A stretch of DNA of 64,000 nucleotides, taken from assembly GCA_005400705.1 (NCBI GenBank), contig GCA_005400705.1_4079.1; one strand, given 5' to 3'. Of this stretch, positions 1-64,000 are shown one piece after another (position 1 is the first letter of the stretch; every line of letters starts with the position of its first letter). A program made the position numbers and the translations under genes. The notes beneath the pieces are model-generated. The model did not search any database, had not been told where the DNA came from, and saw only the letters and a program-made list of their open reading frames with translations. This DNA comes from Escherichia coli. GTDB lineage: Bacteria > Pseudomonadota > Gammaproteobacteria > Enterobacterales > Enterobacteriaceae.

Positions 1-1
1 A

Positions 2-235
2 GAGTATGTGTTAAAAGCTATCAATCCAGATTCAAGTACAGTTGAAGAAGAACTGTTCCAGATGAGCACTGTTATACCTGAAGAGGTTCTTAGTACTGTT
101 ATTTTTTGTAGTTTAATTTATCATGAATACAAAAAGAACCAGTTCGATTTCCACATGTTAGGAACGTACATCTTCAATAATTTGAATGTAGATCGTTTAA
201 AAGCATTAAATTCAGCAATGGATAAGGTGCTATAA
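2..235 (+). CDS. hypothetical protein, 5' end probably outside window; carries FQMST motif of a paralog family
   Basis: ORF runs to the window edge; the in-frame start at 8 is GTG; contains EELFQMSTV motif shared with ORFs at 1153, 1796, 5280, 16861, 17436. Confidence 0.35.
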   Translation, partial: EYVLKAINPDSSTVEEELFQMSTVIPEEVLSTVIFCSLIYHEYKKNQFDFHMLGTYIFNNLNVDRLKALNSAMDKVL

Positions 236-663
236 TGACAAGAGATGATTGTTTGTACATATGGGATATAATTGAAACTACACTTTCAAATCCAGAAAAT
301 TATAAAACACAAAAAAGACAACGACACAAAACATGGATAGATTTGTTCGTTGAGGACATACACGCAGTGACTATTTGGGATTCACCGAGGACATCAGCAT
401 CTACTCTGTTGGACAATGAATGCATTGATTGTATTAATTCCACTTTTCATCTCCACGGTACTACAATTTTTGGTACATTTCTGGATATTGAAAGTAAAGA
501 TGATATTGATTCACTTGCGTTACAATACCAAGTACTGTATAATACTAAATTAATTTACGATTTAGTACTAGCTTCTTATGTGTATAAATTAATGATGAAA
601 TATAATCATATTTCTGTTTCAGTTTATACTAAGGATATTCTTTCATTAAGAGACAAAACATGA
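235..663 (+). CDS. hypothetical protein (142 aa)
   Basis: ORF track; tight packing with neighbours on + strand. Confidence 0.5.
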   Translation: MTRDDCLYIWDIIETTLSNPENYKTQKRQRHKTWIDLFVEDIHAVTIWDSPRTSASTLLDNECIDCINSTFHLHGTTIFGTFLDIESKDDIDSLALQYQVLYNTKLIYDLVLASYVYKLMMKYNHISVSVYTKDILSLRDKT

Positions 664-1169
664 GTTTATTAAATGCACGCGAATTGGTTGAGATGTATGA
701 GATTTTGTCTTCATATAAAAATTCTCATGGAGATGTGATTCTCGACAAAAAGTTCCATGTCAGTGTTGAAAATATATCAAATATAGATATGATTTCTTTG
801 GTGGAAAGTAATAAGTCAGGTCTTGAACGCGATATCATGCGTTTGATTTATATTCCCAAACCATCATATACTAATGATAGTTCAATTAGTAATGAGACAT
901 TCATGTATAGTCCTGGTACGGATTCTACTATAGTATCGCTGTCCAATAAATCAATGGGTACTTTCCAATTCATCTATACCAGTACTGATAACATTGAAGA
1001 AATTGAATTTCAAAACAATACATTAAGTCCATGTAGTAGTGTTATAACCTTTATGTCATATCTATGGTCAACTAAAACAAGTGCTGTTGTATATAGTTCA
1101 AATTATACACAAGATAGTATTGTTGAATCATATAAAGTTCTAAAGGAATACTATGAAAATAACAAATGA
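660..1169 (+). CDS. hypothetical protein (169 aa)
   Basis: ORF track; 4-nt overlap with upstream gene. Confidence 0.5.
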   Translation: MSLLNARELVEMYEILSSYKNSHGDVILDKKFHVSVENISNIDMISLVESNKSGLERDIMRLIYIPKPSYTNDSSISNETFMYSPGTDSTIVSLSNKSMGTFQFIYTSTDNIEEIEFQNNTLSPCSSVITFMSYLWSTKTSAVVYSSNYTQDSIVESYKVLKEYYENNK

Positions 1170-1734
1170 TTTTATTAAAAGTGTAGTACACCCTATGCTT
1201 AGTATTATGAAAAAAATACAGAATCTACCGGAAGATAACGATTACAAGTTTAATCGTTTTGATTCAGATGTGTTTTGTATTGAAATTGAAATTAATAACA
1301 ATCGCAATTTACATTTAAAATTCAAAGAATCGTCAAGTCCGTACTACAACTTTGATATGAATTTTAAAATAGATACTGACATTGAAGAAAACGTAATATC
1401 AAATCATACTAGCAAAAATGGTTTTATGCATAGAACTACTATGTACAATAATAAAAATAGTATTATATCTAAATGGAATCATCAATTCACTAAAATTTGT
1501 GAAATTGTATATAGTGATTTTGGTGAAGAGAATTACTTTCAGTTAAGTACAATTCATGAACTTCCACCGTATGATTATGTTAAAACATGGTTTGATATTC
1601 ATAATATAATTGATGATGCAATCAAACTTCCATTTGGTGTGTCAATATCATATACTGCTCCTAAAACATTTGTTTTTACTGAAGATATGATTATGAAAAA
1701 GATATGGGCAATTATCCCACTTATGATGGATTAA
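1153..1734 (+). CDS. hypothetical protein, FQLST-motif paralog family
   Basis: ORF track; motif EENYFQLSTIHELPPYDY near C-terminal half. Confidence 0.5.
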   Translation: MKITNDFIKSVVHPMLSIMKKIQNLPEDNDYKFNRFDSDVFCIEIEINNNRNLHLKFKESSSPYYNFDMNFKIDTDIEENVISNHTSKNGFMHRTTMYNNKNSIISKWNHQFTKICEIVYSDFGEENYFQLSTIHELPPYDYVKTWFDIHNIIDDAIKLPFGVSISYTAPKTFVFTEDMIMKKIWAIIPLMMD

Positions 1735-1795
1735 ATTCGTACCAGGGGTTGACTCTGGTATTTTTGTATGATACATTGTCCTAAAGGAGAATTTT

Positions 1796-2347
1796 ATGAA
1801 CTACAATCATGATCTTTTTACATTATGTGCATCCAAATGTGTTGATGGATGGACAGATAAAATCAATACCATAATTCATCGATATCTGGTCTTTAGTTCT
1901 CGTGCACGAAGTGAGGGGGCTATGGATTTCAAATATACACTATCTATTGATGGTGTAACTATCCATGCAGACGAAGAACGTCTGAGCATTAATTTGTATG
2001 ATTCCTGTGTATTTGCTATTCACCAAAAGATGGGGAAAGGATGGGGTTGTAATAACATTAACTCAAAAGCTATCTTTTGGGTTGGTCACCACCAGACAGT
2101 ACTTGATCCTTCAATCAAATCTAATCTTTTATCCGATAATATGGTTTATGATTTATTGTACTCCGAAGAACAACATTTTCAGTTAAGTACATTACATGAT
2201 CTGGCACAGTACGAGGATTGTTACAAAACATTAGAACTATGCCATTCCCTTGAACTTAAAGATAAATTGATACAAGTTTACCCTTCATTCTTTCATGAAG
2301 AAGTACAAAGTACACTAGATCATATTTTATATGGATACGATAAATGA
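1796..2347 (+). CDS. hypothetical protein, FQLST-motif paralog family
   Basis: AAAGGAGA Shine-Dalgarno before ATG 1796; motif EEQHFQLSTLHDLAQYED. Confidence 0.55.
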   Translation: MNYNHDLFTLCASKCVDGWTDKINTIIHRYLVFSSRARSEGAMDFKYTLSIDGVTIHADEERLSINLYDSCVFAIHQKMGKGWGCNNINSKAIFWVGHHQTVLDPSIKSNLLSDNMVYDLLYSEEQHFQLSTLHDLAQYEDCYKTLELCHSLELKDKLIQVYPSFFHEEVQSTLDHILYGYDK

Positions 2348-2946
2348 GAAAAAGTTATCAAGAAGCTATTGACTTAATTCGTGAAGTTATCAAGGTGGCT
2401 CCTGCTGCTATTGAGTTCAAGAAGTCCATATACAAGAAGTATGGTTCAATGTCGAGTATGTGCTTTCAAAAGAAACGTAGAGCATTCACTACCCAGTACT
2501 GGAATGATTCTATCATCCTGAGCAATGAGACTCAGCGTATTTTAACACTAGAATCTGAACCTAATGAGTACGGGGAAGGGAACATTTGTGTACCTGATTA
2601 TGATGAAATTAACTTCAACTGCGGTGATTTTGAAACAACATTATTACTTCATGAGGGTTATCCAGAAGGTGATGTATTAGCTGAGTACAATCCAAAAACT
2701 AAAATTCTCAAAAGAGGAATCCAGTTCACTATTAATAACAAAGATGATGTTCAAGCAGCACTGATGCAACTGAGTACAAGTGAACCTATCACTATTAGTG
2801 TAGAAGAGTTATGGGGAATTATTTCAGTACTCAATGAGTGCTATAAAGTAAAATCATTGCGTAAACACAGCATTATATTACATACCAATATGGCAAATAT
2901 AAAATGTAAGCACATTCAAGAAATGGTGGTTCCAGATGGACTTTAA
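2344..2946 (+). CDS. hypothetical protein (200 aa)
   Basis: ORF track; ATGA overlap with upstream gene. Confidence 0.5.
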   Translation: MRKSYQEAIDLIREVIKVAPAAIEFKKSIYKKYGSMSSMCFQKKRRAFTTQYWNDSIILSNETQRILTLESEPNEYGEGNICVPDYDEINFNCGDFETTLLLHEGYPEGDVLAEYNPKTKILKRGIQFTINNKDDVQAALMQLSTSEPITISVEELWGIISVLNECYKVKSLRKHSIILHTNMANIKCKHIQEMVVPDGL

Positions 2947-3520
2947 AGAAATTGAAAGTAAATTAAAGTACTTCAAAGATATCAAACTTCTTTGGGAAAA
3001 GTATAAAGTTGATTACAATTTCAGTGATGATGACACTGTAAAAACAATTGAGATTAATATCAAAATCAAGTTCAAGAATAATAATTATGGTGAAGTAACC
3101 TTAAATCATACTGGTATATCACTCAAGGACTATGATGGTTCAACACTCGCATATTTTGACTTCACACCAGAACCAGGTGAAACACTACTTAGTGAGATAA
3201 ATTCCTATGACATGGAAGTGTTCGGCGGGAATCCGTTACTGTTCCGACTTTCTGAAGATTGGAGTGAAGAATACTACACTTACAAAGATGGTGTAGTACT
3301 TGACATTAATGGTGAAGTTGTGAATGACTTGGAAGAACGCTTGTTCCAAGAATTGTGTGTTTCAAATACTTCATATGCATACAATCATATCCTTGACATG
3401 TTTGATTTATATAGTAAAATAGATGCTGAAATGAATGCACATGGTATTCATTATCTTACAATCAACGACTATGCTCAACTTGAAACTGTAGTGAAAGCAT
3501 TGACTAAAGTACTGAAATAG
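2936..3520 (+). CDS. hypothetical protein (194 aa)
   Basis: ORF track. Confidence 0.5.
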   Translation: MDFKEIESKLKYFKDIKLLWEKYKVDYNFSDDDTVKTIEINIKIKFKNNNYGEVTLNHTGISLKDYDGSTLAYFDFTPEPGETLLSEINSYDMEVFGGNPLLFRLSEDWSEEYYTYKDGVVLDINGEVVNDLEERLFQELCVSNTSYAYNHILDMFDLYSKIDAEMNAHGIHYLTINDYAQLETVVKALTKVLK

Positions 3521-3529
3521 GAATGAAAT

Positions 3530-3943
3530 ATGAAACTGTATCATGCGAGTACTGTAAAAATTGATAACTTTTATATCCCGTATGGTGGTCTTCATATGGG
3601 AGGTAAACACAGTGCTTTGGAAGCTGCATTACGCAAGCTCAGAAGTCCACTGAACGTAGTAGACGCATGTACAGTATACTTGCATACCTTAGAAGTTGAT
3701 GTTGATAACGTGCTTCTGTGTGAAGATTTAGGCAGTGATGATGAGTGGCGTTCACTTATTGAGAATTGCACTGCTCAAGGTTATGATGCTGTTCAGTACA
3801 AAAATGATTACGAGCCAGACAATGTTCCTAGTTTTATGATTTGGGATGCATCTAAAGTTCGCATCATTGAAGTTGATGCTATGCATATGGATGAAGCTGA
3901 AATGATTATCGAAGATTTTCTTGATGAATATGAAGGTGTATAA
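3530..3943 (+). CDS. hypothetical protein (137 aa)
   Basis: ORF track; GGAATGAAATATG context. Confidence 0.5.
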   Translation: MKLYHASTVKIDNFYIPYGGLHMGGKHSALEAALRKLRSPLNVVDACTVYLHTLEVDVDNVLLCEDLGSDDEWRSLIENCTAQGYDAVQYKNDYEPDNVPSFMIWDASKVRIIEVDAMHMDEAEMIIEDFLDEYEGV

Positions 3944-4461
3944 TGATTGAACCTATGACAGTACTAGCACGTACTAAATTATTATTGAGGATTGGTGAGA
4001 TATTCACTGATATTTTGTACAGTGGGATTGATATACTTGAATTAGGCATTAAGCAACCGTGGGAATTAACCAAGTTCTCTGCGTTCCATCGTTTATCCTA
4101 TAAAGGGGAAACGGTTCTTGACTTGAACCCCAAAGCCAGATTCATGGACTATGCAGCTTTATATGGAACATGTGGAGGAATAACAAATGATTTCAAAGAA
4201 ATTAAAGTTCAAACAGCGTCACATGAATTTAATGATTTATTATATCCAGAATTTAAGTTAACAGAAGAATCATTCTTCCAGTACTCATTGATTTTAAAAG
4301 ATCTTAATGATTTAGAGTACTACAAAGAGTTAGTAGATATTTTTATTAATACACGACTTTCAAAAGATATTGTGATATTCTGGTATACAGAGCATGTTAC
4401 GGAGGAATTGCTTACTGAATTTCTTCTAAATATGACAGCTATAAAGGAGAAGTTATGTTAG
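3943..4461 (+). CDS. hypothetical protein (172 aa)
   Basis: ORF track; start overlaps upstream stop. Confidence 0.5.
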   Translation: MIEPMTVLARTKLLLRIGEIFTDILYSGIDILELGIKQPWELTKFSAFHRLSYKGETVLDLNPKARFMDYAALYGTCGGITNDFKEIKVQTASHEFNDLLYPEFKLTEESFFQYSLILKDLNDLEYYKELVDIFINTRLSKDIVIFWYTEHVTEELLTEFLLNMTAIKEKLC

Positions 4462-4928
4462 ATATTTTAGGAAACATCGACACTGCAAATTATTTTATTC
4501 AAGATGCATTGTTTAATACAGTACAACAAGGTTTAGAAGTTCACCACAATGTTTATCAGGGTGATGGATATTTTGTTGATATTATCGAGACACGTAAAAA
4601 TACATTTAATGTTAACATTACGACGCTTGGAAGACAGAACATTGCACGAATTTTAGTAAGTAAAGATGAAATAGTACTGAGATACAGTGCTAAGTTTATG
4701 TTGACTTATAAGAAAAAAACTGATATGTTCAGTACTAATTTATTTGATGAGCCATTTGACCTTGAAGATATTGAAGCTACTTTCTTTACTCAAAGTACTA
4801 TGGTAAAATACACTGATGTTCAATTTTCTGCTGATGTAATGTCAGAAACATTACAAATGATCAAGGTATTATTTTATGCATTTGAGCAATTTAGAGAAGA
4901 AAGAAACAAGGTTAACAACCACAGATGA
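4455..4928 (+). CDS. hypothetical protein (157 aa)
   Basis: ORF track; AAGGAGAAG before start. Confidence 0.5.
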   Translation: MLDILGNIDTANYFIQDALFNTVQQGLEVHHNVYQGDGYFVDIIETRKNTFNVNITTLGRQNIARILVSKDEIVLRYSAKFMLTYKKKTDMFSTNLFDEPFDLEDIEATFFTQSTMVKYTDVQFSADVMSETLQMIKVLFYAFEQFREERNKVNNHR

Positions 4929-5289
4929 ACTAATAGAGGCGATCACTAAGGAGTCAAAATACCATAAAGGTATTCGTCTATACTTTATAGATACTGGTTC
5001 GATGGAAGGTACATACATTTATGGTTCACAATCGTTGTCTTATGATGCAATGCCAAATAAACATGTTAAAATCTTTTTAGGTTCAAGTAATAAAACTTTC
5101 TTGACAATTAATGATAGCAGTGTTATTATGAATTCGTTGGGTCATGATAAGGTGGAAATTGATCTAAACACGCTGGAGGATATTGATTTTTTTCAATACG
5201 AGTGTTTAGGTGTTGACTTACATGGCATTAGTAGCGATATGATAAAATCATTAATCAAATATTTCGAAGGTGTTCATAAATGTATCTAA
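4876..5289 (+). CDS. hypothetical protein; true start uncertain (53-nt overlap with upstream ORF)
   Basis: ORF track. Confidence 0.4.
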   Translation: MHLSNLEKKETRLTTTDELIEAITKESKYHKGIRLYFIDTGSMEGTYIYGSQSLSYDAMPNKHVKIFLGSSNKTFLTINDSSVIMNSLGHDKVEIDLNTLEDIDFFQYECLGVDLHGISSDMIKSLIKYFEGVHKCI

Positions 5290-5777
5290 CTAAATCAATG
5301 AAAAATTCATTTGATAAAATCAAGAGTTGTCTTGATGGAGAAAATATTACAAGTGTTACACAAACTGCTGACCAAATTCAAAGCAGTTCAAGTGATTGCA
5401 CTGTTATTTTTGGTTTACATAGTCTGCGTTTATCAATAGTAAATAATATTGACAACACTGCTATTGTAATCACACCATGCAATATTCAAAATGAGAATGG
5501 TGTATATCTTCATCACATGGGAACAGTATTTCACATTTTCAATTCAAACGAAAACATTGTTAAGGAATACAATACTCTTAATATTGATTCAGGTGAATTA
5601 TTTCAAATGAGTACTTTGTACTCATGTAATTTTACAGATACTTCATGTATTTTGCCATTTTTCTTGGAAATTATTAAGAAAATGGAAAATTTAAAACGTG
5701 AATACAATAAAGAAATGGTTCCTGAAGCTATATTAAATATTACTAATGCTATAGAGAAGTATAATGCAGTGACTTAA
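5280..5777 (+). CDS. hypothetical protein, FQMST-motif paralog family
   Basis: ORF track; motif SGELFQMSTLYSC. Confidence 0.5.
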   Translation: MYLTKSMKNSFDKIKSCLDGENITSVTQTADQIQSSSSDCTVIFGLHSLRLSIVNNIDNTAIVITPCNIQNENGVYLHHMGTVFHIFNSNENIVKEYNTLNIDSGELFQMSTLYSCNFTDTSCILPFFLEIIKKMENLKREYNKEMVPEAILNITNAIEKYNAVT

Positions 5778-5819
5778 TAAAAACGCACATGGAGTGCATT
5801 AGAAGATCAAGGATAGATC

Positions 5820-6293
5820 ATGGAGATTAAAACTGTTGAAAATGGGAAAATTGATGACATTTTAGAGTTGGACGCATTCAAAGTTCATGATATAATGTTT
5901 AATGTGAAGGACATTATTCAATGTCTATTTTTGTGTAGCAAGACAATGCATGATTTTTTTCACAACCCAAATACTAACGTTTTTATACTAACAATCAGTA
6001 CTGAAAACTCGTTTATCATGGGTATGCCTATGAGTACAAATGAACAATATATTGATTGTGTTATTCGTAATAACGATAGTATTACGCCACAATCTGAAGT
6101 ACGTAAAAAGAAAAACACCTACACAATCAAAGATGATAAAATTATGATGTGCTGTAGTAAAGGGTTTATATTAGATAATTTTATCGTAAAAGACAGTTAT
6201 CACGACTTTAAAGTATCTGAAAATCAATCCAATGTAGTTCTTTATGCGAGTGACATAGAAAGTCTAACAGTTAAAGATCCCAGTTTGGAGTAA
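5820..6293 (+). CDS. hypothetical protein (157 aa)
   Basis: ORF track. Confidence 0.5.
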   Translation: MEIKTVENGKIDDILELDAFKVHDIMFNVKDIIQCLFLCSKTMHDFFHNPNTNVFILTISTENSFIMGMPMSTNEQYIDCVIRNNDSITPQSEVRKKKNTYTIKDDKIMMCCSKGFILDNFIVKDSYHDFKVSENQSNVVLYASDIESLTVKDPSLE

Positions 6294-6295
6294 GT

Positions 6296-6427
6296 ATGGC
6301 TAAGAAAGTAAACAATTTCGTACAGAAACACATGAATGAGTTTAACAAGCCTCAGACACATGTGGATCGTAAAAAAGAAATGAAAAATGGTAAAGTAAAA
6401 CACAAGTCGAGATTTATTCTCGACTAA
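6296..6427 (+). CDS. small basic protein (43 aa, MAKKVNNFVQKH...), below ORF-track size cutoff
   Basis: ATG at 6296 immediately after upstream stop; uninterrupted frame to TAA at 6425-6427. Confidence 0.3.
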   Translation: MAKKVNNFVQKHMNEFNKPQTHVDRKKEMKNGKVKHKSRFILD

Positions 6428-6450
6428 TTTTTTGTATAAATTTATGAGGA

Positions 6451-7305
6451 TTGTATATGTTAGACATTTCAGATTTTCTTAATTTTAAAAAGTATTCAGT
6501 ACTTGAACATATCAACGAATTTCTGAATTCTACTACACCATTTGGTATCAGTACATCAGATGTATACGATGGATATACAATCTTCCCATACAATGACTTT
6601 CAAATTTCCGTCAAAAAAGGTTTTACAAAAGAAGTTGCAATTCGTGATGTAGTAATGTATAGCGATTCTTCTATTTCTTACTGTCATGATGTGAACAAGT
6701 TTGAATCTCTTGCAACACCTAATTGTTCATACTACAAATCCCATGACACGATGATGTATAAAGAACAACATATCAATGGTGTTTCGTTCTATAAAACTAG
6801 CAGTGATAAATCATATACATCTAGAGATGATTTTGGAAAATACACATGTACTATGCACACGGATAATGAAAAAACAAATTACACTCATTCATTCGAGTCC
6901 AAATTCCAAGAGAGTGAAGTTTCAAATATCACTATACAAGAACAGGTTTCAGAAGGCATTGTATATCGTAGCACTGCATTCTTTCGCATGAAAGATATTG
7001 TCACAGGCAGACCAATGATGTACAATATTGACATATACATGAAAGGTGATATATCCGAAGTAGTGATTAGTACTGGTTATCGTGAAAAATATACAGTTAC
7101 AATGGAATCACCAGATGCATCATTAGTTCACCTCTTTAACAATTTATATACATTCCAATTCGAACTTAGTTTCGATCCAAATGAATATCAAATATTTGAT
7201 ATATTAAAAAGTAATATTATTAATAAGTTAGAATATTACTACAAGTTAGGTGGTAAGATGTGCATAGTTAATACTATGTTACATAACATAAAAGAAACAT
7301 TATAA
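6451..7305 (+). CDS. hypothetical protein (284 aa)
   Basis: ORF track; GAGGA before start; TATAAATT late-promoter-like site at 6435. Confidence 0.5.
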   Translation: MYMLDISDFLNFKKYSVLEHINEFLNSTTPFGISTSDVYDGYTIFPYNDFQISVKKGFTKEVAIRDVVMYSDSSISYCHDVNKFESLATPNCSYYKSHDTMMYKEQHINGVSFYKTSSDKSYTSRDDFGKYTCTMHTDNEKTNYTHSFESKFQESEVSNITIQEQVSEGIVYRSTAFFRMKDIVTGRPMMYNIDIYMKGDISEVVISTGYREKYTVTMESPDASLVHLFNNLYTFQFELSFDPNEYQIFDILKSNIINKLEYYYKLGGKMCIVNTMLHNIKETL

Positions 7306-7321
7306 ATCTGGAGGATTTGGT

Positions 7322-7615
7322 ATGGATACTAAATTCAAAATTATTTTTAAAACTAAGCCGTATATTCCACATACAGCAGAACGTTTTATACCACATGGTG
7401 CTGAGGAAATTATTCACCAAGATGGTACTAAGTTATACCTTGTTCCTTGTTCTTATGAACGTGCAGTAGAAATGTTGCTAATGAATGCTAGACTATGCAA
7501 AAACAAGTACATTAGTTACCTATACAATGAACATATTTTAGATTTCAATGATGAAAATATGTTCATTCTAGCAATTGAGGATTTTGATAACTGGTACAAT
7601 ATTATTAAAATCTAA
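7322..7615 (+). CDS. hypothetical protein (97 aa)
   Basis: ORF track; GGAGGA Shine-Dalgarno. Confidence 0.5.
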   Translation: MDTKFKIIFKTKPYIPHTAERFIPHGAEEIIHQDGTKLYLVPCSYERAVEMLLMNARLCKNKYISYLYNEHILDFNDENMFILAIEDFDNWYNIIKI

Positions 7616-7625
7616 TGAAAATAAT

Positions 7626-7670
7626 GTGAACATATTAGATTCTTGTGATATAATGTTCACATCTTTTTTT
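7626..7670 (+). terminator. hairpin (GTGAACAT / ATGTTCAC) followed by T-run; an extended -10 is embedded in its 3' arm
   Basis: inverted repeat 7626-7633 / 7653-7660 followed by TCTTTTTTT. Confidence 0.5.
7646..7654 (+). promoter_or_regulatory. extended -10 promoter element TGATATAAT
   Basis: exact TGnTATAAT match ~30 nt upstream of gene at 7687. Confidence 0.4.
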
Positions 7671-7686
7671 GATAACGGAGATATAG

Positions 7687-8073
7687 ATGAATACAAGTTC
7701 AGTCCTAAAAGCAATTGGTGGTGTTTTACTCATTGAAGTAAAAGGTGAGCCAAAGCTATGCTGTTTAGAAGATATGAAGAATACAAAACACTTCAGTACT
7801 GGTCAGATTTTCAATGCCATTCGTATTCTAAATGACAAATCCATTGCTGATTATGGAAAAGTTTGGCCTGTATATCAAAATGCTGATGGTGATATCAGTA
7901 CTGATTGGAAAACAATTGAGGCGGTACGACAAAGTTGTGAGAGTGATTGGGACTTCATTGTTGAAGTTTGTGATCAACTACAAGAAGATGTTCCAGAAAT
8001 TGTTGAACGAAAAGAAGTTCTAGCACGACTTGAAAAATTCCGTCACGGAACACTACAGTATGACACAATCTAA
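7687..8073 (+). CDS. hypothetical protein (128 aa)
   Basis: ORF track; AACGGAGATATAG before ATG. Confidence 0.55.
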   Translation: MNTSSVLKAIGGVLLIEVKGEPKLCCLEDMKNTKHFSTGQIFNAIRILNDKSIADYGKVWPVYQNADGDISTDWKTIEAVRQSCESDWDFIVEVCDQLQEDVPEIVERKEVLARLEKFRHGTLQYDTI

Positions 8074-8122
8074 TCTGCTTATTAAAAATATCTAATTAAC
8101 ATTATATAAAAGGAATTTAAAA

Positions 8123-8428
8123 ATGGAAGACAATGGAATGAAATTTGATATGTTTGAAGGTGTACCAGAGTTCGATTTCAACAAACTTGAAGAAGGTGAG
8201 GAATCAGAACTAGTTAGTGTTACACTTAAAGCAGATTCTAAAAAGAAATATTCATCATCAGTACGTTCACGTTCACAAGAAGAATACGAATCATTTATTG
8301 AAAGTATTCATTATGAAACATTCCATCACGCAGATGGAACTCCATATGAAGTACGTGTAACAGTACTGAAGCCTGAAGTAAATCCAATGGAAAATCTACG
8401 TCCTGTTTACTGCTGGGCAAGTCACTAA
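8123..8428 (+). CDS. hypothetical acidic protein (101 aa)
   Basis: ORF track; AAAGGAA before start; terminator follows. Confidence 0.55.
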   Translation: MEDNGMKFDMFEGVPEFDFNKLEEGEESELVSVTLKADSKKKYSSSVRSRSQEEYESFIESIHYETFHHADGTPYEVRVTVLKPEVNPMENLRPVYCWASH

Positions 8429-8436
8429 TAAACCAA

Positions 8437-8468
8437 AGGACGGGATTTGTTATCTCGTCCTTTTTTTT
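8437..8468 (+). terminator. rho-independent terminator
   Basis: stem AGGACG...CGTCCT followed by T8. Confidence 0.75.
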
Positions 8469-8480
8469 GTCTGGAGATGT

Positions 8481-9335
8481 ATGAAACTTTATCTAATCGT
8501 TGACTACAATAAGGATTATGCTGGTAACTTCACCGAAGATTCGGATGGATATTGCACATCGACTAATGTCAATGTACGTAGCAGTAGTGCTCATGAACAT
8601 GAATCTTGTAAAAATCTAAAAGATTTTATCGCATACCGAGCATTTGAAAAGAACTTCTGCCGCAGTAGATATTCGAAGTTTGAGTACCCGTTAATTGATG
8701 TTCCTGATGATTTAATGTTCCAGTTAATGCTGACTGGAGTTCAAGATTATGATTACATAGCGTATAATCATATTACTAAGAAAATTTATATTGGTACATC
8801 ATCACATGACACTTCTATGTATGCATCATGCCCAGATGATCGAATGAATGATAGAAAATCATACTATAGTGGGTCAGTTGGTTTAAATGATTCATTAAAT
8901 AAAAATTCATTCTTTGAGTATGTTTATGATTACCATCATGAGAAAAAAGAACGTGAAGATTACTGTATAGCAATTGATAGTACTAATGGTTATGAAGACG
9001 TGAAAGAAGCACTTATGCCGTACATTATTGAAAAGTACTACAAAGATTTTCAGTACTGTAGTAATTTTCTAATCAGAAATTCTATTATAATCGGTCGCCA
9101 ATCTAGTGCATACTCTCAGTACTATAATGATTCACCAGTAGCATCGGCAAATGAAATGTGTGATATTTTACAAATTCCACGTGAAGATATGGCATTCATT
9201 TTTACATCTTTTATTGAAGATGATGAGTTGTATATTAAAAATAAACACCGTTTCATGCCAAGCAAGATTGAGGTTATTCGAAGTTTTAGTGTTGATATAC
9301 TAACAAATTTCACAGAAAAAACCGAATATAACTGA
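8481..9335 (+). CDS. hypothetical protein (284 aa)
   Basis: ORF track; GGAGATG context. Confidence 0.55.
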   Translation: MKLYLIVDYNKDYAGNFTEDSDGYCTSTNVNVRSSSAHEHESCKNLKDFIAYRAFEKNFCRSRYSKFEYPLIDVPDDLMFQLMLTGVQDYDYIAYNHITKKIYIGTSSHDTSMYASCPDDRMNDRKSYYSGSVGLNDSLNKNSFFEYVYDYHHEKKEREDYCIAIDSTNGYEDVKEALMPYIIEKYYKDFQYCSNFLIRNSIIIGRQSSAYSQYYNDSPVASANEMCDILQIPREDMAFIFTSFIEDDELYIKNKHRFMPSKIEVIRSFSVDILTNFTEKTEYN

Positions 9336-9365
9336 GACAAATGATAAGTTAATGATATAATATAA

Positions 9366-9397
9366 GGTGACAACATAATATGTTAGTCACCTTTTTT
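9366..9397 (+). terminator. rho-independent terminator
   Basis: stem GGTGAC...GTCACC followed by TTTTTT. Confidence 0.7.
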
Positions 9398-9399
9398 AA

Positions 9400-9935
9400 T
9401 CCTGAAAGGTTCCCATAAGGAAATGATTAAAAGCCTAATCCACTCGAAAATGTAGAGGGTAGATGAGTAGTCCTTTCAGTACGAACAGCAGATGAAACCC
9501 GTTAGATGATGGCATAGTTTGAACCACTCACGGCAATGCGGCTGTATAAAGAACTCCAATAGGATAAAGAGAGTTCCTCGATAGACATATAAGGATCGCA
9601 CCTTACCAATTATCTAAGGGAGATTTCATAAGAAATATGCGGTCGGAATTATACAATATAGTTGCGTCCAAATTTTGTGAAATCAAATACAAGTACTGGT
9701 CATATGGTATTTGTATTATGTGTCGGGATGTTTAAGACCGACGACCGTTGCTACAAGAACCGCGATAGAGAGAAACAGAGCAACCCGCTTTCGTCTCGTA
9801 AGAGAATTCGTGATATGAACTATGTGAAGGCCACCAGCGTCAAATTTTTTTGTTCTTTCCCCTGCGGGGGGATGAAATATGCTCAAGCAAACCCCGTCAA
9901 TATTAATTAAAAGAAAATAGTACTTGTAGAATTAG
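9400..9935. other. GC-enriched ORF-free island with nested inverted repeats; candidate structured non-coding RNA
   Basis: no credible ORF; visibly higher G+C than flanks; CCTGAAAGG (9402) pairs with CCTTTCAG (9471); hairpins GTCGG...CCGAC (9722-9742) and CCCCTGCGGGG (9860-9872). Confidence 0.35.
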
Positions 9936-9937
9936 AC

Positions 9938-10558
9938 ATGCGTAGCATGATAATTCTACTGATGTTGATGCAATCAACGTCACGTATATTCATTGATGTT
10001 TCCATAGGAATAATGATGGCATTTATTAGAAAAGAAAAAACTGTTACTTATAAAACTTTGAATTTTGATGATTGCATTAATCAATCACAAGACGAAGATA
10101 TCTTTACTGGATATGTGGTTATTAAAGAAAAAGGATGCATTTCTTATATAAAGGAATTACAAAATGGAATTGAAGTGACTTCAGTTAAATTACTTCCTAC
10201 TCAAAAACCAACAATATCAAAAGCCCAGTATGGTAATTATTTTGAAGAAAGATATAGTAATAATTCAATAAGTGTTAAGGCTCATATTATTAAAGGAGAA
10301 CTAGAAGGAGAATATAGAAAATACAACCCACAAGGAAAATGTGTTTGGGTTAAATACTTCAATTCAGGATATGATGTAACATCTGAAATTATAGAATTCT
10401 TGGGTTTAAAATGTACCCCTGAGACTATTCATGATTACAAGTTCAATACTGAAGAAGAGTTTAATCTGATGATGCGTTACGGTTCACATTTTAAATTTTT
10501 ATATGAATATAACATTGACAGTAGTACTTTTGATAAGATAGTACACAACTGTCTCTAA
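9938..10558 (+). CDS. hypothetical protein with MORN/YwqK-like repeat signature
   Basis: ORF track; GEYRKYNPQGKCVWVKYFNSG resembles MORN-type repeats; start could be an internal ATG. Confidence 0.45.
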   Translation: MRSMIILLMLMQSTSRIFIDVSIGIMMAFIRKEKTVTYKTLNFDDCINQSQDEDIFTGYVVIKEKGCISYIKELQNGIEVTSVKLLPTQKPTISKAQYGNYFEERYSNNSISVKAHIIKGELEGEYRKYNPQGKCVWVKYFNSGYDVTSEIIEFLGLKCTPETIHDYKFNTEEEFNLMMRYGSHFKFLYEYNIDSSTFDKIVHNCL

Positions 10559-10574
10559 CAAAAGGAATTATATA

Positions 10575-11096
10575 ATGTCGAAGAAGGATGCTTCGAAAAA
10601 ACATTCAGTACATTTCAGTACTGGAAAAGATAACTGGACAACTCCCAAAGATTTCTTTGAAGATTTGGATGAGTTATGGGGATTTACACTTGATGCTGCT
10701 TGTGTTGATGAGACTGCATTGTGTGATAATTTTTTCACTCCAGAAGATGATTCACTATCACAGGATTGGGGAAATAATATAGTTTGGTTGAATCCACCAT
10801 ACAGTGACTTGAAAACTTGGTTATCTAAAGCAGTAGATGCATATAATAACGGGGCAACTGTAGTTATTCTTGTACCCTCAAGAACCGACACAATTGCTTT
10901 TCAGGATTATGCTGCTAAAATATGTGATTGTATTTGTTTTATTAAGGGAAGATTACGATTTGGTATACCAGAAGAACCCGATAAGAAAACAGATTCAGCA
11001 CCATTTCCTTCGTGTCTGATAGTACTGGATAAGTACTTAACCACTGCTAAAATCAATTATCTTAAATCTCTTGGGTTGGTGATGAAGAATTTATGA
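10575..11096 (+). CDS. DNA N6-adenine methyltransferase (phage Dam-like)
   Basis: AAAGGA Shine-Dalgarno; catalytic NPPY motif (VWLNPPYSD) typical of N6-adenine/N4-cytosine methyltransferases. Confidence 0.8.
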   Translation: MSKKDASKKHSVHFSTGKDNWTTPKDFFEDLDELWGFTLDAACVDETALCDNFFTPEDDSLSQDWGNNIVWLNPPYSDLKTWLSKAVDAYNNGATVVILVPSRTDTIAFQDYAAKICDCICFIKGRLRFGIPEEPDKKTDSAPFPSCLIVLDKYLTTAKINYLKSLGLVMKNL

Positions 11097-11626
11097 AAGA
11101 AACATGTGTATTAACGTTTGGTCGTATTAATCCTGTACATCGTGGACATGGTTTAGTTTTTGAAAAGGCCAAAACATTACAAGAACAGTACAATGCTGAT
11201 TTAAAAATATATCTAAGCACCAGTACTGACAATATAAAAAACCCACTCCCACCTGAACTAAAAATGTATTATACAGAGGGATTCTATCCTTCAGTGCAAG
11301 AGAACATCTACACAGAAGACAATCTGTTTGATATAATGAGAGAACTGGATGGAAAGTACTTAGATGTTCTTTTCATATGTGGTTCTGACCGTATTGATTC
11401 TTTTCAAAAAACTCTTGACATGTACAATGGTAAGTTGTATAATTTTTGTAGTATAAAAGCAATTCAGGCAGGTATTGACCGTAATGTAAGTCAATATAGC
11501 TCAACACAAATGCGTAACTTCGCAAAAAATGAAGATTTTGATAGTTTTCGTGAGTTTTTACCTGGAAATGACGAGGACTTAAAAATACAATTATTTGAAG
11601 ACGTTATAAAATACATGAGGAAATAA
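11093..11626 (+). CDS. HxGH-family nucleotidyltransferase, NMN/NaMN adenylyltransferase-like
   Basis: TFGRINPVHRGH (H/TxGH motif) and later SSTQMRN (ISSTxIR-like) typical of NadD/NMNAT-class enzymes; ATGA overlap with methyltransferase gene. Confidence 0.55.
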   Translation: MKETCVLTFGRINPVHRGHGLVFEKAKTLQEQYNADLKIYLSTSTDNIKNPLPPELKMYYTEGFYPSVQENIYTEDNLFDIMRELDGKYLDVLFICGSDRIDSFQKTLDMYNGKLYNFCSIKAIQAGIDRNVSQYSSTQMRNFAKNEDFDSFREFLPGNDEDLKIQLFEDVIKYMRK

Positions 11627-11628
11627 TT

Positions 11629-11922
11629 ATGTCAGTACTGTTCAAAACCAATCCAGTACTTTGGGATCAAAATGAGCAATCAGGATTTCGTTCCATCCAT
11701 GTTGAATACAAAGGTAATACTGTAGTTGCAATTATTGCTAACAAAACTCTAGGAAACTGGACTGCACAGGTTGTTCCTATGGGATATTCTTACACATCTG
11801 ATGAGGTTCAATTCCTGGCTGAACTATATCGTCAAGTGCCGTTTATCATTAATGTACTAGAAGGTAATGATACATTATCACATGAAGATGTGATTAATTT
11901 TCTTGGAAACTTACATGTGTGA
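11629..11922 (+). CDS. hypothetical protein (97 aa)
   Basis: ORF track; GAGGAAATAATTATG. Confidence 0.5.
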   Translation: MSVLFKTNPVLWDQNEQSGFRSIHVEYKGNTVVAIIANKTLGNWTAQVVPMGYSYTSDEVQFLAELYRQVPFIINVLEGNDTLSHEDVINFLGNLHV

Positions 11923-12202
11923 TGAAATAAATCTTACAGGATATTTTTTACAAGAATCAATGATTAAATTTAGTGATAAATTTTCAGTACTGGATGGTAT
12001 CGAAATGTGGCATGTCAAACCACTGTTCCACACTTTCAGTAAAGAGCACAAAATGTTATTGACTGAAGCCAGTAAATCAAATAACATATGTGAAATCAAA
12101 ATTGGTGTAAATGTCTATAAAGGGATGGTTATCTTTTTTGACAATAACAGCAACTACTTTTATATTGTTAAGGAGCATTACGTTGACAAATACAAATACT
12201 AA
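11903..12202 (+). CDS. hypothetical protein (99 aa)
   Basis: ORF track. Confidence 0.5.
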   Translation: METYMCDEINLTGYFLQESMIKFSDKFSVLDGIEMWHVKPLFHTFSKEHKMLLTEASKSNNICEIKIGVNVYKGMVIFFDNNSNYFYIVKEHYVDKYKY

Positions 12203-12797
12203 TACATATTTCCGTTATCTTCGCTTAGGTCTTTCCCTACGTCCGATCCGTGGAAAGTGCGATTCACTCGCTGACCTTGACTATGCATATGCATTACATC
12301 ATGAAGGTGTACAGTATGTATTGGGTGATTATGGTGAATTTGAAGAAACAAATGACAGTACTGGAATTAATGCTGGTGTAGAAAATCTTAACAACATTGC
12401 TAACAGTTCTCGCCATGACATTGTGTTACAGATTCAAAACTTTATTGAGCAGCACACAGGTAAACGTGTTTGGTGCTATGTCGGTACGGATGCACAAATG
12501 TCAATTTCATTCGGTAACGATGAAGGATATGTTGCACAGCTTATTATGGATTTTGAATCTGAAGAGAAGTTTTTAGAATTCAAAGAAAAGATTATTCAGT
12601 CACTTGTTGATATGGGTATCCCCGAAGATAAAATGCCAGAAGTCCAAAACATTGATGAATTTGTTTTGATTCCATCTGATGAGAAATATGATGCAATGTT
12701 TACTGCTCTTAATATTCCAGGAGTTATTGTGGAGTACTTTGATGATGGTGATGATAGTATCTATATCGATCTAGATGACGATGACGACGATGAATAA
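12111..12797 (+). CDS. hypothetical protein with poly-acidic C-terminus (DDGDDSIYIDLDDDDDDE); start uncertain
   Basis: ORF track; 92-nt overlap with upstream gene; no internal in-frame ATG until far downstream. Confidence 0.4.
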   Translation: MSIKGWLSFLTITATTFILLRSITLTNTNTNTYFRYLRLGLSLRPIRGKCDSLADLDYAYALHHEGVQYVLGDYGEFEETNDSTGINAGVENLNNIANSSRHDIVLQIQNFIEQHTGKRVWCYVGTDAQMSISFGNDEGYVAQLIMDFESEEKFLEFKEKIIQSLVDMGIPEDKMPEVQNIDEFVLIPSDEKYDAMFTALNIPGVIVEYFDDGDDSIYIDLDDDDDDE

Positions 12798-12803
12798 TGT
12801 ACA

Positions 12804-12831
12804 TAGCCCGACATAAGTTCGGGCTATTTTT
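12804..12831 (+). terminator. rho-independent terminator
   Basis: stem TAGCCCG...CGGGCTA followed by TTTTT. Confidence 0.75.
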
Positions 12832-12843
12832 GTAAGGGGATAT

Positions 12844-13119
12844 ATGAATTATAAAGTTCTACAATATACATACAGTGTTTTGTTTGATTTACATCACAAT
12901 GGAAGATATCTCAATACAATACGAGAAAACACATTCACTCATACTATCTGGATTAATCACTTAATAATGATACGTGAATATTTTGTTAATAGTGAGATAA
13001 TCATTCGTGGTAAAAAACAGAAGATAGAACAAGTTAATAGTTTTGGTGGTAAATTAGTACTATCATTTATAGATAGTAATACTAATGAAAGATATAGTAT
13101 AGATTTGGTGGACATATGA
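12844..13119 (+). CDS. small protein, tandem paralog array member
   Basis: AAGGGGATATATG; N-terminal YxxLxDL-type motif shared with following ORFs. Confidence 0.5.
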   Translation: MNYKVLQYTYSVLFDLHHNGRYLNTIRENTFTHTIWINHLIMIREYFVNSEIIIRGKKQKIEQVNSFGGKLVLSFIDSNTNERYSIDLVDI

Positions 13120-13382
13120 ATTATAAAGATTTCCTACTAACATACAAGATTATTCGAGATTTAGCACACGACAATGATAGCCCTAGTCTAGAAGACACAT
13201 GCACTGAAATGATTCATACAATTCGTGGTAAGATTAAAAAAAAATTCAGTACTGTTATTATTGGTGATGACCATGCAGAATTTTCTGATATAATCATTAG
13301 ACGTGATGGTAAAGTTGAGGTTCAGTACTACACTGATTTTGGATTTACCAGTATTCCGTTGGAGATATTCCCTTGGGATTAA
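13116..13382 (+). CDS. small protein, tandem paralog array member
   Basis: ATGA overlap; MNYKDFLLTYKIIRDL N-terminus similar to upstream ORF (MNYKVLQYTYSVLFDL). Confidence 0.5.
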   Translation: MNYKDFLLTYKIIRDLAHDNDSPSLEDTCTEMIHTIRGKIKKKFSTVIIGDDHAEFSDIIIRRDGKVEVQYYTDFGFTSIPLEIFPWD

Positions 13383-13684
13383 ATTTAAATGATATACAAT
13401 TCACTTATAAGATCCTATATGATTTGTATGATTTATACCTTGTTAGTAACAAAATAGGTTCACATAACTCATCCAAAGAACAACCATTTATTGATTTATA
13501 TATTGAGTACTTAGATTCAGTAGGTGAATATATAAAAAAGAATTACAGTACTTTTAACGATGGAAATGATATATTCGAGTTCTCTGGAGTTAAATCATAC
13601 AATGGGATTATCCATGTTGAATTTCTTGAAATAACCGATAGGGGATTTATCGAGATTAAAGTTGTGAAGTTGGTGAATTTATAA
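13373..13684 (+). CDS. small protein, tandem paralog array member (TTG start)
   Basis: GGAG 8 nt upstream of TTG at 13373; N-terminus LNDIQFTYKILYDLY matches next ORF. Confidence 0.45.
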   Translation: MGLNLNDIQFTYKILYDLYDLYLVSNKIGSHNSSKEQPFIDLYIEYLDSVGEYIKKNYSTFNDGNDIFEFSGVKSYNGIIHVEFLEITDRGFIEIKVVKLVNL

Positions 13685-13694
13685 GAGGTTACAT

Positions 13695-14006
13695 ATGTTA
13701 TTAAATGATATACAATTCACATACAAATTTTTGTATATCCAATACGCTACGGTTGATGCTGGAGAATATCTCTACGGTGAAATCTATCGTTCGGTATGGA
13801 TAAAGTTTTTGGATGAATTACATGAATATTACCATGATTTGTGTATAGTTCGTGATAATAAAATATACAAATTCCGCGATATTGTTAGTCATAGCGGTAA
13901 GCTACGATTGGAATTAAGTACTGATAGTGATGTTGATTGGATTGGTGTAAATTTACTGGAGTTGGAGAATGAAAAACAACTTAAAGGAAATACAAGTATT
14001 TTATAA
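13695..14006 (+). CDS. small protein, tandem paralog array member
   Basis: AGAGG before ATG; N-terminus MLLNDIQFTYKFLYIQY. Confidence 0.5.
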   Translation: MLLNDIQFTYKFLYIQYATVDAGEYLYGEIYRSVWIKFLDELHEYYHDLCIVRDNKIYKFRDIVSHSGKLRLELSTDSDVDWIGVNLLELENEKQLKGNTSIL

Positions 14007-14253
14007 ATTCTTATACTTGTCATATGTAAAAGATGAGTACTATGAAAGTGTGTATTATTTTTTATGGCAACATTACCGTACTATAGTAAGAGATTTATAT
14101 ATAGGAAAATCTATCATATCCAATGGTGAAAAATGTATATGTACTGATGTTGTTAGTTTTAATGGTTCTTTAACACTGTGTTTCAGATGCGATAATAATA
14201 GTGGGTCATTTTCATTAAACGTATATCAGTTAGAAGGAATAAATTTTGAATAA
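13969..14253 (+). CDS. small protein, tandem paralog array member
   Basis: N-terminus MKNNLKEIQVFYKFLYLSY fits family; 38-nt overlap with upstream gene. Confidence 0.45.
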   Translation: MKNNLKEIQVFYKFLYLSYVKDEYYESVYYFLWQHYRTIVRDLYIGKSIISNGEKCICTDVVSFNGSLTLCFRCDNNSGSFSLNVYQLEGINFE

Positions 14254-14446
14254 ATGTCCATATTGTAACAGTACTCAATTAGCTCGTTTCCGTTTAGATT
14301 CAGACTGGGCGACTGGTGCTGGTGATTTCTTCCCTATTAATGATGATGCGGAATACACCGAAGAACAGCACAAAGATTTTGATAAATCATGGCGACCTGA
14401 CATTGAGTGCATTTATTGCCTTAATTGTGAGCGTGTTCATGACTAA
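14246..14446 (+). CDS. small zinc-ribbon protein (CxxC...CxxC)
   Basis: CPYCNS ... CIYCLNCERV cysteine pairs. Confidence 0.5.
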   Translation: MNKCPYCNSTQLARFRLDSDWATGAGDFFPINDDAEYTEEQHKDFDKSWRPDIECIYCLNCERVHD

Positions 14447-14702
14447 AGCTGAACTAATAGTTCATACATATAAAATGATATCAAGTACTAAGTTATCATA
14501 TAGTGAAGATAATCCAGTACTGGATTATTTTGTTGAATTATTGAAAGAGCATTATATTGGTAAATCACTGATTCTTAATAATATTAATTTCACGGTAAAG
14601 GATGTAGCACCTGGAAAAAACGTACTAATAGTATGTGTTACTTCATCTGATAACCCAGTATACCCAATATCAATAATTTTTGAGATATTAGGAGATTTAT
14701 GA
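14439..14702 (+). CDS. small protein, tandem paralog array member
   Basis: ATG 14439 overlaps upstream stop; MTKAELIVHTYKMISS N-terminus fits family. Confidence 0.45.
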   Translation: MTKAELIVHTYKMISSTKLSYSEDNPVLDYFVELLKEHYIGKSLILNNINFTVKDVAPGKNVLIVCVTSSDNPVYPISIIFEILGDL

Positions 14703-14989
14703 ATATCATTTTAATGCAGAAAACATATGCTATATTGGTGAAAGATTATTCCATTACTTTCGATTCACAAGAAAGTGCTCTACATAACCTATACAAAAAC
14801 GTAACACAAGAATACAGAAATATGTTTTCTGACTTAGTAGTAGGAAGGTATTTCAGTACTAGAAAATACCCAAAACTTCAAATAGTTGATGTTTCTTTTT
14901 ATTTCAATGGTCATATTACTATTCATAGTTTAGACCAAGATTCAACAACGTACTTAAACTTTTCATTTGATGAGGTAACATTTTTATGA
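14699..14989 (+). CDS. small protein, tandem paralog array member
   Basis: ATGA overlap; MNIILMQKTYAILVKDY N-terminus. Confidence 0.5.
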   Translation: MNIILMQKTYAILVKDYSITFDSQESALHNLYKNVTQEYRNMFSDLVVGRYFSTRKYPKLQIVDVSFYFNGHITIHSLDQDSTTYLNFSFDEVTFL

Positions 14990-15148
14990 GAACAGTATTT
15001 TTTATCTGGAGTCTTTTTTCATTGGCAGTACTGACAGTATGTGGGATTTGTTTCCTTTCATCAATTAATACTTGGTATATCAATTTACTATTTCCATTTG
15101 TCTGTGTTGGTTTAGGGTTTACTTTGCATAGTGTATGTAAGGATTACA

Positions 15149-15427
15149 ATGAGAACAAATGAAGTACTTATTGCTGAAACAATGAAGATGATTTACAATA
15201 TCACGTCAGCACAGAATATGCCCTATCCAACTAAGTCTTTATTGAGGACTGTGTATCTGGGGATAGTACAGGAGTACTACAAATCCAAGCACCGAAGCAT
15301 TATTAGTGTTTATCGTGATTATGAAAGGATTCGTATTTTATTCTGGAACAAGAATCGAGTACGTTCTGAATGTGACCTAGTGGACTTTAAATTAGAGAAT
15401 CTTTATTGCTATAAACAGGGACAATAG
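15149..15427 (+). CDS. hypothetical protein (92 aa)
   Basis: AAGGA 5 nt upstream of ATG 15149 (ORF-track start at 15131 is GTG). Confidence 0.45.
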   Translation: MRTNEVLIAETMKMIYNITSAQNMPYPTKSLLRTVYLGIVQEYYKSKHRSIISVYRDYERIRILFWNKNRVRSECDLVDFKLENLYCYKQGQ

Positions 15428-15436
15428 TTTAATTCA

Positions 15437-15445
15437 TGATATAAT
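15437..15445 (+). promoter_or_regulatory. extended -10 promoter element TGATATAAT
   Basis: exact TGnTATAAT match upstream of gene at 15486. Confidence 0.4.
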
Positions 15446-15485
15446 AATGGGTAAGGAACAATAATTAACACAAGGAGTGTGTGAA

Positions 15486-16214
15486 ATGCTTGACCGTATC
15501 CGTTTCGCTACAGAGATGGCGAATGAATTAAACATGGCAAATTTCCAAATGTTAACATCAGTAATGGCTGAACATGCATGTGCTTATTCTGTAAGTGGTG
15601 TGCAGTGTGGTCAGGAGAATATGTTAGCAGATGTTTATAGTGAAGTGCAAAGTAAGCAATATAGTGTAAAGACATATAAGGATAAGTTTGTTAGTCTTTA
15701 TATGAACGAAGATATTGCCGAAGACCGTAAATTCACTGATTTTATTATTGAACGACGAGTATCAGGTGTATCTAATCCTAATGCATCAAGCGAGGAAGTT
15801 TTTGCAGAAGTACTGAAAGATATATACGAAAATGAATTAAAAAGTAAGAATCATTACAATGTACGTGAAACTAACACAGTGCTCTTGGGATATGATGAAG
15901 ACGAAGAATACTATTATTTTCGTATGACTGAAGTTCCTTTTGAATACAAATCTCCATATACAACTACAGTGAAAGAATTTACTGAAAAAAGTAAAAACTT
16001 CATGAAGCATGAAGGAAATCGTTGTAGTATAAATGGTTACGACGAAAATGGCATTCACATTTATGAATGGGTTCACCCAAATTGTCAGACATACACTCGT
16101 TGCTTGAAAAAACGTTATAATTTAGAAGAGCATGAATCATTCTATTTTAAAGTTAAGAAGCAAGGTTACACTCGCCCCGCCGATTCTGAATTGATGGGTA
16201 TGATATATTTCTAA
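15486..16214 (+). CDS. hypothetical protein (242 aa)
   Basis: AGGAG 8 nt upstream of ATG 15486 (ORF-track start 15477 is GTG). Confidence 0.5.
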   Translation: MLDRIRFATEMANELNMANFQMLTSVMAEHACAYSVSGVQCGQENMLADVYSEVQSKQYSVKTYKDKFVSLYMNEDIAEDRKFTDFIIERRVSGVSNPNASSEEVFAEVLKDIYENELKSKNHYNVRETNTVLLGYDEDEEYYYFRMTEVPFEYKSPYTTTVKEFTEKSKNFMKHEGNRCSINGYDENGIHIYEWVHPNCQTYTRCLKKRYNLEEHESFYFKVKKQGYTRPADSELMGMIYF

Positions 16215-16224
16215 GGAAACTTCT

Positions 16225-16506
16225 ATGGATTTTTATCTACACACATGGACATACGAACAATATATTACATTATATCTTGAAATTATTAACACAGAACCTA
16301 GGTGTGGTTGTTGGTTCGCAGATATCATAAAAGAGTATGCTGACGAGTTCGAGTTTGTGTATCTTGGGTCTGATATATTTGTAAAAAGTGTAGGTAAAAC
16401 CGGACGAATCACTGATATAGATTACGACACTGTTAGTGTGAATTTCTATGTTGATTTTCCTGATGCTGGCGTTGATGGTGTATATTGTCTTTATGAAATA
16501 ATTTAA
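16225..16506 (+). CDS. hypothetical small protein
   Basis: ORF track; terminator follows. Confidence 0.5.
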   Translation: MDFYLHTWTYEQYITLYLEIINTEPRCGCWFADIIKEYADEFEFVYLGSDIFVKSVGKTGRITDIDYDTVSVNFYVDFPDAGVDGVYCLYEII

Positions 16507-16514
16507 ATTCTTAG

Positions 16515-16537
16515 GCCAGCGTTTGCTGGTCTTTTTT
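16515..16537 (+). terminator. rho-independent terminator
   Basis: stem CCAGC...GCTGG followed by TCTTTTTTC. Confidence 0.65.
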
Positions 16538-16550
16538 CGCAGGTACAAAG

Positions 16551-16853
16551 ATGTTCAGTATAGATTTAATTAACAGTACTATCAAAATGTTGGCTGATTT
16601 GGTGAGACAATCAAATGGAACTTTATATTCTGCAATGTATAAAATGTTTGACCGATATATCAAGGATTGTAACATATCATTATATGGACTTGCTGTTGAT
16701 ATAGACGATTACTATGGAATTAATACTTCATATAAAACAGGAATTTTAATTGGTATTAATATAAAGATGGGGTATTTCCCTTATTACTGTATAGGATTAC
16801 CAGATAATACTTTGGTAGAATATCCAGCCAGTACTATTAAATTAAGAGGATAA
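16551..16853 (+). CDS. hypothetical protein (100 aa)
   Basis: ORF track. Confidence 0.5.
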   Translation: MFSIDLINSTIKMLADLVRQSNGTLYSAMYKMFDRYIKDCNISLYGLAVDIDDYYGINTSYKTGILIGINIKMGYFPYYCIGLPDNTLVEYPASTIKLRG

Positions 16854-16860
16854 AACTAAA

Positions 16861-17439
16861 ATGAATGTATTAGAATTAAGTACTAAGCTGATTAGTATGC
16901 GTAATGAGTGGTACGATTGGTTTTATAATGGTACTGATATGGATTTTTCAAAATATCCATTTATGGAATCAGGATGTGATGCAAGATACCGCTGGTTGAG
17001 CAAAGATTGTTCTGGTTTACATATTCTAGTTGACGATAGTGGTCAGGGAATTATAAAAGATTTACTTCAAGTTGAACAACTCGTCCATGATAATTGGTGT
17101 GATAACGATCCATACCTTGGAAATATGATTTATGTAAGTGAAGATGATTGCATATTCGTTATCCAGCGTCATGGTAATTCTATGTTTTATGTAGCAGACA
17201 GCAGTACTCCAGAAGGTGCAGCAGCCGATGGTCTTATGCCTAAGATTGATATATTGGAATTTGGATTACCTGAGCACTTCCAGATTAGTACTTTATACGA
17301 TATTCCACCACTTGAGTTCTTTGAAGAATTTAAATTGTACTACAATGATCTTCAAAAATTGAGTACTGATCGACGCATTGAAATAACTGTTAAGTACATG
17401 GACGGAACGAAATTAACTGATACGGGGATAGAATTTTGA
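16861..17439 (+). CDS. hypothetical protein, FQIST-motif paralog family
   Basis: ORF track; motif PEHFQISTLYDIPPLEF. Confidence 0.5.
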   Translation: MNVLELSTKLISMRNEWYDWFYNGTDMDFSKYPFMESGCDARYRWLSKDCSGLHILVDDSGQGIIKDLLQVEQLVHDNWCDNDPYLGNMIYVSEDDCIFVIQRHGNSMFYVADSSTPEGAAADGLMPKIDILEFGLPEHFQISTLYDIPPLEFFEEFKLYYNDLQKLSTDRRIEITVKYMDGTKLTDTGIEF

Positions 17440-18125
17440 TTAAAGATTTAGATAGAATTTTATATGTACTAAGGGGTGTAATTACATTACATCCACAAAT
17501 CAATCGAATTGAAAGTACATTTCAGTTGGAGTCAAGAGAAACTCCATATTCACATATATCAAATGTAGTTGGTTCACTCAGTACTGAAGACTCGCCTTAC
17601 GATATTTGTGTATGTGAAGTACAACCAAGTTCGGATCTTGGATTTGCTATTTTTGATAAAAATCAAAATCTCATTAGTATGTTTCAGTGCAATAATCCTT
17701 TTTGGAAAACATGCCTGTATCCAGAGTGGGCGATGCTTGATCCAACCAAGAGTACCATTAAAGTTTATGACTCTAAAAATGATGAAGTCGTTATTGATTT
17801 GGATGAGTCAATGTCAGAGGAAGAACACTTTCAGCTAATGATGATGCGTGCTATGCCTGAGTACAATGCAATGATTAACACTGTGCAATACATTAAGGAT
17901 ACTATGCCATCATTGCGTACACATGAGTTTTGTCATCCTGTATTGTATGAACATTTGGATTTAGATTTCAGTACTATTAAATTTAAAGATAGTGTTATTA
18001 GATATATCCAAGAGGTTACTAAATTTGATTTTATTAGTACTATGAACAATAATCCAAAAACTAATTTTAGGCATCAGTACAATGAATCTTTGTCCGGTGG
18101 ACGCGATACAAGTTGGTGGAAATAA
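17436..18125 (+). CDS. hypothetical protein, divergent member of FQLST family
   Basis: ORF track; motif EEEHFQLMMMRAMPEYN. Confidence 0.5.
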   Translation: MIKDLDRILYVLRGVITLHPQINRIESTFQLESRETPYSHISNVVGSLSTEDSPYDICVCEVQPSSDLGFAIFDKNQNLISMFQCNNPFWKTCLYPEWAMLDPTKSTIKVYDSKNDEVVIDLDESMSEEEHFQLMMMRAMPEYNAMINTVQYIKDTMPSLRTHEFCHPVLYEHLDLDFSTIKFKDSVIRYIQEVTKFDFISTMNNNPKTNFRHQYNESLSGGRDTSWWK

Positions 18126-18126
18126 T

Positions 18127-18390
18127 ATGAATATTAAAGATAGATTACAATTACTATACACTATTGAACAGGCTGCTTTTGAACTTGTTAATAAAATCTC
18201 CGAAGAACTTCCCAAAGGAACTATAGTTCGTGTAATTGAGAGGGATTATGAATCTGGAGAAATTGAAGAACTAGTACTAACCGTGAATAAAGTAACATAC
18301 TATGAATCTGAGTTGGCTATCCAATGTATATCGGAAGATGGTAAAATATACTATTATGACACTGGTGTAGATATAGAGGTAATAAAATGA
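18127..18390 (+). CDS. hypothetical small protein
   Basis: ATG 18127 directly after upstream stop; ORF-track start 18082 would overlap 44 nt. Confidence 0.45.
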   Translation: MNIKDRLQLLYTIEQAAFELVNKISEELPKGTIVRVIERDYESGEIEELVLTVNKVTYYESELAIQCISEDGKIYYYDTGVDIEVIK

Positions 18391-19529
18391 CCCTTTTACA
18401 AATATATGAAGATTTAATGCACTTATGTAATACAAACGATGCGTTTTTTTATGTGGATCATAAAAGTCCTGCTGGTGGTACGTATCGTGTATTCAGTTAT
18501 CGTCTAGCATCATACACTGATTTCATGCAACCAAATGCGTTGGAAACCCGTGGCTCTATGTGGGAAATTGATGAAGAAGGTGACATGATACGTTGTGCAG
18601 CACGTACAATGAAAAAGTTCTTCAATGCTTACGAGAATCCTGCTACAATGTTCCCTGCTAACACCACATGCGATGACATTGCGGTAGTGATGCCTAAGTT
18701 GGATGGTTCGATTATCAGTACTTATCGTGATAATGATGGTGAGATTCGTTGTAAATCACATACTGCATTGTATTCTGACCATGCGATTAACAGTACTCGA
18801 CTTATTAACGAGAACCAGAATTTGTACCAGTACATCGACGAAGCGGAACGTTTAGGTTACACAGTTAATATGGAGTATACAAGCCCAGAGTACCGAATTG
18901 TATTACCATATCAGGTAGAACAACTGTTTGTACTGAACGTTCGACATCGTGTGAGTGGTGAGTTGCTATGTGGTAAAGCACTACGTGATAAGTTTCCATG
19001 TCTTGCACAGTACAGTACTAATATGACTGGAAAAGATATTCATCACACTTTTCCGGTACGAAATACCTTCCGTGAAAGCGTGGAGGAAGTTCATAAAATG
19101 CTTGATATTGAGGGTTTTGTGTGCATCCTAAATAATGGGACAATGTGTAAAATAAAGACTGACTGGTACAGTTCATTACATCTTACAAAAGATAGTATTA
19201 TTATTGATTCTCATTTATATGAAGCCGTATTAAATGGTTCAAGTGATGATTTAAAACAATTGTTCAGTACTGATGAATATGCTATGCAAAAGATATTAAG
19301 AATGGAACAATTGGTATTTTCGTGCTATAATGCATTACAAGATGAAGTAGAAAGCTTCGTCAAGGAACACAAGCACTTGGAGCGAAAGGAATTCGCAATG
19401 AAGGTTCAGGAGTGTTTAACTAATGAACTGAATCGTCAGGGCTTGGCCTTTGCAATGTATAACAATAAGAAAGTTGATTACAAAGAGACTCTTATAAAAT
19501 ACATGAAAATTGTACTAAAGGATTTTTAG
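18387..19529 (+). CDS. rnlA: RNA ligase 1 (T4 gp63-like, tRNA repair)
   Basis: N-terminal region collinear with T4 Rnl1 as recalled (FFY...YR[IV]FSY...Y[ST]D...ALE.RG); similar length (380 aa); GAGGT before ATG. Confidence 0.9.
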   Translation: MTLLQIYEDLMHLCNTNDAFFYVDHKSPAGGTYRVFSYRLASYTDFMQPNALETRGSMWEIDEEGDMIRCAARTMKKFFNAYENPATMFPANTTCDDIAVVMPKLDGSIISTYRDNDGEIRCKSHTALYSDHAINSTRLINENQNLYQYIDEAERLGYTVNMEYTSPEYRIVLPYQVEQLFVLNVRHRVSGELLCGKALRDKFPCLAQYSTNMTGKDIHHTFPVRNTFRESVEEVHKMLDIEGFVCILNNGTMCKIKTDWYSSLHLTKDSIIIDSHLYEAVLNGSSDDLKQLFSTDEYAMQKILRMEQLVFSCYNALQDEVESFVKEHKHLERKEFAMKVQECLTNELNRQGLAFAMYNNKKVDYKETLIKYMKIVLKDF

Positions 19530-19559
19530 TACTATCTAGCCTAAGCACAAGGAGAAGTG

Positions 19560-19814
19560 ATGGCTAAACCTAAGTATAAAAATGACGGTTCCCTTTCTCC
19601 GACTGAGTTCAGGAAAATACAAGAAGAAATCGATGAATTACAGCACAAACGCTCAATGAAAGGTGTGAAGATAAGTAAGAAACGAATCGAGAATACCTTC
19701 GGATGTAGTAGTACTGAATACAAGAAGAAAAGGAAACCAAAAGGTGTTAAGCCGAGAATACATGATGTAACTCGCTATACATCGAAACGTGAAAATAAAT
19801 TTGATCCACTATAA
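19560..19814 (+). CDS. small lysine-rich basic protein
   Basis: GGAGA before ATG 19560 (ORF-track start at 19557 is GTG); MAKPKYK N-terminus. Confidence 0.45.
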   Translation: MAKPKYKNDGSLSPTEFRKIQEEIDELQHKRSMKGVKISKKRIENTFGCSSTEYKKKRKPKGVKPRIHDVTRYTSKRENKFDPL

Positions 19815-19823
19815 GGAGTTCAT

Positions 19824-20054
19824 ATGAAAGTTGAAGTTCAGCATAGTATTGTTCAGGATATGTCAGTAGTTAAATTTCTTTCTCTGAAAGATTACTTCAG
19901 ATGTATCAAGTTCCTAGAAGAATCTCAATTACAGTGGACCCCATTAAAGTACAGTTCATCCAATGATACAGCTAGTATTCGTTGTGATGAATCTGTACTT
20001 GTGAAAATCTCCAAACGATTTGGAGTAGGAAAAGTTAATGAGCACAGTAAGTGA
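19824..20054 (+). CDS. hypothetical small protein
   Basis: AAGGAG before ATG. Confidence 0.5.
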   Translation: MKVEVQHSIVQDMSVVKFLSLKDYFRCIKFLEESQLQWTPLKYSSSNDTASIRCDESVLVKISKRFGVGKVNEHSK

Positions 20055-20292
20055 CCTAAAATACTACAACAAAACTGCGGATACGTTTATTACTCATTTA
20101 TATGAAGAATTTAGTCGTATCCGTAAGGAATATACAGGTAAATGTATTTTATATAGTTCTTATCATAGTGGTGGAATTGAAAGTGCTTACATTACTAAAG
20201 TGAAGTTTTCTGATGACTATCAATTACTCTTTGAATTAGATGATTGTTTCGTTATTGAAGCTTGTTTGATAGTGGATGTTCTAGATAATTGA
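20038..20292 (+). CDS. hypothetical small protein
   Basis: ORF track. Confidence 0.45.
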   Translation: MSTVSDLKYYNKTADTFITHLYEEFSRIRKEYTGKCILYSSYHSGGIESAYITKVKFSDDYQLLFELDDCFVIEACLIVDVLDN

Positions 20293-20298
20293 GGACAT

Positions 20299-20613
20299 AT
20301 GAATAAAGAACTTGCATTTGAGAGGATCGAAAAGTTAAAGTACATTGAAAAGGAACTAATAAAATCTGTCGAATCAATGGTCGAAGATTACGTTTTCGAT
20401 TTTAAGAAAACATTGATTGGATGTAAAGTTAAATGCTGGGATCATACAATCAGAGAATGGTTCAGTACTATAATTCTTGATGTTAAAGTATCGCGTACTG
20501 CTATTGGTAATTTAGTAAATGGTGAATGCTTTGTATACACTGAATACAATAACGGAACAAGAAACCTTTCAAGAGGATGGCACAAACTCGAAGATGTAGA
20601 ATTCATTGAGTAA
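20299..20613 (+). CDS. hypothetical small protein
   Basis: GAGGACATATG. Confidence 0.5.
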   Translation: MNKELAFERIEKLKYIEKELIKSVESMVEDYVFDFKKTLIGCKVKCWDHTIREWFSTIILDVKVSRTAIGNLVNGECFVYTEYNNGTRNLSRGWHKLEDVEFIE

Positions 20614-20625
20614 CAAGGAGTAATA

Positions 20626-21558
20626 ATGCCAACTATTACACTAACAGTTGGATTACCTGGGTGTGGTAAAACCACATGGGCAGTTCAAGAAATTAAAAAT
20701 GCCAAATCCAAGACTATCAACATCAACCGTGATGATATTCGTGAATCTATGGCTGGGTCACATGATGCTTACAAATTCAACGATGCTAATGAGCAGTACG
20801 TAACTAATTTACAGTTCAGTGCAGCAAATTCAGCAGCAGAGAATGGTTGGAACATCATCATATCCGATACAAACCTTAAACAACATTTCCGTAATCTCTG
20901 GAAAGTATGGGCTAAAGATAATGGTTATGATTACAAAGAAAAGAACTTCTATGATGATTTTGTACCTAATGAAGACCGTGGTGCAGATGTTCATGAATTC
21001 TTTAAGATTAAAGAGTTCGTAAAACTTTGTAAGAAATATAACCTTCAGCGTGAGCGTTCAGTACAAGATAATATCATTGACACAATGGCAGATACGTACT
21101 ATTATAGTAAGGCATTGCACATTGGTTACTATGGTAATTCACGAGAAGCTGCTGTTATCGTTGATATTGACGGTACTCTTGCTCATAAATGGGGTCGTAA
21201 TCCTTACGATGAAAGTACTGTTCTTCAGGATACACCTGATGAAGAAGTTATTTTGTCTATTATCGCTGAAGCAGTTTTTCATAAACGCAAGATTATCGTC
21301 ATGAGTGGGCGTACTGAAGGGTGTCGTACTGACACCGAACAGTGGCTTAAGAATTGGGGTGTTCCTTACGATGCATTGTTTATGCGAGGCATCGATGATA
21401 AACGTCCTGATGATGTTGTTAAATTCGACCTGTACATGAAAAATGTGGTTAATCAATACGATGTTAAAAAGGTATATGATGACCGCGAAGCCGTGACGTT
21501 CATGTGGCGTAAGCTACTTGGTTTGAAGGTATTTCAAGTAGATTTTGGACGTTTTTGA
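20626..21558 (+). CDS. pseT: polynucleotide 5'-kinase / 3'-phosphatase
   Basis: P-loop GLPGCGKTT near N-terminus, NINRDD, and HAD-type VIVDIDGTLA phosphatase motif; collinear with T4 Pnk as recalled; AAGGAG Shine-Dalgarno. Confidence 0.9.
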   Translation: MPTITLTVGLPGCGKTTWAVQEIKNAKSKTININRDDIRESMAGSHDAYKFNDANEQYVTNLQFSAANSAAENGWNIIISDTNLKQHFRNLWKVWAKDNGYDYKEKNFYDDFVPNEDRGADVHEFFKIKEFVKLCKKYNLQRERSVQDNIIDTMADTYYYSKALHIGYYGNSREAAVIVDIDGTLAHKWGRNPYDESTVLQDTPDEEVILSIIAEAVFHKRKIIVMSGRTEGCRTDTEQWLKNWGVPYDALFMRGIDDKRPDDVVKFDLYMKNVVNQYDVKKVYDDREAVTFMWRKLLGLKVFQVDFGRF

Positions 21559-21577
21559 TAAAATAAATAGTGCATAT

Positions 21578-22285
21578 ATGACAAAAAGGACTTTCTATAT
21601 GCACTATTATATTATATATAAAATAACCAATTTAATTAATAATAAAATTTATATTGGTGCTCATATGACTGATGACATAAATGATGAATATATGGGTTCA
21701 GGTGTTCTGATAAAGAAATCCATTAAGAAATATGGAATTGAAAAATTCAATAAAGAAATACTTTATATTTTTGATAATAAAGAAGAAATGTATAACAAAG
21801 AAAGAGAAATTGTTAATGAACAATTTATACAAAGAAGCGACACATATAACATCAAACGTGGTGGAGAAGGTGGCTACGGCGTAATTGATAAAGAAAATTG
21901 GAAAAAACAAATATCAACGGCACAAAAGAAGCGATATTCTTCAGGTGTTGTGGCTTGGAATAAAGGTAAATCTGTATCAGAAGAAACACGTATTCAAATG
22001 AGTCAGAGGATGAAAGGTCGTTTCCCTGGAGATAAAAATCCTATGCATGGTAAACCCTGTACATATAAAATGACAGATGAAGAAAAAACATCATGGTCCA
22101 ACAATATAAAGAAATCAAACACTGGTAAAAAGAGAACTGATGTTCAAAAACAAAAATATTCTTCGGTCGCGTCAAAACGAATTTGGTTAGTTCATAAAAG
22201 TGGTAAAGTTACTAATACACAAAATGAAAATGACCCACGTTTGAATGATCCAGATTGGCAACGTGGTCAAAAGTGGAGAGAATGA
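21578..22285 (+). CDS. GIY-YIG homing endonuclease (Seg-like) with NUMOD-type DNA-binding repeats
   Basis: YIIYKITNLINNKIYIGAH (GIY-YIG motif), WNKGK and KNPMHGK repeats; start at 21578 or 21599 (ORF-track start 21545 overlaps pseT). Confidence 0.75.
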   Translation: MTKRTFYMHYYIIYKITNLINNKIYIGAHMTDDINDEYMGSGVLIKKSIKKYGIEKFNKEILYIFDNKEEMYNKEREIVNEQFIQRSDTYNIKRGGEGGYGVIDKENWKKQISTAQKKRYSSGVVAWNKGKSVSEETRIQMSQRMKGRFPGDKNPMHGKPCTYKMTDEEKTSWSNNIKKSNTGKKRTDVQKQKYSSVASKRIWLVHKSGKVTNTQNENDPRLNDPDWQRGQKWRE

Positions 22286-22310
22286 ATATTTTTATGGATT
22301 ATAATTTTTG

Positions 22311-22340
22311 AGGGATCATAATTTGGTCCCTTTTTCTTTT
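22311..22340 (+). terminator. probable rho-independent terminator
   Basis: AGGGA...TCCCT stem followed by TTTTTCTTTT. Confidence 0.5.
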
Positions 22341-22529
22341 AAGGTACATTATAGTGAATGTAACAACACAGATGTTATTGCGAAAAGACTACTTAGAAAA
22401 TATAGAAAGATTCTATAGAATGTCTTTGTATGAAAATAAACATAAAAATTATAATTTTGATAAACTACTAAATTCCAGTACTGATGATTATCTATTTTCA
22501 TCAATGTTTTATGTGAGAGGTTTATTATA

Positions 22530-22790
22530 ATGGATAAATTTCACACAGATATAACACAGATAGGTAATCTTATCAATAGTCTAATTACTGATTTAGAAGA
22601 AAAGTATTTAGGTCGAAATGTATACGTAGAAATGTATGAAACATATGGTGTTATTGATATGATTTATTACAGTGCATTGAAGTGTGAAATACGTTTAACA
22701 GTATGTTTGTTTGAAAAAAATACATTCAACAGAAGTACTGCAATTCGCCAAGTTGGAGTTGATGATATAGAATTATACGAGGAACAATGA
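22530..22790 (+). CDS. small protein, resembles tandem-array family
   Basis: ORF track. Confidence 0.5.
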   Translation: MDKFHTDITQIGNLINSLITDLEEKYLGRNVYVEMYETYGVIDMIYYSALKCEIRLTVCLFEKNTFNRSTAIRQVGVDDIELYEEQ

Positions 22791-23041
22791 TGTTTGAGCA
22801 GGACTTAGAGATATTCAAAAGTCATATTGATTACTTGACTATATTAGAAAATGATTTAACTACAAAGTACAAAGGTATTCGTGTTCTGTGCTGGTATGAT
22901 GATTGGGATTATAAACGTGAACTCACTATTGATCGAATTTATTTCAGTGACGGTGTACTAAATGTACATGGTGTAAATGATTTTGGTCATTCATATACAT
23001 ATTCTAATAATGCTAAATTTAAAAGGATCTGCAATGAATGA
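22787..23041 (+). CDS. small protein, resembles tandem-array family
   Basis: ATGA overlap. Confidence 0.5.
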   Translation: MMFEQDLEIFKSHIDYLTILENDLTTKYKGIRVLCWYDDWDYKRELTIDRIYFSDGVLNVHGVNDFGHSYTYSNNAKFKRICNE

Positions 23042-23336
23042 ATATTATCATAATTTATTCGATTACATAAAACTAATAGATGATCTTTCTTTTGAATTTC
23101 TCAGTACTGAAAAAGTTCTTGAACCTCTCTATTATGATTGTATTAGTTCACTATCTTTAGATGAAAAAGAGATATTATCAAATAATTTACCGTCAACCGT
23201 CTGTGTAATCAATGGTTCCAAGGCTGTGGTGTCTGAGGTTAATTTTCATAAATCACTTAATACAATTGTTTACAAGTTCGATAACACTTGGATCAATCAT
23301 GTAACCAGTAATATTAAATCTGTGAGATTTTTATGA
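23034..23336 (+). CDS. hypothetical small protein
   Basis: AAAAGGA 6 nt upstream of ATG 23034; ORF-track start 22977 would overlap 65 nt. Confidence 0.5.
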   Translation: MNEYYHNLFDYIKLIDDLSFEFLSTEKVLEPLYYDCISSLSLDEKEILSNNLPSTVCVINGSKAVVSEVNFHKSLNTIVYKFDNTWINHVTSNIKSVRFL

Positions 23337-23629
23337 ATATAAAAAAATTATTTGAACAAGTAAATTTATTGTACTGGTGTTCAGACGGTTCAGATAAGGA
23401 ATATAGTGAAGTTTATTTAGAACTGTTTAGAACTGAAATTCATTATATTCGAAGATACTTAATTGATAACAAAACTAAAGTACAAGTAAGATACCATAAC
23501 GGTACTTTAAAGGATGGTATAATTATTGGATTGATAGTTGCACGATGGTCTAGTAATATTAAAGTTGCAGTAAGATTAATGACTGATGATGGTGTCTACA
23601 CAATAGAAGCTAGTGAGATTATATATTAA
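23333..23629 (+). CDS. hypothetical small protein
   Basis: ATGA overlap. Confidence 0.5.
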   Translation: MNIKKLFEQVNLLYWCSDGSDKEYSEVYLELFRTEIHYIRRYLIDNKTKVQVRYHNGTLKDGIIIGLIVARWSSNIKVAVRLMTDDGVYTIEASEIIY

Positions 23630-23935
23630 ATGGATATACAAACATTCAATAAGCTAAAGTACTATGATAATGGTTTTGCATTAATAATTAACGAACTTGA
23701 TGGGATACCATACGAATATCATAATCAATTAATGAAGATAGTAAAATGTATATGTGAAGAATTAAAAAGTATGTTTAAAAATGAATATGTTTATGATTTA
23801 GGTAATAGTAGCAAAAAACTATACATAAAGAAATTCTGGGGAACGCATTGTGGTTTAATGGTCGATTTAGGTTTAAGTTTAGACGATAATTCTGAATCAT
23901 GTTCATTATATATAGATGAAATGCGAATATCATGA
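23630..23935 (+). CDS. hypothetical small protein
   Basis: ORF track. Confidence 0.5.
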   Translation: MDIQTFNKLKYYDNGFALIINELDGIPYEYHNQLMKIVKCICEELKSMFKNEYVYDLGNSSKKLYIKKFWGTHCGLMVDLGLSLDDNSESCSLYIDEMRIS

Positions 23936-23951
23936 GACGTATCAGAATTCG

Positions 23952-23960
23952 GTGATATAA
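23952..23960 (+). promoter_or_regulatory. extended -10 promoter element TGATATAAT
   Basis: exact TGnTATAAT match upstream of gene at 23993. Confidence 0.4.
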
Positions 23961-23992
23961 TTTGATTACATCACCAATGTGGAGAAGTTGAA

Positions 23993-24319
23993 GTGAATGG
24001 TTCGTTTTTAACAATTTTAGAAAAGACATCCGAGATGCTTTCTAGTTCGTTAATGCACATTTTCAGTACTAATAATTTATACAATACCCAGGTGTTAGAT
24101 TCAATTAGTAATAACTATGTGGTAAGTATATCTGATGAAATATGTCCATTTAATGCGTATACGAATTATAGTGTAGAAGAGTTTCATATATCCGAAATTC
24201 GATGTGGTTTTGGTGCTTGGTTAGTTCTAAATGAACGTTCAGGGACGTCTTTATACATCGAAGAAATTGATAAATTTATATACAAAGGAGTAGAATATGT
24301 TAACCCCAATCATTCTTAG
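23993..24319 (+). CDS. hypothetical protein (GTG start)
   Basis: GGAG 8 nt upstream of GTG 23993. Confidence 0.45.
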   Translation: MNGSFLTILEKTSEMLSSSLMHIFSTNNLYNTQVLDSISNNYVVSISDEICPFNAYTNYSVEEFHISEIRCGFGAWLVLNERSGTSLYIEEIDKFIYKGVEYVNPNHS

Positions 24320-24926
24320 CAGTGCATATGTAATCGGTATTATTATTTCTGGTATGCTTGCATATAACTATAACAGAAGTGTTCTAGGTTATGTAGTACT
24401 TGGTACAGTACTAAGTCCAGTGATTGCTATTGGTCTTCTTGTTATGCTAGGTGAGAAAAATACAAACTTCTTTATTACTAAAGAACTTGATAAAATCACC
24501 CCAGCACCAGAAACAGTTATTCCAGAAGTTAAAGAAGAAGTTAAAGAAGTTGAAGTGCAAATGCAAGTTAAAGTGTATAATACACTTGAAGAAACTGACC
24601 CTAAAGTTGTAGTGAATGTAGTTCCAGTCGTTGAAGATGTGAAACCAAAAGCTCCTAAAGCACAGAAAAATACTAAAACTGCAAAGAAAGCTCGTTACAC
24701 TAAAGGTAAGAACAAAGGTAAATCTAAGGATGAACCACAACTAGGTGTTCATGACCATACTGCACAAATTGCAACGGCAGCGACCGCAGCAGCAATCGTA
24801 ACATCACCAATCTACAACAATGATGATTACAGTGATTATAGCCGTCACAGCAGTTCTTCCTCTGATTCTTGTTCCTATGATAGCTCTAGTTCTGATTCAA
24901 GTTCATCTTCTGGAAGTTGTGATTAA
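24297..24926 (+). CDS. membrane protein with two N-terminal TM helices and Ser/Asp/Cys-rich C-terminal tail
   Basis: AAAGGAG Shine-Dalgarno; hydrophobic N-terminus; C-terminal SSSSSDSCSYDSSSSDSSSSSGSCD. Confidence 0.5.
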   Translation: MLTPIILSSAYVIGIIISGMLAYNYNRSVLGYVVLGTVLSPVIAIGLLVMLGEKNTNFFITKELDKITPAPETVIPEVKEEVKEVEVQMQVKVYNTLEETDPKVVVNVVPVVEDVKPKAPKAQKNTKTAKKARYTKGKNKGKSKDEPQLGVHDHTAQIATAATAAAIVTSPIYNNDDYSDYSRHSSSSSDSCSYDSSSSDSSSSSGSCD

Positions 24927-25255
24927 TGTCAATGAAACCACTAATTCAACATAATATTTTTTATAGGTCATTATTCAAAATTCAAGATGATTTTTATCAG
25001 ACGTTGAGTAATGATCTTATAGGTAAAACTGTACGATATTCGGAACAATACATCAAACGTATGACAAGTCAGTATATTGACCCTGAATACGAATACGACA
25101 TTGAACACATTAATCCCAATACTAGAATGAAAATCATTGAGATATTTAAGAATGGGAGAACTATAGGTGCTGAAATTGAGTACTTGAATTGTGATTGTTA
25201 CATAGATACAGAGTTGAGTTTGGATTATCTTGTTTTAGTGGATGATGAGGAATAA
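24926..25255 (+). CDS. hypothetical small protein
   Basis: ORF track. Confidence 0.5.
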   Translation: MSMKPLIQHNIFYRSLFKIQDDFYQTLSNDLIGKTVRYSEQYIKRMTSQYIDPEYEYDIEHINPNTRMKIIEIFKNGRTIGAEIEYLNCDCYIDTELSLDYLVLVDDEE

Positions 25256-25257
25256 TT

Positions 25258-25473
25258 ATGATAACATTTTTCGCAATATATGGATTTGTAGCATTTGTTA
25301 CATTTATAACCAACTTTCTAGTACTTAATTGGGGTTGTTTTAAAGATGAAATCATGATTATCATGAATCTCCAAACAGCAGCACTGATGGCTATTATTTG
25401 GCCTGTAACGTTAGTATATATTTTTATTTCACTTACCCAAGATATTATTAACAAATATAAGAGAAAGAAATAA
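25258..25473 (+). CDS. small hydrophobic membrane protein (71 aa)
   Basis: two hydrophobic segments. Confidence 0.45.
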   Translation: MITFFAIYGFVAFVTFITNFLVLNWGCFKDEIMIIMNLQTAALMAIIWPVTLVYIFISLTQDIINKYKRKK

Positions 25474-25724
25474 TGTTCAACAACGACTTATCACATTTGC
25501 GATATCTTATGTCTTTGGCTGATGATTTTATAAATGATCTGAAGCCAAAATATATTGGTCAAGAAGTACGATTAATAAACTCCAGAGGGTATGGAAAATA
25601 TATTATTACTGATATGTATATTAGTGGTGGTGAATGGCGTTTTAAAATTAATACTTATCTTAAAGATGGTTCTTTTGCTGGAACACAAGTTACTAAACAC
25701 ACTAATATTATATGGTTGGAGTAA
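25473..25724 (+). CDS. hypothetical small protein
   Basis: ORF track. Confidence 0.5.
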   Translation: MFNNDLSHLRYLMSLADDFINDLKPKYIGQEVRLINSRGYGKYIITDMYISGGEWRFKINTYLKDGSFAGTQVTKHTNIIWLE

Positions 25725-25726
25725 TA

Positions 25727-26470
25727 ATGAAACATTTCTTAGAAGTAACCGTACCTGATGATAAAGATTTATACATTGTAGGTGATTTGCATGGTAATGG
25801 TAAACTATGGGATGCTACAGTGAAAGAATTTGGTATTACACACAATGATTATGTTTTCAGTGTAGGTGATATTATCGACCGTGGAGAACAAAATTCAAAG
25901 CTCCTTTTTGAATTTTTGTTCGGAGAAAATCGTTACATGATTGCAGGTAATCATGAGATGATGTGCGTTGATTCGGAAACACTTCGAGATTGGTATCATT
26001 GTTGGATAAGTAATGGTGGTGATAAATTCCTTGATGAAGTTGGAGGAACAGGCATTCAATTCTTTCGTCAGTACTTAAAAGATCTCCCTATGATTATCCA
26101 AATCAATCACCGAGGCTTGAAGATTGGGTTAGTTCATGCTGGAGTTCCGTTGGAATATACAACATGGGAACGATTTGTTAATGGGACAAAATCACTTAGT
26201 GCTGATATAATTGATAAGTGCTTGTGGGATAGGAAAACATTCGATTATTGTAGAACGAATAATACCTATTATGCACCTAAGTTAGATGGAGTGCATTGTG
26301 TCTTTAGTGGACATACAGCAGTTACTGATCCACTCATTTATGGTAATCGCATTTGGATTGATAGTCAGTTCTTGACGGGTGACTTAACTCTCGCTACTCC
26401 ACAAAGTGGTGGGATGAGATACTTACGTAAAGAAAAAGATGAATACTCATTCAATCGTTTCAAAAGGTAA
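25727..26470 (+). CDS. Ser/Thr protein phosphatase (calcineurin-like metallophosphoesterase)
   Basis: GDLHGN, GDIIDRG and GNHE motifs in canonical order; GGAG before ATG 25727. Confidence 0.75.
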   Translation: MKHFLEVTVPDDKDLYIVGDLHGNGKLWDATVKEFGITHNDYVFSVGDIIDRGEQNSKLLFEFLFGENRYMIAGNHEMMCVDSETLRDWYHCWISNGGDKFLDEVGGTGIQFFRQYLKDLPMIIQINHRGLKIGLVHAGVPLEYTTWERFVNGTKSLSADIIDKCLWDRKTFDYCRTNNTYYAPKLDGVHCVFSGHTAVTDPLIYGNRIWIDSQFLTGDLTLATPQSGGMRYLRKEKDEYSFNRFKR

Positions 26471-26475
26471 TAATT

Positions 26476-26745
26476 ATGCATGATGTAGTTAAAAAATATT
26501 TGAATGATAGATATATTATGAAAAAATCTATTAATTCTATCCTAAAAGATCATGCTAATCAAATACGTGAGATTCTATCAAATAAACTTATTGGTTGTTC
26601 AGTTGAGTTCAATTACAAAAAGAATGTAGTGAAGATTGGAGTTATTAAACGTGTAGTTGCTGTTTATGACCAAAATGTATATGTTGAAATTGAATATGAT
26701 GGTAAATTATCACAATTAAGTACTGAAGATTTAACATTTTTATAA
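26476..26745 (+). CDS. hypothetical small protein
   Basis: ORF track. Confidence 0.5.
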   Translation: MHDVVKKYLNDRYIMKKSINSILKDHANQIREILSNKLIGCSVEFNYKKNVVKIGVIKRVVAVYDQNVYVEIEYDGKLSQLSTEDLTFL

Positions 26746-26755
26746 GGAAATAGAA

Positions 26756-26983
26756 ATGAAAGTAATTCAAGTTATGGTAGAAAAATACCAAACTGAAGAT
26801 GGTCGTATTTTTGATTCAGCTAAACAAGCTGAACACCATGAACGTATTATTTCGGGTGCACGTAAAGTGTGTCCTACATGTAATGGAACACAACAAGTAC
26901 CGTCAGAAGATTACCGCAGCTTTTATGCTTGTCCACACTGTGATGGGAAAGGCTATGTAGAAAAACAAGAGGTATGGAAATGA
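26756..26983 (+). CDS. small zinc-finger protein (CPTC...CPHC)
   Basis: two CxxC pairs; GGAAATAGAAATG. Confidence 0.5.
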   Translation: MKVIQVMVEKYQTEDGRIFDSAKQAEHHERIISGARKVCPTCNGTQQVPSEDYRSFYACPHCDGKGYVEKQEVWK

Positions 26984-27393
26984 AATTGTATTGCTTAACT
27001 AATATGTACTGTCAAGGTGTCCAAGCTGGTATTCAAGCATTCCATGCTGGTGTTAAACTAATTAAAGAATATGAAGGTACTGCTTTCAGTACTATTATTG
27101 ATGAATGGTACTATGAACACGAAACTATTGTAGTACTAAATGCTGGTGGACATGATAAATTAAATTCTTATTATAACAACCTTAGCAAACAGGGGAAAGT
27201 TCCGTTTGCCAAGTTCAATGAAGCTGGATTGAATGATGCTATTACCTGTGTAGCAGTACTGTGTACGTCTGAAATGATTGAAGACATGGCTGTTATGCGT
27301 ATGAATCTTCCTGCTGGTGATCAACTAATGCAAGTAAAATATGGTGCATTGTTTGACACACTAAAAGCAATCAGTACAATGAGGACTATTTGA
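26974..27393 (+). CDS. hypothetical protein (139 aa)
   Basis: ORF track. Confidence 0.5.
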   Translation: MEMKLYCLTNMYCQGVQAGIQAFHAGVKLIKEYEGTAFSTIIDEWYYEHETIVVLNAGGHDKLNSYYNNLSKQGKVPFAKFNEAGLNDAITCVAVLCTSEMIEDMAVMRMNLPAGDQLMQVKYGALFDTLKAISTMRTI

Positions 27394-28592
27394 TGGATTT
27401 TCCAGAGAAGTTATTTGTTGCACGTTCCTATGTAAACCACAACCAAGTTGATGGTTTTATTATCGATGCAACAAAATCACATACAAAAGCGTTTGAAACA
27501 AAGAAAGAGAGAGCAGAGTACTGGGCAAAGAAGAACAATCTTCCATCGTTATATATTGACAACGTTCCAACTACTGGATTTTGTGTAGTTGATAAATTAA
27601 CAATTCATGCACGAGAAACATATTTCACAATCCGTCACCCAGAAGGATTTGAATTTATGATTAGTGCCAAAAACATGAATGATTTAATTATCAATAACGA
27701 TATAATCAAAGGTGTTTTTGTAGACCCAATGTTTTTCAACAATAACTTAGAATTAATTAATGGTAAAACAAAAACATTTGCTAAGTTAGTTGAAAAAGAA
27801 AATAAAAAAGAACAACAAAAAGAAACTGTAGCAGGTCTTAAAGTTGGTGATGGTTTCACGTATCTCAAAGAAGATTACTATTACTGCGGTAAAGTACATG
27901 CAATTTGTATAAAGAAAACTAAAGAATTTGCATACCCCGACAAAAGTTCTGTTTATCATTTACTTTTTAACAGTACTCGTGGAACTTATGCATTGAATCA
28001 ACGTTTGGATAATTACAATCTTGAACCTCGTGCACTCTTGAATAAGAAGACTACGGCAGATGAAGAAATTAAACTTGCTAATGAATTTTGGCAAAGCTAT
28101 AGAACAAACAGACATAACCCATTAGGTGAATCTAACATTCCAGTACTGGTACACAATAAATCATTTAAAGCAAAAGACCTAAAAATTAAATATGAAGAAA
28201 TAAATGTTGATGATCTTATGAATAATGGACGTTTCAACGAGAACGTACCATTTATGACTAAAGATAATGAACAATCTTATCGCGTATTTTTTGGTGTAAG
28301 TAATAATACAACACGTAGTTATTATGGACGTAGCGGGGATTATAATATTCATTATAATGATAAATTTGAACGCTTTAGTGCATACCCAGTTCAAATTGAT
28401 GATAATGGAATTATGTCAATGGATGTTGATATTAATGAGCACACATCATTTAGTACATGGAACGGTTATCGTTCACCATTCTTTCCACCAAATGAACGTA
28501 AAACATCAAGTAGTCGTTACTACCAAGATAAGCCGTGCCACGTCCAGCTATCAATTAATAATCCACTTTATATTGGAAAGTATTATCTATAA
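27390..28592 (+). CDS. hypothetical protein (400 aa)
   Basis: ORF track; ATGA overlap. Confidence 0.55.
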   Translation: MMDFPEKLFVARSYVNHNQVDGFIIDATKSHTKAFETKKERAEYWAKKNNLPSLYIDNVPTTGFCVVDKLTIHARETYFTIRHPEGFEFMISAKNMNDLIINNDIIKGVFVDPMFFNNNLELINGKTKTFAKLVEKENKKEQQKETVAGLKVGDGFTYLKEDYYYCGKVHAICIKKTKEFAYPDKSSVYHLLFNSTRGTYALNQRLDNYNLEPRALLNKKTTADEEIKLANEFWQSYRTNRHNPLGESNIPVLVHNKSFKAKDLKIKYEEINVDDLMNNGRFNENVPFMTKDNEQSYRVFFGVSNNTTRSYYGRSGDYNIHYNDKFERFSAYPVQIDDNGIMSMDVDINEHTSFSTWNGYRSPFFPPNERKTSSSRYYQDKPCHVQLSINNPLYIGKYYL

Positions 28593-28603
28593 AGGAATAT
28601 ACA

Positions 28604-30022
28604 ATGAGCATTTTAGCAATTCTTGAAAGCATTAAAAATACTAGCAGTACTCTAGGAAAAAAAGCTATTCTTGAACAAAATAAAGATAATGTAACTTTAC
28701 AAAAAGTACTGAAATATACACTCGATCCTAGTATTGTAAGTGGGTATAAAAAGCTACCAGACGCTGATAACGTGTATCAACATATGACATTGGATGAAGC
28801 TATTGATAAACTAGAATGCATCTATAAGCGTGCATTGACGGGACATACAGGGCGTGATTTCATTGCTTCAGTACTAGGTAGTGTGAGTCCAGATGATGCT
28901 GAAGTTCTTCGTAAGATGCTTACAAAGAACTTAGATTGTGGTATTCAAGAAAAGAACTGCAATGATGTATTTGGTAAAGGATTTATTAAAGATGAACCAT
29001 ATATGCGTTGTTCTTTGCTTGATAAAAAGACTGTTAAGAACATCAACTTCAAAGGTCATGGTTATGCTGTCTCCGAGGTCAAGATGGATGGTCAGTACTT
29101 AAACCATGTAGTCATTAATGGTGCTCTTACCTCTTCCTCCCGTAATGGTAAACTATATGACTTCTTAGGTTGTCGTGATGGTGAGATGGCAGGTCTTGCA
29201 CATCAAATTCAAATGAATGATGAACGTTTTAGTAGTGGTGTCGTCTTTATGGGTGAAGGTCTAGTACTTGATAATGACGGTGAAACTATTCTTCCACGAA
29301 CAACTGGTAATGGTATCATTCAGAAGGCTGGTAAAGATAGTATTAGTCAGAATGAAGCAATGCGTACTGTATTTGTACTATGGGATGTTGTTCCGTATGA
29401 TGCATTCTGTGAAGGTACATGGAATGTAAAACGTAAAGAACGTCGCGAACTTCTTGAATCTGCCATCAATGTATTGGGTAGTGATTTTGTACGTATGGTG
29501 AAATACCGTAAGGTTCAAAACATTAAAGAAGCATTTGAGTACAATAACGAACTCATGGATCAGGGTGAAGAAGGATCAGTACTGAAATGTGAAGATGGTA
29601 TCTGGAAATCACATACATCTCCTAAGCAGTTGAAAGTAAAACTAAAAATGCAATTGGATTTGCGTATTGTTGGTTTCAACGAAGGTGAAGGTAAGCGTAA
29701 AGGTTCACTTGGTTCGTTACAACTTGAAAGTGCATGTGGCACACTGAAGGTAAATGTAGGAACAGGTATCCGTGAAAAAGATGCAGAGTGGACATTCAAA
29801 ACCATTTGGGAACGAATGCAAGAACTAATTGGTAAAGTCGTTACCGTTGAGTGCAATGAGATTGTAATCGACAAGCGTACAGGTGAACCATCACTATTTT
29901 TACCAGTGTTTATTGAATTTAGATTTGACAAAAACACTTGTGACGATTATACTCGTATCTTAGAAATTCGTGATAGTGCTGTTGAGGTGTTCTCTAACAG
30001 TATTATTGAAGCACTTAGCTAA
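28604..30022 (+). CDS. ATP-dependent DNA ligase (T4 gp30-like)
   Basis: N-terminus collinear with T4 ligase as recalled (K[KQ]AILE[QK]NKDN); adenylation motif I KxDG as VKMDGQ; AAAGGA Shine-Dalgarno. Confidence 0.9.
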   Translation: MSILAILESIKNTSSTLGKKAILEQNKDNVTLQKVLKYTLDPSIVSGYKKLPDADNVYQHMTLDEAIDKLECIYKRALTGHTGRDFIASVLGSVSPDDAEVLRKMLTKNLDCGIQEKNCNDVFGKGFIKDEPYMRCSLLDKKTVKNINFKGHGYAVSEVKMDGQYLNHVVINGALTSSSRNGKLYDFLGCRDGEMAGLAHQIQMNDERFSSGVVFMGEGLVLDNDGETILPRTTGNGIIQKAGKDSISQNEAMRTVFVLWDVVPYDAFCEGTWNVKRKERRELLESAINVLGSDFVRMVKYRKVQNIKEAFEYNNELMDQGEEGSVLKCEDGIWKSHTSPKQLKVKLKMQLDLRIVGFNEGEGKRKGSLGSLQLESACGTLKVNVGTGIREKDAEWTFKTIWERMQELIGKVVTVECNEIVIDKRTGEPSLFLPVFIEFRFDKNTCDDYTRILEIRDSAVEVFSNSIIEALS

Positions 30023-30041
30023 TCATTTATTGGAGGTAATT

Positions 30042-30833
30042 ATGAAATTTGTTGTAACATCTGACGTACACGGTGGAACTGATTACCTCCATAGCGGTGA
30101 TTACAGTGATGTAGTACTGATCATTGCTGGTGACTTTGATGAAGTGAAGCGTAGTCGTTATCGTACTGGTATCGAATCACTGTGTAAGCAGTTCAAAAAT
30201 GTAGTACTGGTTCCAGGTAATCACGAATATTATGGTTCCAATATCATCAAAACGCATAAAGTACTGTCCGATATGCAAGATGAGATTCCAAATTTCATCT
30301 TTTTGCAAAACAAATTTGTATGGCTGGATGGAGTACTGCTTGTTGGTAGTACTCTGTGGACAGACTTCGATAAAGGTAATTCTTTGACGAAGTTTGATGC
30401 TCGTCAGAAGATGAACGATTACAAACATATCCGTCATGGAACAACATCAGAGCCTTGGCGTAAGAAACTGACACCTGATGATACTGAGTTTATGCATCAC
30501 AAAGATAAACAATTTATCAAAAATTCTATTGACACAGTTCGCTTTATGCATGATAATGATTTCAAGGTCATCGTGATTACTCATCACGCACCAAGTTATC
30601 AAAGTGTTTCACCAAAATATAAAAATGATTCACTAAATGGTTGTTACTGTTCCGATATGGATCAGTACATTGAAGATTTGGGTGCTGATGTTTGGATTCA
30701 TGGTCATGTTCATAGTAGCTTTGACTACCACATTGGTAAGACACGTATCATTTGTAATCCACGAGGCTATGAATCGTATAGTGGAGCTTGTGAGAATTTT
30801 TATTACAATCCTAAATTTGTATTTGAAATTTAA
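30042..30833 (+). CDS. calcineurin-like metallophosphoesterase
   Basis: TSDVHGG, AGDFDE and PGNHEYYG motifs; GGAGG before ATG 30042 (ORF-track start 29970 overlaps ligase). Confidence 0.7.
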   Translation: MKFVVTSDVHGGTDYLHSGDYSDVVLIIAGDFDEVKRSRYRTGIESLCKQFKNVVLVPGNHEYYGSNIIKTHKVLSDMQDEIPNFIFLQNKFVWLDGVLLVGSTLWTDFDKGNSLTKFDARQKMNDYKHIRHGTTSEPWRKKLTPDDTEFMHHKDKQFIKNSIDTVRFMHDNDFKVIVITHHAPSYQSVSPKYKNDSLNGCYCSDMDQYIEDLGADVWIHGHVHSSFDYHIGKTRIICNPRGYESYSGACENFYYNPKFVFEI

Positions 30834-30845
30834 TGTGAGGATACA

Positions 30846-31229
30846 GTGTCATTGATTTATTTTGAACTACCAGAATATACCAATTATCCAAGCCGAGTTA
30901 TTTGCTCAGTTTATAGTAATGCATATCATCACTTGTTAGTGAATAGTAATAAAGCTGTGCATTATTATCGAAATAAAGAACCACGTACATTAAAGAATCG
31001 TTATGGTTTTGACCCAACTAACACTGAAGTTGAACTCTGTGATCTGTTTGGGGAAGTAATGGTGGTGTTGAAACGAGATATTCATCTTTTCCATACATAC
31101 AAACTTAATCAGTACTTTATGGAAACACTGTCTATACGTTCCCATGCTCCGATGATTAAAGTTGATTTGAATTATGTTGATGATAAATTGAAATATGATT
31201 TCATAAATTCACTTGTTTATTTGGAGTAA
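30846..31229 (+). CDS. hypothetical protein (GTG start)
   Basis: ORF track. Confidence 0.4.
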   Translation: MSLIYFELPEYTNYPSRVICSVYSNAYHHLLVNSNKAVHYYRNKEPRTLKNRYGFDPTNTEVELCDLFGEVMVVLKRDIHLFHTYKLNQYFMETLSIRSHAPMIKVDLNYVDDKLKYDFINSLVYLE

Positions 31230-31230
31230 T

Positions 31231-31635
31231 ATGAATATACGTTCAGTACGAATATTTTCATTTGTTGATATGAATGAAAAACACTCTTATGTGTTTGAAA
31301 CTGTCAATAAGTTAAATCCTCATACGGCAAAAATGATTGAAACCATGAAGATCTTGAGTTTGCATATAGAAGTTTACTATCTTCATGACGATTCTGTTTT
31401 TGTATATGATGATGGATGGTATGACGGTGTGTTTTATGATGACATTAGCACTACTGCTGATTACTACTTTCTAGTGAGTAACCCACTATTCAGTACTAAA
31501 ACTTTGTTTGACATTACCGATACAAGCGTGTATGATACAACTCATGTTGAGTTACTTAAGTTTGATCCAGTATTATTCAACAAAGAGACGGCGTATTGGA
31601 TGACTGATTTCTTTTCAAATATTCCAGTAAAATAG
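31231..31635 (+). CDS. hypothetical protein
   Basis: GGAG before ATG 31231 (ORF-track start 31213 is TTG). Confidence 0.5.
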   Translation: MNIRSVRIFSFVDMNEKHSYVFETVNKLNPHTAKMIETMKILSLHIEVYYLHDDSVFVYDDGWYDGVFYDDISTTADYYFLVSNPLFSTKTLFDITDTSVYDTTHVELLKFDPVLFNKETAYWMTDFFSNIPVK

Positions 31636-31636
31636 T

Positions 31637-31665
31637 TTGGACATTTTAAATCTTAGTGATATAAT
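31637..31665 (+). promoter_or_regulatory. sigma70-type early promoter (TTGGAC, 17 nt spacer, TGaTATAAT)
   Basis: -35-like TTGGAC 31637-31642; extended -10 31657-31665; directly upstream of clpP. Confidence 0.5.
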
Positions 31666-31699
31666 ACTCACAACAACGAAATAATAGAGGAAATTAATA

Positions 31700-32395
31700 A
31701 TGGTTGAACAATTCATGTTTGGTGGTTATGCTAATGGCGAAGTACGTAACATTTCTATTCCTTACGTAGTTGAGAAAGTTAATGGTTCAGAACGTACATA
31801 TGATCTAGCATCTCGTATGATGCAAGACCGTATCATTTTCCTTGATACTGATTTCAATGATCAAATGGCACATATCATCAAACAACAATTGGTATGGTTA
31901 GACTCACAAGGTGATTCCCCTATTACATTCTACATTAGTTCACCGGGTGGTTCAGTACACGCAGGTTTGGGTATTGCAGATGTTGCTAAGTCTTGTATTT
32001 CGCCAATTCGCACTGTAGTAATGGGCTATGCAGCATCAATGGGTTGCTATACACAATCTGTTATTGGGACTAAAGGTTTCCGTTTAGGTGGTAAACGCTC
32101 ATACTTCATGTGTCACCAAGTAAGTTCTGGTACACAAGGTCTAATTACAGACCAGAAGATTTCCCTACAACATTCTGATGCACTGAATACATTGTTGACC
32201 AAAGAAATTGCAGAAGCTGTAGGTGTATCACATGAACAATTACTAAAAGATGCTGACCGCGATTTGTGGTTAAATGCAGAAGAAGCACTTGAATATGGTG
32301 AACATGGTTTCATTGATGGTATTATTCTTGGTCCACGTAACGAAGAAGGCAAGTACTTAGTTAAGCGTCGCGGTGGTGTAGAAGAGTGGGTGTAA
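31700..32395 (+). CDS. clpP: ATP-dependent Clp protease proteolytic subunit (ClpP-like)
   Basis: SPGGSVHAGLGI, MGYAASMG (Ser nucleophile context) and downstream His as in the ClpP S14 family; AGAGG Shine-Dalgarno. Confidence 0.8.
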   Translation: MVEQFMFGGYANGEVRNISIPYVVEKVNGSERTYDLASRMMQDRIIFLDTDFNDQMAHIIKQQLVWLDSQGDSPITFYISSPGGSVHAGLGIADVAKSCISPIRTVVMGYAASMGCYTQSVIGTKGFRLGGKRSYFMCHQVSSGTQGLITDQKISLQHSDALNTLLTKEIAEAVGVSHEQLLKDADRDLWLNAEEALEYGEHGFIDGIILGPRNEEGKYLVKRRGGVEEWV

Positions 32396-32443
32396 GATAG
32401 ATTTTGATGCCTCAATATGGGGCATCATCTTTGTGGAGATTAT

Positions 32444-32734
32444 ATGAAAGTACTAGTACGTAATAATACGGAAGTAGCAAATGTATTAGAAGATTCCGAT
32501 TTTATTAATGTTGCGTTCGATCAAATTAGTGCAGTAGCACTTGAATTAAAAAATGTAGATGAATCTGAGCGTGTGCTGAATGGTTTTGCAATTGTACTTG
32601 AATTAATGAATGAAGTACTAATTAAAAAGAACATTAATCCAGTTGATGCGGTTCAACATGCAGAAGCTGTGCGTAAAGAACACGGTACATTCTCTGACAA
32701 AAAATACATTCAAACTGATGAGGTAAAAGAATAA
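32444..32734 (+). CDS. hypothetical protein
   Basis: GGAG 5 nt upstream of ATG 32444; hairpin GATGCC...GGCATC between clpP and this gene. Confidence 0.5.
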   Translation: MKVLVRNNTEVANVLEDSDFINVAFDQISAVALELKNVDESERVLNGFAIVLELMNEVLIKKNINPVDAVQHAEAVRKEHGTFSDKKYIQTDEVKE

Positions 32735-32735
32735 T

Positions 32736-33182
32736 ATGTCCAATGCACAATATAAAGATGGTTATGACGCATACAAAGCAAAAGTAGTTCTAAGTGCTGA
32801 ACAGCTAAAAATGCAGCATCCATTCTATCGTCAGGGCTATCGTGCAGCACAAGCAGAAGCAATGAAGAAAAATAATGTAACTTTCCCTACTACACTATAT
32901 GATATTCCAAAACGTCCACACATTTTTAAAGCTGAATGGACTGATATTATGGCAGCGACAAAGCGTCCACGCTTTGCTAAATTACACACCGATGAAGGTC
33001 GCTGGTTGCTAATGGGGATTATGAAAGCAGTTGAGAATCAATCTCATAAGATTGTTCGTTATAAAGATGTTGTTGCTATGGTTGATAAAGCATTTGACCT
33101 TGTACTTCAATATGGTTATGATGAAGGTGTTCTAACTGTTTCTGATTGTGAAAAATATCAGTACACCCCATATCAAAAATAA
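32736..33182 (+). CDS. hypothetical protein (148 aa)
   Basis: ORF track. Confidence 0.5.
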   Translation: MSNAQYKDGYDAYKAKVVLSAEQLKMQHPFYRQGYRAAQAEAMKKNNVTFPTTLYDIPKRPHIFKAEWTDIMAATKRPRFAKLHTDEGRWLLMGIMKAVENQSHKIVRYKDVVAMVDKAFDLVLQYGYDEGVLTVSDCEKYQYTPYQK

Positions 33183-33192
33183 TATTGTGAAA

Positions 33193-33224
33193 AGGAATCC
33201 TATCATGGGATTCCTATTTTTATT
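33193..33224 (+). terminator. rho-independent terminator
   Basis: stem AGGAATCC...GGATTCCT followed by ATTTTTATT. Confidence 0.75.
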
Positions 33225-33302
33225 GCTGTATATCAATTTTCCATTGATCATATTTTGATCTATATGAGCTAAATACCCAAGGAATCATTGTTACTAGGGT
33301 AG

Positions 33303-33857
33303 GTGAATATGCAGCAATATAATTTAACTGAAGAACAAAGTGATATTTTTTACCATCATATGTTTTTAATTGATGAATTTGCTTTAAAAATTAATTCTGA
33401 AGCAATTGATATATTGAAGAAATGGTATAGTTGTTATAATAAAAACAAAAAGTGGTATTGGTTTAATAGAAATATAAAATCATTTCTAAAAACAATCACA
33501 TACACTGATAGTATTGAGTTAATACATAGTTCTATTGGATATAGTTACTTAACTAAACACAACAGTACTATGATGTTATCAGGGTTTAAAGTTGAAAGAA
33601 TTTCCAAGTTAACAGGTTTGTCATTAGAAACAATTCTATATGATATTGAGAAAATTTGGAAAACTATAGAATTAATGCATAAAAATATGTCATTCATATA
33701 TAGAAATTATGATATATTCACTGATGTACGACAATATCATAATAAACCGTATGTATTGGATGAAAAGTACTATAATCATATGGAAGTTTGTTCTAAACTC
33801 GTTGATGATTGGAATCTAGAGGGACATAATGAAATACACACACCTAAGTATAGATGA
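33303..33857 (+). CDS. hypothetical protein with possible helix-turn-helix segment
   Basis: ORF track; ISKLTGLSLETI resembles an HTH; very AT-rich region. Confidence 0.4.
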   Translation: MNMQQYNLTEEQSDIFYHHMFLIDEFALKINSEAIDILKKWYSCYNKNKKWYWFNRNIKSFLKTITYTDSIELIHSSIGYSYLTKHNSTMMLSGFKVERISKLTGLSLETILYDIEKIWKTIELMHKNMSFIYRNYDIFTDVRQYHNKPYVLDEKYYNHMEVCSKLVDDWNLEGHNEIHTPKYR

Positions 33858-34353
33858 TACTAATATCTGGTTAGATAACATAATCAAGACATTAGAATTA
33901 ATTAAACTTACATTACAAAAAACTACAGATATTGAAATTAATATTAAAAAAGAAATATTAAACTATTATCATAGAAACAAATATAGCACGTTTATCTCTA
34001 AATTAATTTATGGATTATATGATATTGAAGATATTTGCATCGGTTACAGTACTGGTATTTGCTTCACTGTTAATGGTTTAAAAAATGATTTAAATTTCAG
34101 ACTTTCCGATGAAGAGCAAAAGTTTCGTAGATTTTGTGATAATATTATGGATACAGATAAAATTACATTTGTTATTGAATTAAATCAAACGTGGTCTACA
34201 TATGCAGATAAACCATTTGAAATTAATGAAACAGATGTGTTAAACTATATTCGAGTTATGAAAATTCATGATTTGTGTAAAAACGCATTGTTAAGTATTG
34301 GAGCTTATAATGAAACATACGACTTGGTTGAAGATAGCAGAAGTAGTTGCTGA
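33829..34353 (+). CDS. hypothetical protein
   Basis: ORF track; overlaps start of cd. Confidence 0.4.
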   Translation: MKYTHLSIDDTNIWLDNIIKTLELIKLTLQKTTDIEINIKKEILNYYHRNKYSTFISKLIYGLYDIEDICIGYSTGICFTVNGLKNDLNFRLSDEEQKFRRFCDNIMDTDKITFVIELNQTWSTYADKPFEINETDVLNYIRVMKIHDLCKNALLSIGAYNETYDLVEDSRSSC

Positions 34354-34789
34354 GGAAAGTAAATGTATTTCACAAAAAGTTGGTTGTGTTATTGTTAAAA
34401 ATAACCGAGTATTGAGTACTGGTTACAATGGTACTCCATCAAAACAACCAAATTGCTGTGATGTGAATCAACACTTAGTCAATGATGGGCGTTTTCAAGA
34501 CTGGGTTAGTGATGAAGCAAAGCATGAACATCATGAGTGGAGTAATATTCATGAAATCCATGCTGAAATGAACGCTTTACTCTATAGTTCTCCTACTGAA
34601 CGTCAAGGTGCTACTCTTTACACAACACTACAACCATGTTATACTTGTTCTAAGTTGATCGCAGGTAGTGGGATTTCACGTGTAATTTATCTCAAAAATT
34701 ATCCTCGTACACCACCAGAAGCTATTAAAGTACTGGAAGATGCTGGAATTATTGTTAATTGCATTTATGATAAGGGTCTTGATAAATGA
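34310..34789 (+). CDS. cd: dCMP deaminase
   Basis: HAEMNAL and PCYTCSK zinc-binding motifs; N-terminus collinear with T4 Cd as recalled; GGAG before ATG 34310. Confidence 0.85.
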   Translation: MKHTTWLKIAEVVAEESKCISQKVGCVIVKNNRVLSTGYNGTPSKQPNCCDVNQHLVNDGRFQDWVSDEAKHEHHEWSNIHEIHAEMNALLYSSPTERQGATLYTTLQPCYTCSKLIAGSGISRVIYLKNYPRTPPEAIKVLEDAGIIVNCIYDKGLDK

Positions 34790-35043
34790 CAGTAATAATT
34801 ATTATTGCTTTTCTAATAACAGTGTTTTTCATTTTTATGTTATATATAGTTGCTATGGATGAACCTAATACTTCTTTTCGAAATTATGAAGTTCGTTTTT
34901 CTGCACAAAATAATAAGTACTATATTGTAAACTGTATACACCGTAGTGAGAAAAGGGTAACAAGTAGATTTGGATTTACCATTTATTATAAAGACCGAGT
35001 AGAAGCTGATATGATTTGTCAGAAGCTTAATACTGTAGAATAA
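34786..35043 (+). CDS. small membrane protein
   Basis: ATGA overlap with cd; hydrophobic N-terminus. Confidence 0.5.
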   Translation: MTVIIIIAFLITVFFIFMLYIVAMDEPNTSFRNYEVRFSAQNNKYYIVNCIHRSEKRVTSRFGFTIYYKDRVEADMICQKLNTVE

Positions 35044-35071
35044 AAAAAGGAGCCGTATGGCTCCTTTTTTG
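35042..35071. terminator. bidirectional rho-independent terminator between convergent genes
   Basis: A-run, stem GGAGCC...GGCTCC, T-run. Confidence 0.8.
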
Positions 35072-35449
35072 TTAACCAGGGAGGTTACAATAATACAAAT
35101 CCCAAGGGTGATATTTCATCGCACCAGTACTCAATTTAATTTTATGAAACTGGAATGATTCGGCAAATGCACTATCGTCAATCTTAATACAAAAAGTGTT
35201 TTTGGCTAGAGTTGGTGCAATTTCCAATGCTGTTTTAGATGCATCTAATCTGATTTTATCTTTATCAAAACTTGTTATAGTTACAAAACGATAAACATTA
35301 AAATCAGTGTCGATAAGATCGTAAACACAACTAGAACGTTGATTAAAGATGTTCAAGTTATATTTCAATTCACCGTTTATATTAGCTGCGGTTACACAAA
35401 ACCCGCCGATATTGAATGGTAGTTTACCTTGTGCTGCGATAGCTTTCAT
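35072..35449 (-). CDS. hypothetical protein (125 aa), only credible minus-strand gene in window
   Basis: no overlapping + gene; AAGGAAA before its ATG on the minus strand; convergent with upstream gene at bidirectional terminator. Confidence 0.6.
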   Translation of the reverse strand: MKAIAAQGKLPFNIGGFCVTAANINGELKYNLNIFNQRSSCVYDLIDTDFNVYRFVTITSFDKDKIRLDASKTALEIAPTLAKNTFCIKIDDSAFAESFQFHKIKLSTGAMKYHPWDLYYCNLPG

Positions 35450-35519
35450 ATTTTATTTCCTTTTTTAAATATAAGTATGAAATATATTTGTTTTTTACAT
35501 CAGATGCACCATGAACTAG

Positions 35520-35548
35520 TTGACAAAACATCAGTGGTATGATATGAT
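35520..35548 (+). promoter_or_regulatory. sigma70-type promoter (TTGACA, 17 nt spacer, TGaTATGAT)
   Basis: consensus -35 TTGACA at 35520-35525 and extended -10 at 35540-35548. Confidence 0.5.
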
Positions 35549-35675
35549 CTGTTATAAACTGTACACCTTAAGTTTTATTTTTTAAAAATTTGAGTTAAGT
35601 ACAGAAAAAGTTTGACTTAAGTGTTTAAGTACTATATTATTTATATCTTCCTAAACAAAATTGAGGACTTGTTAT

Positions 35676-36284
35676 ATGAAAAGACTATGGCTTGAAGTGA
35701 TACAAGCAGCAATGTTTCTATTGTTAATAAATTTTCCAGCCAGTGCTGGTATTGAAAGTAAAAATGTGATAAAGTATAATCCTGAAACCCGAAATGTATA
35801 TTTCATATCAGATATTACAGATGGGTCACTCAAGAGAATGATAGAGTTGTATGATAAAGAACACTATGATACCATCACAATTACATCTCCTGGTGGTGAT
35901 TTTGATGCAGGTATTCGAATGGCAAACTTTGTTAGAGACAATGGGATAAATTTAATTGTTTCTAGGTATTGCAATTCAGCATGTACTGTGGTATTCTTTA
36001 GTGTATCTCCCGAAAAGCGATATATGACAAATCGCTCAGTACTGGGTCTTCATAACATTTCGATTAAAAGTAATGTTACTGATGGTGATAATTCATTTGT
36101 ATCTGTAAGACAGCTATCAACTTTTACCGAAGAAATGGCAACAAAGGTAGGTTTCCTTTTTTCACTATATGCAGCAAATGGAATCCCACCAGAAGTACTA
36201 TTTAGAGTTAGTCGTTCTCGTGGTGAAGATGTTGTAATATTAACAAAACCAGAACTGGTTTTTTACGGTTCAGTCAAACAATAA
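35676..36284 (+). CDS. secreted/periplasmic ClpP-class (SPGG-motif) serine protease-like protein
   Basis: signal-peptide-like MKRLWLEVIQAAMFLLLINFPASA; ITSPGGDFDAG ... CNSACT follows ClpP spacing; ATG 35676 with GAGGA upstream (ORF-track start 35661 is TTG). Confidence 0.55.
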   Translation: MKRLWLEVIQAAMFLLLINFPASAGIESKNVIKYNPETRNVYFISDITDGSLKRMIELYDKEHYDTITITSPGGDFDAGIRMANFVRDNGINLIVSRYCNSACTVVFFSVSPEKRYMTNRSVLGLHNISIKSNVTDGDNSFVSVRQLSTFTEEMATKVGFLFSLYAANGIPPEVLFRVSRSRGEDVVILTKPELVFYGSVKQ

Positions 36285-36354
36285 AAATAATTAAAATAAC
36301 AGGATGATTATGATGTACTTCCTTTGTTATTAATTATATTGAGATTATATAACT

Positions 36355-36615
36355 ATGACAAACATCCAAAACTTGACATCTATTATTTTTTATGCTACTG
36401 TAGTAATGTATGCTACAGTTATTTTTCTAACAGTTTTCATTTACAAAGATTATCGCAATGGCTTTATTGATCCAACTACAATGAAGTTCAATTCAAAATT
36501 CGAAGCAATAATTTATTATGTACTATCAACTTCATACTTGGTGTGCCTAATGTTGTTAGGAGCACTAATTTATATCTTATACACAACATTATTTGCAATT
36601 GGAGCTATTTTATGA
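36355..36615 (+). CDS. small two-TM membrane protein
   Basis: two long hydrophobic segments. Confidence 0.5.
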   Translation: MTNIQNLTSIIFYATVVMYATVIFLTVFIYKDYRNGFIDPTTMKFNSKFEAIIYYVLSTSYLVCLMLLGALIYILYTTLFAIGAIL

Positions 36616-37205
36616 CCTGTATTATTGCACACACTAACGGAGTAAGTTCTTTTATTGCTGGGGATAAGTTAGGAAGCAATGGATTTACAAAAACTGTTCA
36701 AACTGAACCAAAGGTATTCGAGAAAGAATTTATCAAGTTACATGATGATGGACTAACAAGAACTAAAGAAGTAATGGCATTGGGTTATACTACATCATTT
36801 CGTATGGGTCAGTTGTTAAATTATAACCTTAATTTACCTGAACAAGATGCTAGTCAAACATTTTCACAATATTTGGTTCTTAAAGTTATTCCAATTATTC
36901 GTCAAATGTTTAAAGAAGAATGGGGTGCACGAGATGCATCACAAGATGTAGGTGGTGGACAATTTATCATTCTCCACAATCATACAATCTATGAAGTTCA
37001 AGAAGACTTTTCAGTACTACAACCTAAAACAAGAATTACCGCAGTAGGTAGTGGGACATATCATGCAATTGCAGCAATGCAAGCATATATTGAAGTTGAG
37101 AACGAATCTAAAAAACCACTACACGAACGTATCAAATCAATTTTTAAAATTGTTAGTGATAATGTAACAAGCGTAAGCGAAGAGTTTGATGTTTTAAAAT
37201 ATTAA
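36612..37205 (+). CDS. HslV / proteasome beta-subunit-like Ntn hydrolase
   Basis: MTCIIAHTNGVSSFIAGD (Thr2 then IAGD) and AVGSGTYHAIAAMQA parallel HslV N-terminus and GSGG region; GGAG before ATG 36612. Confidence 0.55.
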   Translation: MTCIIAHTNGVSSFIAGDKLGSNGFTKTVQTEPKVFEKEFIKLHDDGLTRTKEVMALGYTTSFRMGQLLNYNLNLPEQDASQTFSQYLVLKVIPIIRQMFKEEWGARDASQDVGGGQFIILHNHTIYEVQEDFSVLQPKTRITAVGSGTYHAIAAMQAYIEVENESKKPLHERIKSIFKIVSDNVTSVSEEFDVLKY

Positions 37206-37232
37206 AAGTACTAATATTATAAGAGAGAATAG

Positions 37233-37427
37233 ATGATGGCATACACAATTTATGAATGGGTTTTGAGTTTTTTTATAGTTTTTTCTATTGTTGTAATTTA
37301 TAACCATGCTAAATGCTTATATAGGGACTTGAAATCCAATGGTTATCACAAAGATAATAATTTTATGTATGCCTATCATATTGGAATCATTCTGTTATTA
37401 TCAATATATTTAATTGTTTTTTTATAA
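37233..37427 (+). CDS. small two-TM membrane protein
   Basis: hydrophobic segments. Confidence 0.45.
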   Translation: MMAYTIYEWVLSFFIVFSIVVIYNHAKCLYRDLKSNGYHKDNNFMYAYHIGIILLLSIYLIVFL

Positions 37428-37436
37428 GGATTGAAT

Positions 37437-38189
37437 ATGATATCAGAAAAATTTATAAGCAATGAAGGTAAAAAGCGATTACTGATTATATCAGGTGCAG
37501 GACTTTCTGTTGAAAGTGGTATGGAACCTTTTCGATTTGATGATGGTTTGTGGGATACATTTAAAATTAATGATGTATGTAACATTGCGAGTTTAACTAC
37601 AAAATATCATGTTGTTCATTCTTTCTATAATACATTACGTGTAAAATTGGGACAATGCGAACCGAATGCAATGCATTATTTTATAAAATCGTTAGAAGAT
37701 CAATATGGTGATTGCTTCCTTCATATGACTTCTAACATGGACGATCTTTATACTCGTATTGGTGGTCATGAGCTTAAACTTCATGGAAACTTGTGTGAAG
37801 TTATTGAAAATTATAGTATCAATTCCGATGATTATAATGTTATTAACTGCGGATACGAACCATACATACCAAAACATGATGTTTTTGCTAAACCAAATGT
37901 AGTAATGATTGGAGAATATCATCGTTATGTTGATGGTATTCGCTTACCAATTTACGAAGAACGAAATAATGTGTTGAAATCTCTTAATGAAAATGATACA
38001 GTTATTGTAATTGGTAGTAGCGATACAGTACTGGTATGGTCGAGATTAGCAGCAGCATTGCCATGTTATAGTGTTAATGTTAACATTCGTAAAAATGATA
38101 ATGATTTTTTGTTTAATGAAAAAGTTATCAAGCCAGCAACCAAAGCAATACCGCATCTAGAGACTATAATTAAGGAACGTATGAAATGA
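37437..38189 (+). CDS. Sir2-family (sirtuin/CobB-like) NAD-dependent protein
   Basis: GAGLSVESGMEPFRFDDGLW, TSNMDDLYTRIG and LHG align with CobB GAGISAESGI / TQNIDNLH / HG motifs; AAGGA before ATG 37437. Confidence 0.75.
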   Translation: MISEKFISNEGKKRLLIISGAGLSVESGMEPFRFDDGLWDTFKINDVCNIASLTTKYHVVHSFYNTLRVKLGQCEPNAMHYFIKSLEDQYGDCFLHMTSNMDDLYTRIGGHELKLHGNLCEVIENYSINSDDYNVINCGYEPYIPKHDVFAKPNVVMIGEYHRYVDGIRLPIYEERNNVLKSLNENDTVIVIGSSDTVLVWSRLAAALPCYSVNVNIRKNDNDFLFNEKVIKPATKAIPHLETIIKERMK

Positions 38190-38737
38190 GTGTTAAAGAA
38201 GTTCCCTTTGGTGAATATGGCACACGTGCAAATTTTGTATTTTGTTATTTCTTTGCAAGAAAATGCAACCCTTACAAAAACTATGAGTTGAATGATATAC
38301 CAGAAGTAAATTTAGTATTACTGCAATTACGATGGGATGGTCTTCTTGGTGGATGTGGTGGAACCGTAGAAAGTACTGATATCTCACTAGAAGATGCGTT
38401 GTGTCGTGAAGTTCAAGAAGAAATGGATTACAATATTTTTGTTTCCCATCTTCGACCACTCAAAACTTTTGAAATTTACCCAGGTGCAAACAGTCATAGT
38501 TTTAGCTATGAAGTGAGCTATGACGAGTTGAAACACATTAGAGATGGATACACTAATGCTAAACATGCAAGTGCAGAAGTTGCTGGTGTAAATTTATGTC
38601 ATATTTCTCGTTATTCTAAGGGACAAAATCGAGAAGCGGGATATCATAATCTTATGACACAGAACTTCATCGGTACAGCAAAACAAGAATTGGAGTATCT
38701 GGTTCAAAAAGAAAACTTACTAATTAGTTATCTATAG
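38186..38737 (+). CDS. Nudix-like hydrolase (divergent Nudix box)
   Basis: GGCGGTVESTDISLEDALCREVQEEMDY carries the REVQEE core with non-canonical spacing; ATGA overlap with Sir2 gene. Confidence 0.5.
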   Translation: MSVKEVPFGEYGTRANFVFCYFFARKCNPYKNYELNDIPEVNLVLLQLRWDGLLGGCGGTVESTDISLEDALCREVQEEMDYNIFVSHLRPLKTFEIYPGANSHSFSYEVSYDELKHIRDGYTNAKHASAEVAGVNLCHISRYSKGQNREAGYHNLMTQNFIGTAKQELEYLVQKENLLISYL

Positions 38738-38746
38738 GAGTTTAAC

Positions 38747-39067
38747 ATGTCTTACTCAATGTTTTTGGATGATATTCGTGATGCAAATCTATATTATCCA
38801 AACCAAGATATGGTGGTATGTCGTGACTTTAAAAGTGCATGTGAATATGTTATTGAAAATGGAATTCCAGCATTTGTATCATTCGACCATGACTTGGGTG
38901 ATGTGAGCGAAGACGAAAAGACTGGATATTCTTTTGCTAAGTTTCTTATTGATTATATGTTTGATAATAATATTAAAGAACCGTTTGAGTACTTTGTTCA
39001 CAGTAGTAATCCTGTTGGTAAAATTAATATTGAAACATACTTAAACAATGGATTTAACGCATTATGA
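38747..39067 (+). CDS. receiver-like (CheY-fold-like) small protein
   Basis: FLDDIRD acidic pair, VSFDHDLGD, HSSNPVGK: pattern similar to receiver / cyclic-phosphate-processing receiver domains; from memory. Confidence 0.4.
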   Translation: MSYSMFLDDIRDANLYYPNQDMVVCRDFKSACEYVIENGIPAFVSFDHDLGDVSEDEKTGYSFAKFLIDYMFDNNIKEPFEYFVHSSNPVGKINIETYLNNGFNAL

Positions 39068-39366
39068 TTCAAACACACATCAAAAGTCTTATTTGTACTG
39101 TTCTGTTAGGTGCAGGAGTTCTTTGGTTCGGACAGTATCACGAGAACACTAAGCGTACCAACATTCACTACAATACCGCAGAAGTTGTTAGTTTAGGACA
39201 ATGTAGCGAGTCCAAATGTTCATTTATGTATAAAACCCAAAGTGGTGAAGTACGTAATGGACTATCAAGAGAACCAGTTTCAATTGGTCAACTTGTTTAC
39301 CAGGAGTGCTGGGAAGAAAAGGTTCGAGGTTCACGTTGCTATGTTGAATACGAACCAAATATGTAA
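39064..39366 (+). CDS. small protein with N-terminal TM helix
   Basis: ATGA overlap; LICTVLLGAGVLWFG hydrophobic segment. Confidence 0.5.
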   Translation: MIQTHIKSLICTVLLGAGVLWFGQYHENTKRTNIHYNTAEVVSLGQCSESKCSFMYKTQSGEVRNGLSREPVSIGQLVYQECWEEKVRGSRCYVEYEPNM

Positions 39367-39426
39367 TAATCCGAGTCAATAACATTAGTCGAGTGCAAGG
39401 ATGTACTCATAACTCAAGGATGTTTT

Positions 39427-40866
39427 ATGAAAAAATATACAATTGACACAAACGTACTACTATCTGACCCGAATGCATCTATTGCTTTTGATGGTGCTGC
39501 AATCATTCTACCATTTACAGTACTGGAAGAATTAGATTCGATTAAGAGTCGTAATGTAGATGTTTCACGCGATGCTCGTGTTGCTATTCGTAACATTGAA
39601 GCAATTATTGCAGATGCATCACATGACGAGATTAGTAGTACTGGTGTTAATATTGCTGATGTTCATACCAATATGAATCCTGATAGCAAATTGTTTGTTA
39701 TTACAAACGAAGAAGCTGAGGCACTAATTCGTACTAAAGGTACAGAAGAGAAAGTTCAAACCCTTCTCAAAAGTACTGTACCTGATGATAAAATCATTCT
39801 GGTAGCTTTAGCAACAGAATCAGTACTGGTAACTCGTGATATCAACATGCGTATCAAAGCACTAAGTTATGGTGTCGAGGTACAAGATTATCGCCATGAT
39901 ATTGTTATTGGTGATAGTGATTTGATTCACATTGGTCAACACCATCTGGAAATCAATTTTTGGGAAGTATACAGCAACTTAACCAATACTAATATTCAAT
40001 CCGAACAAGTTGGTCGTCGTTTGTATCATTACATTTCTAAAAGCTTGATTGAACATCTGCTTCCACAAAATCTATGCATCGGTGATTATCTATATGATGA
40101 TGCTGACGTATTATTTGTGTACGAAGGACAATCAGCAATTGAGGAAGATGATGGAACACTAACACCAGAAGATATTTTGGTATTCCAAGATATTGGACAA
40201 TCAGTAGCTTTACGTGCTAAAGTATGGGATATTAAAGCAAAGAATATCCAACAAGCACTCGCCATCAACAGTATTCTCGATCCTGATGTACATCTAACAG
40301 TACTGCTAGGTTCTGCTGGTACTGGTAAAACACTAATTACGATTGCTACTGCATTAGAATTAGTACTGGAAAAATGTAAATACGACCGAATCATCTTCTC
40401 TAAAACTCAAGACTCACAGTTTGAAGATATTGGTTTCTTGCCAGGTTCAGAAGCAGAAAAAGTGATTCCATTCTGTGGAGCCGCAATTGACGCGTTAGAG
40501 TTTCTTCATAAAGATGATGCTAACCCACAAGGTAGTATTGAAGAGATTATGAAACGTAATGTTATTCAATTTAAAGCACTAAACTTTGTACGTGGACGTT
40601 CATTCACCAACACTATTCTAGTAGTTGATGAATTCCAAAACATTACACCTGCACAAGCCAAAACAATCTTGACACGAGCAGGATTAAACTGTAAAGTAGT
40701 AATTATGGGTAACTTGAGTCAGATTGACAGTAAGTTTATTAGTCCTGTTAACAGTGGTTTGACATATGTAACTGAGAAGTTTAAAGATTGGGCAGGTTGT
40801 CGTGTCATCGAACTTGAAGGTGTTGTTCGCTCACCACTAGCTGAATTTGCTGAAGAAAATATGTAA
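39427..40866 (+). CDS. phoH: PIN-domain + PhoH-like ATPase
   Basis: N-terminal YTIDTNVLL..LEELD (PIN-like); Walker A GSAGTGKT; Walker B VVDEFQN. Confidence 0.85.
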   Translation: MKKYTIDTNVLLSDPNASIAFDGAAIILPFTVLEELDSIKSRNVDVSRDARVAIRNIEAIIADASHDEISSTGVNIADVHTNMNPDSKLFVITNEEAEALIRTKGTEEKVQTLLKSTVPDDKIILVALATESVLVTRDINMRIKALSYGVEVQDYRHDIVIGDSDLIHIGQHHLEINFWEVYSNLTNTNIQSEQVGRRLYHYISKSLIEHLLPQNLCIGDYLYDDADVLFVYEGQSAIEEDDGTLTPEDILVFQDIGQSVALRAKVWDIKAKNIQQALAINSILDPDVHLTVLLGSAGTGKTLITIATALELVLEKCKYDRIIFSKTQDSQFEDIGFLPGSEAEKVIPFCGAAIDALEFLHKDDANPQGSIEEIMKRNVIQFKALNFVRGRSFTNTILVVDEFQNITPAQAKTILTRAGLNCKVVIMGNLSQIDSKFISPVNSGLTYVTEKFKDWAGCRVIELEGVVRSPLAEFAEENM

Positions 40867-40870
40867 TATT

Positions 40871-40893
40871 GTATGGGACATTATGTCCCATAC
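40871..40893 (+). other. perfect hairpin GTATGGGAC-N5-GTCCCATAC (no clear U-tract)
   Basis: inverted repeat read directly; immediately precedes an extended -10. Confidence 0.5.
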
Positions 40894-40894
40894 A

Positions 40895-40903
40895 TGATAT
40901 AAT
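40895..40903 (+). promoter_or_regulatory. extended -10 promoter element TGATATAAT
   Basis: exact TGnTATAAT match upstream of small basic protein gene. Confidence 0.4.
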
Positions 40904-40934
40904 GTTGTTATCATAATACAGAAGGAGATATAAA

Positions 40935-41123
40935 ATGGCTAAACAACCTAAGAAAAAAGAACCAGTAGCAAAAGTTAAGAAAGAGAAAGTTATTCAATCT
41001 AAAGAACAACGTATGTACGAACAACGTAAGAGTGAAACCCTATCCGGTCTACAAGCTCTACGCAAACAAGGTGTACTAACTCGTGCACAGTACCGTGAAC
41101 TAGTAGCTCAGAAAGGTTTTTGA
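40935..41123 (+). CDS. small lysine-rich basic protein (62 aa), apparently monocistronic
   Basis: GGAGATATAAAATG; own promoter upstream and terminator downstream. Confidence 0.55.
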   Translation: MAKQPKKKEPVAKVKKEKVIQSKEQRMYEQRKSETLSGLQALRKQGVLTRAQYRELVAQKGF

Positions 41124-41227
41124 TTCATTTGAAGACATATTGTGGAGTTCTTAATAAATACTTTTATAAGAATAATAATACTTTTTATTAAATTAAAAAG
41201 AACTCCATGTGTTATTTCAGTTTTTCG

Positions 41228-41255
41228 TCCCTGTCTTTTGGCAGGGATTTTTTTA
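41228..41255 (+). terminator. rho-independent terminator
   Basis: stem TCCCTG...CAGGGA followed by T7. Confidence 0.7.
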
Positions 41256-41350
41256 TATCTATATCTTGACAAAAGGAACAAATAATGAGAACATGTACTA
41301 AAGGAAGAATGACTTTCCATTAGGTTATTTTAACTTAAAGGAGATTTCAT

Positions 41351-41908
41351 ATGTTTTTTGACCAAACATTTACGTTGTATCACGATTCTGGTAAAGTTGA
41401 GATTGTAGACGATCTACTTCAATACATTGCTGACCATCAAGGGATAGATCGTTTCCACAGTAAGATGAAATTTGATTTAGCAGAATTCAACAAAAAGAAT
41501 CGTGAAACTTTTTGGAAGAACCGTTTCTATTACGAAATGTTCCCAGAAGAGTTTGTGGGTTATTATCTTTGTACTGAAAAAGGATTACTTGTATCTCCTG
41601 ATTTACTTATGGGTGAATACATGATACTCTATAATGAGTACTGGGAACATAAACGTAAAGCTCGTGATACGGAATGGCGACATAAGCGTTCGTATATGTA
41701 CAAACATAACCACTCCCGATACAAGCGTCCTAAGACTCAGCAAGAGCGTCGTATGGCTTGTGCAGTACTGAAGGATGAGGGGGAACCTGATATACGTGGA
41801 AGACGTAAGATGCGTTCATTACCATCGTATTGGGACGATATCAGAACAAGACATAGTACTGGCTGGAAATACAGTACTAAACGTAAACATCAATACAAAG
41901 GGAGCTAA
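41351..41908 (+). CDS. hypothetical protein with Arg/Lys-rich C-terminal half
   Basis: AAGGAG before ATG. Confidence 0.5.
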   Translation: MFFDQTFTLYHDSGKVEIVDDLLQYIADHQGIDRFHSKMKFDLAEFNKKNRETFWKNRFYYEMFPEEFVGYYLCTEKGLLVSPDLLMGEYMILYNEYWEHKRKARDTEWRHKRSYMYKHNHSRYKRPKTQQERRMACAVLKDEGEPDIRGRRKMRSLPSYWDDIRTRHSTGWKYSTKRKHQYKGS

Positions 41909-41926
41909 TGCTCCCTAATTTTATAG

Positions 41927-42265
41927 GTGAACTTTATGAACAAAATTGACGTTACTGTAGTGATTGGTTATATTGAAATTGAACCGTGTGGCATTGATAC
42001 CTTTATTGACACTCTTAATAAGTATCGTGCTGAATATAACGGTCCCATTAGTCTTTCACCCGACGGTGGTTACGGCGGTTTTCATGGATACAATGTAATT
42101 TGGACCAGAGAAGAAACTGACGAAGAATATAATACACGAATTGAAGCTGAATCTAAAAGATGTGAAGAAATTGAACGTCAAGAAATGAAACACTTAATGA
42201 ACAAGAAATCATTAAGTACCGAAGAGAAATCTAAACTGCTAAAATACATCAAGGATTACATGTAA
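41927..42265 (+). CDS. hypothetical protein (112 aa)
   Basis: ORF track. Confidence 0.5.
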   Translation: MNFMNKIDVTVVIGYIEIEPCGIDTFIDTLNKYRAEYNGPISLSPDGGYGGFHGYNVIWTREETDEEYNTRIEAESKRCEEIERQEMKHLMNKKSLSTEEKSKLLKYIKDYM

Positions 42266-42915
42266 TGAAAAATGTAACTCAAGAAAAGATTCTGTACCTT
42301 GCAAAGTACAATGGTGGTTTCAATATCATTAGCCGTGAGTACAGTGGTAATTTGGCTAAGTTGATTGACAGTTTGTTAGAATTTGATTTCATTAAATGGG
42401 GAACTAATGAACTTTGGTACGAATATGCTGGTCAGAAATGGGAAAGTGATTATGATAATGCAATACATTCATACACTATCACCAAAGCAGGTGAAGTTCG
42501 ATTAGCCATTATGCGTTGTGCATATACTTACAAAAATCATAAAGGTGAAGAAAAACATATTCGCAGAAATGAAGAGCTATTACTTCTCATGGAAGCAGCA
42601 AAAGTTACAATGCATGATTTGTTCCACCACCCACGTTGGTATGAAAATCTAACAAAAGCAGAGTACAAAGCTTTACGTTACATTGATGAACAAAACAACA
42701 CCCCAGTTGAAGTTGATGATGTTAGTGATGATGAACTAAGCCTCAAAAATGTATTTGAAAGTACCAGTACTGAAAGTATTACAGACATTTCTGTACAGAT
42801 GGCACTAAAAGCAATGGAACTTTTCAAGACACAATATGAAGGACACAGTGCTGAAGAAGTAGAGCGTGAGTTCATCACACGCGTACAGATTGCATTGTTC
42901 CAATCGAAAAAGTAG
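42265..42915 (+). CDS. hypothetical protein (216 aa)
   Basis: ORF track. Confidence 0.5.
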   Translation: MKNVTQEKILYLAKYNGGFNIISREYSGNLAKLIDSLLEFDFIKWGTNELWYEYAGQKWESDYDNAIHSYTITKAGEVRLAIMRCAYTYKNHKGEEKHIRRNEELLLLMEAAKVTMHDLFHHPRWYENLTKAEYKALRYIDEQNNTPVEVDDVSDDELSLKNVFESTSTESITDISVQMALKAMELFKTQYEGHSAEEVEREFITRVQIALFQSKK

Positions 42916-43122
42916 GATGATATGAAATATGAACATCAGTGATGGGTTATCATATAAAGAAGCAGGTAAAGATGGTGTCAAAGGTGAAGCTGTAGATCTT
43001 TGCATTTGTGCACTTGACATGTTCGCTTTGTAATGCGATAATATGAGTTCAGAAGAGATGGAACGTGAGTTCCTTACTTACATGAATGTTAAACTAGCCA
43101 AATGGCGTAAATCAATTCAATA
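42916..43122 (+). pseudogene. degenerate duplicate of the 3' end of the upstream gene, split across two frames
   Basis: translations ...AVDLCICALDMFAL* and MSSEEMEREFLTYMNVKLAKWRKSIQ* resemble upstream C-terminus ...ISVQMALKAMELF...SAEEVEREFITRVQIALFQSKK. Confidence 0.3.
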
Positions 43123-43132
43123 GGTATTTTAA

Positions 43133-44104
43133 ATGAAAACTAAAATTATTTCTGAACAAAAAATTGGCAATACTACAGTACTGAATCTTGAAGTTCAAGG
43201 TCTTAGTAATGTTCGTTCTCTTACGGTTTGTACTCAGAGAGATGATTTGACTGATTTCTATAGCTCAGAATACATGTCAGAAGAACCTTGGGGTATGGGA
43301 TGGTTGGACGGTAGTAGTTATATCAGTTCACGTTATAGTTTTGGTTCTCATGAAAATATTGAACAATTAAAAAATGAGTATATTAAACTCAGTGATACTA
43401 TTGAAATGAAAGAAGAAGATTGTGTAGAACTTTTCATTTTTGAATTCGATGCCGGAAATGGTAATTCATTACTAGTAAGTAATATTGAAGAACATTTAAT
43501 GTATCATGAAATTGAAGATGTAGATTTTGAAAGTATTAAAAATGTTGTTCATATGGTTGGTGGTAGTATTACTGATGATTCAGATATCGGTCATAATATT
43601 TCACTGTGCTTAATTTCTCATCCAAAAACTCGTGGTTTTAAAGTTCCACAAGATGAAACTTACGTGTCTGAAACTGCTGATGAAGGAATTTATCCTTGGA
43701 ATGATTATGTAGAATACTATGGTCATTTCTGTTCTGATACAAAAGAACTGAAAAAAGGCGAACAATATTTTGATATGTTCCGTGCTGCACAGCGTTTAGT
43801 ACTGAATAATACTGAACTATTTCCTGATCGCGGCGAAGAAAATATGATTGATATTATCTTCAAGAACTATGATTATGTACAGAACATTCCTGATAATGTT
43901 CATTTGGAATATGTTCACGGTTCTTCAAACAAATTCTATAATATTGAATTGAATGCTCCAGTGTGTGAAGTAATTATTGAGTACGGTGCTATTGGTAAAA
44001 CCAGTACTACTGATGGTGAAGAATTCGAAACTATTGAAGAAGCACGTAAGTTCTTCGAGAAGAAAGTAATTTCCAAAATTAAAAGTGGTTATAGCCCAAA
44101 ATGA
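43133..44104 (+). CDS. hypothetical protein with WGR-like C-terminal domain
   Basis: C-terminus SSNKFYNIELN...EYGAIG...EEFETIEEARKFFEKKVISKIKSGY follows the WGR-domain pattern with WGR replaced by EYG. Confidence 0.45.
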   Translation: MKTKIISEQKIGNTTVLNLEVQGLSNVRSLTVCTQRDDLTDFYSSEYMSEEPWGMGWLDGSSYISSRYSFGSHENIEQLKNEYIKLSDTIEMKEEDCVELFIFEFDAGNGNSLLVSNIEEHLMYHEIEDVDFESIKNVVHMVGGSITDDSDIGHNISLCLISHPKTRGFKVPQDETYVSETADEGIYPWNDYVEYYGHFCSDTKELKKGEQYFDMFRAAQRLVLNNTELFPDRGEENMIDIIFKNYDYVQNIPDNVHLEYVHGSSNKFYNIELNAPVCEVIIEYGAIGKTSTTDGEEFETIEEARKFFEKKVISKIKSGYSPK

Positions 44105-44481
44105 AAATCACACGCTTTGGTAAAACCTTTGAACTAAACATTGTTTCTGTTTATAAAAAAGGAAAATCAGGAAAGTTAAGCACTGATAATATTAGATTTG
44201 TTATTAGTGATTATTATGATATGTTTAATCAGGCATTTGAAGAAAATAAATTTGGTTTGATTTTATGTAAACCACAAAAACCGGAATTAGGTATTTTGGA
44301 TTTAAGAACTGATAAGTCTGATTTTATTGGTAATCTTGATATTATTGAATTTAAAGTTGATATATCAAAAGAACATTTTAGAGTTAAAAACTATAATTAT
44401 TACAAAGTTGATATTAATTCTATCGAAGTACAAAACGTACTTGATGAACTTATCAGTAATAATTCGTGTTTTACTAAATGA
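44101..44481 (+). CDS. hypothetical protein (126 aa)
   Basis: ATGA overlap. Confidence 0.5.
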   Translation: MKITRFGKTFELNIVSVYKKGKSGKLSTDNIRFVISDYYDMFNQAFEENKFGLILCKPQKPELGILDLRTDKSDFIGNLDIIEFKVDISKEHFRVKNYNYYKVDINSIEVQNVLDELISNNSCFTK

Positions 44482-44493
44482 GAAAAAAATATC

Positions 44494-44727
44494 ATGAAAA
44501 ATATATTCATTACATTAACAATATTTGTATCCATTATTCTCTGTGGTTGTGCTCCTAAAGTTGATGAGATGGATGCTGAAATCATCCGTCAAGGTTTAAC
44601 AAAACTAAATCACCAAGGAACACTATACGCATGTCATACTATGCGTCATGGGCAAGATCTTAATCTCATGTGCAGGAAGATTGTGAATCGCAAACGTCTT
44701 AATACTGTTCCGAAGGATGCACAATGA
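44494..44727 (+). CDS. putative small lipoprotein (77 aa)
   Basis: MKNIFITLTIFVSIILCGCAPK: signal peptide with lipobox-like LCGC. Confidence 0.5.
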   Translation: MKNIFITLTIFVSIILCGCAPKVDEMDAEIIRQGLTKLNHQGTLYACHTMRHGQDLNLMCRKIVNRKRLNTVPKDAQ

Positions 44728-44894
44728 AAGAAGTAATTGACTACAAATGTAAAAATTGTGGCAAAGATAAGGGTAAGCATTCAGTACAAGGGATGGCTTG
44801 CCCGAATCCAGGTCGTGGTAATTTCAGCGGGTTCAGTACTGAAAAGTCTTACGAACCGGATCATACCAAACCTGTAATGGGTTATAAATTATGA
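44724..44894 (+). CDS. small zinc-ribbon-like protein (56 aa), below ORF-track cutoff
   Basis: ATG 44724 overlapping upstream stop; CKNCG and MACPNPG; ends in ATGA overlap with next gene. Confidence 0.4.
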   Translation: MKEVIDYKCKNCGKDKGKHSVQGMACPNPGRGNFSGFSTEKSYEPDHTKPVMGYKL

Positions 44895-45250
44895 GTGATT
44901 ATGTAGCATTTCTTCATCGCTTTGGAGAAGCTAAAGAAAAACATATTATCCGTATGCCATTATATGGTGAAAAAGACTGGTACAAAAGTACTATAAGTGT
45001 AGGTGCATTTCGTGACCGTGAAGCTGGATTCTTTCTGGGTAAGCAACATGAACGAGAGGTACTTTGCTCACTGTGGCGTTTGGATGAATGGGATAGTGAG
45101 AACGTAAGAACTGCTGAATCAATGCTGGCTATTGTTGGTATTGCGAACTATCAGCACCCATATGACCTATTACCTACATTTGAACATGCTTCTTTGTTTG
45201 ATTTTTACAAAGCAGTAGGGTATGATTATAAAAAGAAACGTTACATTTAA
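44891..45250 (+). CDS. hypothetical protein (119 aa)
   Basis: ORF track. Confidence 0.5.
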   Translation: MSDYVAFLHRFGEAKEKHIIRMPLYGEKDWYKSTISVGAFRDREAGFFLGKQHEREVLCSLWRLDEWDSENVRTAESMLAIVGIANYQHPYDLLPTFEHASLFDFYKAVGYDYKKKRYI

Positions 45251-45296
45251 TATCAGTACTACCACAGTGGGCAGTACTTTTTAATTGGAGATTACT

Positions 45297-45911
45297 ATGA
45301 CTACATCTGAAAAGTACTGGTGGATTTTGGCTCATCCTAAATTCATAAACAAAGATATGGTTCCAGCTAGGATTGATATAGAACCTCATGATGTGTGTCC
45401 AATGACAAATCGAATTGAAGATTTCAAAGCATTGAATACAAAGACTCAATTTTGGGTAGAATTTCTTTCACCAATGTATATTGAGCAAGACGACGAATGG
45501 GTACAAGCACATGATTATCAATTGGATTGTGGTGGTGATACGTATGAAGAGGCGATTGATAAATTATACAAAAATGTGCTAAACACATATGGTGATTACA
45601 CCCAACAAGAAGCAGATAACACATTTAATAAGATCCATGCATTCAAATCTACTCCATCAATTTTTAATCCTACTAAAACTGTTTGGGAGGAACGACACAG
45701 TTGGAGTTCATGTGTAATCGATGAAGAAACCAAAGAAAAAATCATCGATGATATAAAAAATTTAAAAAATACGATAGAAGCCTTGCGTGAATTCATAATG
45801 TCTTGTACAATAGAACAACAGAAAGAGGCAAAGATACATTTGGAGAGTGAAGAATGTAAACTTTGGGTTCTAGAGAAATCTATTGAAAAGGGTATAGACT
45901 TAGACTTATGA
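45297..45911 (+). CDS. hypothetical protein
   Basis: GGAG 6 nt upstream of ATG 45297 (ORF-track start 45285 is TTG). Confidence 0.5.
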   Translation: MTTSEKYWWILAHPKFINKDMVPARIDIEPHDVCPMTNRIEDFKALNTKTQFWVEFLSPMYIEQDDEWVQAHDYQLDCGGDTYEEAIDKLYKNVLNTYGDYTQQEADNTFNKIHAFKSTPSIFNPTKTVWEERHSWSSCVIDEETKEKIIDDIKNLKNTIEALREFIMSCTIEQQKEAKIHLESEECKLWVLEKSIEKGIDLDL

Positions 45912-46276
45912 ATAGTAAATTGGAGAAACTAATCGAAGAATTACGCCAGATGCCACCTATTGAACAAGTAGGAAATTACAAACGGTATCGTGTTATTGCT
46001 CGTGCACTTGATAAAAAAGGTAGAGTACTGGCAACTCGCACAAATTCTTATACACAGACTCACCCAGTACAGAAGGGTTTCGCCATTCGTGCTGGGCGAC
46101 CGCAAGGTGAGTTTCTTCATGCTGAAATTTCATGTTTACTGGCTGCTCGTGCTGATGTTCATACTTTACTGATTGCACGGATAAGTAAAGATGGAATTCC
46201 TGTTCCGGCTAAACCATGTGAAATTTGCTCATTAGCAATAAAAGAATATGGGGTGAAAGAGATTATCCACACATGA
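45908..46276 (+). CDS. small cytidine/deoxycytidylate-deaminase-fold zinc enzyme
   Basis: HAEISCLL and PCEICS (H[AC]E ... PCxxC) zinc-binding signature; ATGA overlap. Confidence 0.6.
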   Translation: MNSKLEKLIEELRQMPPIEQVGNYKRYRVIARALDKKGRVLATRTNSYTQTHPVQKGFAIRAGRPQGEFLHAEISCLLAARADVHTLLIARISKDGIPVPAKPCEICSLAIKEYGVKEIIHT

Positions 46277-46494
46277 AAATTGAAAGATATGCTAAGCATA
46301 CTGTTGGGTGTGTAAATGATATATTCTATTATTATATTTTTGCACCTGAACTACGTTTTCAAATCACAACATACAATGATGGCAGATTTAAAGATACAAA
46401 CTTCCTCATAACCGACTTAGCAAAGTATGCGAATACAGAACATTTTAATCATTTAGTATTTGTGTACTGTATACCAAACCCAAATAAAAAGTAG
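46273..46494 (+). CDS. hypothetical small protein
   Basis: ATG 46273 overlaps upstream stop (ATGA); ORF-track start 46225 lies inside the deaminase gene. Confidence 0.4.
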   Translation: MKIERYAKHTVGCVNDIFYYYIFAPELRFQITTYNDGRFKDTNFLITDLAKYANTEHFNHLVFVYCIPNPNKK

Positions 46495-46504
46495 GAGATT
46501 AAAA

Positions 46505-46864
46505 ATGGCTAAAACAATTTCTTTAAAAAATGAAAATGTAGGACAACGCAAAGATGGTTTCTTTGGTTTTTCTTGGACAACATTATTCTTTGGACCGTTC
46601 CCTGCATTGTTTCGTGGTGACTTTATTACGTTCATCGGTGCATTCGTAATTTACTTCATCCTCAACGCAGTGTCATTTTGGATTGTGGGTACAATTGCAA
46701 TGGTTGTATGGGCATTTCTTTATAATAAGTACTACACCGTGAATCTCATCAAGAATGGGTATAAATTCAATGGCACACATGAAGAAAATGCTGAAGCTGC
46801 AATGGCTTTGCAAATTGATTTGAATAAAAACAACACAGTTGATAAAAATAAAGATCCTGAATAA
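46505..46864 (+). CDS. membrane protein
   Basis: AGGAG before ATG 46505; several hydrophobic segments. Confidence 0.5.
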   Translation: MAKTISLKNENVGQRKDGFFGFSWTTLFFGPFPALFRGDFITFIGAFVIYFILNAVSFWIVGTIAMVVWAFLYNKYYTVNLIKNGYKFNGTHEENAEAAMALQIDLNKNNTVDKNKDPE

Positions 46865-47083
46865 ATGGAAAAATACGATATAATTTACGATTATTATGGT
46901 AAGGCTTATATGAAGTGTGGGCGTTATGTTGAACTCTCTAATAGAGAATCAATAGACCCCCACACTCTTATAACAATTCATAATTCGTACTATAAAAAAG
47001 TTACAATAGCTAATTTTGCAACATACGTAAATAATCCTTTATTTCCTTACATTATTCAGTACTACTGTAGAGTTATCAAATAA
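46865..47083 (+). CDS. hypothetical small protein
   Basis: ORF track. Confidence 0.45.
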   Translation: MEKYDIIYDYYGKAYMKCGRYVELSNRESIDPHTLITIHNSYYKKVTIANFATYVNNPLFPYIIQYYCRVIK

Positions 47084-47094
47084 GGTAAAAAGAA

Positions 47095-47505
47095 ATGTTA
47101 GCTGATGAATTTATGTCACTAAGTATCAAGATATTTGATATACTAGGTGATGAAACAGATTTCAATCTAAGCGACAAAGATATTCCATTGGAAGATGGTG
47201 GATACTTTTTTGCGATTGGAACTACGTATAATCTGGATCTTTCAAAGCCTATCAGTGATGATAGTGATTATAATGCAACAACATATTTTGATTTCCAGCT
47301 TGATGGACATAAAGAGCGTTTACTAACGTACAGACGTAAAGGTAGTTTCAATAGAACCGAGATTACAATAATGGATTTTGAAAAACGCATTGAACTAGCT
47401 AAGAAACATCCATTCATCAGTACTCATACATTTAATAGACTAATCGATCTATTAGATAATTATCCATATACAATCCGAGGGTCGTTACGTTTAAATGCAG
47501 AATGA
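47095..47505 (+). CDS. hypothetical protein (136 aa)
   Basis: ORF track. Confidence 0.5.
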   Translation: MLADEFMSLSIKIFDILGDETDFNLSDKDIPLEDGGYFFAIGTTYNLDLSKPISDDSDYNATTYFDFQLDGHKERLLTYRRKGSFNRTEITIMDFEKRIELAKKHPFISTHTFNRLIDLLDNYPYTIRGSLRLNAE

Positions 47506-47680
47506 AATCTTCAAAAAAGAATACGATGGTGAAAGTCTCTATGATATTCAAAGAGACGTACATGAAGCATTCGATTCAAGATTTAACCCATTAGCTGAAC
47601 AAATCCCACAAGATGAGTTTGGTTTTCAGGAAGGCACTTTCACAGTGACTATTACATGGAGTCCAGATGAGACTAGCTAA
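47495..47680 (+). CDS. hypothetical small protein
   Basis: ORF track. Confidence 0.4.
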   Translation: MQNEIFKKEYDGESLYDIQRDVHEAFDSRFNPLAEQIPQDEFGFQEGTFTVTITWSPDETS

Positions 47681-47783
47681 ACTTGTCATAGGTTGTAGTG
47701 CACTTGCTGCATATATGCTTTTTTCCGCACCAACCAATGTATTACTGTTAATTTGGGCAGTTGTTATATTAGCAGTACTTTAA

Positions 47784-47806
47784 AGCACCCTAGTGGTGCT
47801 TTTTCT
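47784..47806 (+). terminator. rho-independent terminator
   Basis: stem AGCACC...GGTGCT followed by TTTTCT. Confidence 0.65.
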
Positions 47807-47875
47807 ATTTGTGCAAATAAAAACCAATGTGACTTTTCCTTGATATAGGTCAAGAGAAATAACCTGTTCTGACGC

Positions 47876-47881
47876 TATAAT
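47876..47881 (+). promoter_or_regulatory. -10-like TATAAT upstream of nrdD
   Basis: TATAAT hexamer; no convincing -35. Confidence 0.3.
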
Positions 47882-47942
47882 GTTGTCTGGTGATATTAAA
47901 TATCTTCACCCCCAGATGATTTCAAAATACAAGGAATGTACA

Positions 47943-49748
47943 ATGCAATTAGATAAATTATATACTGACGTAACGAATTTCCTCAATCAGAGCAATACTG
48001 ATCTTACCAACGAAAATGCGAACAAAGATGCGAAATGCGTCAATACACACAGGGATTTACTTGCAGGTATCCTATCTAAGCATTATTCACAAGATGTTAT
48101 TCCAAATGAGCTAATGCAGTGGCATAATGATGGTTATGGTCATATTCATGATTTAGACTACTATATCAGCCCATTAACCAACTGTTGCTTAGTTAACTAC
48201 CCAGATATGCTAAAAAATGGATTTACCATTGGTTGTGCCAAAATTGAAGAACCAAAGAGTTTTAGTGTAGCATGTACAGTACTGACACAGATTGTACAAG
48301 CTGTAGCTAGTTCCCAATACGGCGGTCAATCGTTGGCTCACATTGATGTCGGTTTAGAACCTTACGTTCAAAAGTCATGGGATAAGCTGTTAGAAAAACA
48401 AAAGAAATATAATCTAAGTGATGAGTTCATTGAAGAAGAATTACGAAAAGAAGTATACGATGGATGTCAAACATTACTTTACCAGACTAATTCAATGATT
48501 AGCACTAATGGACAAGCTGCATTCATTTCTCTTAGTTTAGGGCTTAATACTTCTAAATTTGGTAAATTAATCACTGAACAGTACTTAAAAGTTCATGAGA
48601 ATGGTTTAGGTAAAGATAAGATTACTCCAGTGTTTCCTAAAGTAATTTTCTTTTTACAAGATGGTATAAACATGAATACCAATGATAGTAATTATGACCT
48701 TAAACAGTTAGCTATGCGTTGTGCATCAAAACGAATCTACCCAGACTTTGTTTCAGTTCCATTAAATCACAAAGTGACGGGAAGTAGTAGTACTGCTGTA
48801 ACACCGATGGGATGTCGTTCATTCTTAGGAAAATGGGAAGATTCAAATGGAAATGAACAATACAACGGTCGTTTCAATTTAGGTGTGGTTTCTATCAATT
48901 TACCTCTAATTGCTCTTGAGAGTGATTCTGATGGAGAGTTTTTTGATAAGATAGACGAGCATATGAATATTGCATATCGTGCTCAGATGAACCGTGTGGA
49001 GCGTTTAAAAGGCACTAAAGCGAAGCAGAATCCAATTTTGTTCATGGAAGGTGCATTAGCACGTTTAGGTGCAGAAGAAACCATTGACAAGCTATTTTAC
49101 AATGGTTATGCTAGTATTAGTATTGGTTATGTTGGTCTTGTTGAATGTTCAGAAATCCTCACTGGTTCTATCAGTAAGGAGTTTTGTATGTCAGTACTGA
49201 ATTATATGAAAGTAAAATGTGATGAGTTCAAAAAAGAAAGTAATATTGCTTTTAGTCTATATGGAACTCCAGCAGAGTCGCTTTGTTATAAATTTGCACG
49301 TTGCATTGAAGCAAAATATCCTTCAGTACTAAAACGTGATTACATCACAAATTCCTTCCATCAACCAGTATGGGTAGAAAGTTCTCCATTTGATAAATGG
49401 AGTTATGAAGAAGGGTTTGCTTACCTAAGTAACGGTGGAAACATCAGTTATGTTGAATCTCCAAACTTAGCAAACAACATTCAAGCACTTGAAACATTAG
49501 TTAACTATGCGTACACTAAGATACCATATTTTGGTATTAACCAACCAGTTGACCATTGTTATGAATGTGGCTTCCAGGGTGAGTTCAGTGTAGATAAACA
49601 TGGTTTCCACTGTCCTGTATGTGATAATCGTAATGAGAAGACAATCTCAGTGATTCGTCGTGTTTCTGGGTACTTGGGTAATCCTTCTTCGCGTGGCTTC
49701 AATAAAGGCAAGCAACAAGAGTGTTGTGAGCGTATTCAGCACAAATAA
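47943..49748 (+). CDS. nrdD: anaerobic ribonucleoside-triphosphate reductase (class III)
   Basis: C-terminal zinc ribbon CYECG...CPVCD and glycyl-radical motif RRVSGYLGN; AAGGAA before ATG 47943 (ORF-track start 47880 overlaps the -10). Confidence 0.9.
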   Translation: MQLDKLYTDVTNFLNQSNTDLTNENANKDAKCVNTHRDLLAGILSKHYSQDVIPNELMQWHNDGYGHIHDLDYYISPLTNCCLVNYPDMLKNGFTIGCAKIEEPKSFSVACTVLTQIVQAVASSQYGGQSLAHIDVGLEPYVQKSWDKLLEKQKKYNLSDEFIEEELRKEVYDGCQTLLYQTNSMISTNGQAAFISLSLGLNTSKFGKLITEQYLKVHENGLGKDKITPVFPKVIFFLQDGINMNTNDSNYDLKQLAMRCASKRIYPDFVSVPLNHKVTGSSSTAVTPMGCRSFLGKWEDSNGNEQYNGRFNLGVVSINLPLIALESDSDGEFFDKIDEHMNIAYRAQMNRVERLKGTKAKQNPILFMEGALARLGAEETIDKLFYNGYASISIGYVGLVECSEILTGSISKEFCMSVLNYMKVKCDEFKKESNIAFSLYGTPAESLCYKFARCIEAKYPSVLKRDYITNSFHQPVWVESSPFDKWSYEEGFAYLSNGGNISYVESPNLANNIQALETLVNYAYTKIPYFGINQPVDHCYECGFQGEFSVDKHGFHCPVCDNRNEKTISVIRRVSGYLGNPSSRGFNKGKQQECCERIQHK

Positions 49749-49756
49749 GGTAAATT

Positions 49757-50089
49757 ATGGATTTAAAGCCAATTGTGGTTAACAAATACAAAGAACCGTA
49801 TGATGTGTATATTGGACGTGGGTCTAAATGGGGAAACCCATTTACCCATATTAAAGATAAACAAACCAAAGCCGAGTTCATTGTTAGTACAAGAGAAGAA
49901 TCAATTGAAAAATTCAGAGAATACATTATTGAACGTATTTCTTGTGGAGAAGTTAAGATTGATGAATTACTTGAACTCGCAGGGAAACGCCTTGGTTGTT
50001 TCTGTAAACCAAAATCATGTCACGGCGATGTTCTTGTCGAAATAGTGAGTGCAATATTAGATGAATTACCAGACGATAATCAAGGATGA
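49757..50089 (+). CDS. hypothetical protein between nrdD and nrdG
   Basis: ORF track; GRGSKWGNPF motif. Confidence 0.5.
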   Translation: MDLKPIVVNKYKEPYDVYIGRGSKWGNPFTHIKDKQTKAEFIVSTREESIEKFREYIIERISCGEVKIDELLELAGKRLGCFCKPKSCHGDVLVEIVSAILDELPDDNQG

Positions 50090-50531
50090 TTTAGTAAATG
50101 GAGAGGGCGTTCGCTGCTCTTTATTTGTTAGTGGGTGTTCGCACGGATGTGATGGTTGCTTCAATGAAGAAGCATGGGATTACAGAAGTGGTCAATTGTT
50201 CAGTACTGAAACAGTTGAGATTATACTACAGGAACTAAAAAAACCATATGTTAGTGGTTTGTCACTTCTAGGCGGCGATCCATTAATGAAAAAGAATATA
50301 GATGAAGTTTTAAATCTATGCAAAGTAGTTAAAGAAACTTATCCTAGTAAAACTATTTGGTGCTGGAGTGGGTATACTTTAGATGAGATTATGAAAAATC
50401 ATGCTAAAGATATACTTCAGTACTTAGATGTATTAGTTGATGGTAAGTTTATTGAGTCCGAAAAGAATTTAAAATTACCTTTTCGTGGTTCAAATAATCA
50501 AAGAATACTATATAAAAATAAAGATTTTTAG
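50061..50531 (+). CDS. nrdG: anaerobic ribonucleotide reductase activating protein (radical SAM)
   Basis: CSHGCDGCFN radical-SAM cysteine cluster; adjacency to nrdD. Confidence 0.85.
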   Translation: MNYQTIIKDDLVNGEGVRCSLFVSGCSHGCDGCFNEEAWDYRSGQLFSTETVEIILQELKKPYVSGLSLLGGDPLMKKNIDEVLNLCKVVKETYPSKTIWCWSGYTLDEIMKNHAKDILQYLDVLVDGKFIESEKNLKLPFRGSNNQRILYKNKDF

Positions 50532-50533
50532 CA

Positions 50534-50558
50534 TAAGCACCCGTTGGGTGCTTTTTTA
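50534..50558 (+). terminator. rho-independent terminator
   Basis: stem AAGCACCC...GGGTGCTT followed by TTTTTT. Confidence 0.75.
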
Positions 50559-50564
50559 TTATGT

Positions 50565-50572
50565 ATATAAAT
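50565..50572 (+). promoter_or_regulatory. T4-type late promoter TATAAATA
   Basis: exact TATAAATA ~35 nt upstream of first tail-fibre-like gene. Confidence 0.45.
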
Positions 50573-50607
50573 ACATTAACTAATATCTAATTTATAAGGG
50601 ATATATA

Positions 50608-53304
50608 ATGTCAAAGAAAATATATGGTGGCTTAGATGTCACACATAATGTGACAGTTAATGGTAAAAGAACAATTCAAGGAATAAATGAACAAGTTTTT
50701 GATTCCAACGGTAACTTGGAATTAGATACTTATTCCAGAGATGAAGTACTAGATATAGTAAGTATGATACCAATCTCCCATTATGGTTCACAAAACTATC
50801 TACCTGCGGGTGTTTCTGGGGATTTCAATGGTGCATCAGAAAACCAGTCACAACGTAGAAATAAAATTTTATTAGAAAACGATGGTACACTAGTGCTTTT
50901 ACGTAGTGGGACAAACGGTAGTGTTGAGGGATTATTTTATTCATATTTGGCTAACGCATTATCAGTTGATGACATGAGCCGTACAATTAACACCAGTCGT
51001 CAATACAAGCCTGGGTTTTTTGGTTCAAATAGAGTTGCGATTGGTTTATACAATACTGATCCAAATATTTTACTCGGTAGATATATTGATACTTCTAACA
51101 GTACTAATGGTTTGTTCATATCAATTACCAATGGTACATTAGATGATAAATTGCATACTGGTTTTTTCGTTAACCAAGCAGATATATCACCGGAAGGTGG
51201 TATTGAATATGCTATGATGGCAGAAGATGGTTCTATATATGTTTTTAACGTACTTAATGAAAATAACCAACTACAATTAGTTGTTGTTAAAGTTGTTTAT
51301 AATATAAGCAATGGTACTTATACTGCAACTCGAATTACTGGATGGACTACTAAAACATTTTATAACACGACATATTCTGCACAAAATAATATGGTTATTA
51401 CTAATCAGGTAACATCAACAAATATTGCTGATAAACCTTATGCTTATGTCCCACAAAATCTACGCGGTATTGGGATTTACATGACATCAATTGATTTATA
51501 TGTTGCACAGCAGCCAGGAACGCAGAATTTCCGCTTTAGAATGAACGGGGATGCTTGGTTTACAATGGCAACATATAATACACGTCCACAGCATAGTTAC
51601 AGTTTTGTGTTCAATATGAGTACTAAACAATGTACATTAGATGCAGGTAACGATATTGGTTCATATCAAGCACCATTAGTTATAACTAATACTGGTTCGG
51701 CATTAGTTCCTACTGGTAACGTTTTAAATAACGATCCATTGTATAACCATGCAAATGCAAGAAACATTTATAGTTCATATTTTTATTTGAATTCTGGTGA
51801 AGCTTTTTGTACTGCATGTCCAAACTTAGCAGAACCATTACTTATGCAAAAAGCTAAGTTTCCTATTCAAATAGTTTATAGTATGCTGAATGTCCGTGCT
51901 GTACTTTCTACTGACTTCAAAGGTGGTATAGTTCGCCCGTCTTTTGGTTCAGCGGTTGGTTCATTTATTAATGGTGTAGAATTACTACCAGATAACAGTA
52001 CTAAACAATATTCACGTGCATCAGGTAGTGGTGGATTTAGACCATCATATGCAGTTCATAAAAGTACTCCTAATTTTACATTTAAATCATTATCTTTAGG
52101 AACAATACAAGGTTATGAACCTACAGTTGAACGTGCTAATGTTGATGATAATGCAAATAATAGAATTTTTATTAGTAGTATTTCTGGGTCAACTGTCACA
52201 ACCAATGGTGGTATTTTTATGGTTGGGCAACGTTATTCACAATCATTATCCTATGATAAAAACTTAAATGGCACAGGAATTATAAGCGTTACACAATCAG
52301 TACTGGACAATTTTAGAAATACTGAATATGCCAAAGTTCTAAGTGATTGGAATTTATCAGCACAAGCATACCGTGATATGACACTATTTGTTCCACAACA
52401 AACAGACATTCCAGCTTTTGTTATGTTGAGTACAATTACTAATGATTATAGAAACTATATTAGAATTGCTGAAGTTAATGTCAATACTAGAGTTGGTAAT
52501 ATTACATCTATTACATTTAAGCGTTTAGTACTTGAGAATACGTATGGTAATAACTTTACACCAACTGGGAATGGTTCGATTGCATCTTCTTCTGTTGGTT
52601 TGACCATATATGATGGTGGTTCATTCTACTTCATTGGTGGTTCTGACCCATTATCACATCCAACAATAGGTAATACTGCAACTCATCAATTTAGAGCATA
52701 TGTAACTAAATCAACTGCACAATTTACAAGTTTTATAATTACTGGATCTCATGCCAGTTATGAACAAGGAAGTCAACCAGCAGCATTACCTGGTATTGGT
52801 TTTGGAATTTTTGAACCAATGGATTACTCAAATAAAATGACATTCAAAAAATATGGAACAACGATTGCAGACTATAATAACTGGACTGCACAAGGTAGCC
52901 CAATTAACGTAGTATCCCAGGACGTTGCTCAAGGGTTTATTGTATATTTTACAGAGGAAACACCAGTTATTCTTTCAGGTAAGTCATTTTCACTACCAGT
53001 TTCAAATATTGATTTGAGAACTATTAAGTCTAATCCAGCAAATACAACATTTTATGTATATGTTAAATTGGAACAAGGATTGGCAAACTATTACATAACT
53101 ACTGATGTTATTTCTGAAACAGGAACAACTGCATATAATATTTTTTGGATAGGTACAATTCAAACTAATGCAATTCAAATCGAAACAATTAATATACAAA
53201 AACGTTCCCGTTTAGATATATTTGGTGCTTCACTTGAATCAGCAGGTTCATCGTTCCCAGTTAGCTACGGTCTACCATCACAAACAGGAACCATAAACTG
53301 GTAA
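50608..53304 (+). CDS. tail-fibre-like / receptor-binding structural protein, paralog 1 (898 aa)
   Basis: AAGGG before ATG; long Asn/Thr/Ser/Gly-rich sequence; conserved N-terminal block (DGTLVLLRSGTNGS) and C-terminal tail (GSSFPVSYGLPSQTGTINW) shared with next two genes. Confidence 0.5.
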   Translation: MSKKIYGGLDVTHNVTVNGKRTIQGINEQVFDSNGNLELDTYSRDEVLDIVSMIPISHYGSQNYLPAGVSGDFNGASENQSQRRNKILLENDGTLVLLRSGTNGSVEGLFYSYLANALSVDDMSRTINTSRQYKPGFFGSNRVAIGLYNTDPNILLGRYIDTSNSTNGLFISITNGTLDDKLHTGFFVNQADISPEGGIEYAMMAEDGSIYVFNVLNENNQLQLVVVKVVYNISNGTYTATRITGWTTKTFYNTTYSAQNNMVITNQVTSTNIADKPYAYVPQNLRGIGIYMTSIDLYVAQQPGTQNFRFRMNGDAWFTMATYNTRPQHSYSFVFNMSTKQCTLDAGNDIGSYQAPLVITNTGSALVPTGNVLNNDPLYNHANARNIYSSYFYLNSGEAFCTACPNLAEPLLMQKAKFPIQIVYSMLNVRAVLSTDFKGGIVRPSFGSAVGSFINGVELLPDNSTKQYSRASGSGGFRPSYAVHKSTPNFTFKSLSLGTIQGYEPTVERANVDDNANNRIFISSISGSTVTTNGGIFMVGQRYSQSLSYDKNLNGTGIISVTQSVLDNFRNTEYAKVLSDWNLSAQAYRDMTLFVPQQTDIPAFVMLSTITNDYRNYIRIAEVNVNTRVGNITSITFKRLVLENTYGNNFTPTGNGSIASSSVGLTIYDGGSFYFIGGSDPLSHPTIGNTATHQFRAYVTKSTAQFTSFIITGSHASYEQGSQPAALPGIGFGIFEPMDYSNKMTFKKYGTTIADYNNWTAQGSPINVVSQDVAQGFIVYFTEETPVILSGKSFSLPVSNIDLRTIKSNPANTTFYVYVKLEQGLANYYITTDVISETGTTAYNIFWIGTIQTNAIQIETINIQKRSRLDIFGASLESAGSSFPVSYGLPSQTGTINW

Positions 53305-53315
53305 AGGATTACATA

Positions 53316-53903
53316 ATGGCATATAAAATAAGAGCAGACCTTAAGGCAATGCAACAAGTTACAGTTCAGGGTAAAAGTACTGGTCTTGGTGTATTAGGTA
53401 ATAATATGACTTATTACCCAACAAATTCAAATGGGGAATGTACATTCCCCTCTATTACCAAAGATGAAGTTAACTTTATTGTCAATGGATTACCACTTAC
53501 ACAATACGGAGAATTGTATGATGACGCTAGTCTAAATATTACTTCATCAGGCTATAGTCTTACATTTAATAGACAGATACCATCATTTATTGGTGGTTAT
53601 CTTTATAAATTTCCAGCAGTTTCTATTTTTGCTTCAACTGTTTCATCTGGAACACAAACACAATACGTATATGCAACGTTAGTTCTCGGTGAACCAATTT
53701 ATAAAATATCACCAACACAAATACAAGAATCTGAAATTATAATGTTTATTGGAACACTGACCGTTGGTACAAGTGGTATTACAAATATAAACATTAATAA
53801 AGTATCCAGATTTAGTACATATAGACCTAGTGTTACACAAAAAGGTTCTTCATTCCCAGTCAGTACTGGAAAACCATCAGAAACTGGTACAATTGGTTGG
53901 TAA
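53316..53903 (+). CDS. short paralog of tail-fibre-like family (195 aa)
   Basis: AAAGGA before ATG; C-terminus GSSFPVSTGKPSETGTIGW. Confidence 0.5.
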   Translation: MAYKIRADLKAMQQVTVQGKSTGLGVLGNNMTYYPTNSNGECTFPSITKDEVNFIVNGLPLTQYGELYDDASLNITSSGYSLTFNRQIPSFIGGYLYKFPAVSIFASTVSSGTQTQYVYATLVLGEPIYKISPTQIQESEIIMFIGTLTVGTSGITNININKVSRFSTYRPSVTQKGSSFPVSTGKPSETGTIGW

Positions 53904-53919
53904 ATTAAGGAAAAGAAAG

Positions 53920-56649
53920 ATGTCATCAAAACGAATTATAGGAAGTGCCGAGATCCTTGGGAACTTGGCAATTGGACAAAGGTACGCTATGCGTACTTTT
54001 AATGGAACCTCACCGAATGCCAATACTGGAATTGTTCAATATCCAATATATAAGCGTTCAGAAGTTCAAAGTATTTTAGATATGTTGCCTATATCACGTG
54101 TAGGAGAAATGGATTACTTACCATTAAACGTAAGTGGATCGTATGAAGGTGCTACACCTATGTCAAGTGACCAAGTAGTTCAGCCAACAATTATTGAAGA
54201 TGATGGAACCGCCGTTGTTCTGCGTAGCGGAACCAATGGTAGTACTAAAGGTTTTTATTATTCATTTATACGAGATCTCCGAAATATAACTATGATTTCA
54301 CAAGAAAGTGTTATTTCAACCAATTCAATGTATAAACCTTCAATTATGAGTAGTACTGAAAATATTAAGTATTTTATTGGCTCTAATGGTTATGAGATGC
54401 TTGGATGTTTAAGTACTGAAGATAATTATATTTTTACTATAACCAATGGCACATTTAACGAAATATCACATATTCATGCTAAAGTTCCAAGTACTTCTTT
54501 TGGTAATGATATGCCAATATATACACATATTGTTGGGACAAAGGTTTATATTTGGTGTAAAGATAAAAGTGTTTCTAATTTAGGATTAGCACTTTCAATT
54601 TATACAGTAGAGCTAAGTGATGTGAAAGCAAGCTCAATGGCATCATTAACAAAAGTTACTGGGTTATCAGGTCAAACTGTTCGAAACACAAGTTATTCTG
54701 CATCTAATAACATAAGAGTGTTCGATAAATTATATAGTGTTGGTACTAGCTCGGATTCATTATTCGAAGTTACATCACCAGTATCACGTGTAGAATTTTC
54801 AGACTATACAGACTTTAACATTCAAGCCAACGTTAGTCCTGATTTATCAAAAATACGTGTAACTTTATATCCAACACATCGAATGGTTACACCTTTGTAT
54901 ATTTCAACAGTTTATGGTACTGGAATAAGTTTTGTTTATAATATAAACTCAAAATCTATGTCACTAGATGGTAGTGCTCGTGCACCTGCAACTGTTTCAT
55001 ATAATAATGGATTTCAAGTTTCTAACCCATTTGAAATTAATATGGTCAACTTCACAGGGACAACTGCTGCTGGTGTATTAGGAAACGCAGGTGGTTTATG
55101 TCAAACTAAAGATGGTTTGGTATTTGCATCTAAATTTAGATGGAGTTCAACTGAATTTTATGGTCTACAACGATATAAGGTTAGTGGGACACCGTTTGAT
55201 TCATGGGTTGCCAGTACTAGAACCGCAAGTAACGTTATAAATGCAAACGTTTTACCAGTTTTTGGTAGTGCTGTTGGTGCAAACCTTTTAGGTGTACGTT
55301 TCATCGATAATAGAAAAATATTATTAGCATGTTCTGGTACGTATGATGATGTAACATATAATTATAATAATACTGTTTTTTCTGAAATAGGTTCACAACC
55401 AACATATCAATATAACTCAGTTCAAAATAATACTACATTAAATGGTTTTGCACCACAATCTAATCGTAAACAAATAGGCGATGATTTTACATACACTGCT
55501 ATGATTTCTCTTGTTGATACCGATGGTAGTGTTAGATGCTATGGAACATCATTCATTGAAGGTGTATATAAAACAAGTGGTGGATTATTAAACCCAGATA
55601 CTTTAGAATTTGATGAAACATATACAATAGAACCAACGGTATTAGAATCATTAAAACAAGATATTTTTGCTAATCTAGGAAACTCTGGCATTGTTGGTAC
55701 ACTATCTGGACAAATTGTATTATATTATGTACCTGATAATACTTTTTCTAAATCCATCGCAGTAGTTTCAGCATATAATCTTAACAATAACCAAGGTTAT
55801 GCAATCTATGCCGAAGTTGATGTTGTATTATCTGGAACTAACATAACTTCAGCTACATTGGTGAGTACTAGATATGAGACACTTAGTTCTGTTACAGGAA
55901 TTATTACTGAAGCATATATGAAACGTTGTACTGGTCTAACAGTTGCAAAATATTCAGGATTTGGTTACATTGGTGTTGATGCTGTTCATCAATTTTCACA
56001 ACCAGGTAATGCACAATTTAAGATGATGATAGCTAAAACAGTAGATGGTGTCATAACATCAAATCGTTTTTTATCATCTAGTTACATCCAACTTGGTGCA
56101 GCATATCAACATGGTGTTATTCCTGGTGTTGGTTTTGGATATTACAATTTTCAAGATTCTGACTATCAAACCAAATCTGTATTCAGCGTTTTTGGTACAA
56201 CATCTGCTGAAATGGATGGTTTAATTAGTGGAAATGGTAGCGTTAAAGAAAAGATTGTGGTAGTATCACAAGACGTTGCACAAGGATTCTCAGTGTACTT
56301 TACACGTGAAGTTCCGGTGTTTTTAGGTGGAATTTTCGACAGACTACCTATACAAAGTGTTGATTTAAGTACTGTAAAAAGTAACCCAGCTAATACTACG
56401 TTCTATTTGTATATACAAATGAACAGGAATACTAAGAAGGCGTCATATGTTATTAGTACTGAAACAATTGATGAATCTTTAACTAGCACTTACATTGGTA
56501 AGATAGTTACTGGAACTTCAGGAATAACTTCAATTGATACAGAAAAAGTAACTCGTTTTTTGACATATCGTCCAAGTACAACGAAACGTGGTTCAGCGAT
56601 ACCTGCCAGTACTGGTGTACCATCAGGTCCAGGTACACGTTGGAAATAA
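53920..56649 (+). CDS. tail-fibre-like / receptor-binding structural protein, paralog 2 (909 aa)
   Basis: AAGGA before ATG 53920 (ORF-track start 53830 overlaps upstream gene); DGTAVVLRSGTNGS and C-terminus GSAIPASTGVPSGPGT. Confidence 0.5.
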   Translation: MSSKRIIGSAEILGNLAIGQRYAMRTFNGTSPNANTGIVQYPIYKRSEVQSILDMLPISRVGEMDYLPLNVSGSYEGATPMSSDQVVQPTIIEDDGTAVVLRSGTNGSTKGFYYSFIRDLRNITMISQESVISTNSMYKPSIMSSTENIKYFIGSNGYEMLGCLSTEDNYIFTITNGTFNEISHIHAKVPSTSFGNDMPIYTHIVGTKVYIWCKDKSVSNLGLALSIYTVELSDVKASSMASLTKVTGLSGQTVRNTSYSASNNIRVFDKLYSVGTSSDSLFEVTSPVSRVEFSDYTDFNIQANVSPDLSKIRVTLYPTHRMVTPLYISTVYGTGISFVYNINSKSMSLDGSARAPATVSYNNGFQVSNPFEINMVNFTGTTAAGVLGNAGGLCQTKDGLVFASKFRWSSTEFYGLQRYKVSGTPFDSWVASTRTASNVINANVLPVFGSAVGANLLGVRFIDNRKILLACSGTYDDVTYNYNNTVFSEIGSQPTYQYNSVQNNTTLNGFAPQSNRKQIGDDFTYTAMISLVDTDGSVRCYGTSFIEGVYKTSGGLLNPDTLEFDETYTIEPTVLESLKQDIFANLGNSGIVGTLSGQIVLYYVPDNTFSKSIAVVSAYNLNNNQGYAIYAEVDVVLSGTNITSATLVSTRYETLSSVTGIITEAYMKRCTGLTVAKYSGFGYIGVDAVHQFSQPGNAQFKMMIAKTVDGVITSNRFLSSSYIQLGAAYQHGVIPGVGFGYYNFQDSDYQTKSVFSVFGTTSAEMDGLISGNGSVKEKIVVVSQDVAQGFSVYFTREVPVFLGGIFDRLPIQSVDLSTVKSNPANTTFYLYIQMNRNTKKASYVISTETIDESLTSTYIGKIVTGTSGITSIDTEKVTRFLTYRPSTTKRGSAIPASTGVPSGPGTRWK

Positions 56650-56655
56650 ATTTAA

Positions 56656-56684
56656 AGCTCGTCTATTGACGGGCTTTTCTTTTA
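56656..56684 (+). terminator. rho-independent terminator
   Basis: stem AGCTCGTC...GACGGGCT (one G-U pair) followed by TTTTCTTTT. Confidence 0.65.
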
Positions 56685-56688
56685 TGTG

Positions 56689-56694
56689 TATAAT
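56689..56694 (+). promoter_or_regulatory. -10-like TATAAT
   Basis: GTGTATAATTG upstream of gene at 56717. Confidence 0.3.
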
Positions 56695-56716
56695 TGAATA
56701 AAAATAGGAGGAAATT

Positions 56717-57283
56717 ATGGTCAAATCTTTATTACCGCCACCAAAACGTCACAAAATCAAAGAAATGAAAGAACAACGTACATTAAAGATGTACATCAAT
56801 TTAGTTAAGTTACTGTGTAAAAGTCCATCGCTCAAAGCAGAGTTTAAAACTGATGATGACCGCAAAGCACTAATTGAGATGAAGTATATGCTCAGTAAAA
56901 TGTCCTTTTACAAATTTGTAAAAGAATACGCATCTGACCCATTTAGTCCTCGTTGGAGAGCCAAACCAAGAGAGTATTTTTACGGTGGTTCATATACGGA
57001 TATCATTCAAGACACAGTGATGGGAGTTGAATTTGAAATCGATTATGATCCGAATGGTGTGGAAAGCTGGCCGATTGAGAAACGTTTACCAAGTGAAGAA
57101 GAAATTTATGTTTATGCAAGAAAACTTTCAAATTTCAGTTCAAGAATTACTCTAGGCAATTTAGATTCATTTATTATTTTCTATACACGTGTTGGTGTAG
57201 ATAAAATGGTAACTAAACTCAATGAACTTTCATTACAACAAAAACAGATTAATGCATACAAAGACATTACTGATTTATACTAA
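56717..57283 (+). CDS. hypothetical protein, first of three tandem paralogs
   Basis: GGAGGAAATTATG; shared block KSPSLKAEFKTDDDRKALIEMKYMLSK. Confidence 0.55.
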   Translation: MVKSLLPPPKRHKIKEMKEQRTLKMYINLVKLLCKSPSLKAEFKTDDDRKALIEMKYMLSKMSFYKFVKEYASDPFSPRWRAKPREYFYGGSYTDIIQDTVMGVEFEIDYDPNGVESWPIEKRLPSEEEIYVYARKLSNFSSRITLGNLDSFIIFYTRVGVDKMVTKLNELSLQQKQINAYKDITDLY

Positions 57284-57289
57284 TGAGGA

Positions 57290-57811
57290 ATGGATATGTT
57301 TTTTGGATCAGTTGGAAAACAAAACAGTACTTTAATTTGGCATGAAATTATCTTTAAAATTATATCTAAAAGCTACTCACTAAAGGATATTATTACCACA
57401 GATAATGATAGACGTATCCTGTTAGATGCAAAATATAAATTGAGCAAACACCCTTTACTTTCTTTAATCATTGATTACGTTAATGATTATGAATCTAGTC
57501 GTTGGAAGTGGGAAGACGGCGGTTTATTTCGTGGAAAAACATTCTACGGTGCGGAACGATATGTTTTCAGTGATACATCAAATGGCGTTAAGTTTGCTAT
57601 TAGAAACTTTAACTCCAAAGAAAATGATTATCTTGAAAGTGGAGTGAAAGTATATATCGATAATAATAGCAATGTACTAACATATGACGAATCACTAATT
57701 ATGTTACAAATAATGCGTGGAGTTGAAGGTGTAAGAAACAACCTTACTAAATTGAAAATCCAGCAAAATGATATACATAATAGACAGAAAATTAAGGGTT
57801 TATATAAATGA
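57290..57811 (+). CDS. hypothetical protein, second of three tandem paralogs
   Basis: shared block KSYSLKDIITTDNDRRILLDAKYKLSK; start 57290 or 57296. Confidence 0.5.
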   Translation: MDMFFGSVGKQNSTLIWHEIIFKIISKSYSLKDIITTDNDRRILLDAKYKLSKHPLLSLIIDYVNDYESSRWKWEDGGLFRGKTFYGAERYVFSDTSNGVKFAIRNFNSKENDYLESGVKVYIDNNSNVLTYDESLIMLQIMRGVEGVRNNLTKLKIQQNDIHNRQKIKGLYK

Positions 57812-58317
57812 TTTCATTTTTCAAAAAGAAACAAAAAGTTGATGAAACCGGATTAGAATCGTTTCTGTGGACTCTTATCATCAAAAAAAGCCCATTGATG
57901 AAAGAATATGCTATCAATGATGCTAATAGAAAAACTATCATTGAATACAAATATGAATTATCTAAATGTGATCCAATTGTTTATCACTTTGCGAAGTACT
58001 GTTCAAAAAATTTATCGGATATCACAATCGACCACGAGTCAGTCCCGATGAGTTTTCCTTATGGTGATTGGGTAGATACTTTTGATATTTTTGATGGGTC
58101 AAATGGTTTCAGTTTCTTTTACTCGTCAAATAAAGCAAATGTTCGTATTAAAACAGACATAGGTTGGACACAGCATAGCTCAAATAAAGAAGATTATAAT
58201 TTATTAGCTGACGTATACCGAAGTGTGAAGAATTCAAAGGATATTGATGAAAGAATTAAAAAGCAAAATCGTATATCTTTATCACTTGAAACATACAAGT
58301 CAAAGTATGGTGGTTAA
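57808..58317 (+). CDS. hypothetical protein, third of three tandem paralogs
   Basis: shared block KKSPLMKEYAINDANRKTIIEYKYELSK; ATGA overlap. Confidence 0.5.
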   Translation: MISFFKKKQKVDETGLESFLWTLIIKKSPLMKEYAINDANRKTIIEYKYELSKCDPIVYHFAKYCSKNLSDITIDHESVPMSFPYGDWVDTFDIFDGSNGFSFFYSSNKANVRIKTDIGWTQHSSNKEDYNLLADVYRSVKNSKDIDERIKKQNRISLSLETYKSKYGG

Positions 58318-58319
58318 CT

Positions 58320-58721
58320 ATGACTACAGTTGATGATATCTATAGCACTATACGCAATATGAGTACAGATAGAAAAGTATTTGGCGATAAAGAAAAATCT
58401 AAGTGTTATGGTATTGATTCTTTTGATATAATTTCTTATGAGTACAATACAAGTGGAAATAGTTCACTGAATATCGTCTGTCCTCGTGACCCAGAAAATA
58501 ATTTTATGTATGTTGAAATTAATAATGATGGAATGTTTTTTACAAAAGTTTTCAAAGGTGGAATTAATTACGAACCTATTGAATGTATGAATGAAGAAAC
58601 TTTCTTTCAAGAAGATACAATTATCAATTTAGGTTTTAGTTTTGATGATTATAAAACATTAGAACATGACTTTAATCGTTATTATAATGGTTTCTTAAAG
58701 GAGTTAACAATTTATCTATGA
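58320..58721 (+). CDS. hypothetical protein (133 aa)
   Basis: ORF track. Confidence 0.5.
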   Translation: MTTVDDIYSTIRNMSTDRKVFGDKEKSKCYGIDSFDIISYEYNTSGNSSLNIVCPRDPENNFMYVEINNDGMFFTKVFKGGINYEPIECMNEETFFQEDTIINLGFSFDDYKTLEHDFNRYYNGFLKELTIYL

Positions 58722-59950
58722 ATAACCAATATATTGAACAAACAATAGTGAAACACTTGGCTGGGTCACAAGCCTACGGAACCAGTACACCTGAAAGTGA
58801 TACTGATTATCGTGGTATTTTTCTTGCTAATAAAGAATTTATTCTTACACCCTTCTATAAGGTCAAAGAGGTAGCTGATAAAAGCGAAGAAGATACTAAA
58901 TTCTATGAGTTGAATCAGTATTTAAAATTATACACTGAAGCTAACCCTAATATTCTTGAATCACTTTGGGTTGAACCTGAACACATTGTTGAAAGTACTG
59001 AAATTTATGACTATCTTCGTTCATTTAACCAAAAACTTCTTAGTTCCAAGATTGCATTTTCATATACTGGTTATGCATATAATCAGATTAAGCGTATGAC
59101 AAATCATCACGGTTGGATGGATAAAGAGCGTATTGCTGAAAAACGATTAAATGAGATTTTAGAAGAACACCCTGTCGATGAGGTTCTTGCGTGGATGTAT
59201 GATTCATTCCCACAGTATCTTGTTGAACGTTTAGATACATCCAACTTACATCCATTTAATGCTAAAAAGATTGATTTTGAAAAATATATGCGTGATACAT
59301 CATTGCAGTTAGTTTCGAAAAATCCATTAAAGCAATATCATTTCGTAAGATTAGTGCATAACTACACTACTGAAAAAATTCTTGATCGTGATTTCAATTT
59401 ATTGAATTTTAATAATGGTTATGAACTAATTCATTACGGAGAAAACATTTTTGCGATTGTTAAGAATCCTAATGAAAGCACTATTAACCATGATGGTTCA
59501 TTGCGTTATTTTTCAAAAGAACGTAGTACTGAAGAGTTGAAAACCAAACCAGAACTAATTGTAAAATTTAACGAAAAAGAATATCAGGAGAATAGTGAGA
59601 ATAGGAAAAGTTATCATAAATGGAAAGAAAATCGTAATGCCAAACGTGCTATTTTAGAATCACAACACGGATACGATTGTAAACATGCTATGCACACAAT
59701 CCGACTTTTGAATAGTGCAGAAGAAGCATTACAAAGTGGAATTATTCAAGTTAAACGACCAGATGCACAAATGTTGATGGATATTCGTAATGGTAAATGG
59801 AAGTATGAAGAAGTATTAGAATATTTCGATGATAAAGTACAATACATTCGTGATGTTCTATATAAGAAATCAGTACTTCCTAAAAAACCAAACATCAAGT
59901 TAGCATCAAAAATTATCATTGATATTAGAGAAATGCAATGGTATAAGTAA
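58718..59950 (+). CDS. Pol-beta-superfamily nucleotidyltransferase-domain protein (410 aa)
   Basis: N-terminal GSQAYGTSTPESDTDYRGIF = G[SG]x9-13Dh[DE]h nucleotidyltransferase signature; ATGA overlap. Confidence 0.55.
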   Translation: MNNQYIEQTIVKHLAGSQAYGTSTPESDTDYRGIFLANKEFILTPFYKVKEVADKSEEDTKFYELNQYLKLYTEANPNILESLWVEPEHIVESTEIYDYLRSFNQKLLSSKIAFSYTGYAYNQIKRMTNHHGWMDKERIAEKRLNEILEEHPVDEVLAWMYDSFPQYLVERLDTSNLHPFNAKKIDFEKYMRDTSLQLVSKNPLKQYHFVRLVHNYTTEKILDRDFNLLNFNNGYELIHYGENIFAIVKNPNESTINHDGSLRYFSKERSTEELKTKPELIVKFNEKEYQENSENRKSYHKWKENRNAKRAILESQHGYDCKHAMHTIRLLNSAEEALQSGIIQVKRPDAQMLMDIRNGKWKYEEVLEYFDDKVQYIRDVLYKKSVLPKKPNIKLASKIIIDIREMQWYK

Positions 59951-60027
59951 CATACATGAGTATAATGGTACTAAAAATGCCATTATACTCGATAAATACT
60001 CAATATAAATTAACGCAAGGATTAAGT

Positions 60028-60156
60028 ATGGCACAACAAATTTTCACAGATATCCACACTACCGGAGTTATTAAATTTCAAAATAATTTTTCAGGTGCAA
60101 CTGGTGTAGACATTAAAAATGATGGTTTTAACATTGTCAGTACTCGGATCTATTGA
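60028..60156 (+). CDS. short ORF, possibly the N-terminal part of a frameshifted gene continuing at 60119
   Basis: AAGGA 7 nt upstream of ATG 60028; TATAAATT late-promoter-like site at 60005; ORF-track variant starts at 59956. Confidence 0.3.
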   Translation: MAQQIFTDIHTTGVIKFQNNFSGATGVDIKNDGFNIVSTRIY

Positions 60157-60655
60157 TGGTGAAGATAGTTCTCTTAGTGATTCTGTGATTGCATCATTCG
60201 GAACTAATAAAAACAGTTCTTTTATTATATCTGGATGGACTGGAATGACTGATTCTGAAAATAATGTTAAGATAAAAGCTAAATCTACTAACGAGAATCA
60301 TGAAACAGAATGGGTAACATTATATGATAGTGCAAGTAATAAGTTATATAATGTACTAAGTTCTAATAACATTTTAATTAATCCACTGTCGGGTAATGCT
60401 GTTTTTAATATTAATTTATCTGATAGAAATACTACTATTTCGATTGGTGCGGCTCCTACTGAAGTTTATTCAATTACCATCCTATTAACACAACAAACAG
60501 GTTCAAACCTAGTTAATTGGGGTTCTAATGTTAAATGGTCATATAACAGACCAGTTGTTCTTTCTTATGAAATTGGTGAAAAAGATATTATTTCATTAGA
60601 AACATATGATAAAGGAGTTACATGGTACGGTGCATTAATTAGAGCAGGAGTATGA
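60119..60655 (+). CDS. probable virion structural protein (Ser/Asn/Thr-rich)
   Basis: ORF track; start overlaps upstream ORF by 38 nt in a different frame. Confidence 0.45.
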   Translation: MMVLTLSVLGSIDGEDSSLSDSVIASFGTNKNSSFIISGWTGMTDSENNVKIKAKSTNENHETEWVTLYDSASNKLYNVLSSNNILINPLSGNAVFNINLSDRNTTISIGAAPTEVYSITILLTQQTGSNLVNWGSNVKWSYNRPVVLSYEIGEKDIISLETYDKGVTWYGALIRAGV

Positions 60656-60656
60656 T

Positions 60657-63446
60657 ATGTTAAACAATAATATTGATAATATTGTACAACTTCTTTATGG
60701 GCATCACAAATTTATTGAAAGAAATACTGGTGATACAATAGACCCAACAGTACAACATTATGTGGTGAACAATCAGGGTGTTTTGGCGAACAACCGTCAT
60801 TTTATTAACTATTCTGCAATGGAAGGTCAACCAAACGGTGACGGAACAACAGAAGGTCAAAGTCTATTAATTTTAGGATACATTTATGCGTATCTGGCAA
60901 CAAATGATCCAATGTTTTTAGATAAGGCAAAGTGGTATTGGGACGCATATCATCAGTACTTTTATGCTGGACGTGAATTACCAGATCCACCTACACCACT
61001 ACAATGTAACTGGATAGTTAATGCCAAAGAACCTATATTGGCTAACTGGCCTTTAGCTGATGATGGCTGGCCCACACATGGTGGTTTCAAGGGTGTAGAA
61101 TTTACATTTACAAATGGACAATGTAAAATACCACATGGTGCACCTTATTATGGTCAGTTCTTGGATAAAGTAACATTTGCATTCAAAGGTGCTTTAGCAT
61201 GGAACCAAATAAATGCGTCAGTAAAAGCATTATTACCAGATGGTAGTGTTGATTGGGATACACCAGGTGAACAATATGATGTTGACTGGATTATCGATTT
61301 CATGGGTAGAAAAATCGACTGGGATGGTAATATTTTAGCAGAAGGTTTTGACGAATCTGAAAAAGGAACTGTTCAATTAAAGAATACAACAATTAATGGT
61401 GTATATAAATTAAATTTTGCAAATCGTCAACCAGTAGAATATGGTGGTGTGATAATTCAACGAAATGAAATGCAACACAACCGCCCTCTTCATGTTCCAA
61501 TTGATTTGGAATTTGCTGATAACGCATCAGATGCAGAATTATGGTTTAGTGATGCTTCTTATTTGTTATATAAAATAACAAAAGAAAGAAAACATTATTT
61601 GGGTTGGAAATGTTCACTACTAACGTGTTATGCTTATGGTGATATTGACTCCAGAGATAAATTTTTCAGACAAAGTACAATTGTAACCACACCATTCACT
61701 GATGGTATTTCCTATGAATATTTTTATCCTAGTGATGCTATTGCTAAGTTTGGTAGAAATTCTCTAGGATATATTACTATCAGGCAAGACCAAAGTGCAC
61801 AAAGTACTATGGAACAACAAGCTATTTGGTTCAGGGTCAATGCTGATTCTAAATTACTTGTAGACTATGGTGGTGTATGTGATGATGGTAAGCCGTTATC
61901 ATTTAAACCAGTACTGGAATTGTCAAAAACAAAAAATGACCATGATGTTGTTCGTTATCGTTGTGGCTTACCGGAAAGTAAAGACCAAAATATCACACAT
62001 TCATTAACACCTTTAAGTGCATTTGTTAGAGAAAAGAAAGCAGATGGTTCCCCTTATATAATTGCTGATAGTAGAATTGTTGTTCCTTATGGTGCAGCTA
62101 CATCCGAAATGATATATAGTACTGATATATTAGTTACACGCCGAGATACCATTAATCAGTTAGTTTGTGGTGAAGATGATGGTGCTGTTATTGGATTTTG
62201 GCTATTAGCAACAAATAAGTCTGAAGTTAAATCTTTTACATATCGTTCATATGAAGATGATTACAATATAAGAATTGTAGATGATAATGGTTGGAGATGG
62301 TGGTGGATGATTCCTGCAACACACGGGGAATGGACTACAATCACACTAAGTTCCGATACATTACGTTTATCTGGGTATCAGCCAAATCATCCAAGTTCTG
62401 ACCCAAGACCAGATGCACCAGTTTATAGTGAGCTAGAAGATATTACTATTTTACCTGATACAACCCCAGTAGATGGTGTTGCTGCAATAATTGATTGGTA
62501 TTGTATTAATGACATTCCAGAATTATATACGGATGCTGATGGTGATGACTATACTATGACATTTTCAATAACAATTGCAGGTGAATCACCATATACTGCA
62601 CAGTTAGGGGATTGTGTAATCAAAGATTATTTGTTAAACTCATTGCATTACACACCAGGAACAATACCATTTTCTAACATCACTGACCCGTATGCGAACC
62701 AGTATTCAGGATGGCGTGGTTTACCGTATCCAGGTTATCAATATCCTGTGATATATTGTTTTAAAGACCAGCCAGTAGATAACACACGCTTAGGAAACAT
62801 GTTAAGCTTTATGAAAGATTCCCAAACATGGTTTACTCAACAATTCGGTACTGTTGGTCCGTGTGCACAAGCATATGTTTGGAACCGCTGGGATAACTTA
62901 AAGTATGGTGAACCAGATACATTTACTATGCTACATTGGGGTGATCAAGCATGGAGTGGGTATGAACCACGTGCGTTCTTTGGGGCTGCCAGAGCATGGC
63001 AAGAACTCGCAGAGAGAGGAATTGAACCACCAGCAGATCTTGTTGAATTTTGTGAGAATTGGATTCACTTTTTAATTCAATTTCAAAAAGATAATGATGG
63101 TCGTTCACCAACAATCTTCAATAAAGATGGCACAGTTGAAGGTCCAGATTGGGACTTTACGGGTCATATGTGTGGGTTGTGGTTAGCTGGGGCTTGTGCT
63201 GCTGGGTTGGCTGGATGTAAAATAGAAGGTCTAACAACACTCGCTGATAACTTAGTTCTCGAACTTCAAAAGAATTATGTTATTGTAAATCCAGGTTCAC
63301 CAATGAATGGTTCATGGAGTCCAGCAGTTAGAGAAGGTACTGATAATGGTATGTTTTTTGGTTTCTGGGCAGGTGAGAATATGCGTGGATTGGGATTATA
63401 CTCAATGTACCGCTTAAACACACCAAATCGTTTCCGTGATTTATAA
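60657..63446 (+). CDS. large Trp-rich protein (929 aa); possible carbohydrate-active or tail-associated protein
   Basis: GCAGGAG before ATG; C-terminal third is Trp/Gly/aromatic-rich in a way reminiscent of glycoside-hydrolase toroid domains; weak inference. Confidence 0.5.
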   Translation: MLNNNIDNIVQLLYGHHKFIERNTGDTIDPTVQHYVVNNQGVLANNRHFINYSAMEGQPNGDGTTEGQSLLILGYIYAYLATNDPMFLDKAKWYWDAYHQYFYAGRELPDPPTPLQCNWIVNAKEPILANWPLADDGWPTHGGFKGVEFTFTNGQCKIPHGAPYYGQFLDKVTFAFKGALAWNQINASVKALLPDGSVDWDTPGEQYDVDWIIDFMGRKIDWDGNILAEGFDESEKGTVQLKNTTINGVYKLNFANRQPVEYGGVIIQRNEMQHNRPLHVPIDLEFADNASDAELWFSDASYLLYKITKERKHYLGWKCSLLTCYAYGDIDSRDKFFRQSTIVTTPFTDGISYEYFYPSDAIAKFGRNSLGYITIRQDQSAQSTMEQQAIWFRVNADSKLLVDYGGVCDDGKPLSFKPVLELSKTKNDHDVVRYRCGLPESKDQNITHSLTPLSAFVREKKADGSPYIIADSRIVVPYGAATSEMIYSTDILVTRRDTINQLVCGEDDGAVIGFWLLATNKSEVKSFTYRSYEDDYNIRIVDDNGWRWWWMIPATHGEWTTITLSSDTLRLSGYQPNHPSSDPRPDAPVYSELEDITILPDTTPVDGVAAIIDWYCINDIPELYTDADGDDYTMTFSITIAGESPYTAQLGDCVIKDYLLNSLHYTPGTIPFSNITDPYANQYSGWRGLPYPGYQYPVIYCFKDQPVDNTRLGNMLSFMKDSQTWFTQQFGTVGPCAQAYVWNRWDNLKYGEPDTFTMLHWGDQAWSGYEPRAFFGAARAWQELAERGIEPPADLVEFCENWIHFLIQFQKDNDGRSPTIFNKDGTVEGPDWDFTGHMCGLWLAGACAAGLAGCKIEGLTTLADNLVLELQKNYVIVNPGSPMNGSWSPAVREGTDNGMFFGFWAGENMRGLGLYSMYRLNTPNRFRDL

Positions 63447-63477
63447 CTTGACATAGAAAAAGTAATTATGTATAATT

Positions 63478-63507
63478 AGAGAACTTCATATGGAGTTCTC
63501 TTTTTTA
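63478..63507 (+). terminator. rho-independent terminator
   Basis: stem AGAGAACT...AGTTCTCT followed by TTTTTT. Confidence 0.75.
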
Positions 63508-63519
63508 TAAGGTGATAAA

Positions 63520-63939
63520 ATGTTAAATGAACGTATTAAAAATGCACTACATGTATTGAACCAAGAAGTTAATTCTATCGATAAAAGTACTGACCGTTAT
63601 AAAGTAATGCATGAAATCAAACAAGAATTGGAATCTATTAATAAGGGAGAATGGTGGTATCTTCAGCCCGAATATCAAACTCGTGAATTAAACGATGTTG
63701 AAAAAGAAATTGTCAAATTCATCACTACTCGTTACTGTGATACATCAGAGAATGATGTATCAGCGAACTTCAATCTTACTAAATTGGAAGTAGAAGAAAA
63801 ATTCAATTTTGATTGGCTTGATTGGCTTGAAATGGTGATGGAACTAGAAGAAAAATTCAATGTTGAAGTTGATGAAAAGTTCGAGAATAATGAAACTAAG
63901 CTGTATGAACTAGCAGAACATATTCAAAACATGTTGTAA
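63520..63939 (+). CDS. hypothetical acidic protein (139 aa)
   Basis: ORF track; contains near-duplicated EEKFNFDW / EEKFNVEVDEKFE segments. Confidence 0.5.
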   Translation: MLNERIKNALHVLNQEVNSIDKSTDRYKVMHEIKQELESINKGEWWYLQPEYQTRELNDVEKEIVKFITTRYCDTSENDVSANFNLTKLEVEEKFNFDWLDWLEMVMELEEKFNVEVDEKFENNETKLYELAEHIQNML

Positions 63940-64000
63940 ACCTATACAATTGTATGCTCTAAATAATATCATCAACTATAGGAGATATTATTATGAGTAT

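Follow-up and report, generated by a model that had tools for sequence, protein, structure and literature searches.

The palindrome AGTACT is enriched under DNA-level selection in RaK2-like jumbo phages and may be the target of a conserved phage methyltransferase

Why should a phage genome that lacks many of the possible hexamer palindromes carry one of them at several times its expected frequency? The question is raised by a 64,000-nt stretch of DNA (the window) whose source is a 121Q/PBECO4-group jumbo phage of Escherichia, within the RaK2-like jumbo phages, and for which a preliminary description had estimated 35-40 copies of CAGTACTG and well over 100 of AGTACT. Exact counting shows an enrichment stronger than reported: CAGTACTG is present in 39 copies (0.58 expected) and AGTACT in 182, against 21.5 expected from base composition (8.5-fold), alongside 112 copies of CAGTAC, 103 of GTACTG, nine of TCAGTACTGA and two of TTCAGTACTGAA. 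The ten example coordinates in that description were 0-12 nt off, the true CAGTACTG starts being 5996, 7794, 7896, 8361, 10616, 19265, 29577, 44834, 49192 and 50201. AGTACT ranks first among hexamers by z-score and is the sole strongly enriched hexamer palindrome in the window. The premise that phages deplete short palindromes also holds for this phage, with 26 of the 64 hexamer palindromes missing from the window. Relatives sharing the GTAC core have been purged (GGTACC, 0 vs 42 expected; CGTACG, 0 vs 22), GTGCAC and CACGTG are tolerated at neutral expectation, and none of the one-mismatch variants of AGTACT exceeds 2.5-fold. GATC is depleted about 2-fold, and Chi, GCTGGTGG, is not notably enriched in the window (2 + 2 copies).

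The earlier proposal of selection on the DNA, rather than codon or dipeptide bias, was to be refuted by a codon-preserving shuffle that reproduced the counts or by a single in-frame amino-acid repeat; both possibilities were examined and neither refuted it. Shuffling synonymous codons within genes yields 40.6 ± 5.9 copies in plus-strand coding sequence where 167 are observed (z = 21), and shuffling codon order yields 22.6. Markov nulls are usable only up to order 3, those of order 4 and above being contaminated by the motif itself; even the self-inflated order-3 model predicts 61.2 copies (simulation sd 7.7, maximum 81), 2.7-fold fewer than the 182 found, and low-order base composition is rejected as the cause by the nulls up to this order. 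As had been claimed, the motif is read in different frames (80 copies as AGT-ACT, 56 as xxA-GTA-CTx and 31 as xAG-TAC-Txx), and a further 13 copies are intergenic, at a density equal to that in coding DNA.

The pressure extends to codon choice and to amino-acid sequence. In the window, 59% of Ser-Thr dipeptides are spelled AGT-ACT (14% expected), a spelling bias that holds in all regions and genera and is absent from the outgroup phage PA5oct (0/40). The codons AGT, ACT and GTA are themselves common, making up 34%, 41% and 38% of their families. The dipeptides are also in excess, with 135 Ser-Thr (88 expected) and 148 Val-Leu (96 expected), while the reverse-order controls Thr-Ser and Leu-Val number 86 and 90. 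Codon or dipeptide bias as the cause is rejected by these controls together with the two shuffles. When the window is compared with phage TH47, 70.7% of AGTACT sites are conserved against 47.9% of same-phase flanking hexamers (p=3.5e-6). AGTACT is under purifying selection at the DNA level, a conclusion supported by the codon-preserving nulls, the enrichment in all frames and between genes, the symmetric flanks, the conservation of sites and the recurrence of the motif across a clade.

Selection acts on the hexamer, whose flanks are weak and symmetric, and not on a word of 8 to 12 nt, which refines the earlier emphasis on a longer palindrome. Among the 182 copies, C stands at -1 in 89 and G at +6 in 82, and the two preferences are independent, occurring together in 39 copies where 40.1 are expected. 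Because of this independence, and because an order-6 Markov model predicts 40.1 copies of CAGTACTG, the octamer and longer forms do not stand as entities of their own, and an octamer or 12-mer as the real selected unit is rejected. G at -1 (17/182, half its background frequency) and C at +6 (12/182) are disfavoured. The two-fold symmetry of the flanks is shown in the coding copies as well (C at -1 in 81/167, G at +6 in 79/167) and is equal in frames 0 and 2, which favours a reader of symmetric duplex DNA over one of RNA or codons. Information content falls to about zero beyond ±4 nt, and a longer dispersed repeat element of REP or MITE type is rejected on that ground. The C-to-T decay products AGTATT and AATACT are not raised in the window, giving no sign of 5-methylcytosine deamination at AGTACT.

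The features of the window are collected in Table 1. AGTACT has a density of 2.84/kb there, and its largest gap is 1468 bp (62118-63586). Of the 182 copies 169 are intragenic, about 95% of sites being intragenic without promoter context, and 108 of the 111 ORFs lie on the plus strand. Spacing in the window is more even than random placement (CV 0.80 vs 0.99, P=0.0015), as it is in the 121Q core region and in PHA46, although this tendency reaches significance in just 3 of the 8 regions tested, and genes without any AGTACT number 24 where 34.9 are expected. We found no helical phasing of close site pairs, no clustering beyond chance in the window and no position bias within genes. A window-specific insertion encoding a homing endonuclease-like protein, which served as a negative control, falls in the third-largest AGTACT-free gap (21214-22477), and five genes of homing-endonuclease type together carry 4 copies against 17.1 expected (P=1.8e-4). 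The poverty of these mobile genes in the motif indicates that AGTACT accumulates in long-resident DNA. Two further arrangements are noted from sequence context. The self-complementary pair at 45255 and 45273 could possibly form a short terminator-like hairpin, which is inferred without folding, and the placement of AGTACT beside a terminator-like hairpin at 47774-47810 recurs in the 121Q early region (AGTACTGAATCACTAGCCCAC...GTGGGCTTTTT).

Table 1. Positions of AGTACT-related features in the 64,000-nt window.
Feature	Position	Strand	Remarks
AGTACT array	1..64000	.	182 copies, first 92, last 63586, mean spacing 351 bp
CAGTACTG starts 1-13 of 39	980, 2494, 5996, 7794, 7896, 8361, 9051, 10616, 11221, 11633, 11985, 12356, 13247
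CAGTACTG starts 14-26 of 39	14515, 15026, 17579, 19265, 22476, 23102, 27254, 28141, 29577, 34047, 36037, 38026, 39518
CAGTACTG starts 27-39 of 39	39821, 40298, 41763, 42765, 43176, 44834, 48277, 49192, 50201, 52298, 53861, 56607, 61909
N6-adenine DNA methyltransferase gene, 173 aa	10575..11096	+	Pfam PF05869 'Dam', NPPY catalytic motif, E=7e-32
Site-free insertion with GIY-YIG/NUMOD3-like homing-endonuclease ORF (21578-22285)	21540..22310	+	window-specific, absent from 121Q; 0 AGTACT
Sigma-70-type promoter-like site TTGACT-N17-TATTAT	35612..35640	+	AGTACT 35628-35633 in spacer, ends 1 bp before -10 hexamer
Full 12-mer palindrome TTCAGTACTGAA, first of two	44832..44843	.	exact count
Paired AGTACT (45255, 45273; 18 bp apart) then TTTT	45255..45282	+	just before gene starting 45297; sequence context
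AGTACT directly 5' of GC-stem/T-run terminator-like hairpin (aaagcacc...ggtgcttttt)	47774..47810	+	sequence context
Full 12-mer palindrome TTCAGTACTGAA, second of two	50199..50210	.	exact count

The enrichment is shared by a clade. AGTACT is enriched 7-11-fold in PHA46, RaK2, GAP32, CBB, XbC2 and XaC1, whose hosts belong to the Enterobacterales and to Xanthomonas, and from this breadth of hosts it follows that the reader is either phage-borne or universal. Between 26 and 33 of the 64 hexamer palindromes are absent across the clade genomes, the window included, and the motif-rich phages have core replication, recombination and packaging genes in common. Motif pressure is uniform across the genome after allowing for coding opportunity. 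In 121Q, density is highest in the early region (~20-fold), an iteron-like non-coding centre holds 21 copies in 2.1 kb, and a block of minus-strand genes (120-130 kb) is enriched to an equal degree. The flank preferences (C/G favoured and G/C disfavoured at ±1) differ somewhat between genera, with G at -1 and C at +6 disfavoured in every lineage. PA5oct shows the opposite pattern, AGTACT being its most depleted hexamer (14 vs 93 expected, 0.15-fold); the phyletic contrast rests on this one outgroup only. The host has 0.06 AGTACT/kb, about 47-fold fewer than the window, a density taken from a single 50-kb E. coli sample. An IMG/VR scan with the window's ligase matched only 121Q. The literature searched, including the Sharanji, CBB, RaK2 and PA5oct papers, makes no mention of AGTACT or GTAC enrichment in these phages, and a literature search for CAGTACTG returned primer sequences only. 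As far as these searches show, the enrichment has probably not been described before.

The factor most likely to recognize AGTACT is, by inference, the PF05869 enzyme of the window; its sequence specificity is not known and methylation of AGTACT has not been demonstrated. The enzyme scores 91.5 bits against TIGR01712, just below the cutoff of 97. Its counterparts are 63% (RaK2), 66% (PHA46) and 50% (XaC1) identical to the window copy, the gene is syntenic in the 121Q group, PHA46, RaK2 and XaC1, and it is conserved in every motif-rich lineage tested, so that methyltransferase and motif are shown to co-occur. In the 274 kb of PA5oct no match was found, although positive controls were, and the motif is depleted there. 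Such a flip of sign where the enzyme is missing would be expected if unmethylated AGTACT were hazardous. AGTACT also has the form of a modification site, a short exact palindrome whose position-4 adenine is symmetric on both strands.

Several considerations bear on the specificity of this enzyme and on possible partners. The characterized PF05869 members, T1 and Stx-phage Dam, methylate GATC; the window enzyme and its clade counterparts form a subfamily of their own among phage Dam-family enzymes, with at most 44% identity outside the clade. The authors of the RaK2 study read unpublished digests as Dam/Dcm/CpG-type methylation, unspecified and with data not shown (PMC3622015). The notion that PF05869 includes non-specific adenine methyltransferases of the Hia5 group was dropped, as these enzymes are related to Dam/DpnM (PMC3299994). 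The neighbouring ORFs at 9938-10558, 11093-11626 and 11629-11922 gave no nuclease domain and no solved relative, and the ORF upstream of the methyltransferase is only 28% conserved in XaC1; these results lend no support to a partner nuclease adjoining the enzyme. A Pfam scan of 52 window ORFs for DNA-binding, nuclease or methyl-reader domains found nothing relevant.

AGTACT also occurs in a fixed register beside the -35 and -10 hexamers of early promoters. Promoter-like sites in the 100-150 kb region of 121Q contain the motif 23 times, 15 of these copies beginning 7-8 bp 5' of the -10 hexamer, and the promoter-like site of the window (Table 1) has the identical register. Other early-promoter copies abut the -35 hexamer, and sometimes copies at -35 and -10 are both present, 22 bp apart. 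Separately, we observe that promoter copies may have been fixed in part through cassette duplication and through the motif's TG and T doubling as promoter bases.

We suggest that AGTACT is a selected, genome-wide, cis-acting tag and the target of a conserved phage-encoded factor of restriction-modification type, most likely the PF05869 methyltransferase, while recognizing that the odds are against this reading as a whole. In this model, a conserved phage factor would recognize duplex AGTACT with two-fold symmetry and all-or-none specificity for the hexamer, as restriction-modification enzymes do, and the PF05869 enzyme would methylate its adenine on both strands. Phage DNA would then carry dense epigenetic marks at intervals of some 350 bp, and sites in the host chromosome are ~50-fold fewer. 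The mark, or the transient hemimethylated state that would follow replication, may be read by other phage functions. One read-out could lie at the early promoters, where AGTACT abuts the -35 and -10 hexamers, and another could be genome-wide, distinguishing phage from host DNA or old from new strands.

This tag function is not established, since the targeting of AGTACT by the methyltransferase, the reading of the mark and the read-out are all inferred. Further arguments weigh against the methyltransferase reading. Protection by methylation explains tolerance, as of GTGCAC and CACGTG, but not an 8-fold enrichment with conservation of individual sites; one has therefore to assume a second, reading function, for which no candidate was found. 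Moreover, flank effects of the kind seen here are more characteristic of binding proteins than of modification enzymes. The functions first listed for the motif (a dimeric protein, modification, nicking or packaging, recombination, nuclease protection) still cover the live hypotheses, now narrowed to a phage-encoded reader with a candidate methyltransferase, and the choice is undecided. A bolder reading, which we raise only as a possibility, is that RaK2-like jumbo phages, without modified bases or a phage nucleus, mark self DNA with ~1000 AGTACT per genome, a word some 50-fold rarer in the host sample. A dedicated phage system, made up of the methyltransferase and an unknown reader, would write or read the tag, which would be the phage equivalent of Chi, uptake sequences or Dam methylation of GATC. 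Under its control would be the timing of early promoters and one or more processes acting on the whole genome (sparing from nucleases, choice of DNA for packaging, or discrimination of strand or replication state), and an outgroup without the system would shun AGTACT as a hazard.

The rival that survives best, and that remains possible, is that AGTACT is bound by a dimeric phage protein without enzymatic activity, a global regulator or nucleoid-organizing factor. With ~1000 sites per genome, such a protein might serve as an operator-bound factor shutting off or timing early transcription and elsewhere coat or organize the DNA, for instance to keep host nucleoid proteins from silencing AT-rich DNA. 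In its favour are the fixed promoter register, abutting -10 (15/23) or -35 and including one such promoter in the window, the weak symmetric flank preferences that vary between genera, and the peak density in the early region and iteron-like centre of 121Q. Against it, the Pfam-scanned window ORFs include no candidate; the hexamer is all-or-none with no enrichment of one-mismatch forms, which is unusual for transcription-factor sites; close pairs lack helical phasing and the window lacks clustering beyond chance; and ~1000 sites per genome copy would demand a protein made in great abundance. Cassette duplication and shared promoter bases may account in part for the fixed placement of the promoter copies, and the operator reading is further weakened in that sites are not concentrated in regulatory regions (169/182 intragenic).

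Less likely is a tracking or entry signal comparable to Chi or uptake sequences, read without methylation by a phage enzyme that travels along DNA or begins at random points, such as a nuclease or recombination complex that spares tagged DNA or is activated on it, a headful terminase choosing phage DNA, or a primase with a long site. A palindrome would work from either direction and on both strands. The 47-fold contrast in density with host DNA supports this view, as do the rather even spacing, the scarcity of long gaps and of site-less genes, the uniform pressure across the genome, the presence of the motif in both coding and non-coding DNA, and the constancy of the motif across a clade sharing core replication, recombination and packaging genes. 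With unmodified bases and no nucleus-forming genes, as reported in PMC11895373, the phage would need some other cue of self and non-self. The evidence is, however, purely circumstantial, with no enzyme implicated, and the fixed promoter register is left unexplained. Asymmetry and strand skew characterize the known Chi and KOPS sequences, the sites of known primases are 3-5 nt long, which speaks against the primase version, and avoidance in PA5oct is more naturally a cleavage hazard than the lack of a tracking system.

Two further explanations are very unlikely. In the first, AGTACT is read by a host factor (for example SlmA, RNA polymerase or a topoisomerase) that the phage exploits by accumulating sites. 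The SlmA-binding consensus of E. coli nucleoid occlusion, GTGAGTACTCAC, has an AGTACT core, and the motif lies within early promoters that host RNA polymerase uses. Phages isolated on Xanthomonas nevertheless show the trait, so that factors confined to bacteria with Dam, SeqA and SlmA are excluded and any host factor limited to Enterobacterales is rejected; AGTACT is depleted in the host sample; and ~95% of window sites are intragenic, with no promoter context. SlmA-binding sites as such are rejected, GAGTACTC and GT.AGTACT.AC both having 0 copies and G-1/C+6 being disfavoured. In the second, the signal acts in RNA, as a processing or binding site AGUACU in mRNA, and the palindromy of the DNA is incidental, nearly all genes lying on one strand. 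With 108 of 111 ORFs on the plus strand most copies would be transcribed as AGUACU, and RNA-repair genes (RNA ligase, polynucleotide kinase, RlaP) are plentiful in the window. Yet this view does not predict reverse-complement-symmetric, side-independent flanks, promoter copies lie upstream of the -10 and -35 hexamers, and the minus-strand block of 121Q is equally enriched, although a palindrome cannot discriminate here.

That AGTACT has no function, and merely follows from codon or dipeptide usage, from mutation bias, from a repeat family or from relaxed restriction avoidance, is all but excluded as far as sequence analysis can show: AGT, ACT and GTA are common codons and other tolerated palindromes exist (GTGCAC, CACGTG), but the codon-preserving shuffle gives 40.6 against 167 with all frames and intergenic DNA enriched, one-mismatch neighbours are not depleted as conversion bias would require, the tolerated palindromes are neutral where AGTACT stands 2.7-fold above order 3 with sites conserved over local controls, nothing is conserved beyond ±4 nt, and the reverse-order dipeptide controls are flat.

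Returning to the preferred reading of AGTACT as a cis-acting tag, several known systems offer partial parallels. Chi with RecBCD in E. coli, and its AddAB counterparts in other bacteria, resembles the present case as an exact short word several-fold over-represented genome-wide, within genes and in all frames, and its logic of marking self DNA for a tracking enzyme while being much rarer in foreign DNA matches the phage/host contrast and the tendency to even spacing. Chi is, however, asymmetric, replication-strand-skewed, cellular and spaced at ~1 per 4.5 kb, whereas AGTACT is a perfect palindrome, viral and spaced at ~1 per 0.35 kb; being its own reverse complement, it can have no strand skew, and no RecBCD-like reader has been identified for it. 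Uptake sequences (USS in Pasteurellaceae, DUS in Neisseria) occur at ~1/kb, more evenly than random, with codon and amino-acid accommodation and pairing at terminators. AGTACT in the window shares the accommodation, the even spacing and, judging by sequence context, the pairing at a terminator-like site, but USS and DUS are non-palindromic words of 9-12 nt, read by competence machinery and thought to accumulate partly by molecular drive. A competence-receptor reading is not applicable to a virulent phage genome and no analogue was identified; to our knowledge there is no uptake bias for phage DNA; the nearest analogue would be a bias in packaging.

A parallel to a methylated tag is Dam and GATC, with the readers SeqA and MutH, the P1 pac site and the methylation-sensitive promoters IS10 pIN and Mu mom, where fully methylated and hemimethylated GATC, once read, serve to discriminate strands, set timing and control promoters. 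Common to both are a short palindrome, a symmetric adenine and a site every few hundred bp, and the window has a Dam-family enzyme and the motif in promoters. The word, however, is AGTACT, with GATC itself depleted ~2-fold, methylation of AGTACT is not demonstrated, and no SeqA- or MutH-like reader was found. As a type II site (ScaI) in a genome with extreme palindrome avoidance, AGTACT also invites comparison with restriction-site avoidance, and PA5oct treats it in the classical way (0.15-fold). In the motif-rich phages the sign is reversed, with 8-11-fold enrichment and purifying selection on individual sites, whereas under avoidance theory a protected site should be neutral at best, as GTGCAC and CACGTG are. 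The SlmA site has the same central hexamer, but its defining flanks are absent from the window and disfavoured there, and the trait extends to Xanthomonas phages.

Palindrome avoidance is an established rule for phages, one that this clade follows very strictly, with AGTACT as the exception. Enrichment across several genera, at the cost of rewriting codons and amino acids, implies an undescribed cis-acting system at ~1000 sites per genome. In practical terms, AGTACT is a simple diagnostic for the clade and a design constraint for engineering its phages, several of which have been proposed for therapy. If the tag is indeed a self-mark, it would answer how the replication, transcription, nuclease or packaging machinery of large virulent phages without modified bases or a nucleus-like compartment tells their own DNA from that of the host.

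AGTACT occurs 182 times in the window, where base composition predicts 21.5 copies; it ranks first among all 4096 hexamers and is the only hexamer palindrome strongly enriched there. Longer forms are represented by CAGTACTG (39 copies, expectation 0.58), TCAGTACTGA (9) and TTCAGTACTGAA (2). The exact counts of 182 and 39 bear out the over-representation of AGTACT and CAGTACTG claimed in a preliminary description, whose example coordinates fell 0-12 nt from true sites. A synonymous-codon shuffle inside each gene, which keeps the protein sequence and per-gene codon usage, yields 40.6 +/- 5.9 copies in plus-strand coding sequence against 167 observed (z=21), and a codon-order shuffle yields 22.6. 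The third-order Markov null, which already takes in the tetramers of AGTACT itself, gives 61.2 (simulation sd 7.7, maximum 81) against 182, with AGTACT still the top word. All of these values lie far under the observed counts, and thus neither outcome that would have refuted the claim, a codon-shuffled count near the observed one or a single in-frame repeat, was met.

The motif is read in different frames, as had been claimed: 80 copies lie as AGT-ACT, 56 as xxA-GTA-CTx and 31 as xAG-TAC-Txx, and a further 13 are intergenic, at a density equal to that of coding DNA. In the window Ser-Thr is spelled AGT-ACT in 80 of 135 dipeptides, against 19 expected from codon usage, X-Val-Leu takes the xxA-GTA-CTx spelling 56 times against 9.5, and xAG-TAC-Txx is used 31 times against 4.6. 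The hosting dipeptides also exceed their own expectation (135 Ser-Thr against 88, 148 Val-Leu against 96), with flat reverse-order controls (Thr-Ser 86, Leu-Val 90), and AGTACT has therefore altered protein sequences. The AGT-ACT share of Ser-Thr, 38-66%, is alike in core replication and structural genes, accessory genes, early genes and four other genera, so the pressure is roughly uniform. Motif density is 3-6x in core genes and ~20x in tiny early genes, and the lower core value reflects, in the main, each protein's freedom to accommodate the hexamer. Sites also persist better than same-phase flanking hexamers in comparisons with three phages (see table), with some turnover relative to TH47 (34 found in the window and not TH47, 19 the reverse). 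The shuffles, frames, dipeptide controls and site conservation uphold the earlier proposal of selection on DNA rather than codon or dipeptide bias. A tRNA set outside the window, at 72.7-78.0 kb of 121Q (22682-27969 of L003, a stretch of that phage), includes tRNA-Ser with an ACU anticodon, which reads AGU, and tRNA-Thr(UGU). The pair serves the codon families of AGT-ACT, the most frequent reading of the motif, which fits a motif-raised demand for such codons.

Selection acts on the hexamer itself. Among variants with one mismatch, none exceeds 2.5-fold enrichment in the window. C occupies position -1 in 49% of copies and G position +6 in 45%, independently of one another (joint occurrence 39 against 40.1 expected), and an order-6 Markov model matches the count of the octamer CAGTACTG (40.1 predicted, 39 observed). 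A weak T-rich/A-rich extension reaches +/-4, with nothing farther out, and all lineages examined show a deficit of G at -1 and of C at +6. The flank preference is reverse-complement symmetric and of equal strength in frames 0 and 2, which place it at different codon positions; this favours duplex DNA and a two-fold symmetric reader over an RNA or translational signal.

By megablast, window 20000-28000 matches 36 phage records at up to 98.6% identity, each from a jumbo myovirus of Escherichia or Salmonella, ~350 kb in size and belonging to the 121Q/PBECO4 group (genus Asteriusvirus); the counterpart of the window in 121Q lies at about 183-247 kb. Of the 111 ORFs in the window 108 are plus-strand, and the set includes genes for RNA ligase, polynucleotide kinase, DNA ligase, Clp-type proteases, Sir2/Nudix, PhoH and anaerobic ribonucleotide reductase. 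An RNA-repair tool kit (18387-21558 and 58718-59950) comprises RNA ligase, polynucleotide kinase/phosphatase and an RlaP-family protein (E 6e-16), the family being an RNA repair pathway, DNA polymerase beta-like nucleotidyltransferase. A second segment without a megablast match in 121Q (42929-44536) contains a 323-aa ORF (43133-44104) that ends in a WGR domain (E 1e-10), a module that binds nucleic acids and is known from proteins of the PARP type. Two large orphan proteins of 898 aa (50608-53304) and 909 aa (53920-56649) are paralogous (27.5% identity over 945 aa), and a 195-aa ORF between them resembles their N-terminal part; no Pfam domain was found in these three or in a 929-aa ORF at 60657-63446. 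At 235-4928, nine ORFs in a row, all similar in size (137-200 aa), likewise gave no Pfam match, and BLASTP detected no mutual similarity.

The enrichment recurs in the related phages whose comparison the preliminary description had suggested, at 6.8x-11.0x, and the RaK2-like clade has it as a shared derived trait. Pooled counts of 610 in 214 kb (121Q group) and 545 in 182 kb (six other phages) imply ~1000 sites per genome. The hosts cover Enterobacterales and Xanthomonas, which excludes a reader limited to bacteria with Dam, SeqA and SlmA. In 50 kb sampled from E. coli K-12 there are 3 copies against 11.6 expected, and the density of 2.84 per kb in the window is 47-fold the 0.06 per kb of that sample. 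The SlmA consensus GTGAGTACTCAC has an AGTACT core; GAGTACTC occurs 0 times, and we rejected the SlmA-binding site reading.

The same genomes are otherwise purged of palindromes. In the window 26 of 64 hexamer palindromes are missing, essentially all GC-rich (each GC-rich one expected ~5 times), and six related phages lack 27-33 each; GGTACC and CGTACG stand at zero though they have the GTAC core in common with AGTACT. The sole GC-rich palindromes tolerated in the motif-rich clade, GTGCAC (46 against 44.5) and CACGTG (24 against 28.5), sit at the neutral order-3 expectation. The outgroup, Pseudomonas phage PA5oct, resembles these phages in GC content (33.5%) and has core genes in common with them, its ligase and ClpP being detected by tblastn (E 6e-56 and 4e-28). 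It carries 14 copies of AGTACT in 274 kb against 93 expected, making this its most depleted hexamer among those with an expectation of at least 30; none of its 40 Ser-Thr dipeptides is spelled AGT-ACT, there is no dipeptide excess, and GTGCAC (0.08x) and CACGTG (0.30x) are among its most avoided palindromes. PA5oct instead encodes 7-deazaguanine pathway genes (GTP cyclohydrolase I, QueD, 7-carboxy-7-deazaguanine synthase) and avoids palindromes only mildly, with no hexamer palindrome missing in 274 kb, which suggests base modification as its main anti-restriction strategy; it still strongly avoids AGTACT and GTGCAC despite these genes.

A candidate enzyme of the PF05869 family accompanies AGTACT enrichment in every case and is missing where the hexamer is avoided, albeit with the single outgroup PA5oct (no homologue in 95.5% of its genome, best E 0.18) and with a specificity that cannot be read from sequence. 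This reversal is as expected if unmethylated AGTACT were hazardous and the enzyme protective. The window enzyme scores slightly under the TIGR01712 cutoff. Its gene adjoins a cytidylyltransferase gene in 121Q, PHA46 and RaK2 and lies a few genes from it in XaC1; identity to it is 66% in PHA46, 63% in RaK2 and 50% in XaC1, and at most 44% outside the clade. Adenine methylases have been reported in CBB and GAP32 (PMC5259590). Characterised PF05869 family members methylate GATC. Protection alone would predict neutrality, not 8-fold enrichment. GATC itself is ~2-fold depleted in the window (90 against 193 by composition, 0.47x) despite the encoded Dam-family methyltransferase; the ratio is 0.63-0.86x in related phages and 1.23x in the E. 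coli sample.

In the early region of 121Q (130-150 kb; 130 copies in 20 kb), predicted sigma-70-type promoters embed AGTACT in fixed register, in the forms AAAAGTACTTGCAA-N16-TATAAT, TTGACA-N9-AGTACTGTATAAT and AGTACTATTGACA-N9-AGTACTGGCATAAT. Across 121Q 100-150 kb the motif is found in 19 of 40 promoter-like sites, starting 7-8 bp upstream of the -10 hexamer in 15 of 23 occurrences and mostly abutting the -35 in the others; tRNA-region promoters carry it at both positions, 22 bp apart. Its final bases also serve the promoter, as the TG before the -10 or the first T of the -35. At 135.2-137.2 kb of 121Q, outside the window (35150-37250 of the stretch L004), a gene-free ~2.1 kb holds 21 copies, mostly AGTACTGA(A/T), with an iteron-like array of GATGGCTAGA/CTAGATGGCTG units at L004:36218-36340, slightly upstream of the early-gene cluster; it is a candidate origin of replication or packaging centre. 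In the window the T4-type late-promoter word TATAAATA occurs once against ~11 expected, and no hexamers fall further short of a maximal-order Markov expectation than TATTTA (7 against 50) and TAAATA (19 against 49); the late-promoter consensus of the clade is reported as ATAAATA (PMC5259590), and spurious late promoters may be avoided in both orientations. Chi-like words are enriched (TGCTGGTG 9 against 0.37, TGGTGG 41 against 8), with just two copies per strand of the exact Chi octamer GCTGGTGG; repeated GCT-GGT-GNN codons, and not selection for Chi, probably account for the enrichment.

Motif copies are spaced more regularly than chance predicts in the window (CV 0.80, P=0.0015), in 121Q 1-50 kb (CV 0.72, P=0.0035) and in PHA46 (CV 0.79, P=0.005), with only a non-significant trend in five other regions. 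Genes without AGTACT number 24 against 34.9 expected (3 against 7.4 when only genes of 450 bp or more are counted). Homing-endonuclease genes are motif-poor, with 4 copies against 17.1 expected (P=1.8e-4) in a pool of the window's GIY-YIG insertion, two HNH genes and two Hef-type genes. The insertion contains none, and its ORF is probably a free-standing homing endonuclease, an inference from sequence alone. Such motif-poor mobile genes are consistent with AGTACT building up slowly in DNA that has long been resident.

AGTACT enrichment, site conservation and located features
Feature	Location or phage	Observation	Basis or context
N6-adenine DNA methyltransferase	window 10575-11096	173 aa; NPPY motif	Pfam PF05869, E 7e-32
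Insertion relative to 121Q	window 21540-22310	window-specific; 235-aa ORF	weak GIY-YIG / SegE / NUMOD3 matches, all under Pfam cutoffs
Promoter-like site with AGTACT in fixed register	window 35612-35640	sole such promoter in window	
Two-copy AGTACT hairpin then T-run	window 45255-45282		predicted from sequence context
AGTACT directly 5' of terminator	window 47774		sequence context
Sites intact	TH47	82/116 (70.7%); flanking hexamers 47.9%	84% identity; p=3.5e-6
Sites intact	121Q	93.5%; flanking hexamers 83.6%	96.9% identity; p=9e-4
Sites intact	ECO103 4-12-1	97.7%; flanking hexamers 91.8%	98.0% identity; p=0.01
Enrichment	121Q, 150 kb outside window	428 vs 50.7 expected, 8.4x	E. coli
Enrichment	PHA46	112 vs 13.9 expected, 8.1x	Salmonella
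Enrichment	RaK2	91 vs 8.3 expected, 10.9x	Klebsiella
Enrichment	GAP32	59 vs 8.3 expected, 7.1x	Cronobacter
Enrichment	CBB	57 vs 8.3 expected, 6.8x	Pectobacterium
Enrichment	XbC2	58 vs 6.9 expected, 8.4x	Xanthomonas
Enrichment	XaC1	77 vs 7.0 expected, 11.0x	Xanthomonas; ClpP just 45% identical

AGTACT is a positively selected, symmetric and exact hexamer acting at the level of DNA, and the evidence favours a reader of restriction-modification type that the phage itself encodes, this reader being inferred. We commit to the methyltransferase reading as the best explanation, while rating it more apt to fail than to hold: the clade-specific enzyme would act at AGTACT, and the modification would give a dense mark on phage DNA. 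A non-enzymatic dimeric protein that binds AGTACT as operator and genome organiser is a somewhat less likely alternative. A methylation-independent, Chi- or USS-like tracking signal for a nuclease, recombination, packaging or priming is rated a little lower again. A host factor is very improbable as reader given hosts that range over Enterobacterales and Xanthomonas, and an RNA-level signal equally so given flanks that are reverse-complement symmetric and equal in frames 0 and 2. Absence of any function is all but excluded, the excess surviving codon shuffles and the third-order Markov null.

We found no mention of the motif in the open-access literature searched, including the Sharanji, CBB, RaK2 and PA5oct genome papers; subscription journals were not covered, and an earlier report therefore cannot be excluded. 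Like the bacterial genomic tags (Chi, uptake sequences, Dam-GATC), AGTACT is over-represented and alike in kind; unlike them, it is viral, palindromic and several-fold denser, in a genome that otherwise purges palindromes. What such a tag does is inferred rather than shown; under the methyltransferase reading, the dense mark would be read at early promoters and also genome-wide, as a self or replication-state tag.

Follow-up and report, generated by a model that had tools for sequence, protein, structure and literature searches.

Six otherwise different open reading frames (ORFs) of a jumbo coliphage carry the same short block of residues around a phenylalanine–glutamine (FQ) pair, which raises the questions of whether they belong to one family, whether such a family arose by gene duplication or by shuffling of a domain, and what the block does in the proteins. 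The window analysed here is a 64-kb stretch of an Asteriusvirus jumbo coliphage with 98.3% identity to phage 121Q, and its family genes lie within a non-structural block on the + strand (Table 1). All six ORFs listed in an earlier note on this DNA were confirmed at the positions given, all on the + strand. In the six-frame translation of the window, FQ[LMI]ST occurred at five sites, compared with 0.43 expected (mean of dinucleotide-preserving shuffles; maximum 2), and all five fall inside + strand ORFs of that list. The motif had been ascribed to all six ORFs; five contain FQ[LMI]ST, but the sixth, 17436–18125, reads EEEHFQLMMM, with FQ but without ST. Furthermore, the form E-x-[FH]-F-Q given for the block fits 1796–2347 exactly but was too narrow for any other ORF, as Y, L, F and H all occur before F and some acidic runs are shorter. 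A pattern of [ST]-E-E-x-[YLF]-F-Q-x-S-[TL]-[VLI]-aromatic is carried by 8–235, 1153–1734, 1796–2347, 3943–4461, 5280–5777 and 16861–17439, and is partial in 17436–18125 (FQLMM) and 58320–58721 (FQEDT). The trailing xL(P/A)xY is present in 1153–1734 (ELPPY) and 1796–2347 (DLAQY), but only loosely in 17436–18125 (AMPEY) and 16861–17439 (IPPLE). From copy to copy, the DNA coding for the motif shares only about 50% identity and differs in its synonymous codons, indicating conservation at the protein level rather than a DNA repeat.

Table 1. Members and candidate members of the FQ family in the window; E values refer to a profile of 34 members from beyond the window (outside-only profile)
ORF	Strand	Length (aa)	Motif or segment	Motif position	FQ[LMI]ST site	Residues following	Profile E	hhalign P	Assignment
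8–235 (frame 2–235)	+		VEEELFQMSTVI	41–76	56–70		5e-9		Member
235–663	+	142						1.7e-3 (54 columns; weak)	Possible very divergent member, inside array
1153–1734	+	193	GEENYFQLSTIH	1522–1557	1537–1551	ELPPYDY	1.2e-4	2e-6	Member
1796–2347	+	183	SEEQHFQLSTLH	2162–2197	2177–2191	DLAQYED	7e-5	2.7e-4	Member
2936–3520	+	194	LEERLFQELCVS (degenerate)	0.72 of length, as expected				4.8e-4	Probable very divergent member
3943–4461	+	172	TEESFFQYSLIL	4261–4296			1.4e-4	5e-6	Member, absent from earlier list
5280–5777	+	165	DSGELFQMSTLY	5586–5621	5601–5615		2.5e-4	2e-4	Member
6451–7305	+	284	NNLYTFQFELSF (C-terminal third)					4.7e-3 (weak)	Possible member domain
16861–17439	+	192	GLPEHFQISTLY	17263–17298	17278–17292	DIPPLEF	0.07	0.013	Divergent member
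17436–18125	+	229	SEEEHFQLMMMR (M-M replaces S-T)	17814–17849		AMPEYNA	0.34	1.2e-3	Divergent member
58320–58721	+	133	NEETFFQEDTII	58590–58625			9e-4	5e-4	Member, absent from earlier list

A profile search, which the earlier note had proposed as a check, recovered 8–235, 1153–1734, 1796–2347 and 5280–5777 with the outside-only profile, whereas 16861–17439 and 17436–18125 matched it weakly. The latter two were kept in the family because of their similarity to 1153–1734 and 1796–2347: 16861–17439 aligned with 1153–1734 across the motif block (BLASTP E 0.016), and 17436–18125, also recruited by jackhmmer, was 27% identical to 1796–2347 over 82 aa (BLASTP E 0.02). BLASTP alignments of 75–82 residues linked 1796–2347 with 17436–18125 or 16861–17439, and 1153–1734 with 17436–18125. 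The profile also matched 3943–4461 and the dispersed 58320–58721, 40 kb away from the other members. The ORF 2936–3520 was missed by a plain HMM, but its hhalign comparison with the outside-only profile stood apart from those of enzyme controls (P 0.44–0.6); the FQ motif was not recognisable in 235–663. The ORF 8–235 covers only the last 78 codons of a gene that starts upstream of the window and encodes 193 aa; this gene is the ortholog of 121Q gp397. Chance frequencies of the motif without alignable flanks, named beforehand as the outcome speaking against a family, were thus not what was found.

The earlier estimate of at least six members holds, but its scale was far too low: the window holds no fewer than 8 members, the part of 121Q that was analysed approximately 41, and a related genome available in full 51. 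In the complete genome of EC22.5-2, 51 of 560 ORFs matched the family profile at E < 0.01, compared with none of 560 shuffled decoys; these members occupy 24.4 kb, corresponding to 6.9% of the DNA and about 9% of the genes. In the 96.6-kb stretch of 121Q, a broad form of the motif occurred 30 times, all on the + strand, compared with 0.23 expected. Jackhmmer on the 121Q ORFs collected 42 at E ≤ 0.05, 40 of them within the inclusion threshold of 0.005 and none on the minus strand; one decoy was drawn in during an earlier run that included about 170 shuffled sequences. Most members in EC22.5-2, a close relative, lie in one tandem array that reaches into the 5′ end of the window. Approximately 36 members were found at the Turkey5 locus, at least 9 on a metagenome contig of 10.9 kb and at least five motif-bearing members in the syntenic place of Eneladusvirus, and jumbo-phage genera related to Asteriusvirus have smaller sets. 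Almost certainly, the six ORFs are part of a single, very large multigene family that is confined to the lineage of this phage.

Searches of Pfam, NCBIfam and PADLOC gave no family match above any curated threshold, and the best match in a PDB sequence search (E 0.27) was chance-like. In PHROGs, the ten window ORFs tested fell into ten separate families; phrog_34636, 29816, 38478, 37163, 32531 and 35972 are entries for individual window proteins, all annotated as of unknown function. PHROGs keeps ortholog groups apart, and the superfamily link is absent there. Jumbo phages are reported to contain tandem paralog arrays (Hua et al.), and nearly 10% of the products of phage RaK2 are paralogues (2013, PMC3622015). 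The family described here resembles the published arrays in occurring in the same genomes and in the same process of expansion, tandem duplication. However, an array of the published kind (2017 paper) would have more than 30 members similar enough for BLAST to recognise them as one, whereas the FQ family falls apart into groups of at most nine when the 121Q region is clustered by BLAST (E 1e-4). The largest BLAST family in that region consists of 25 other proteins of 53–97 aa (about 65 aa) with a mean identity of 36%. As the paper gives no coordinates, we infer, rather than read from it, that the published array corresponds to this non-FQ family and that the conspicuous array of similar genes is distinct from the FQ family. 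Only profiles, the motif and structure reveal the FQ superfamily, and a description of it was not found in our literature search.

Among 83 members, the consensus of the motif was [LM]-[ST]-E-E-E-[YLF]-F-Q-x-S-[TL]-[VLI]-[YHFW]-[DN]; F was present in 100% of them and Q in 95%. The proteins are about 100–230 aa long and mostly acidic, and none of the residues H, C, K, R and D has an invariant position in the family, a pattern that speaks against an enzyme. Structure prediction, also suggested for the shared segment beforehand, gave a confident single-domain AF2 model of a paralog from outside the window, P0001 (pLDDT 91.3, pTM 0.86), from an alignment of 36 family sequences including window members. 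The predicted fold is a helical hairpin with a seven-stranded antiparallel sheet, preceded in longer members by an N-terminal helix. In this model, S102 is followed by a helix at 103–109 (EEYYFQN), a turn at 110–114 and a helix at 115–129, and the conservation maxima coincide exactly with these two elements; the motif block has a pLDDT of about 98. The model of the window protein 1796–2347 reached a pLDDT of only 48, and the fold shared by the window members thus rests on their homology to the non-window paralog. Structural matches in BFVD were only to uncharacterised proteins, from 121Q, SP27, RaK2, GAP32, Yersinia fHe-Yen9-04 and Serratia BF, and no solved structure resembling the predicted fold was found.

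A helix N-capping box with a hydrophobic staple has the order hydrophobic, S/T, x, x, E, hydrophobic. The family sequence [LM]-[ST]-E-E-E-[YLF] fits this order, and the model helix starts right after the S/T; however, the N-capping box is a generic device that accounts for the acidic half of the motif and not for its invariant F-Q. Considering these results, we propose the following scenario. One whole gene was duplicated in tandem repeatedly, and the copies then diverged to approximately 15% identity. The S/T-E-E-E segment would form an N-capping box and hydrophobic staple opening a short helix with the invariant F-Q at its end, S-[TL]-[VLI]-aromatic-[DN] would form a tight turn leading to a long amphipathic helix, and the resulting hairpin would pack on the seven-stranded antiparallel sheet. 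The F and Q are presumably buried, judging from helical periodicity, and the motif is likely the structural core, or keystone, of the domain. The variable sheet and N-terminal parts may carry specificity, so that a set of diversified binding proteins could target different host or defence proteins in the pre-replicative phase. This explanation as a whole is favoured, though not strongly.

The motif could instead be a common docking element, in which an exposed E-E-x-x-F-Q helix binds one shared partner, for example a host hub protein, a protease or a phage factor, while the sheets recruit different targets, following the logic of F-box/PRANC adaptors. The near-invariance of F and Q against the low overall identity is consistent with such a role, as is the distribution of variation, the C-terminal helical module being conserved and the sheet and N-terminal parts variable; a ClpP-like protease gene is located in the same block (31700–32395, placed by synteny with 121Q gp464). 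However, conserved positions alternate between hydrophobic and variable as on a buried helix face, S/T-E-E-E is a common way of capping a helix at its start, the partner is not known, and the protease gene has no link to the family. Docking is thus an unlikely reading, although one with some weight.

The earlier note left the choice between gene duplication and domain shuffling open, and only duplication stood. Insertion of a short mobile motif module into otherwise unrelated proteins would agree with pairwise identities near noise outside the motif and with one PHROGs family for each of the ten ORFs tested. However, the motif keeps a constant relative position, at 0.57–0.81 of protein length in 40 members of 121Q (including orthologs of 1153–1734, 1796–2347, 3943–4461, 5280–5777 and 17436–18125) and at 0.73 in each of 16861–17439 and 58320–58721. 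Furthermore, the genes stand in tandem, profile envelopes mostly span about 50–110 residues, the paralog alignment yields a single-domain model, and Foldseek aligns approximately 150–180 columns between paralogs of 15–25% identity. The members are thus whole-gene paralogs and not carriers of a module moved among unrelated proteins; a family that expanded by duplication is almost certain, and shuffling is improbable.

The Gln-specific 3C/NIa (TEV) proteases cut sites such as ENLYFQ|S and LEVLFQ|GP, and the motif might be a processing site of this type, with cleavage after Q releasing a sheet domain and a helical peptide. The likeness extends to the acidic position, the third and second positions and Q itself: counting back from Q, 69% of members have E at position 6, 75% have Y, L or F at position 3 and all have F at position 2. 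However, the position following Q varies and is often taken by a bulky residue (Y 20%, L 17%, Q, E, N, M) instead of G or S, S occurs at the second position after Q, and conservation runs five to six residues past Q, as is uncommon in sites of this type. In addition, the block is a helix and turn in the folded core of the model rather than exposed and extended, and there is no 3C-like protease in the region examined, leaving this reading very little probability. A comparably small chance is given to virion-internal or injected multi-copy cargo like the internal proteins of T4. The proteins are small, mostly acidic and numerous, as such cargo might be, but their genes are located among non-structural genes, and the phAPEC6 orthologs of family genes, gp411c, gp412c (the counterpart of 1153–1734) and gp415c, are all absent from the 62 virion proteins of phAPEC6 identified by mass spectrometry, a published proteome with a gap from gp347 to gp549.

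Bacterial clamp-binding motifs have the form QL[SD]LF or QLxLxL, and a family targeting the host sliding clamp through such a peptide would be in partial agreement with Q, S at +2, L/T at +3 and the aromatic at +5, and with members reading QLSLLF or QESLVF. It is even less probable, as L directly follows Q in only 17% of members, the register is one residue off the pentapeptide consensus, the block lies within the folded protein instead of in a flexible tail, and approximately fifty paralogs for one target are hard to explain. Chance recurrence without homology in an AT-rich genome, which only the shortness of the motif favours, is refuted by the motif counts in the window and in 121Q, the decoy census and the recovery of window members by an independent profile.

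The rate of evolution bears on the proposed host-interaction role. Compared with TH47, the dN/dS of family members was 0.15–0.65, whereas that of most neighbouring conserved genes, identifiable enzymes included, was 0.03–0.09. The family genes are under purifying selection yet evolve fast, and with whole-gene dN/dS below 1 an arms race is not directly indicated. The orthologs of 1796–2347 are confined to Escherichia and Salmonella jumbo phages. Amino acid identity to Turkey5 was 21–51% for members with a match, 16861–17439 having no BLASTP match in the sampled syntenic region of that phage (locus L003), compared with 77–100% for the run of conserved genes that begins with the methyltransferase and includes the RNA-repair cluster. 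In large eukaryotic DNA viruses, the MGF360/505 families of African swine fever virus and the host-range families of poxviruses are multigene families with an established role in host range or immune evasion. The FQ family is like them in consisting of dozens of paralogs that have diverged deeply and stand in tandem in non-structural regions, in its restriction to a single lineage and in evolving faster than core genes; it is unlike them in its bacterial host and in having no sequence or structural kinship with them, and its role is guessed. A diversified protein set for interaction with the host is our best guess, and a tentative one. Against a purely structural role of the motif, conservation of F and Q to this degree amid approximately 15% identity is stronger than at most purely structural positions, and a conserved contact with a shared partner also fits it.

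An earlier note had tied together six ORFs (8-235, 1153-1734, 1796-2347, 5280-5777, 16861-17439 and 17436-18125) by the block E-x-[FH]FQ[LMI]ST[LIV], and all six were present as described, on the plus strand. The string FQ[LMI]ST occurred in five of them, but 17436-18125 carried EEEHFQLMMM instead, and the literal expression proved too tight at the residue preceding F, which can be Y, L, F or H. Translated in all six frames, the window contained FQ[LMI]ST five times; dinucleotide-preserving shuffles averaged 0.43 occurrences, with at most 2. The xL(P/A)xY tail was common to 1153-1734, 1796-2347, 16861-17439 and 17436-18125, and comparable tails (DIPFYED, DIIPF) were present in two Eneladusvirus members. 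What the window includes as 8-235 is the C-terminal end of a longer gene (193 aa), which starts upstream of the window and whose ortholog is gp397 of Escherichia phage 121Q. The motif-coding DNA was only ~50% identical between copies and used different synonymous codons (TTT/TTC, CAG/CAA, AGC/AGT/TCA), indicating that conservation acts on the protein and not on a DNA element; a DNA-level repeat was thus ruled out as the explanation.

These ORFs belong to a large family of small-protein paralogs, here called the FQ family after its motif. In 121Q, approximately 20 further ORFs with [DE][DE]x[FYLM]FQxS[TL][VI] lay upstream of the stretch corresponding to the window, and this broad motif occurred 30 times on the plus strand and never on the minus strand of a 96.6-kb 121Q stretch, versus 0.23 occurrences expected. 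An iterative profile search of the 121Q ORFs, seeded with the ortholog of 1796-2347, recovered 42 ORFs at E ≤ 0.05; none was on the minus strand, and 40 satisfied the inclusion threshold of 0.005. Jackhmmer with a single seed did not expand at an inclusion threshold of 1e-3 and required 0.005-0.01; drift at the looser threshold was controlled with shuffled decoys and minus-strand ORFs. As one of ~170 shuffled decoys was recruited, a few marginal family members may be false positives. A profile built from 34 members outside the window only, searched against 228 window ORFs, recovered 8-235, 1153-1734, 1796-2347 and 5280-5777 together with two ORFs that the earlier note had not named (see table). 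BLASTP tied 16861-17439 and 17436-18125 to 1153-1734 and 1796-2347 at E values of 0.016-0.02 over 21-82 residues. Furthermore, profile-profile comparison, in which enzyme controls gave P values of 0.44-0.6, suggests that 2936-3520, 235-663 and 6451-7305 are further, very divergent members. ORFs 2344-2946, 4455-4928 and 4876-5289 contained rightly placed motif-like strings but were indistinguishable from controls by HMM and hhalign, and were left out of the family.

The genome of phage EC22.5-2 is complete but unannotated, and the region of it that matches the first 18.2 kb of the window does so at 96.9% identity. Of its 560 non-overlapping ORFs, 51 (24.4 kb in total, 6.9% of the genome) matched the family profile at E < 0.01, versus none of 560 shuffled decoys. 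The main array, the 3' part of which corresponds to the first 18 kb of the window, holds 38 of the 51 members across ~42 kb, with other small genes interleaved; a second cluster of 11 and two singletons lie elsewhere. The profiles and this census show one large paralog family, and gene duplication was the right reading of the shared block; domain shuffling, proposed beside it, was unsupported.

Positions of FQ-family ORFs, hairpins, motif residues and model elements. ORFs and hairpins are in window nucleotides, E values are from the profile built from members outside the window only, motif positions are relative to Q, and P0001, a paralog outside the window, is numbered by residue.
Feature	Position	Strand	Property
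FQ-family ORF	8-235	+	E 5e-9
FQ-family ORF	1796-2347	+	E 7e-5
FQ-family ORF	1153-1734	+	E 1.2e-4
FQ-family ORF	3943-4461		E 1.4e-4
FQ-family ORF	5280-5777	+	E 2.5e-4
FQ-family ORF	58320-58721		E 9e-4
FQ-family ORF	16861-17439	+	E 0.07, marginal
FQ-family ORF	17436-18125	+	E 0.34, marginal
Strong terminator-like hairpin	1739-1761	+	within one of few intergenic gaps
Strong terminator-like hairpin	6405-6425	+	as above
Strong terminator-like hairpin	8435-8463	+	as above
Strong terminator-like hairpin	12803-12827	+	as above
Strong terminator-like hairpin	16513-16532	+	as above
Motif residue	-7		L/M, 43%
Motif residue	-6		S/T/D, 69%
Motif residue	-5		E, 69%
Motif residue	-4		E, 63%
Motif residue	-3		E, 42%
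Motif residue	-2		Y/L/F, 75%
Motif residue	-1		F, 100%
Motif residue	0		Q, 95%, else M
Motif residue	+1		variable
Motif residue	+2		S, 71%
Motif residue	+3		T/L, 85%
Motif residue	+4		V/L/I, 91%
Motif residue	+5		Y/H/F/W, 74%
Motif residue	+6		D/N, 51%
P0001 N-terminal helix	3-21		
P0001 seven strands	30-91		
P0001 short helix	93-97		
P0001 helix EEYYFQN	103-109		begins directly after S102
P0001 turn STVYD	110-114		leads into long helix
P0001 long helix	115-129		
P0001 strand, 'FYLD' block	135-138		block conserved in one subfamily
P0001 short terminal helices			finish model

The first 18.2 kb of the window were 98.3% identical to 121Q (KM507819, positions 183392-201599) and 96-98% identical to further Asteriusvirus jumbo coliphages, among them PBECO4, phAPEC6 and G17, and nearly all 121Q genes under this match are annotated as 'hypothetical protein'. 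The 121Q record labels gp418 (window 11093-11626) 'ribonucleotide reductase A (NrdB)', while other records give this gene as a cytidylyltransferase or phosphopantetheine adenylyltransferase; the NrdB label is likely an annotation error. The genes of the region lie on the plus strand throughout and are densely packed, with start and stop codons frequently overlapping. Terminator-like hairpins were enriched across the region (19 versus 6.5 expected), breaking up the packed genes into a few multi-gene units. A promoter scan was uninformative in this AT-rich DNA (111 sites versus 116 expected).

The motif consensus was derived from 83 members from three genomes and the window. In all 121Q members, the Q position fell at 0.57-0.81 of the protein length. 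Members fall into two size classes, ~105-140 aa and ~145-230 aa; in the longer class, extra N-terminal sequence precedes the shared core. AlphaFold returned an unusable model for the window protein 1796-2347 with an 18-sequence paralog alignment (pLDDT 48), and a confident one for the 150-aa P0001 (pLDDT 91.3, pTM 0.86) with an alignment of 36 family sequences that included window members. Given where the helices fall in the P0001 model, the acidic half of the motif is predicted to form a helix N-capping box with a hydrophobic staple; the helix closes with F-Q and is joined to the next one by S-T-V-Y-D. Conservation in the alignment was highest in just these two elements, and the sheet and N-terminal helix were poorly conserved. 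We infer that F and Q are buried from the way in which hydrophobic and variable positions are distributed, not from coordinates. The most probable reading of the motif is that of a structural keystone in a new, small alpha/beta domain.

Searches of Pfam, NCBIfam, PADLOC and PDB sequences with the family gave no matches, and ten window ORFs tested against PHROGs fell into ten separate single-ortholog families, all of unknown function. All 31 matches from a profile search of 1.84 billion representative proteins were family members or fragments, and word-indexed homolog searches returned 42 and 16 proteins, exclusively from E. coli, E. coli jumbo-phage records and metagenome sequences. With 1796-2347 as query, tblastn matched only Escherichia and Salmonella jumbo phages. 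By sequence, the family extends to Eneladusvirus: in Erwinia phage pEa_SNUABM_47, five or more members stand side by side at the syntenic locus, ahead of the same genes for a methyltransferase, a cytidylyltransferase and an RNA ligase. A 10.9-kb metagenome contig (27.7% G+C) carried at least nine members. Foldseek against predicted viral structures matched only uncharacterised proteins, from 121Q, SP27, Klebsiella phage RaK2 (four proteins with adjacent accession numbers), Cronobacter phage GAP32, Yersinia phage fHe-Yen9-04 and Serratia phage BF.

In the divergent relative Turkey5, the array is kept in synteny, with ~36 members in the locus examined. Turkey5 orthologs of window members showed 21-51% identity or no match (none for 8-235 and 16861-17439), whereas the conserved genes from the methyltransferase to the RNA-repair cluster were 77-100% identical. 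Relative to phage TH47, family members had dN/dS values of 0.15-0.65, against 0.03-0.09 in most of the conserved genes around them, the identifiable enzymes among these. Purifying selection thus maintains the family genes, but they evolve several times faster than core genes. Paralogs were far more divergent than orthologs, so most duplications predate the split between 121Q-type and Turkey5-type phages. Synonymous divergence between TH47 and the window (1-18125) was ~0.01-0.1 in 8-235, 13695-14253 and 16861-17439 and 1-2 or more in neighbouring genes, suggesting a mosaic of recent recombination patches.

The phAPEC6 orthologs are gp411c, gp412c and gp415c, and the published phAPEC6 virion proteome (62 proteins) has no entry between gp347 and gp549; a structural role of the family is thus not detectable. 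Most members are acidic (median pI 4.8, range 4.05-9.07); no obvious membrane-spanning hydrophobic stretch was seen on reading their sequences, and no invariant residue typical of catalysis occurs among them. Our tentative reading is that the family is a diversified set of non-virion binding proteins whose likeliest use would be in host takeover or counter-defence. The more serious rival to a keystone role is that the invariant E-E-x-x-F-Q helix lies exposed and docks a single partner common to the members. On this view, which we regard as unlikely, the array would amount to a library of modular adaptors, with each variable sheet bringing in a different host or defence protein, comparable in a bacterial virus to the viral F-box or PRANC adaptor families. 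The motif also resembles TEV and 3C protease sites and the beta-clamp-binding motif, but defining positions disagree and the block sits in a folded context; both readings are of low probability.

Tandem paralog arrays in jumbo phages were reported earlier by Hua et al., as repeated by a 2026 review, and paralogues make up nearly 10% of RaK2 products (PMC3622015). Literature bearing on the FQ family was limited to such general statements on paralogs. BLAST clustering assigned the obvious array to another family, one with 25 proteins of ~65 aa, and broke the FQ family into groups of nine or fewer. The phenomenon is thus known, while the FQ superfamily, its size, motif and fold are, as far as we found, undescribed. 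The joint claim that no other multigene family of Rak2-like jumbo phages is as large, that the fold is absent from solved structures and that the motif is exposed for docking seems improbable. Approximately 9% of the genes in these 350-kb phages, given by standard annotation as dozens of unrelated 'hypothetical proteins', form one family, and recognizing it shrinks the unexplained share of the genomes. The family is a concrete case of genome growth by duplication followed by deep divergence, supplies a predicted fold without a solved relative, and gives experiments a simple target in its single motif, its two invariant residues and an array that can be deleted. Should its members be host-takeover or counter-defence factors, the array would be rich in new inhibitors of bacterial proteins; should they be dispensable, this would inform estimates of the share of a jumbo genome that selection maintains.

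Other features were observed. The 600-bp stretch without a long ORF at 9333-9970 was the best-conserved DNA in the first 19.6 kb, with 88% identity to Turkey5 (73-85% in other DNA-alignable segments), 94% to TH47 and 70% over 505 nt to an Eneladusvirus phage. An 82-aa ORF within it showed dN 0.015 and dS 0.02 relative to TH47, versus dS 0.5-0.9 in neighbouring genes. The 600-bp stretch contained no tRNA or Rfam match and its folding z-score was only -1.4; in a four-sequence alignment, 22 pairs in predicted helices keep pairing although both partners have changed. The stretch may represent a non-coding RNA or regulatory region. A second tandem family at 12844-14253 comprises five small ORFs (88-103 aa; pairwise BLASTP E 8e-6 to 1e-3), several opening with a common ...IQFTYK.LYDL... 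block. Four of the five best matched a single ORF in the Turkey5 locus (31128-31412), suggesting that copy number differs there. ORFs 50608-53304 and 53830-56649 are adjacent large paralogs (898 and 939 aa) that align over 940 residues at 27% identity (E 3e-61). Next come three paralogous ORFs, side by side and 169-188 aa long: 56717-57283 and 57290-57811 (BLASTP E 3e-13) and 57808-58317 (E 0.011-0.034 to either), and the FQ-family member 58320-58721 lies directly 3' of them. Upstream of the window, at 155.7-175.2 kb and 131.8-135.2 kb in 121Q, are two tandem families of very small proteins, one of 25 members (53-97 aa), partly interleaved with the FQ array, and one of nine (60-81 aa).

Follow-up and report, generated by a model that had tools for sequence, protein, structure and literature searches.

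The 64,000-nucleotide stretch of DNA analysed here (the window) belongs to the genome of an Escherichia phage 121Q-type jumbo phage (Asteriusvirus; 348 kb). Flanked by the genes for gp415 and gp416, at positions ~9353-9982 on the plus strand, lies an element of about 600 nt. An earlier note, made from the letters of the sequence, had drawn attention to some 540 bp of it as an ORF-free, G+C-enriched island. The absence of genes and the enrichment both hold: the longest internal ORF has 82 aa and a TTG start, and 200-nt windows give a G+C of 0.38-0.455 for 9400-9900 and of 0.265-0.335 for the flanks. The size was underestimated, however, as two more conserved hairpins fill 9926-9982. The features of the locus are as follows:

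9353-9361, plus strand: extended -10 promoter element TGATATAAT, with TG at 9353-9354 and TATAAT at 9356-9361
9364-9397, plus strand: leader hairpin (9364-9393) and T-run (9392-9397), intrinsic-terminator-like
9398-9685, plus strand: 5' and middle domain, helices P1-P7 (helices 1-8 of the curated model)
9402-9409 with 9472-9479, plus strand: P1, CTGAAAGG with CCTTTCAG; 7/8 pairs covary (alignment A2)
~9410-9422, plus strand: hairpin P1a, enclosed by P1
9435-9445 with 9455-9462, plus strand: P2, enclosed by P1; 5/5 pairs with compensatory changes
9464-9468, plus strand: invariant joint AUGAG
9485-9489 with 9541-9545, plus strand: P3; 3/5 pairs with compensatory changes
9499-9502 with 9530-9533, plus strand: P4, which never varies on both sides
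listed between P4 and P5, plus strand: invariant UAUAAAG
9551-9556 with 9571-9576, plus strand: P5; 6/6 pairs with compensatory changes
9590-9593 with 9602-9605, plus strand: P6
9615-9621, plus strand: invariant UAAGGGA
9622-9628 with 9678-9684, plus strand: P7; 4/4 pairs with compensatory changes
~9639-9676, plus strand: optional hairpin module inside P7
9686-9819, plus strand: pseudoknotted 3' core (P8-P11, Pa, PK1, PK2)
9686-9697 with 9706-9717, plus strand: P8
9700-9705 with 9813-9818, plus strand: PK1, the P8 loop UCAUAU with AUAUGA
9722-9725 with 9739-9742, plus strand: P9, in the repeat GTCGG (9722-9726) / CCGAC (9738-9742)
between P9 and P10, plus strand: invariant GACCGU
9747-9751 with 9780-9784, plus strand: P10, GUUGC with GCAAC
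9761-9765 with 9808-9812, plus strand: Pa
9768-9772 with 9788-9792, plus strand: PK2, GAGAG with CUUUC, crossing P10
9794-9797 with 9802-9805, plus strand: P11
9820-9905, plus strand: 3' tail of the core, with a weak P12 region and a T-run at 9845-9851 (alignment A2 columns 556-660)
~9853-9876, plus strand: GC hairpin CCCCUGCGGGGGG, containing the CCCCTGCGGGG repeat (A2 helix 18)
9892-9900, plus strand: conserved CCCCGUCAA
9926-9982, plus strand: 3' extension domain of two hairpins (fold z -3.98)
9926-9959, plus strand: first extension hairpin, GUAGAAUUA...UAAUUCUAC, inner stem CAUG/CAUG, loop CGUAG
9960-9982, plus strand: second extension hairpin, whose outer stem closes the inner hairpin UUGAU-GCA-AUCAA (9966-9978)
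10016-10558, plus strand: downstream gene, the 121Q gp416 homologue, with ATG 10016 after AGGA; the 3' boundary, outside the RNA

The gp416 gene probably starts at ATG 10016 and not at 9938 or 9948 (ORF lists, 121Q record), a start that appears to be mis-set; in BLASTP, RaK2 ORF446 aligns with the 9938 ORF only from residue 27 of the latter onwards. A Pfam search with gp416 returned no family. Several GenBank records annotate four to five small hypothetical proteins over the loci of this family, and these are spurious. One further small ORF, following the Shine-Dalgarno-like UAAGGGAG, was set aside: its ATG is missing from copies without the optional module, and the family has no conserved ORF.

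The -10 element that the earlier note had placed at 9353 is present, scores 10/12 in a consensus scan, with its TG, and matches an element of the whole family, TGnTATAAT or TGnTATACT. This lies upstream of most members, at 8-24 nt from the RNA body in 29/56 copies, and in further copies, the window copy included, upstream of an intervening hairpin. By consensus, then, a predicted promoter of the RNA's own, an extended -10 of the sigma-70 type, is conserved upstream of most of the family's copies, and transcription of the window copy would start at ~9367-9369. What had been read as a clear terminator at 9366-9397 is a real hairpin with a T-run (9364-9393; fold energy -13.9 kcal/mol, z -5.2), but it sits between this promoter and the RNA body. 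The same order of promoter, hairpin with T-run and body recurs, with differing stem sequences, in the '30k' orthologue group (L032, L030, L028, L040, L114, L036, L125, L041 and L090); in the window, the hairpin probably stops gp415 transcripts. At the other end, most paralogues carry a covarying terminator-like hairpin and T-run (A2 helix 17; 5/5 pairs covary), and the 175k group also ends at a strong final terminator. The window copy has the T-run at 9845-9851 without the preceding hairpin, and no terminator before gp416, with which it could be co-transcribed. The RNA would measure ~600 nt in the window copy and up to ~700 nt in paralogues ending at the downstream terminator.

The earlier note had read the island as a candidate structured RNA and named covariation across homologues as a check. 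That base pairs here are maintained by compensatory changes beyond controls, as in a conserved structured RNA, is strongly supported. The full-length fold, curated by hand on alignment A2, contains 18 helices and 94 pairs and is 95.1% paired across 19 copies, against 78% in shuffles, a control that ignores phylogeny (0/500 reach the observed value), and ~40% when slid, a control that does not. Changes on both sides are seen in 65/94 of these pairs, and RNAalifold finds compensatory changes in 54/89. For the 3' core, a MAFFT alignment of 40 copies is 95.2% paired (73% in shuffles, ~40% slid) and the 89 distinct copies reach 97.6%; the invariance of this core is partly by construction, because most homologues were collected by a sequence pattern within it. 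Over the 3' core and full-length tests, 37-65 pairs have changed on both sides. The 286 G-U/U-G cells, compared with 50 A-C/C-A cells, point to an RNA of the plus strand. A long-range pairing proposed by RNAalifold, GAUG (A2 columns 104-107) with CGUC (657-660), was invariant and not consistently compensated, and was dropped.

The evidence extends over the length of the element. Helices 1-8 have 87-100% of their cells paired, and P1 pairs at all 8/8 positions, its register unchanged, in 37/56 copies, with at least 10 different sequences. The window copy matches the covariance model of the 3' core with 116 bits (E 4e-24). Within this core, PK1 is 99.0% paired with 7/7 pairs covarying, and P10 is 100% paired with 3/5 (89 distinct copies); both were left out of that model. 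All 4/4 tested pairs of P9 covary, with 97% of cells paired, and the RaK2 copy, found without the search pattern, has three compensatory changes in PK2. Two of the three inverted repeats first noticed, at coordinates off by ~1 nt, are thus covarying helices (P1 and P9). The third, CCCCTGCGGGG (hairpin ~9857-9872), is conserved in all copies: the GC hairpin is 100% paired and invariant, so that it lacks covariation support, no change being seen on both sides, and it folds no better than shuffles (z -0.85). Beyond it, the two hairpins at 9926-9982 correspond, as matched by eye, to the family's GAAUU-stem-AAUUC hairpin with loop (A)ACGWAGUGA and to its UUGACAnUC...GAnUGnCAA hairpin. This extension is conserved in copies from phages, RaK2 and bacteria, with stems of differing sequence, and the loop motif ACGWAGUGA stands at a consistent offset in 51/84 distinct copies (chance ~0.1 per copy, a rough estimate). 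Across the family, at least 18 helices and two pseudoknots are kept by compensatory substitutions, with invariant single-stranded joints between them. Taken with the conserved promoter, this makes it likely that a large non-coding RNA with a compact fold, from a family for which we found no description, has its own stand-alone gene at ~9353-9982.

Of the kinds of RNA that the earlier note had offered, the tRNA-like option is not supported: ARAGORN reported neither tRNA nor tmRNA in the window or in eight bacterial loci. Its sRNA, ribozyme and intron options also found no match in Rfam 15: a scan of the whole window gave 0 matches at gathering score, and a permissive scan (E<=10, 9250-10050) gave four weak matches well below it. 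Three of these fall on 9335-9418, the hairpin/promoter stretch, and the fourth, to sn2417 at 9417-9473, reaches 15 bits where the gathering score is 80. The same permissive scan of 13 diverse members gave no consistent family. The Rfam 15 families left unmatched include tRNA, tmRNA, RNase P, 6S, group I/II introns and self-cleaving ribozymes, as well as ROOL, GOLLD, HEARO, OLE, raiA and the enterobacterial sRNAs. Two local resemblances were rejected: a hammerhead core (GAUGAG...CGAA), in which CUGAUGA and GAAA are not conserved and whose segment is the 3' strand of P1, and ACAGA..ACCCGCUU, which resembles the P4/CR-V of RNase P and which no RNase P model matches. Our literature search found no description of this RNA family, fragments of which could be among the 10,006 unnamed candidate RNAs (csRNA) of one catalogue (PMC10690425), and turned up no RNA-seq study of this phage clade.

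The 121Q-type genome holds four diverged paralogues of ~70% identity, all on the plus strand (local BLAST and covariance model), at 90.3, 192.8, 247.5 and 326.7 kb; a fifth copy in 121Q and another in the window were looked for and not found. Two to five copies occur in each RaK2/GAP32/121Q-like jumbo phage that we examined. Homologues occur in 62-71 phage records, at 4-5 places each, at 42-44 IMG/VR loci, all on 345-378 kb contigs or fragments, and at 68 metagenome and eight bacterial loci; a plasmid search gave no match, and only 2/5426 complete E. coli genomes did. A query of the bacterial type matches, among phage records, only the RaK2/GAP32/121Q-like clade. The range of the family is limited to these jumbo phages and to small integrative islands, themselves rare, in Enterobacterales. 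In GAP32, BF, Yersinia and CBB phages the copies group according to their genome position, and the paralogues are evidently ancient.

The islands are ~10 kb long and carry a single RNA copy, converging on a cI-like repressor gene, together with anti-phage defence cargo (DarT with a macrodomain-type hydrolase, Kiwa KwaB, PDC-M45). One lies in E. coli LR-29-1, between ffs and ybaA; others are in Serratia and Enterobacter. No recognisable replication gene was seen in the islands examined, all of which have kept the RNA, and the clade of bacterial copies sits next to one of the phage paralogue groups, implying horizontal transfer. That the RNA is core to islands with such cargo suggests a role in phage-host or phage-satellite conflict. 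The flanking proteins (gp415 and gp416; the 286-aa and 268-aa proteins of the islands) yielded nothing useful in Pfam, PHROGs, NCBIfam or PADLOC.

How might such an RNA work? We propose that host RNA polymerase would transcribe it from the start of infection, and that it would act in trans via its three-dimensional fold, and not through a peptide or by regulating a neighbouring gene. Four to five diverged gene copies could give a high dose without recombination between identical direct repeats. Our best guess is a high-dose, trans-acting RNA that serves as a scaffold, sequesters or catalyses. A stoichiometric role, be it as scaffold, self-assembling particle or sponge for a host or defence factor in early takeover, is one we would put forward only tentatively; a ribozyme comes next, as a speculative option. 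The conserved syntenic positions and co-orientation of the copies would also fit a cis-acting role at the DNA level.

The main rival explanation takes up this last point, and we regard it as unlikely: each copy would be a replication origin, an option also listed in the earlier note, with a structured primer RNA acting in cis. The RNA II preprimer of ColE1 is a ~550-nt host-polymerase transcript whose fold matters, and T4 has several origins per genome, with origin transcripts and R-loops at oriF/oriG. In the same way, the host-polymerase RNA would, by virtue of its fold, stay hybridised to the DNA near the G-run and the AT-rich spacer, for phage RNase H and polymerase to use as leading-strand primer, and islands would carry a copy so as to be replicated by the phage replisome. 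In its favour are four to five dispersed, co-oriented copies at conserved positions, with sigma-70 promoters that suit early transcription. Besides a T4-type terminase, the phage has genes for a T4-type replisome, RNase H and a UvsW-like helicase; downstream of an invariant CCCC/GGGGGG hairpin comes a spacer that is AT-rich and little conserved; and the islands examined retain the RNA while showing no recognisable replication gene. Yet 18 helices and two pseudoknots are more than any known R-loop origin requires, a far more elaborate structure than that of ColE1 RNA II or oriF/oriG; conserved structure resumes past the supposed RNA-DNA transition, so that it lies on either side; and an intrinsic terminator stands upstream of the G-run in many copies, an internal terminator being found in most. 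Cumulative GC skew, calculated with the window segment misplaced, simply tracks the coding strand and does not turn at the copies; it speaks neither for nor against an origin.

Could the family instead be a selfish or relic mobile element, intron-like or derived from a retroelement, whose fold once served its own mobility and brings no present benefit? This is improbable. Several copies per genome, their presence in both phages and integrative islands, the position of the bacterial clade and an HNH endonuclease gene ~0.6 kb from copy A would all suit it. Against these stand the absence of target duplications, of terminal repeats and of any match to group I/II introns or mobile RNAs, the lack of a consistently adjacent reverse transcriptase or endonuclease, and strong purifying selection on pairing in all paralogues; because the copies are syntenic and ~30% diverged, there has been no recent transposition. 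Less probable still is a cis-regulatory 5' leader, a riboswitch or attenuator, for gp416 and the downstream Dam methylase operon. The window copy does run without a terminator towards gp416, the order ORF445-RNA-ORF446-dam is conserved in RaK2, and some of the unnamed candidates in the catalogue mentioned above lie upstream of Dam methyltransferase genes (PMC10690425). However, the flanking genes differ among the four 121Q copies, other paralogues preceding unrelated genes and copy D lying between minus-strand genes, which speaks against a leader; moreover, the 175k group ends at its terminator, island copies converge on a repressor gene, and ~600 nt is far above the size of known leaders.

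An unannotated or decayed protein-coding gene, for which one could cite the 82-aa TTG ORF (9662-9910) and the small hypothetical proteins of GenBank, is next to impossible, since across 54 homologues the longest stop-free stretch shifts in strand, frame and position (median 80 codons, 66 when shuffled), indels are not in multiples of three, and substitutions keep base pairs and not codons.

Returning to the stand-alone structured RNA, few RNAs of bacteria or phages exceed ~400 nt and combine many conserved helices with pseudoknots, and to our knowledge nearly all such large RNAs of known function are ribozymes or the cores of ribonucleoprotein machines. A further unrelated family would be a new subject for studies of RNA structure and function. 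This one sits in cultivable E. coli phages (121Q, phAPEC6, PBECO4), its ~90 distinct sequences give an unusually rich covariation map, each genome offers four to five naturally diverged paralogues, and the islands provide a second genetic system in which its function can be tested. Perhaps, and we advance this with reserve, it represents a new class of RNA, large and either catalytic or self-assembling, delivered in high dose from four to five diverged genes at the very start of infection for host takeover or self-shielding, a copy of which would have been captured by defence islands (possibly satellites of these phages) as a core component that serves to detect, exploit or hinder the phage.

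Among phage RNAs, phi29 pRNA offers one comparison. This packaging RNA of the phi29-type motor is ~120-174 nt long and single-copy, an early host-polymerase transcript whose loop-loop pairings covary; ours is likewise a phage-encoded structured RNA with covarying loop pairing, but it is larger and multicopy, in a phage with a terminase of the T4 type. PK1 is matched within each copy, which fits an intramolecular pseudoknot equally well as a pRNA-like loop-loop pairing. Closer in setting are the lncRNAs of PA5oct, a distantly related jumbo phage, in which RNA-seq defined four plus-strand, ORF-free transcripts of 236-619 nt, two of them very abundant throughout infection (PMC7318152). The likeness lies in four ORF-free plus-strand loci. 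As homologues, lncRNA001-004 were rejected: a full-length nhmmer profile (--max) gave no match, and the 3' core covariance model gave nothing by default and, with filters off, 9.8 bits (E 0.14) on the wrong strand.

The nearest parallel is with ROOL and GOLLD, large ornate phage and prophage RNAs with Rfam families of their own, which PMC12286853 describes as homo-oligomeric cages seen by cryo-EM; the same paper counts ROOL, GOLLD and OLE among unexpected RNA-only assemblies recently shown. By features and not by homology, our family falls into the same type of class: at ~600 nt, with 18 helices and two pseudoknots, and found in phages and islands, it shares with them a length above 500 nt, many covarying helices, pseudoknots and invariant joints, carriage by phages and integrated elements, and the absence of a protein partner encoded in cis. 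It differs in matching neither Rfam model in sequence or structure, in having four to five diverged paralogues per genome that do not lie beside tRNA genes, and in its hosts: whereas ROOL and GOLLD come from Firmicutes, rumen and lake sources, this family is borne by proteobacterial jumbo phages.

Our analysis shows that the RNA locus on the + strand at window ~9353-9982 is ancient and multi-copy, carries a predicted promoter, and is under strong selection on its + strand for an elaborate pseudoknotted fold. The main sequence features described in the earlier note were all recovered: the stretch holds no credible ORF, its G+C content is 0.38-0.455 against 0.265-0.335 in the flanks, all three inverted repeats are present, as is the TGATATAAT -10 element (about one base from where they had been placed), and the hairpin with its T-run, at 9364-9393, folds far better than shuffled sequences (z -5.2). 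The last of these repeats, the CCCCUGCGGGG hairpin, is a conserved sequence in which the two sides of the stem never both change. The stretch is non-coding as claimed, and longer than was stated.

The locus is 99.9-100% identical by BLAST to that of Escherichia phages 121Q and phAPEC6 (Asteriusvirus, 348-353 kb), with window coordinate 1 at ~183,410 of KM507819.1. It lies between gp415 (window 8481-9335) and gp416, with a Dam methylase gene two genes downstream, and has no annotation in most GenBank records; the 4-5 tiny hypothetical proteins placed across it in a few are probably spurious. Judging from sequence, gp416 probably starts later than ATG 9938 or the ~9948 of the 121Q record, since its homology to RaK2 ORF446 begins only at residue 27 of the 9938 ORF (ATG 10016, preceded by AGGA) and conserved RNA hairpins occupy 9926-9982. 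Further along, gp418 (window 11093-11626, 177 aa) is called 'ribonucleotide reductase A (NrdB)' in the 121Q record, a name that looks doubtful, as its only Pfam matches are weak ones to cytidylyltransferase-like and FAD-synthetase nucleotidyltransferase families (E ~0.005).

Compensatory pairing bears out the earlier reading of a structured RNA. Applied to 19 copies, RNAalifold predicted 89 pairs, of which 54 show compensatory changes, and we curated the model by hand, adding two pseudoknots and helix P1, which is the long-range repeat of the earlier note. In the MAFFT alignment of these copies (A2), pairing across the 18 helices (94 pairs) reaches 95.1%, against 78.2% for column shuffles, a control that ignores phylogeny (0 of 500 reached the observed value), and 37-42% for slid registers; 65 pairs change on both sides. 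The 3' core (window 9682-9824) is 95.2% paired in 40 MAFFT-aligned copies and 97.6% in the 89 distinct copies (of 99 matches) aligned by a covariance model of nested helices only. Two elements left out of that model pair just as well: pseudoknot PK1 (the P8 loop, 9700-9705, with 9813-9818) is 99.0% paired and covaries at 7/7 pairs (for example CG 46/UA 34 and GC 44/AU 36), and P10 (9747-9751 with 9780-9784) is 100% paired and covaries at 3/5. The second pseudoknot, PK2 (9768-9772 with 9788-9792), which crosses P10, has three compensatory changes in RaK2, and in 37 of 56 copies all 8 bp of P1 form without a mismatch and in one register, from at least 10 different sequences. Paired columns hold 286 G-U/U-G against 50 A-C/C-A cells, which places the constraint on the + strand transcript. 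An optional hairpin module of ~35 nt (GYG..UACAAUAUAGUUGYRUCC-AAAAUU; window ~9639-9676, A2 columns 315-365 and 500-525) forms the tip of P7 in some copies, that of P11 in others, and is missing from some; it looks like a swappable peripheral element.

Most copies carry TGnTATAAT or TGnTATACT 8-24 nt 5' of a conserved AAYCCUG start. At window 9353-9397 an extended -10 promoter is followed by a terminator-like hairpin with its T-run and then the RNA body, an unusual order shared with the 30-kb orthologues of GAP32-like phages, in which stem sequences differ between phages. Transcription from the predicted start (~9367-9369) would leave out the stem's G-C base in the window copy, though not in L032, a member of the 30-kb group. 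This hairpin may attenuate the RNA, merely end transcripts arriving from upstream, or do both. In most paralogues P12 is followed by a covarying hairpin and T-run (A2 helix 17); the window copy lacks this hairpin. Conservation continues past this point, through an invariant GC hairpin and CAAAUCUCGUCAG, to a 3' domain of GAAUU-[stem with loop (A)ACGWAGUGA]-AAUUC and a UUGACAnUC...GAnUGnCAA hairpin. This domain, and its assignment to 9926-9982 in the window copy (z -3.98), were modelled by inspection rather than by formal pair count. A strong terminator closes the RNA after it in the 175-kb orthologue group; none lies between it and gp416 in the window copy.

BLAST matched the RNA at 4-5 places per phage record. 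Over all but the last 1.5 kb of its genome, 121Q has four copies, 70-74% identical over ~480 nt and each in an unannotated gap, and searching with the 3' core covariance model recovers the same four and no others, a single one of them in the window:

90.3 kb, + strand, after a sigma-factor gene
192.8 kb, + strand, the window RNA, between gp415 and gp416
247.5 kb (247,513-248,041; L007 513-1041), + strand, copy C, ~100 nt past the window end
326.7 kb, + strand, flanked by two minus-strand genes

Gene 516 (156 bp, minus strand, L007 799-954), annotated inside copy C, is probably spurious. Elsewhere in 121Q, ~2 kb at 135,194-137,161 (L004 35194-37161) are without an annotated gene, and contain two short tandem repeats and no Rfam match at E<=0.01.

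A conserved-core pattern, which partly builds invariance into the core of the homologues mostly collected with it, found 42-44 IMG/VR loci, all from 345-378 kb contigs or fragments and including GAP32, Serratia BF, Yersinia fHe-Yen9-04, CBB and RaK2, together with 68 metagenome and 8 bacterial genome loci that nhmmer identified as full-length homologues. The divergent RaK2 copy, at the syntenic ORF445/ORF446/dam locus, was recovered without the pattern. Copies in the GAP32, BF, Yersinia and CBB phages group by genome position (~30, 175, 260 and 335 kb), which points to an old origin of the paralogues. Those of 121Q group with one another, and bacterial copies form their own clade beside the 30-kb group. 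Within any one genome, all copies are co-oriented.

The bacterial copies lie in a conserved arrangement, in Buttiauxella, Silvania, Enterobacter, Serratia and two enterobacterial assemblies, on small integrative islands (~10 kb) of Enterobacterales (bacterial and metagenome loci L050-L057, L064, L079, L131). The order is host gene, integrase (tyrosine or large serine type), RNA on the same strand, convergent cI-like HTH/S24 repressor, HTH_35 protein, and 286-aa and LprI-like proteins. Cargo beyond this core varies and includes three kinds of anti-phage defence gene:

DarT, ADP-ribosylglycohydrolase and UvrD-like helicase
KwaB of Kiwa
PDC-M45A candidate system (E. coli LR-29-1, ~10-kb island between ffs and ybaA)

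Among 5426 complete E. coli genomes only 2 have the RNA, no plasmid matched, and RefSeq annotates no feature beneath the RNA match. Such islands may be satellites of these jumbo phages.

What might such an RNA do? Most likely it is an autonomous RNA gene that host RNA polymerase would transcribe as soon as infection begins and whose product would act through its three-dimensional fold. Its several diverged copies would supply dose while sparing a recombination-proficient T4-like phage the exchanges that identical direct repeats undergo. An RNA this large and complex may be a scaffold, a self-assembling particle, a sequestering RNA or a ribozyme, and among candidate roles we tentatively favour a stoichiometric one. 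The strongest competing reading makes it a structured primer RNA at replication origins, which would explain both the dispersed, conserved positions of the copies and the retention of the RNA in islands without recognisable replication genes. A leader of a particular gene was rejected, as was a coding region, no reading frame being conserved across copies.

The sRNA, ribozyme, intron-like and tRNA-like identities proposed earlier did not find a match: Rfam 15 yielded no family, even with a permissive search and 13 diverse members, and there was no tRNA or tmRNA. Nor did we find the family described in the literature, the unnamed candidates of a 10,006-candidate viral catalogue lying outside this comparison; a 224-motif paper does not mention RaK2/GAP32/121Q-like phages. 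The related jumbo phage PA5oct expresses four RNA-seq-supported plus-strand lncRNAs (ncRNA001-004, L127-L130), two of them very abundant. As these have no detectable homology to the 121Q RNA family, large ncRNAs of at least two kinds may exist in the wider jumbo-phage group.
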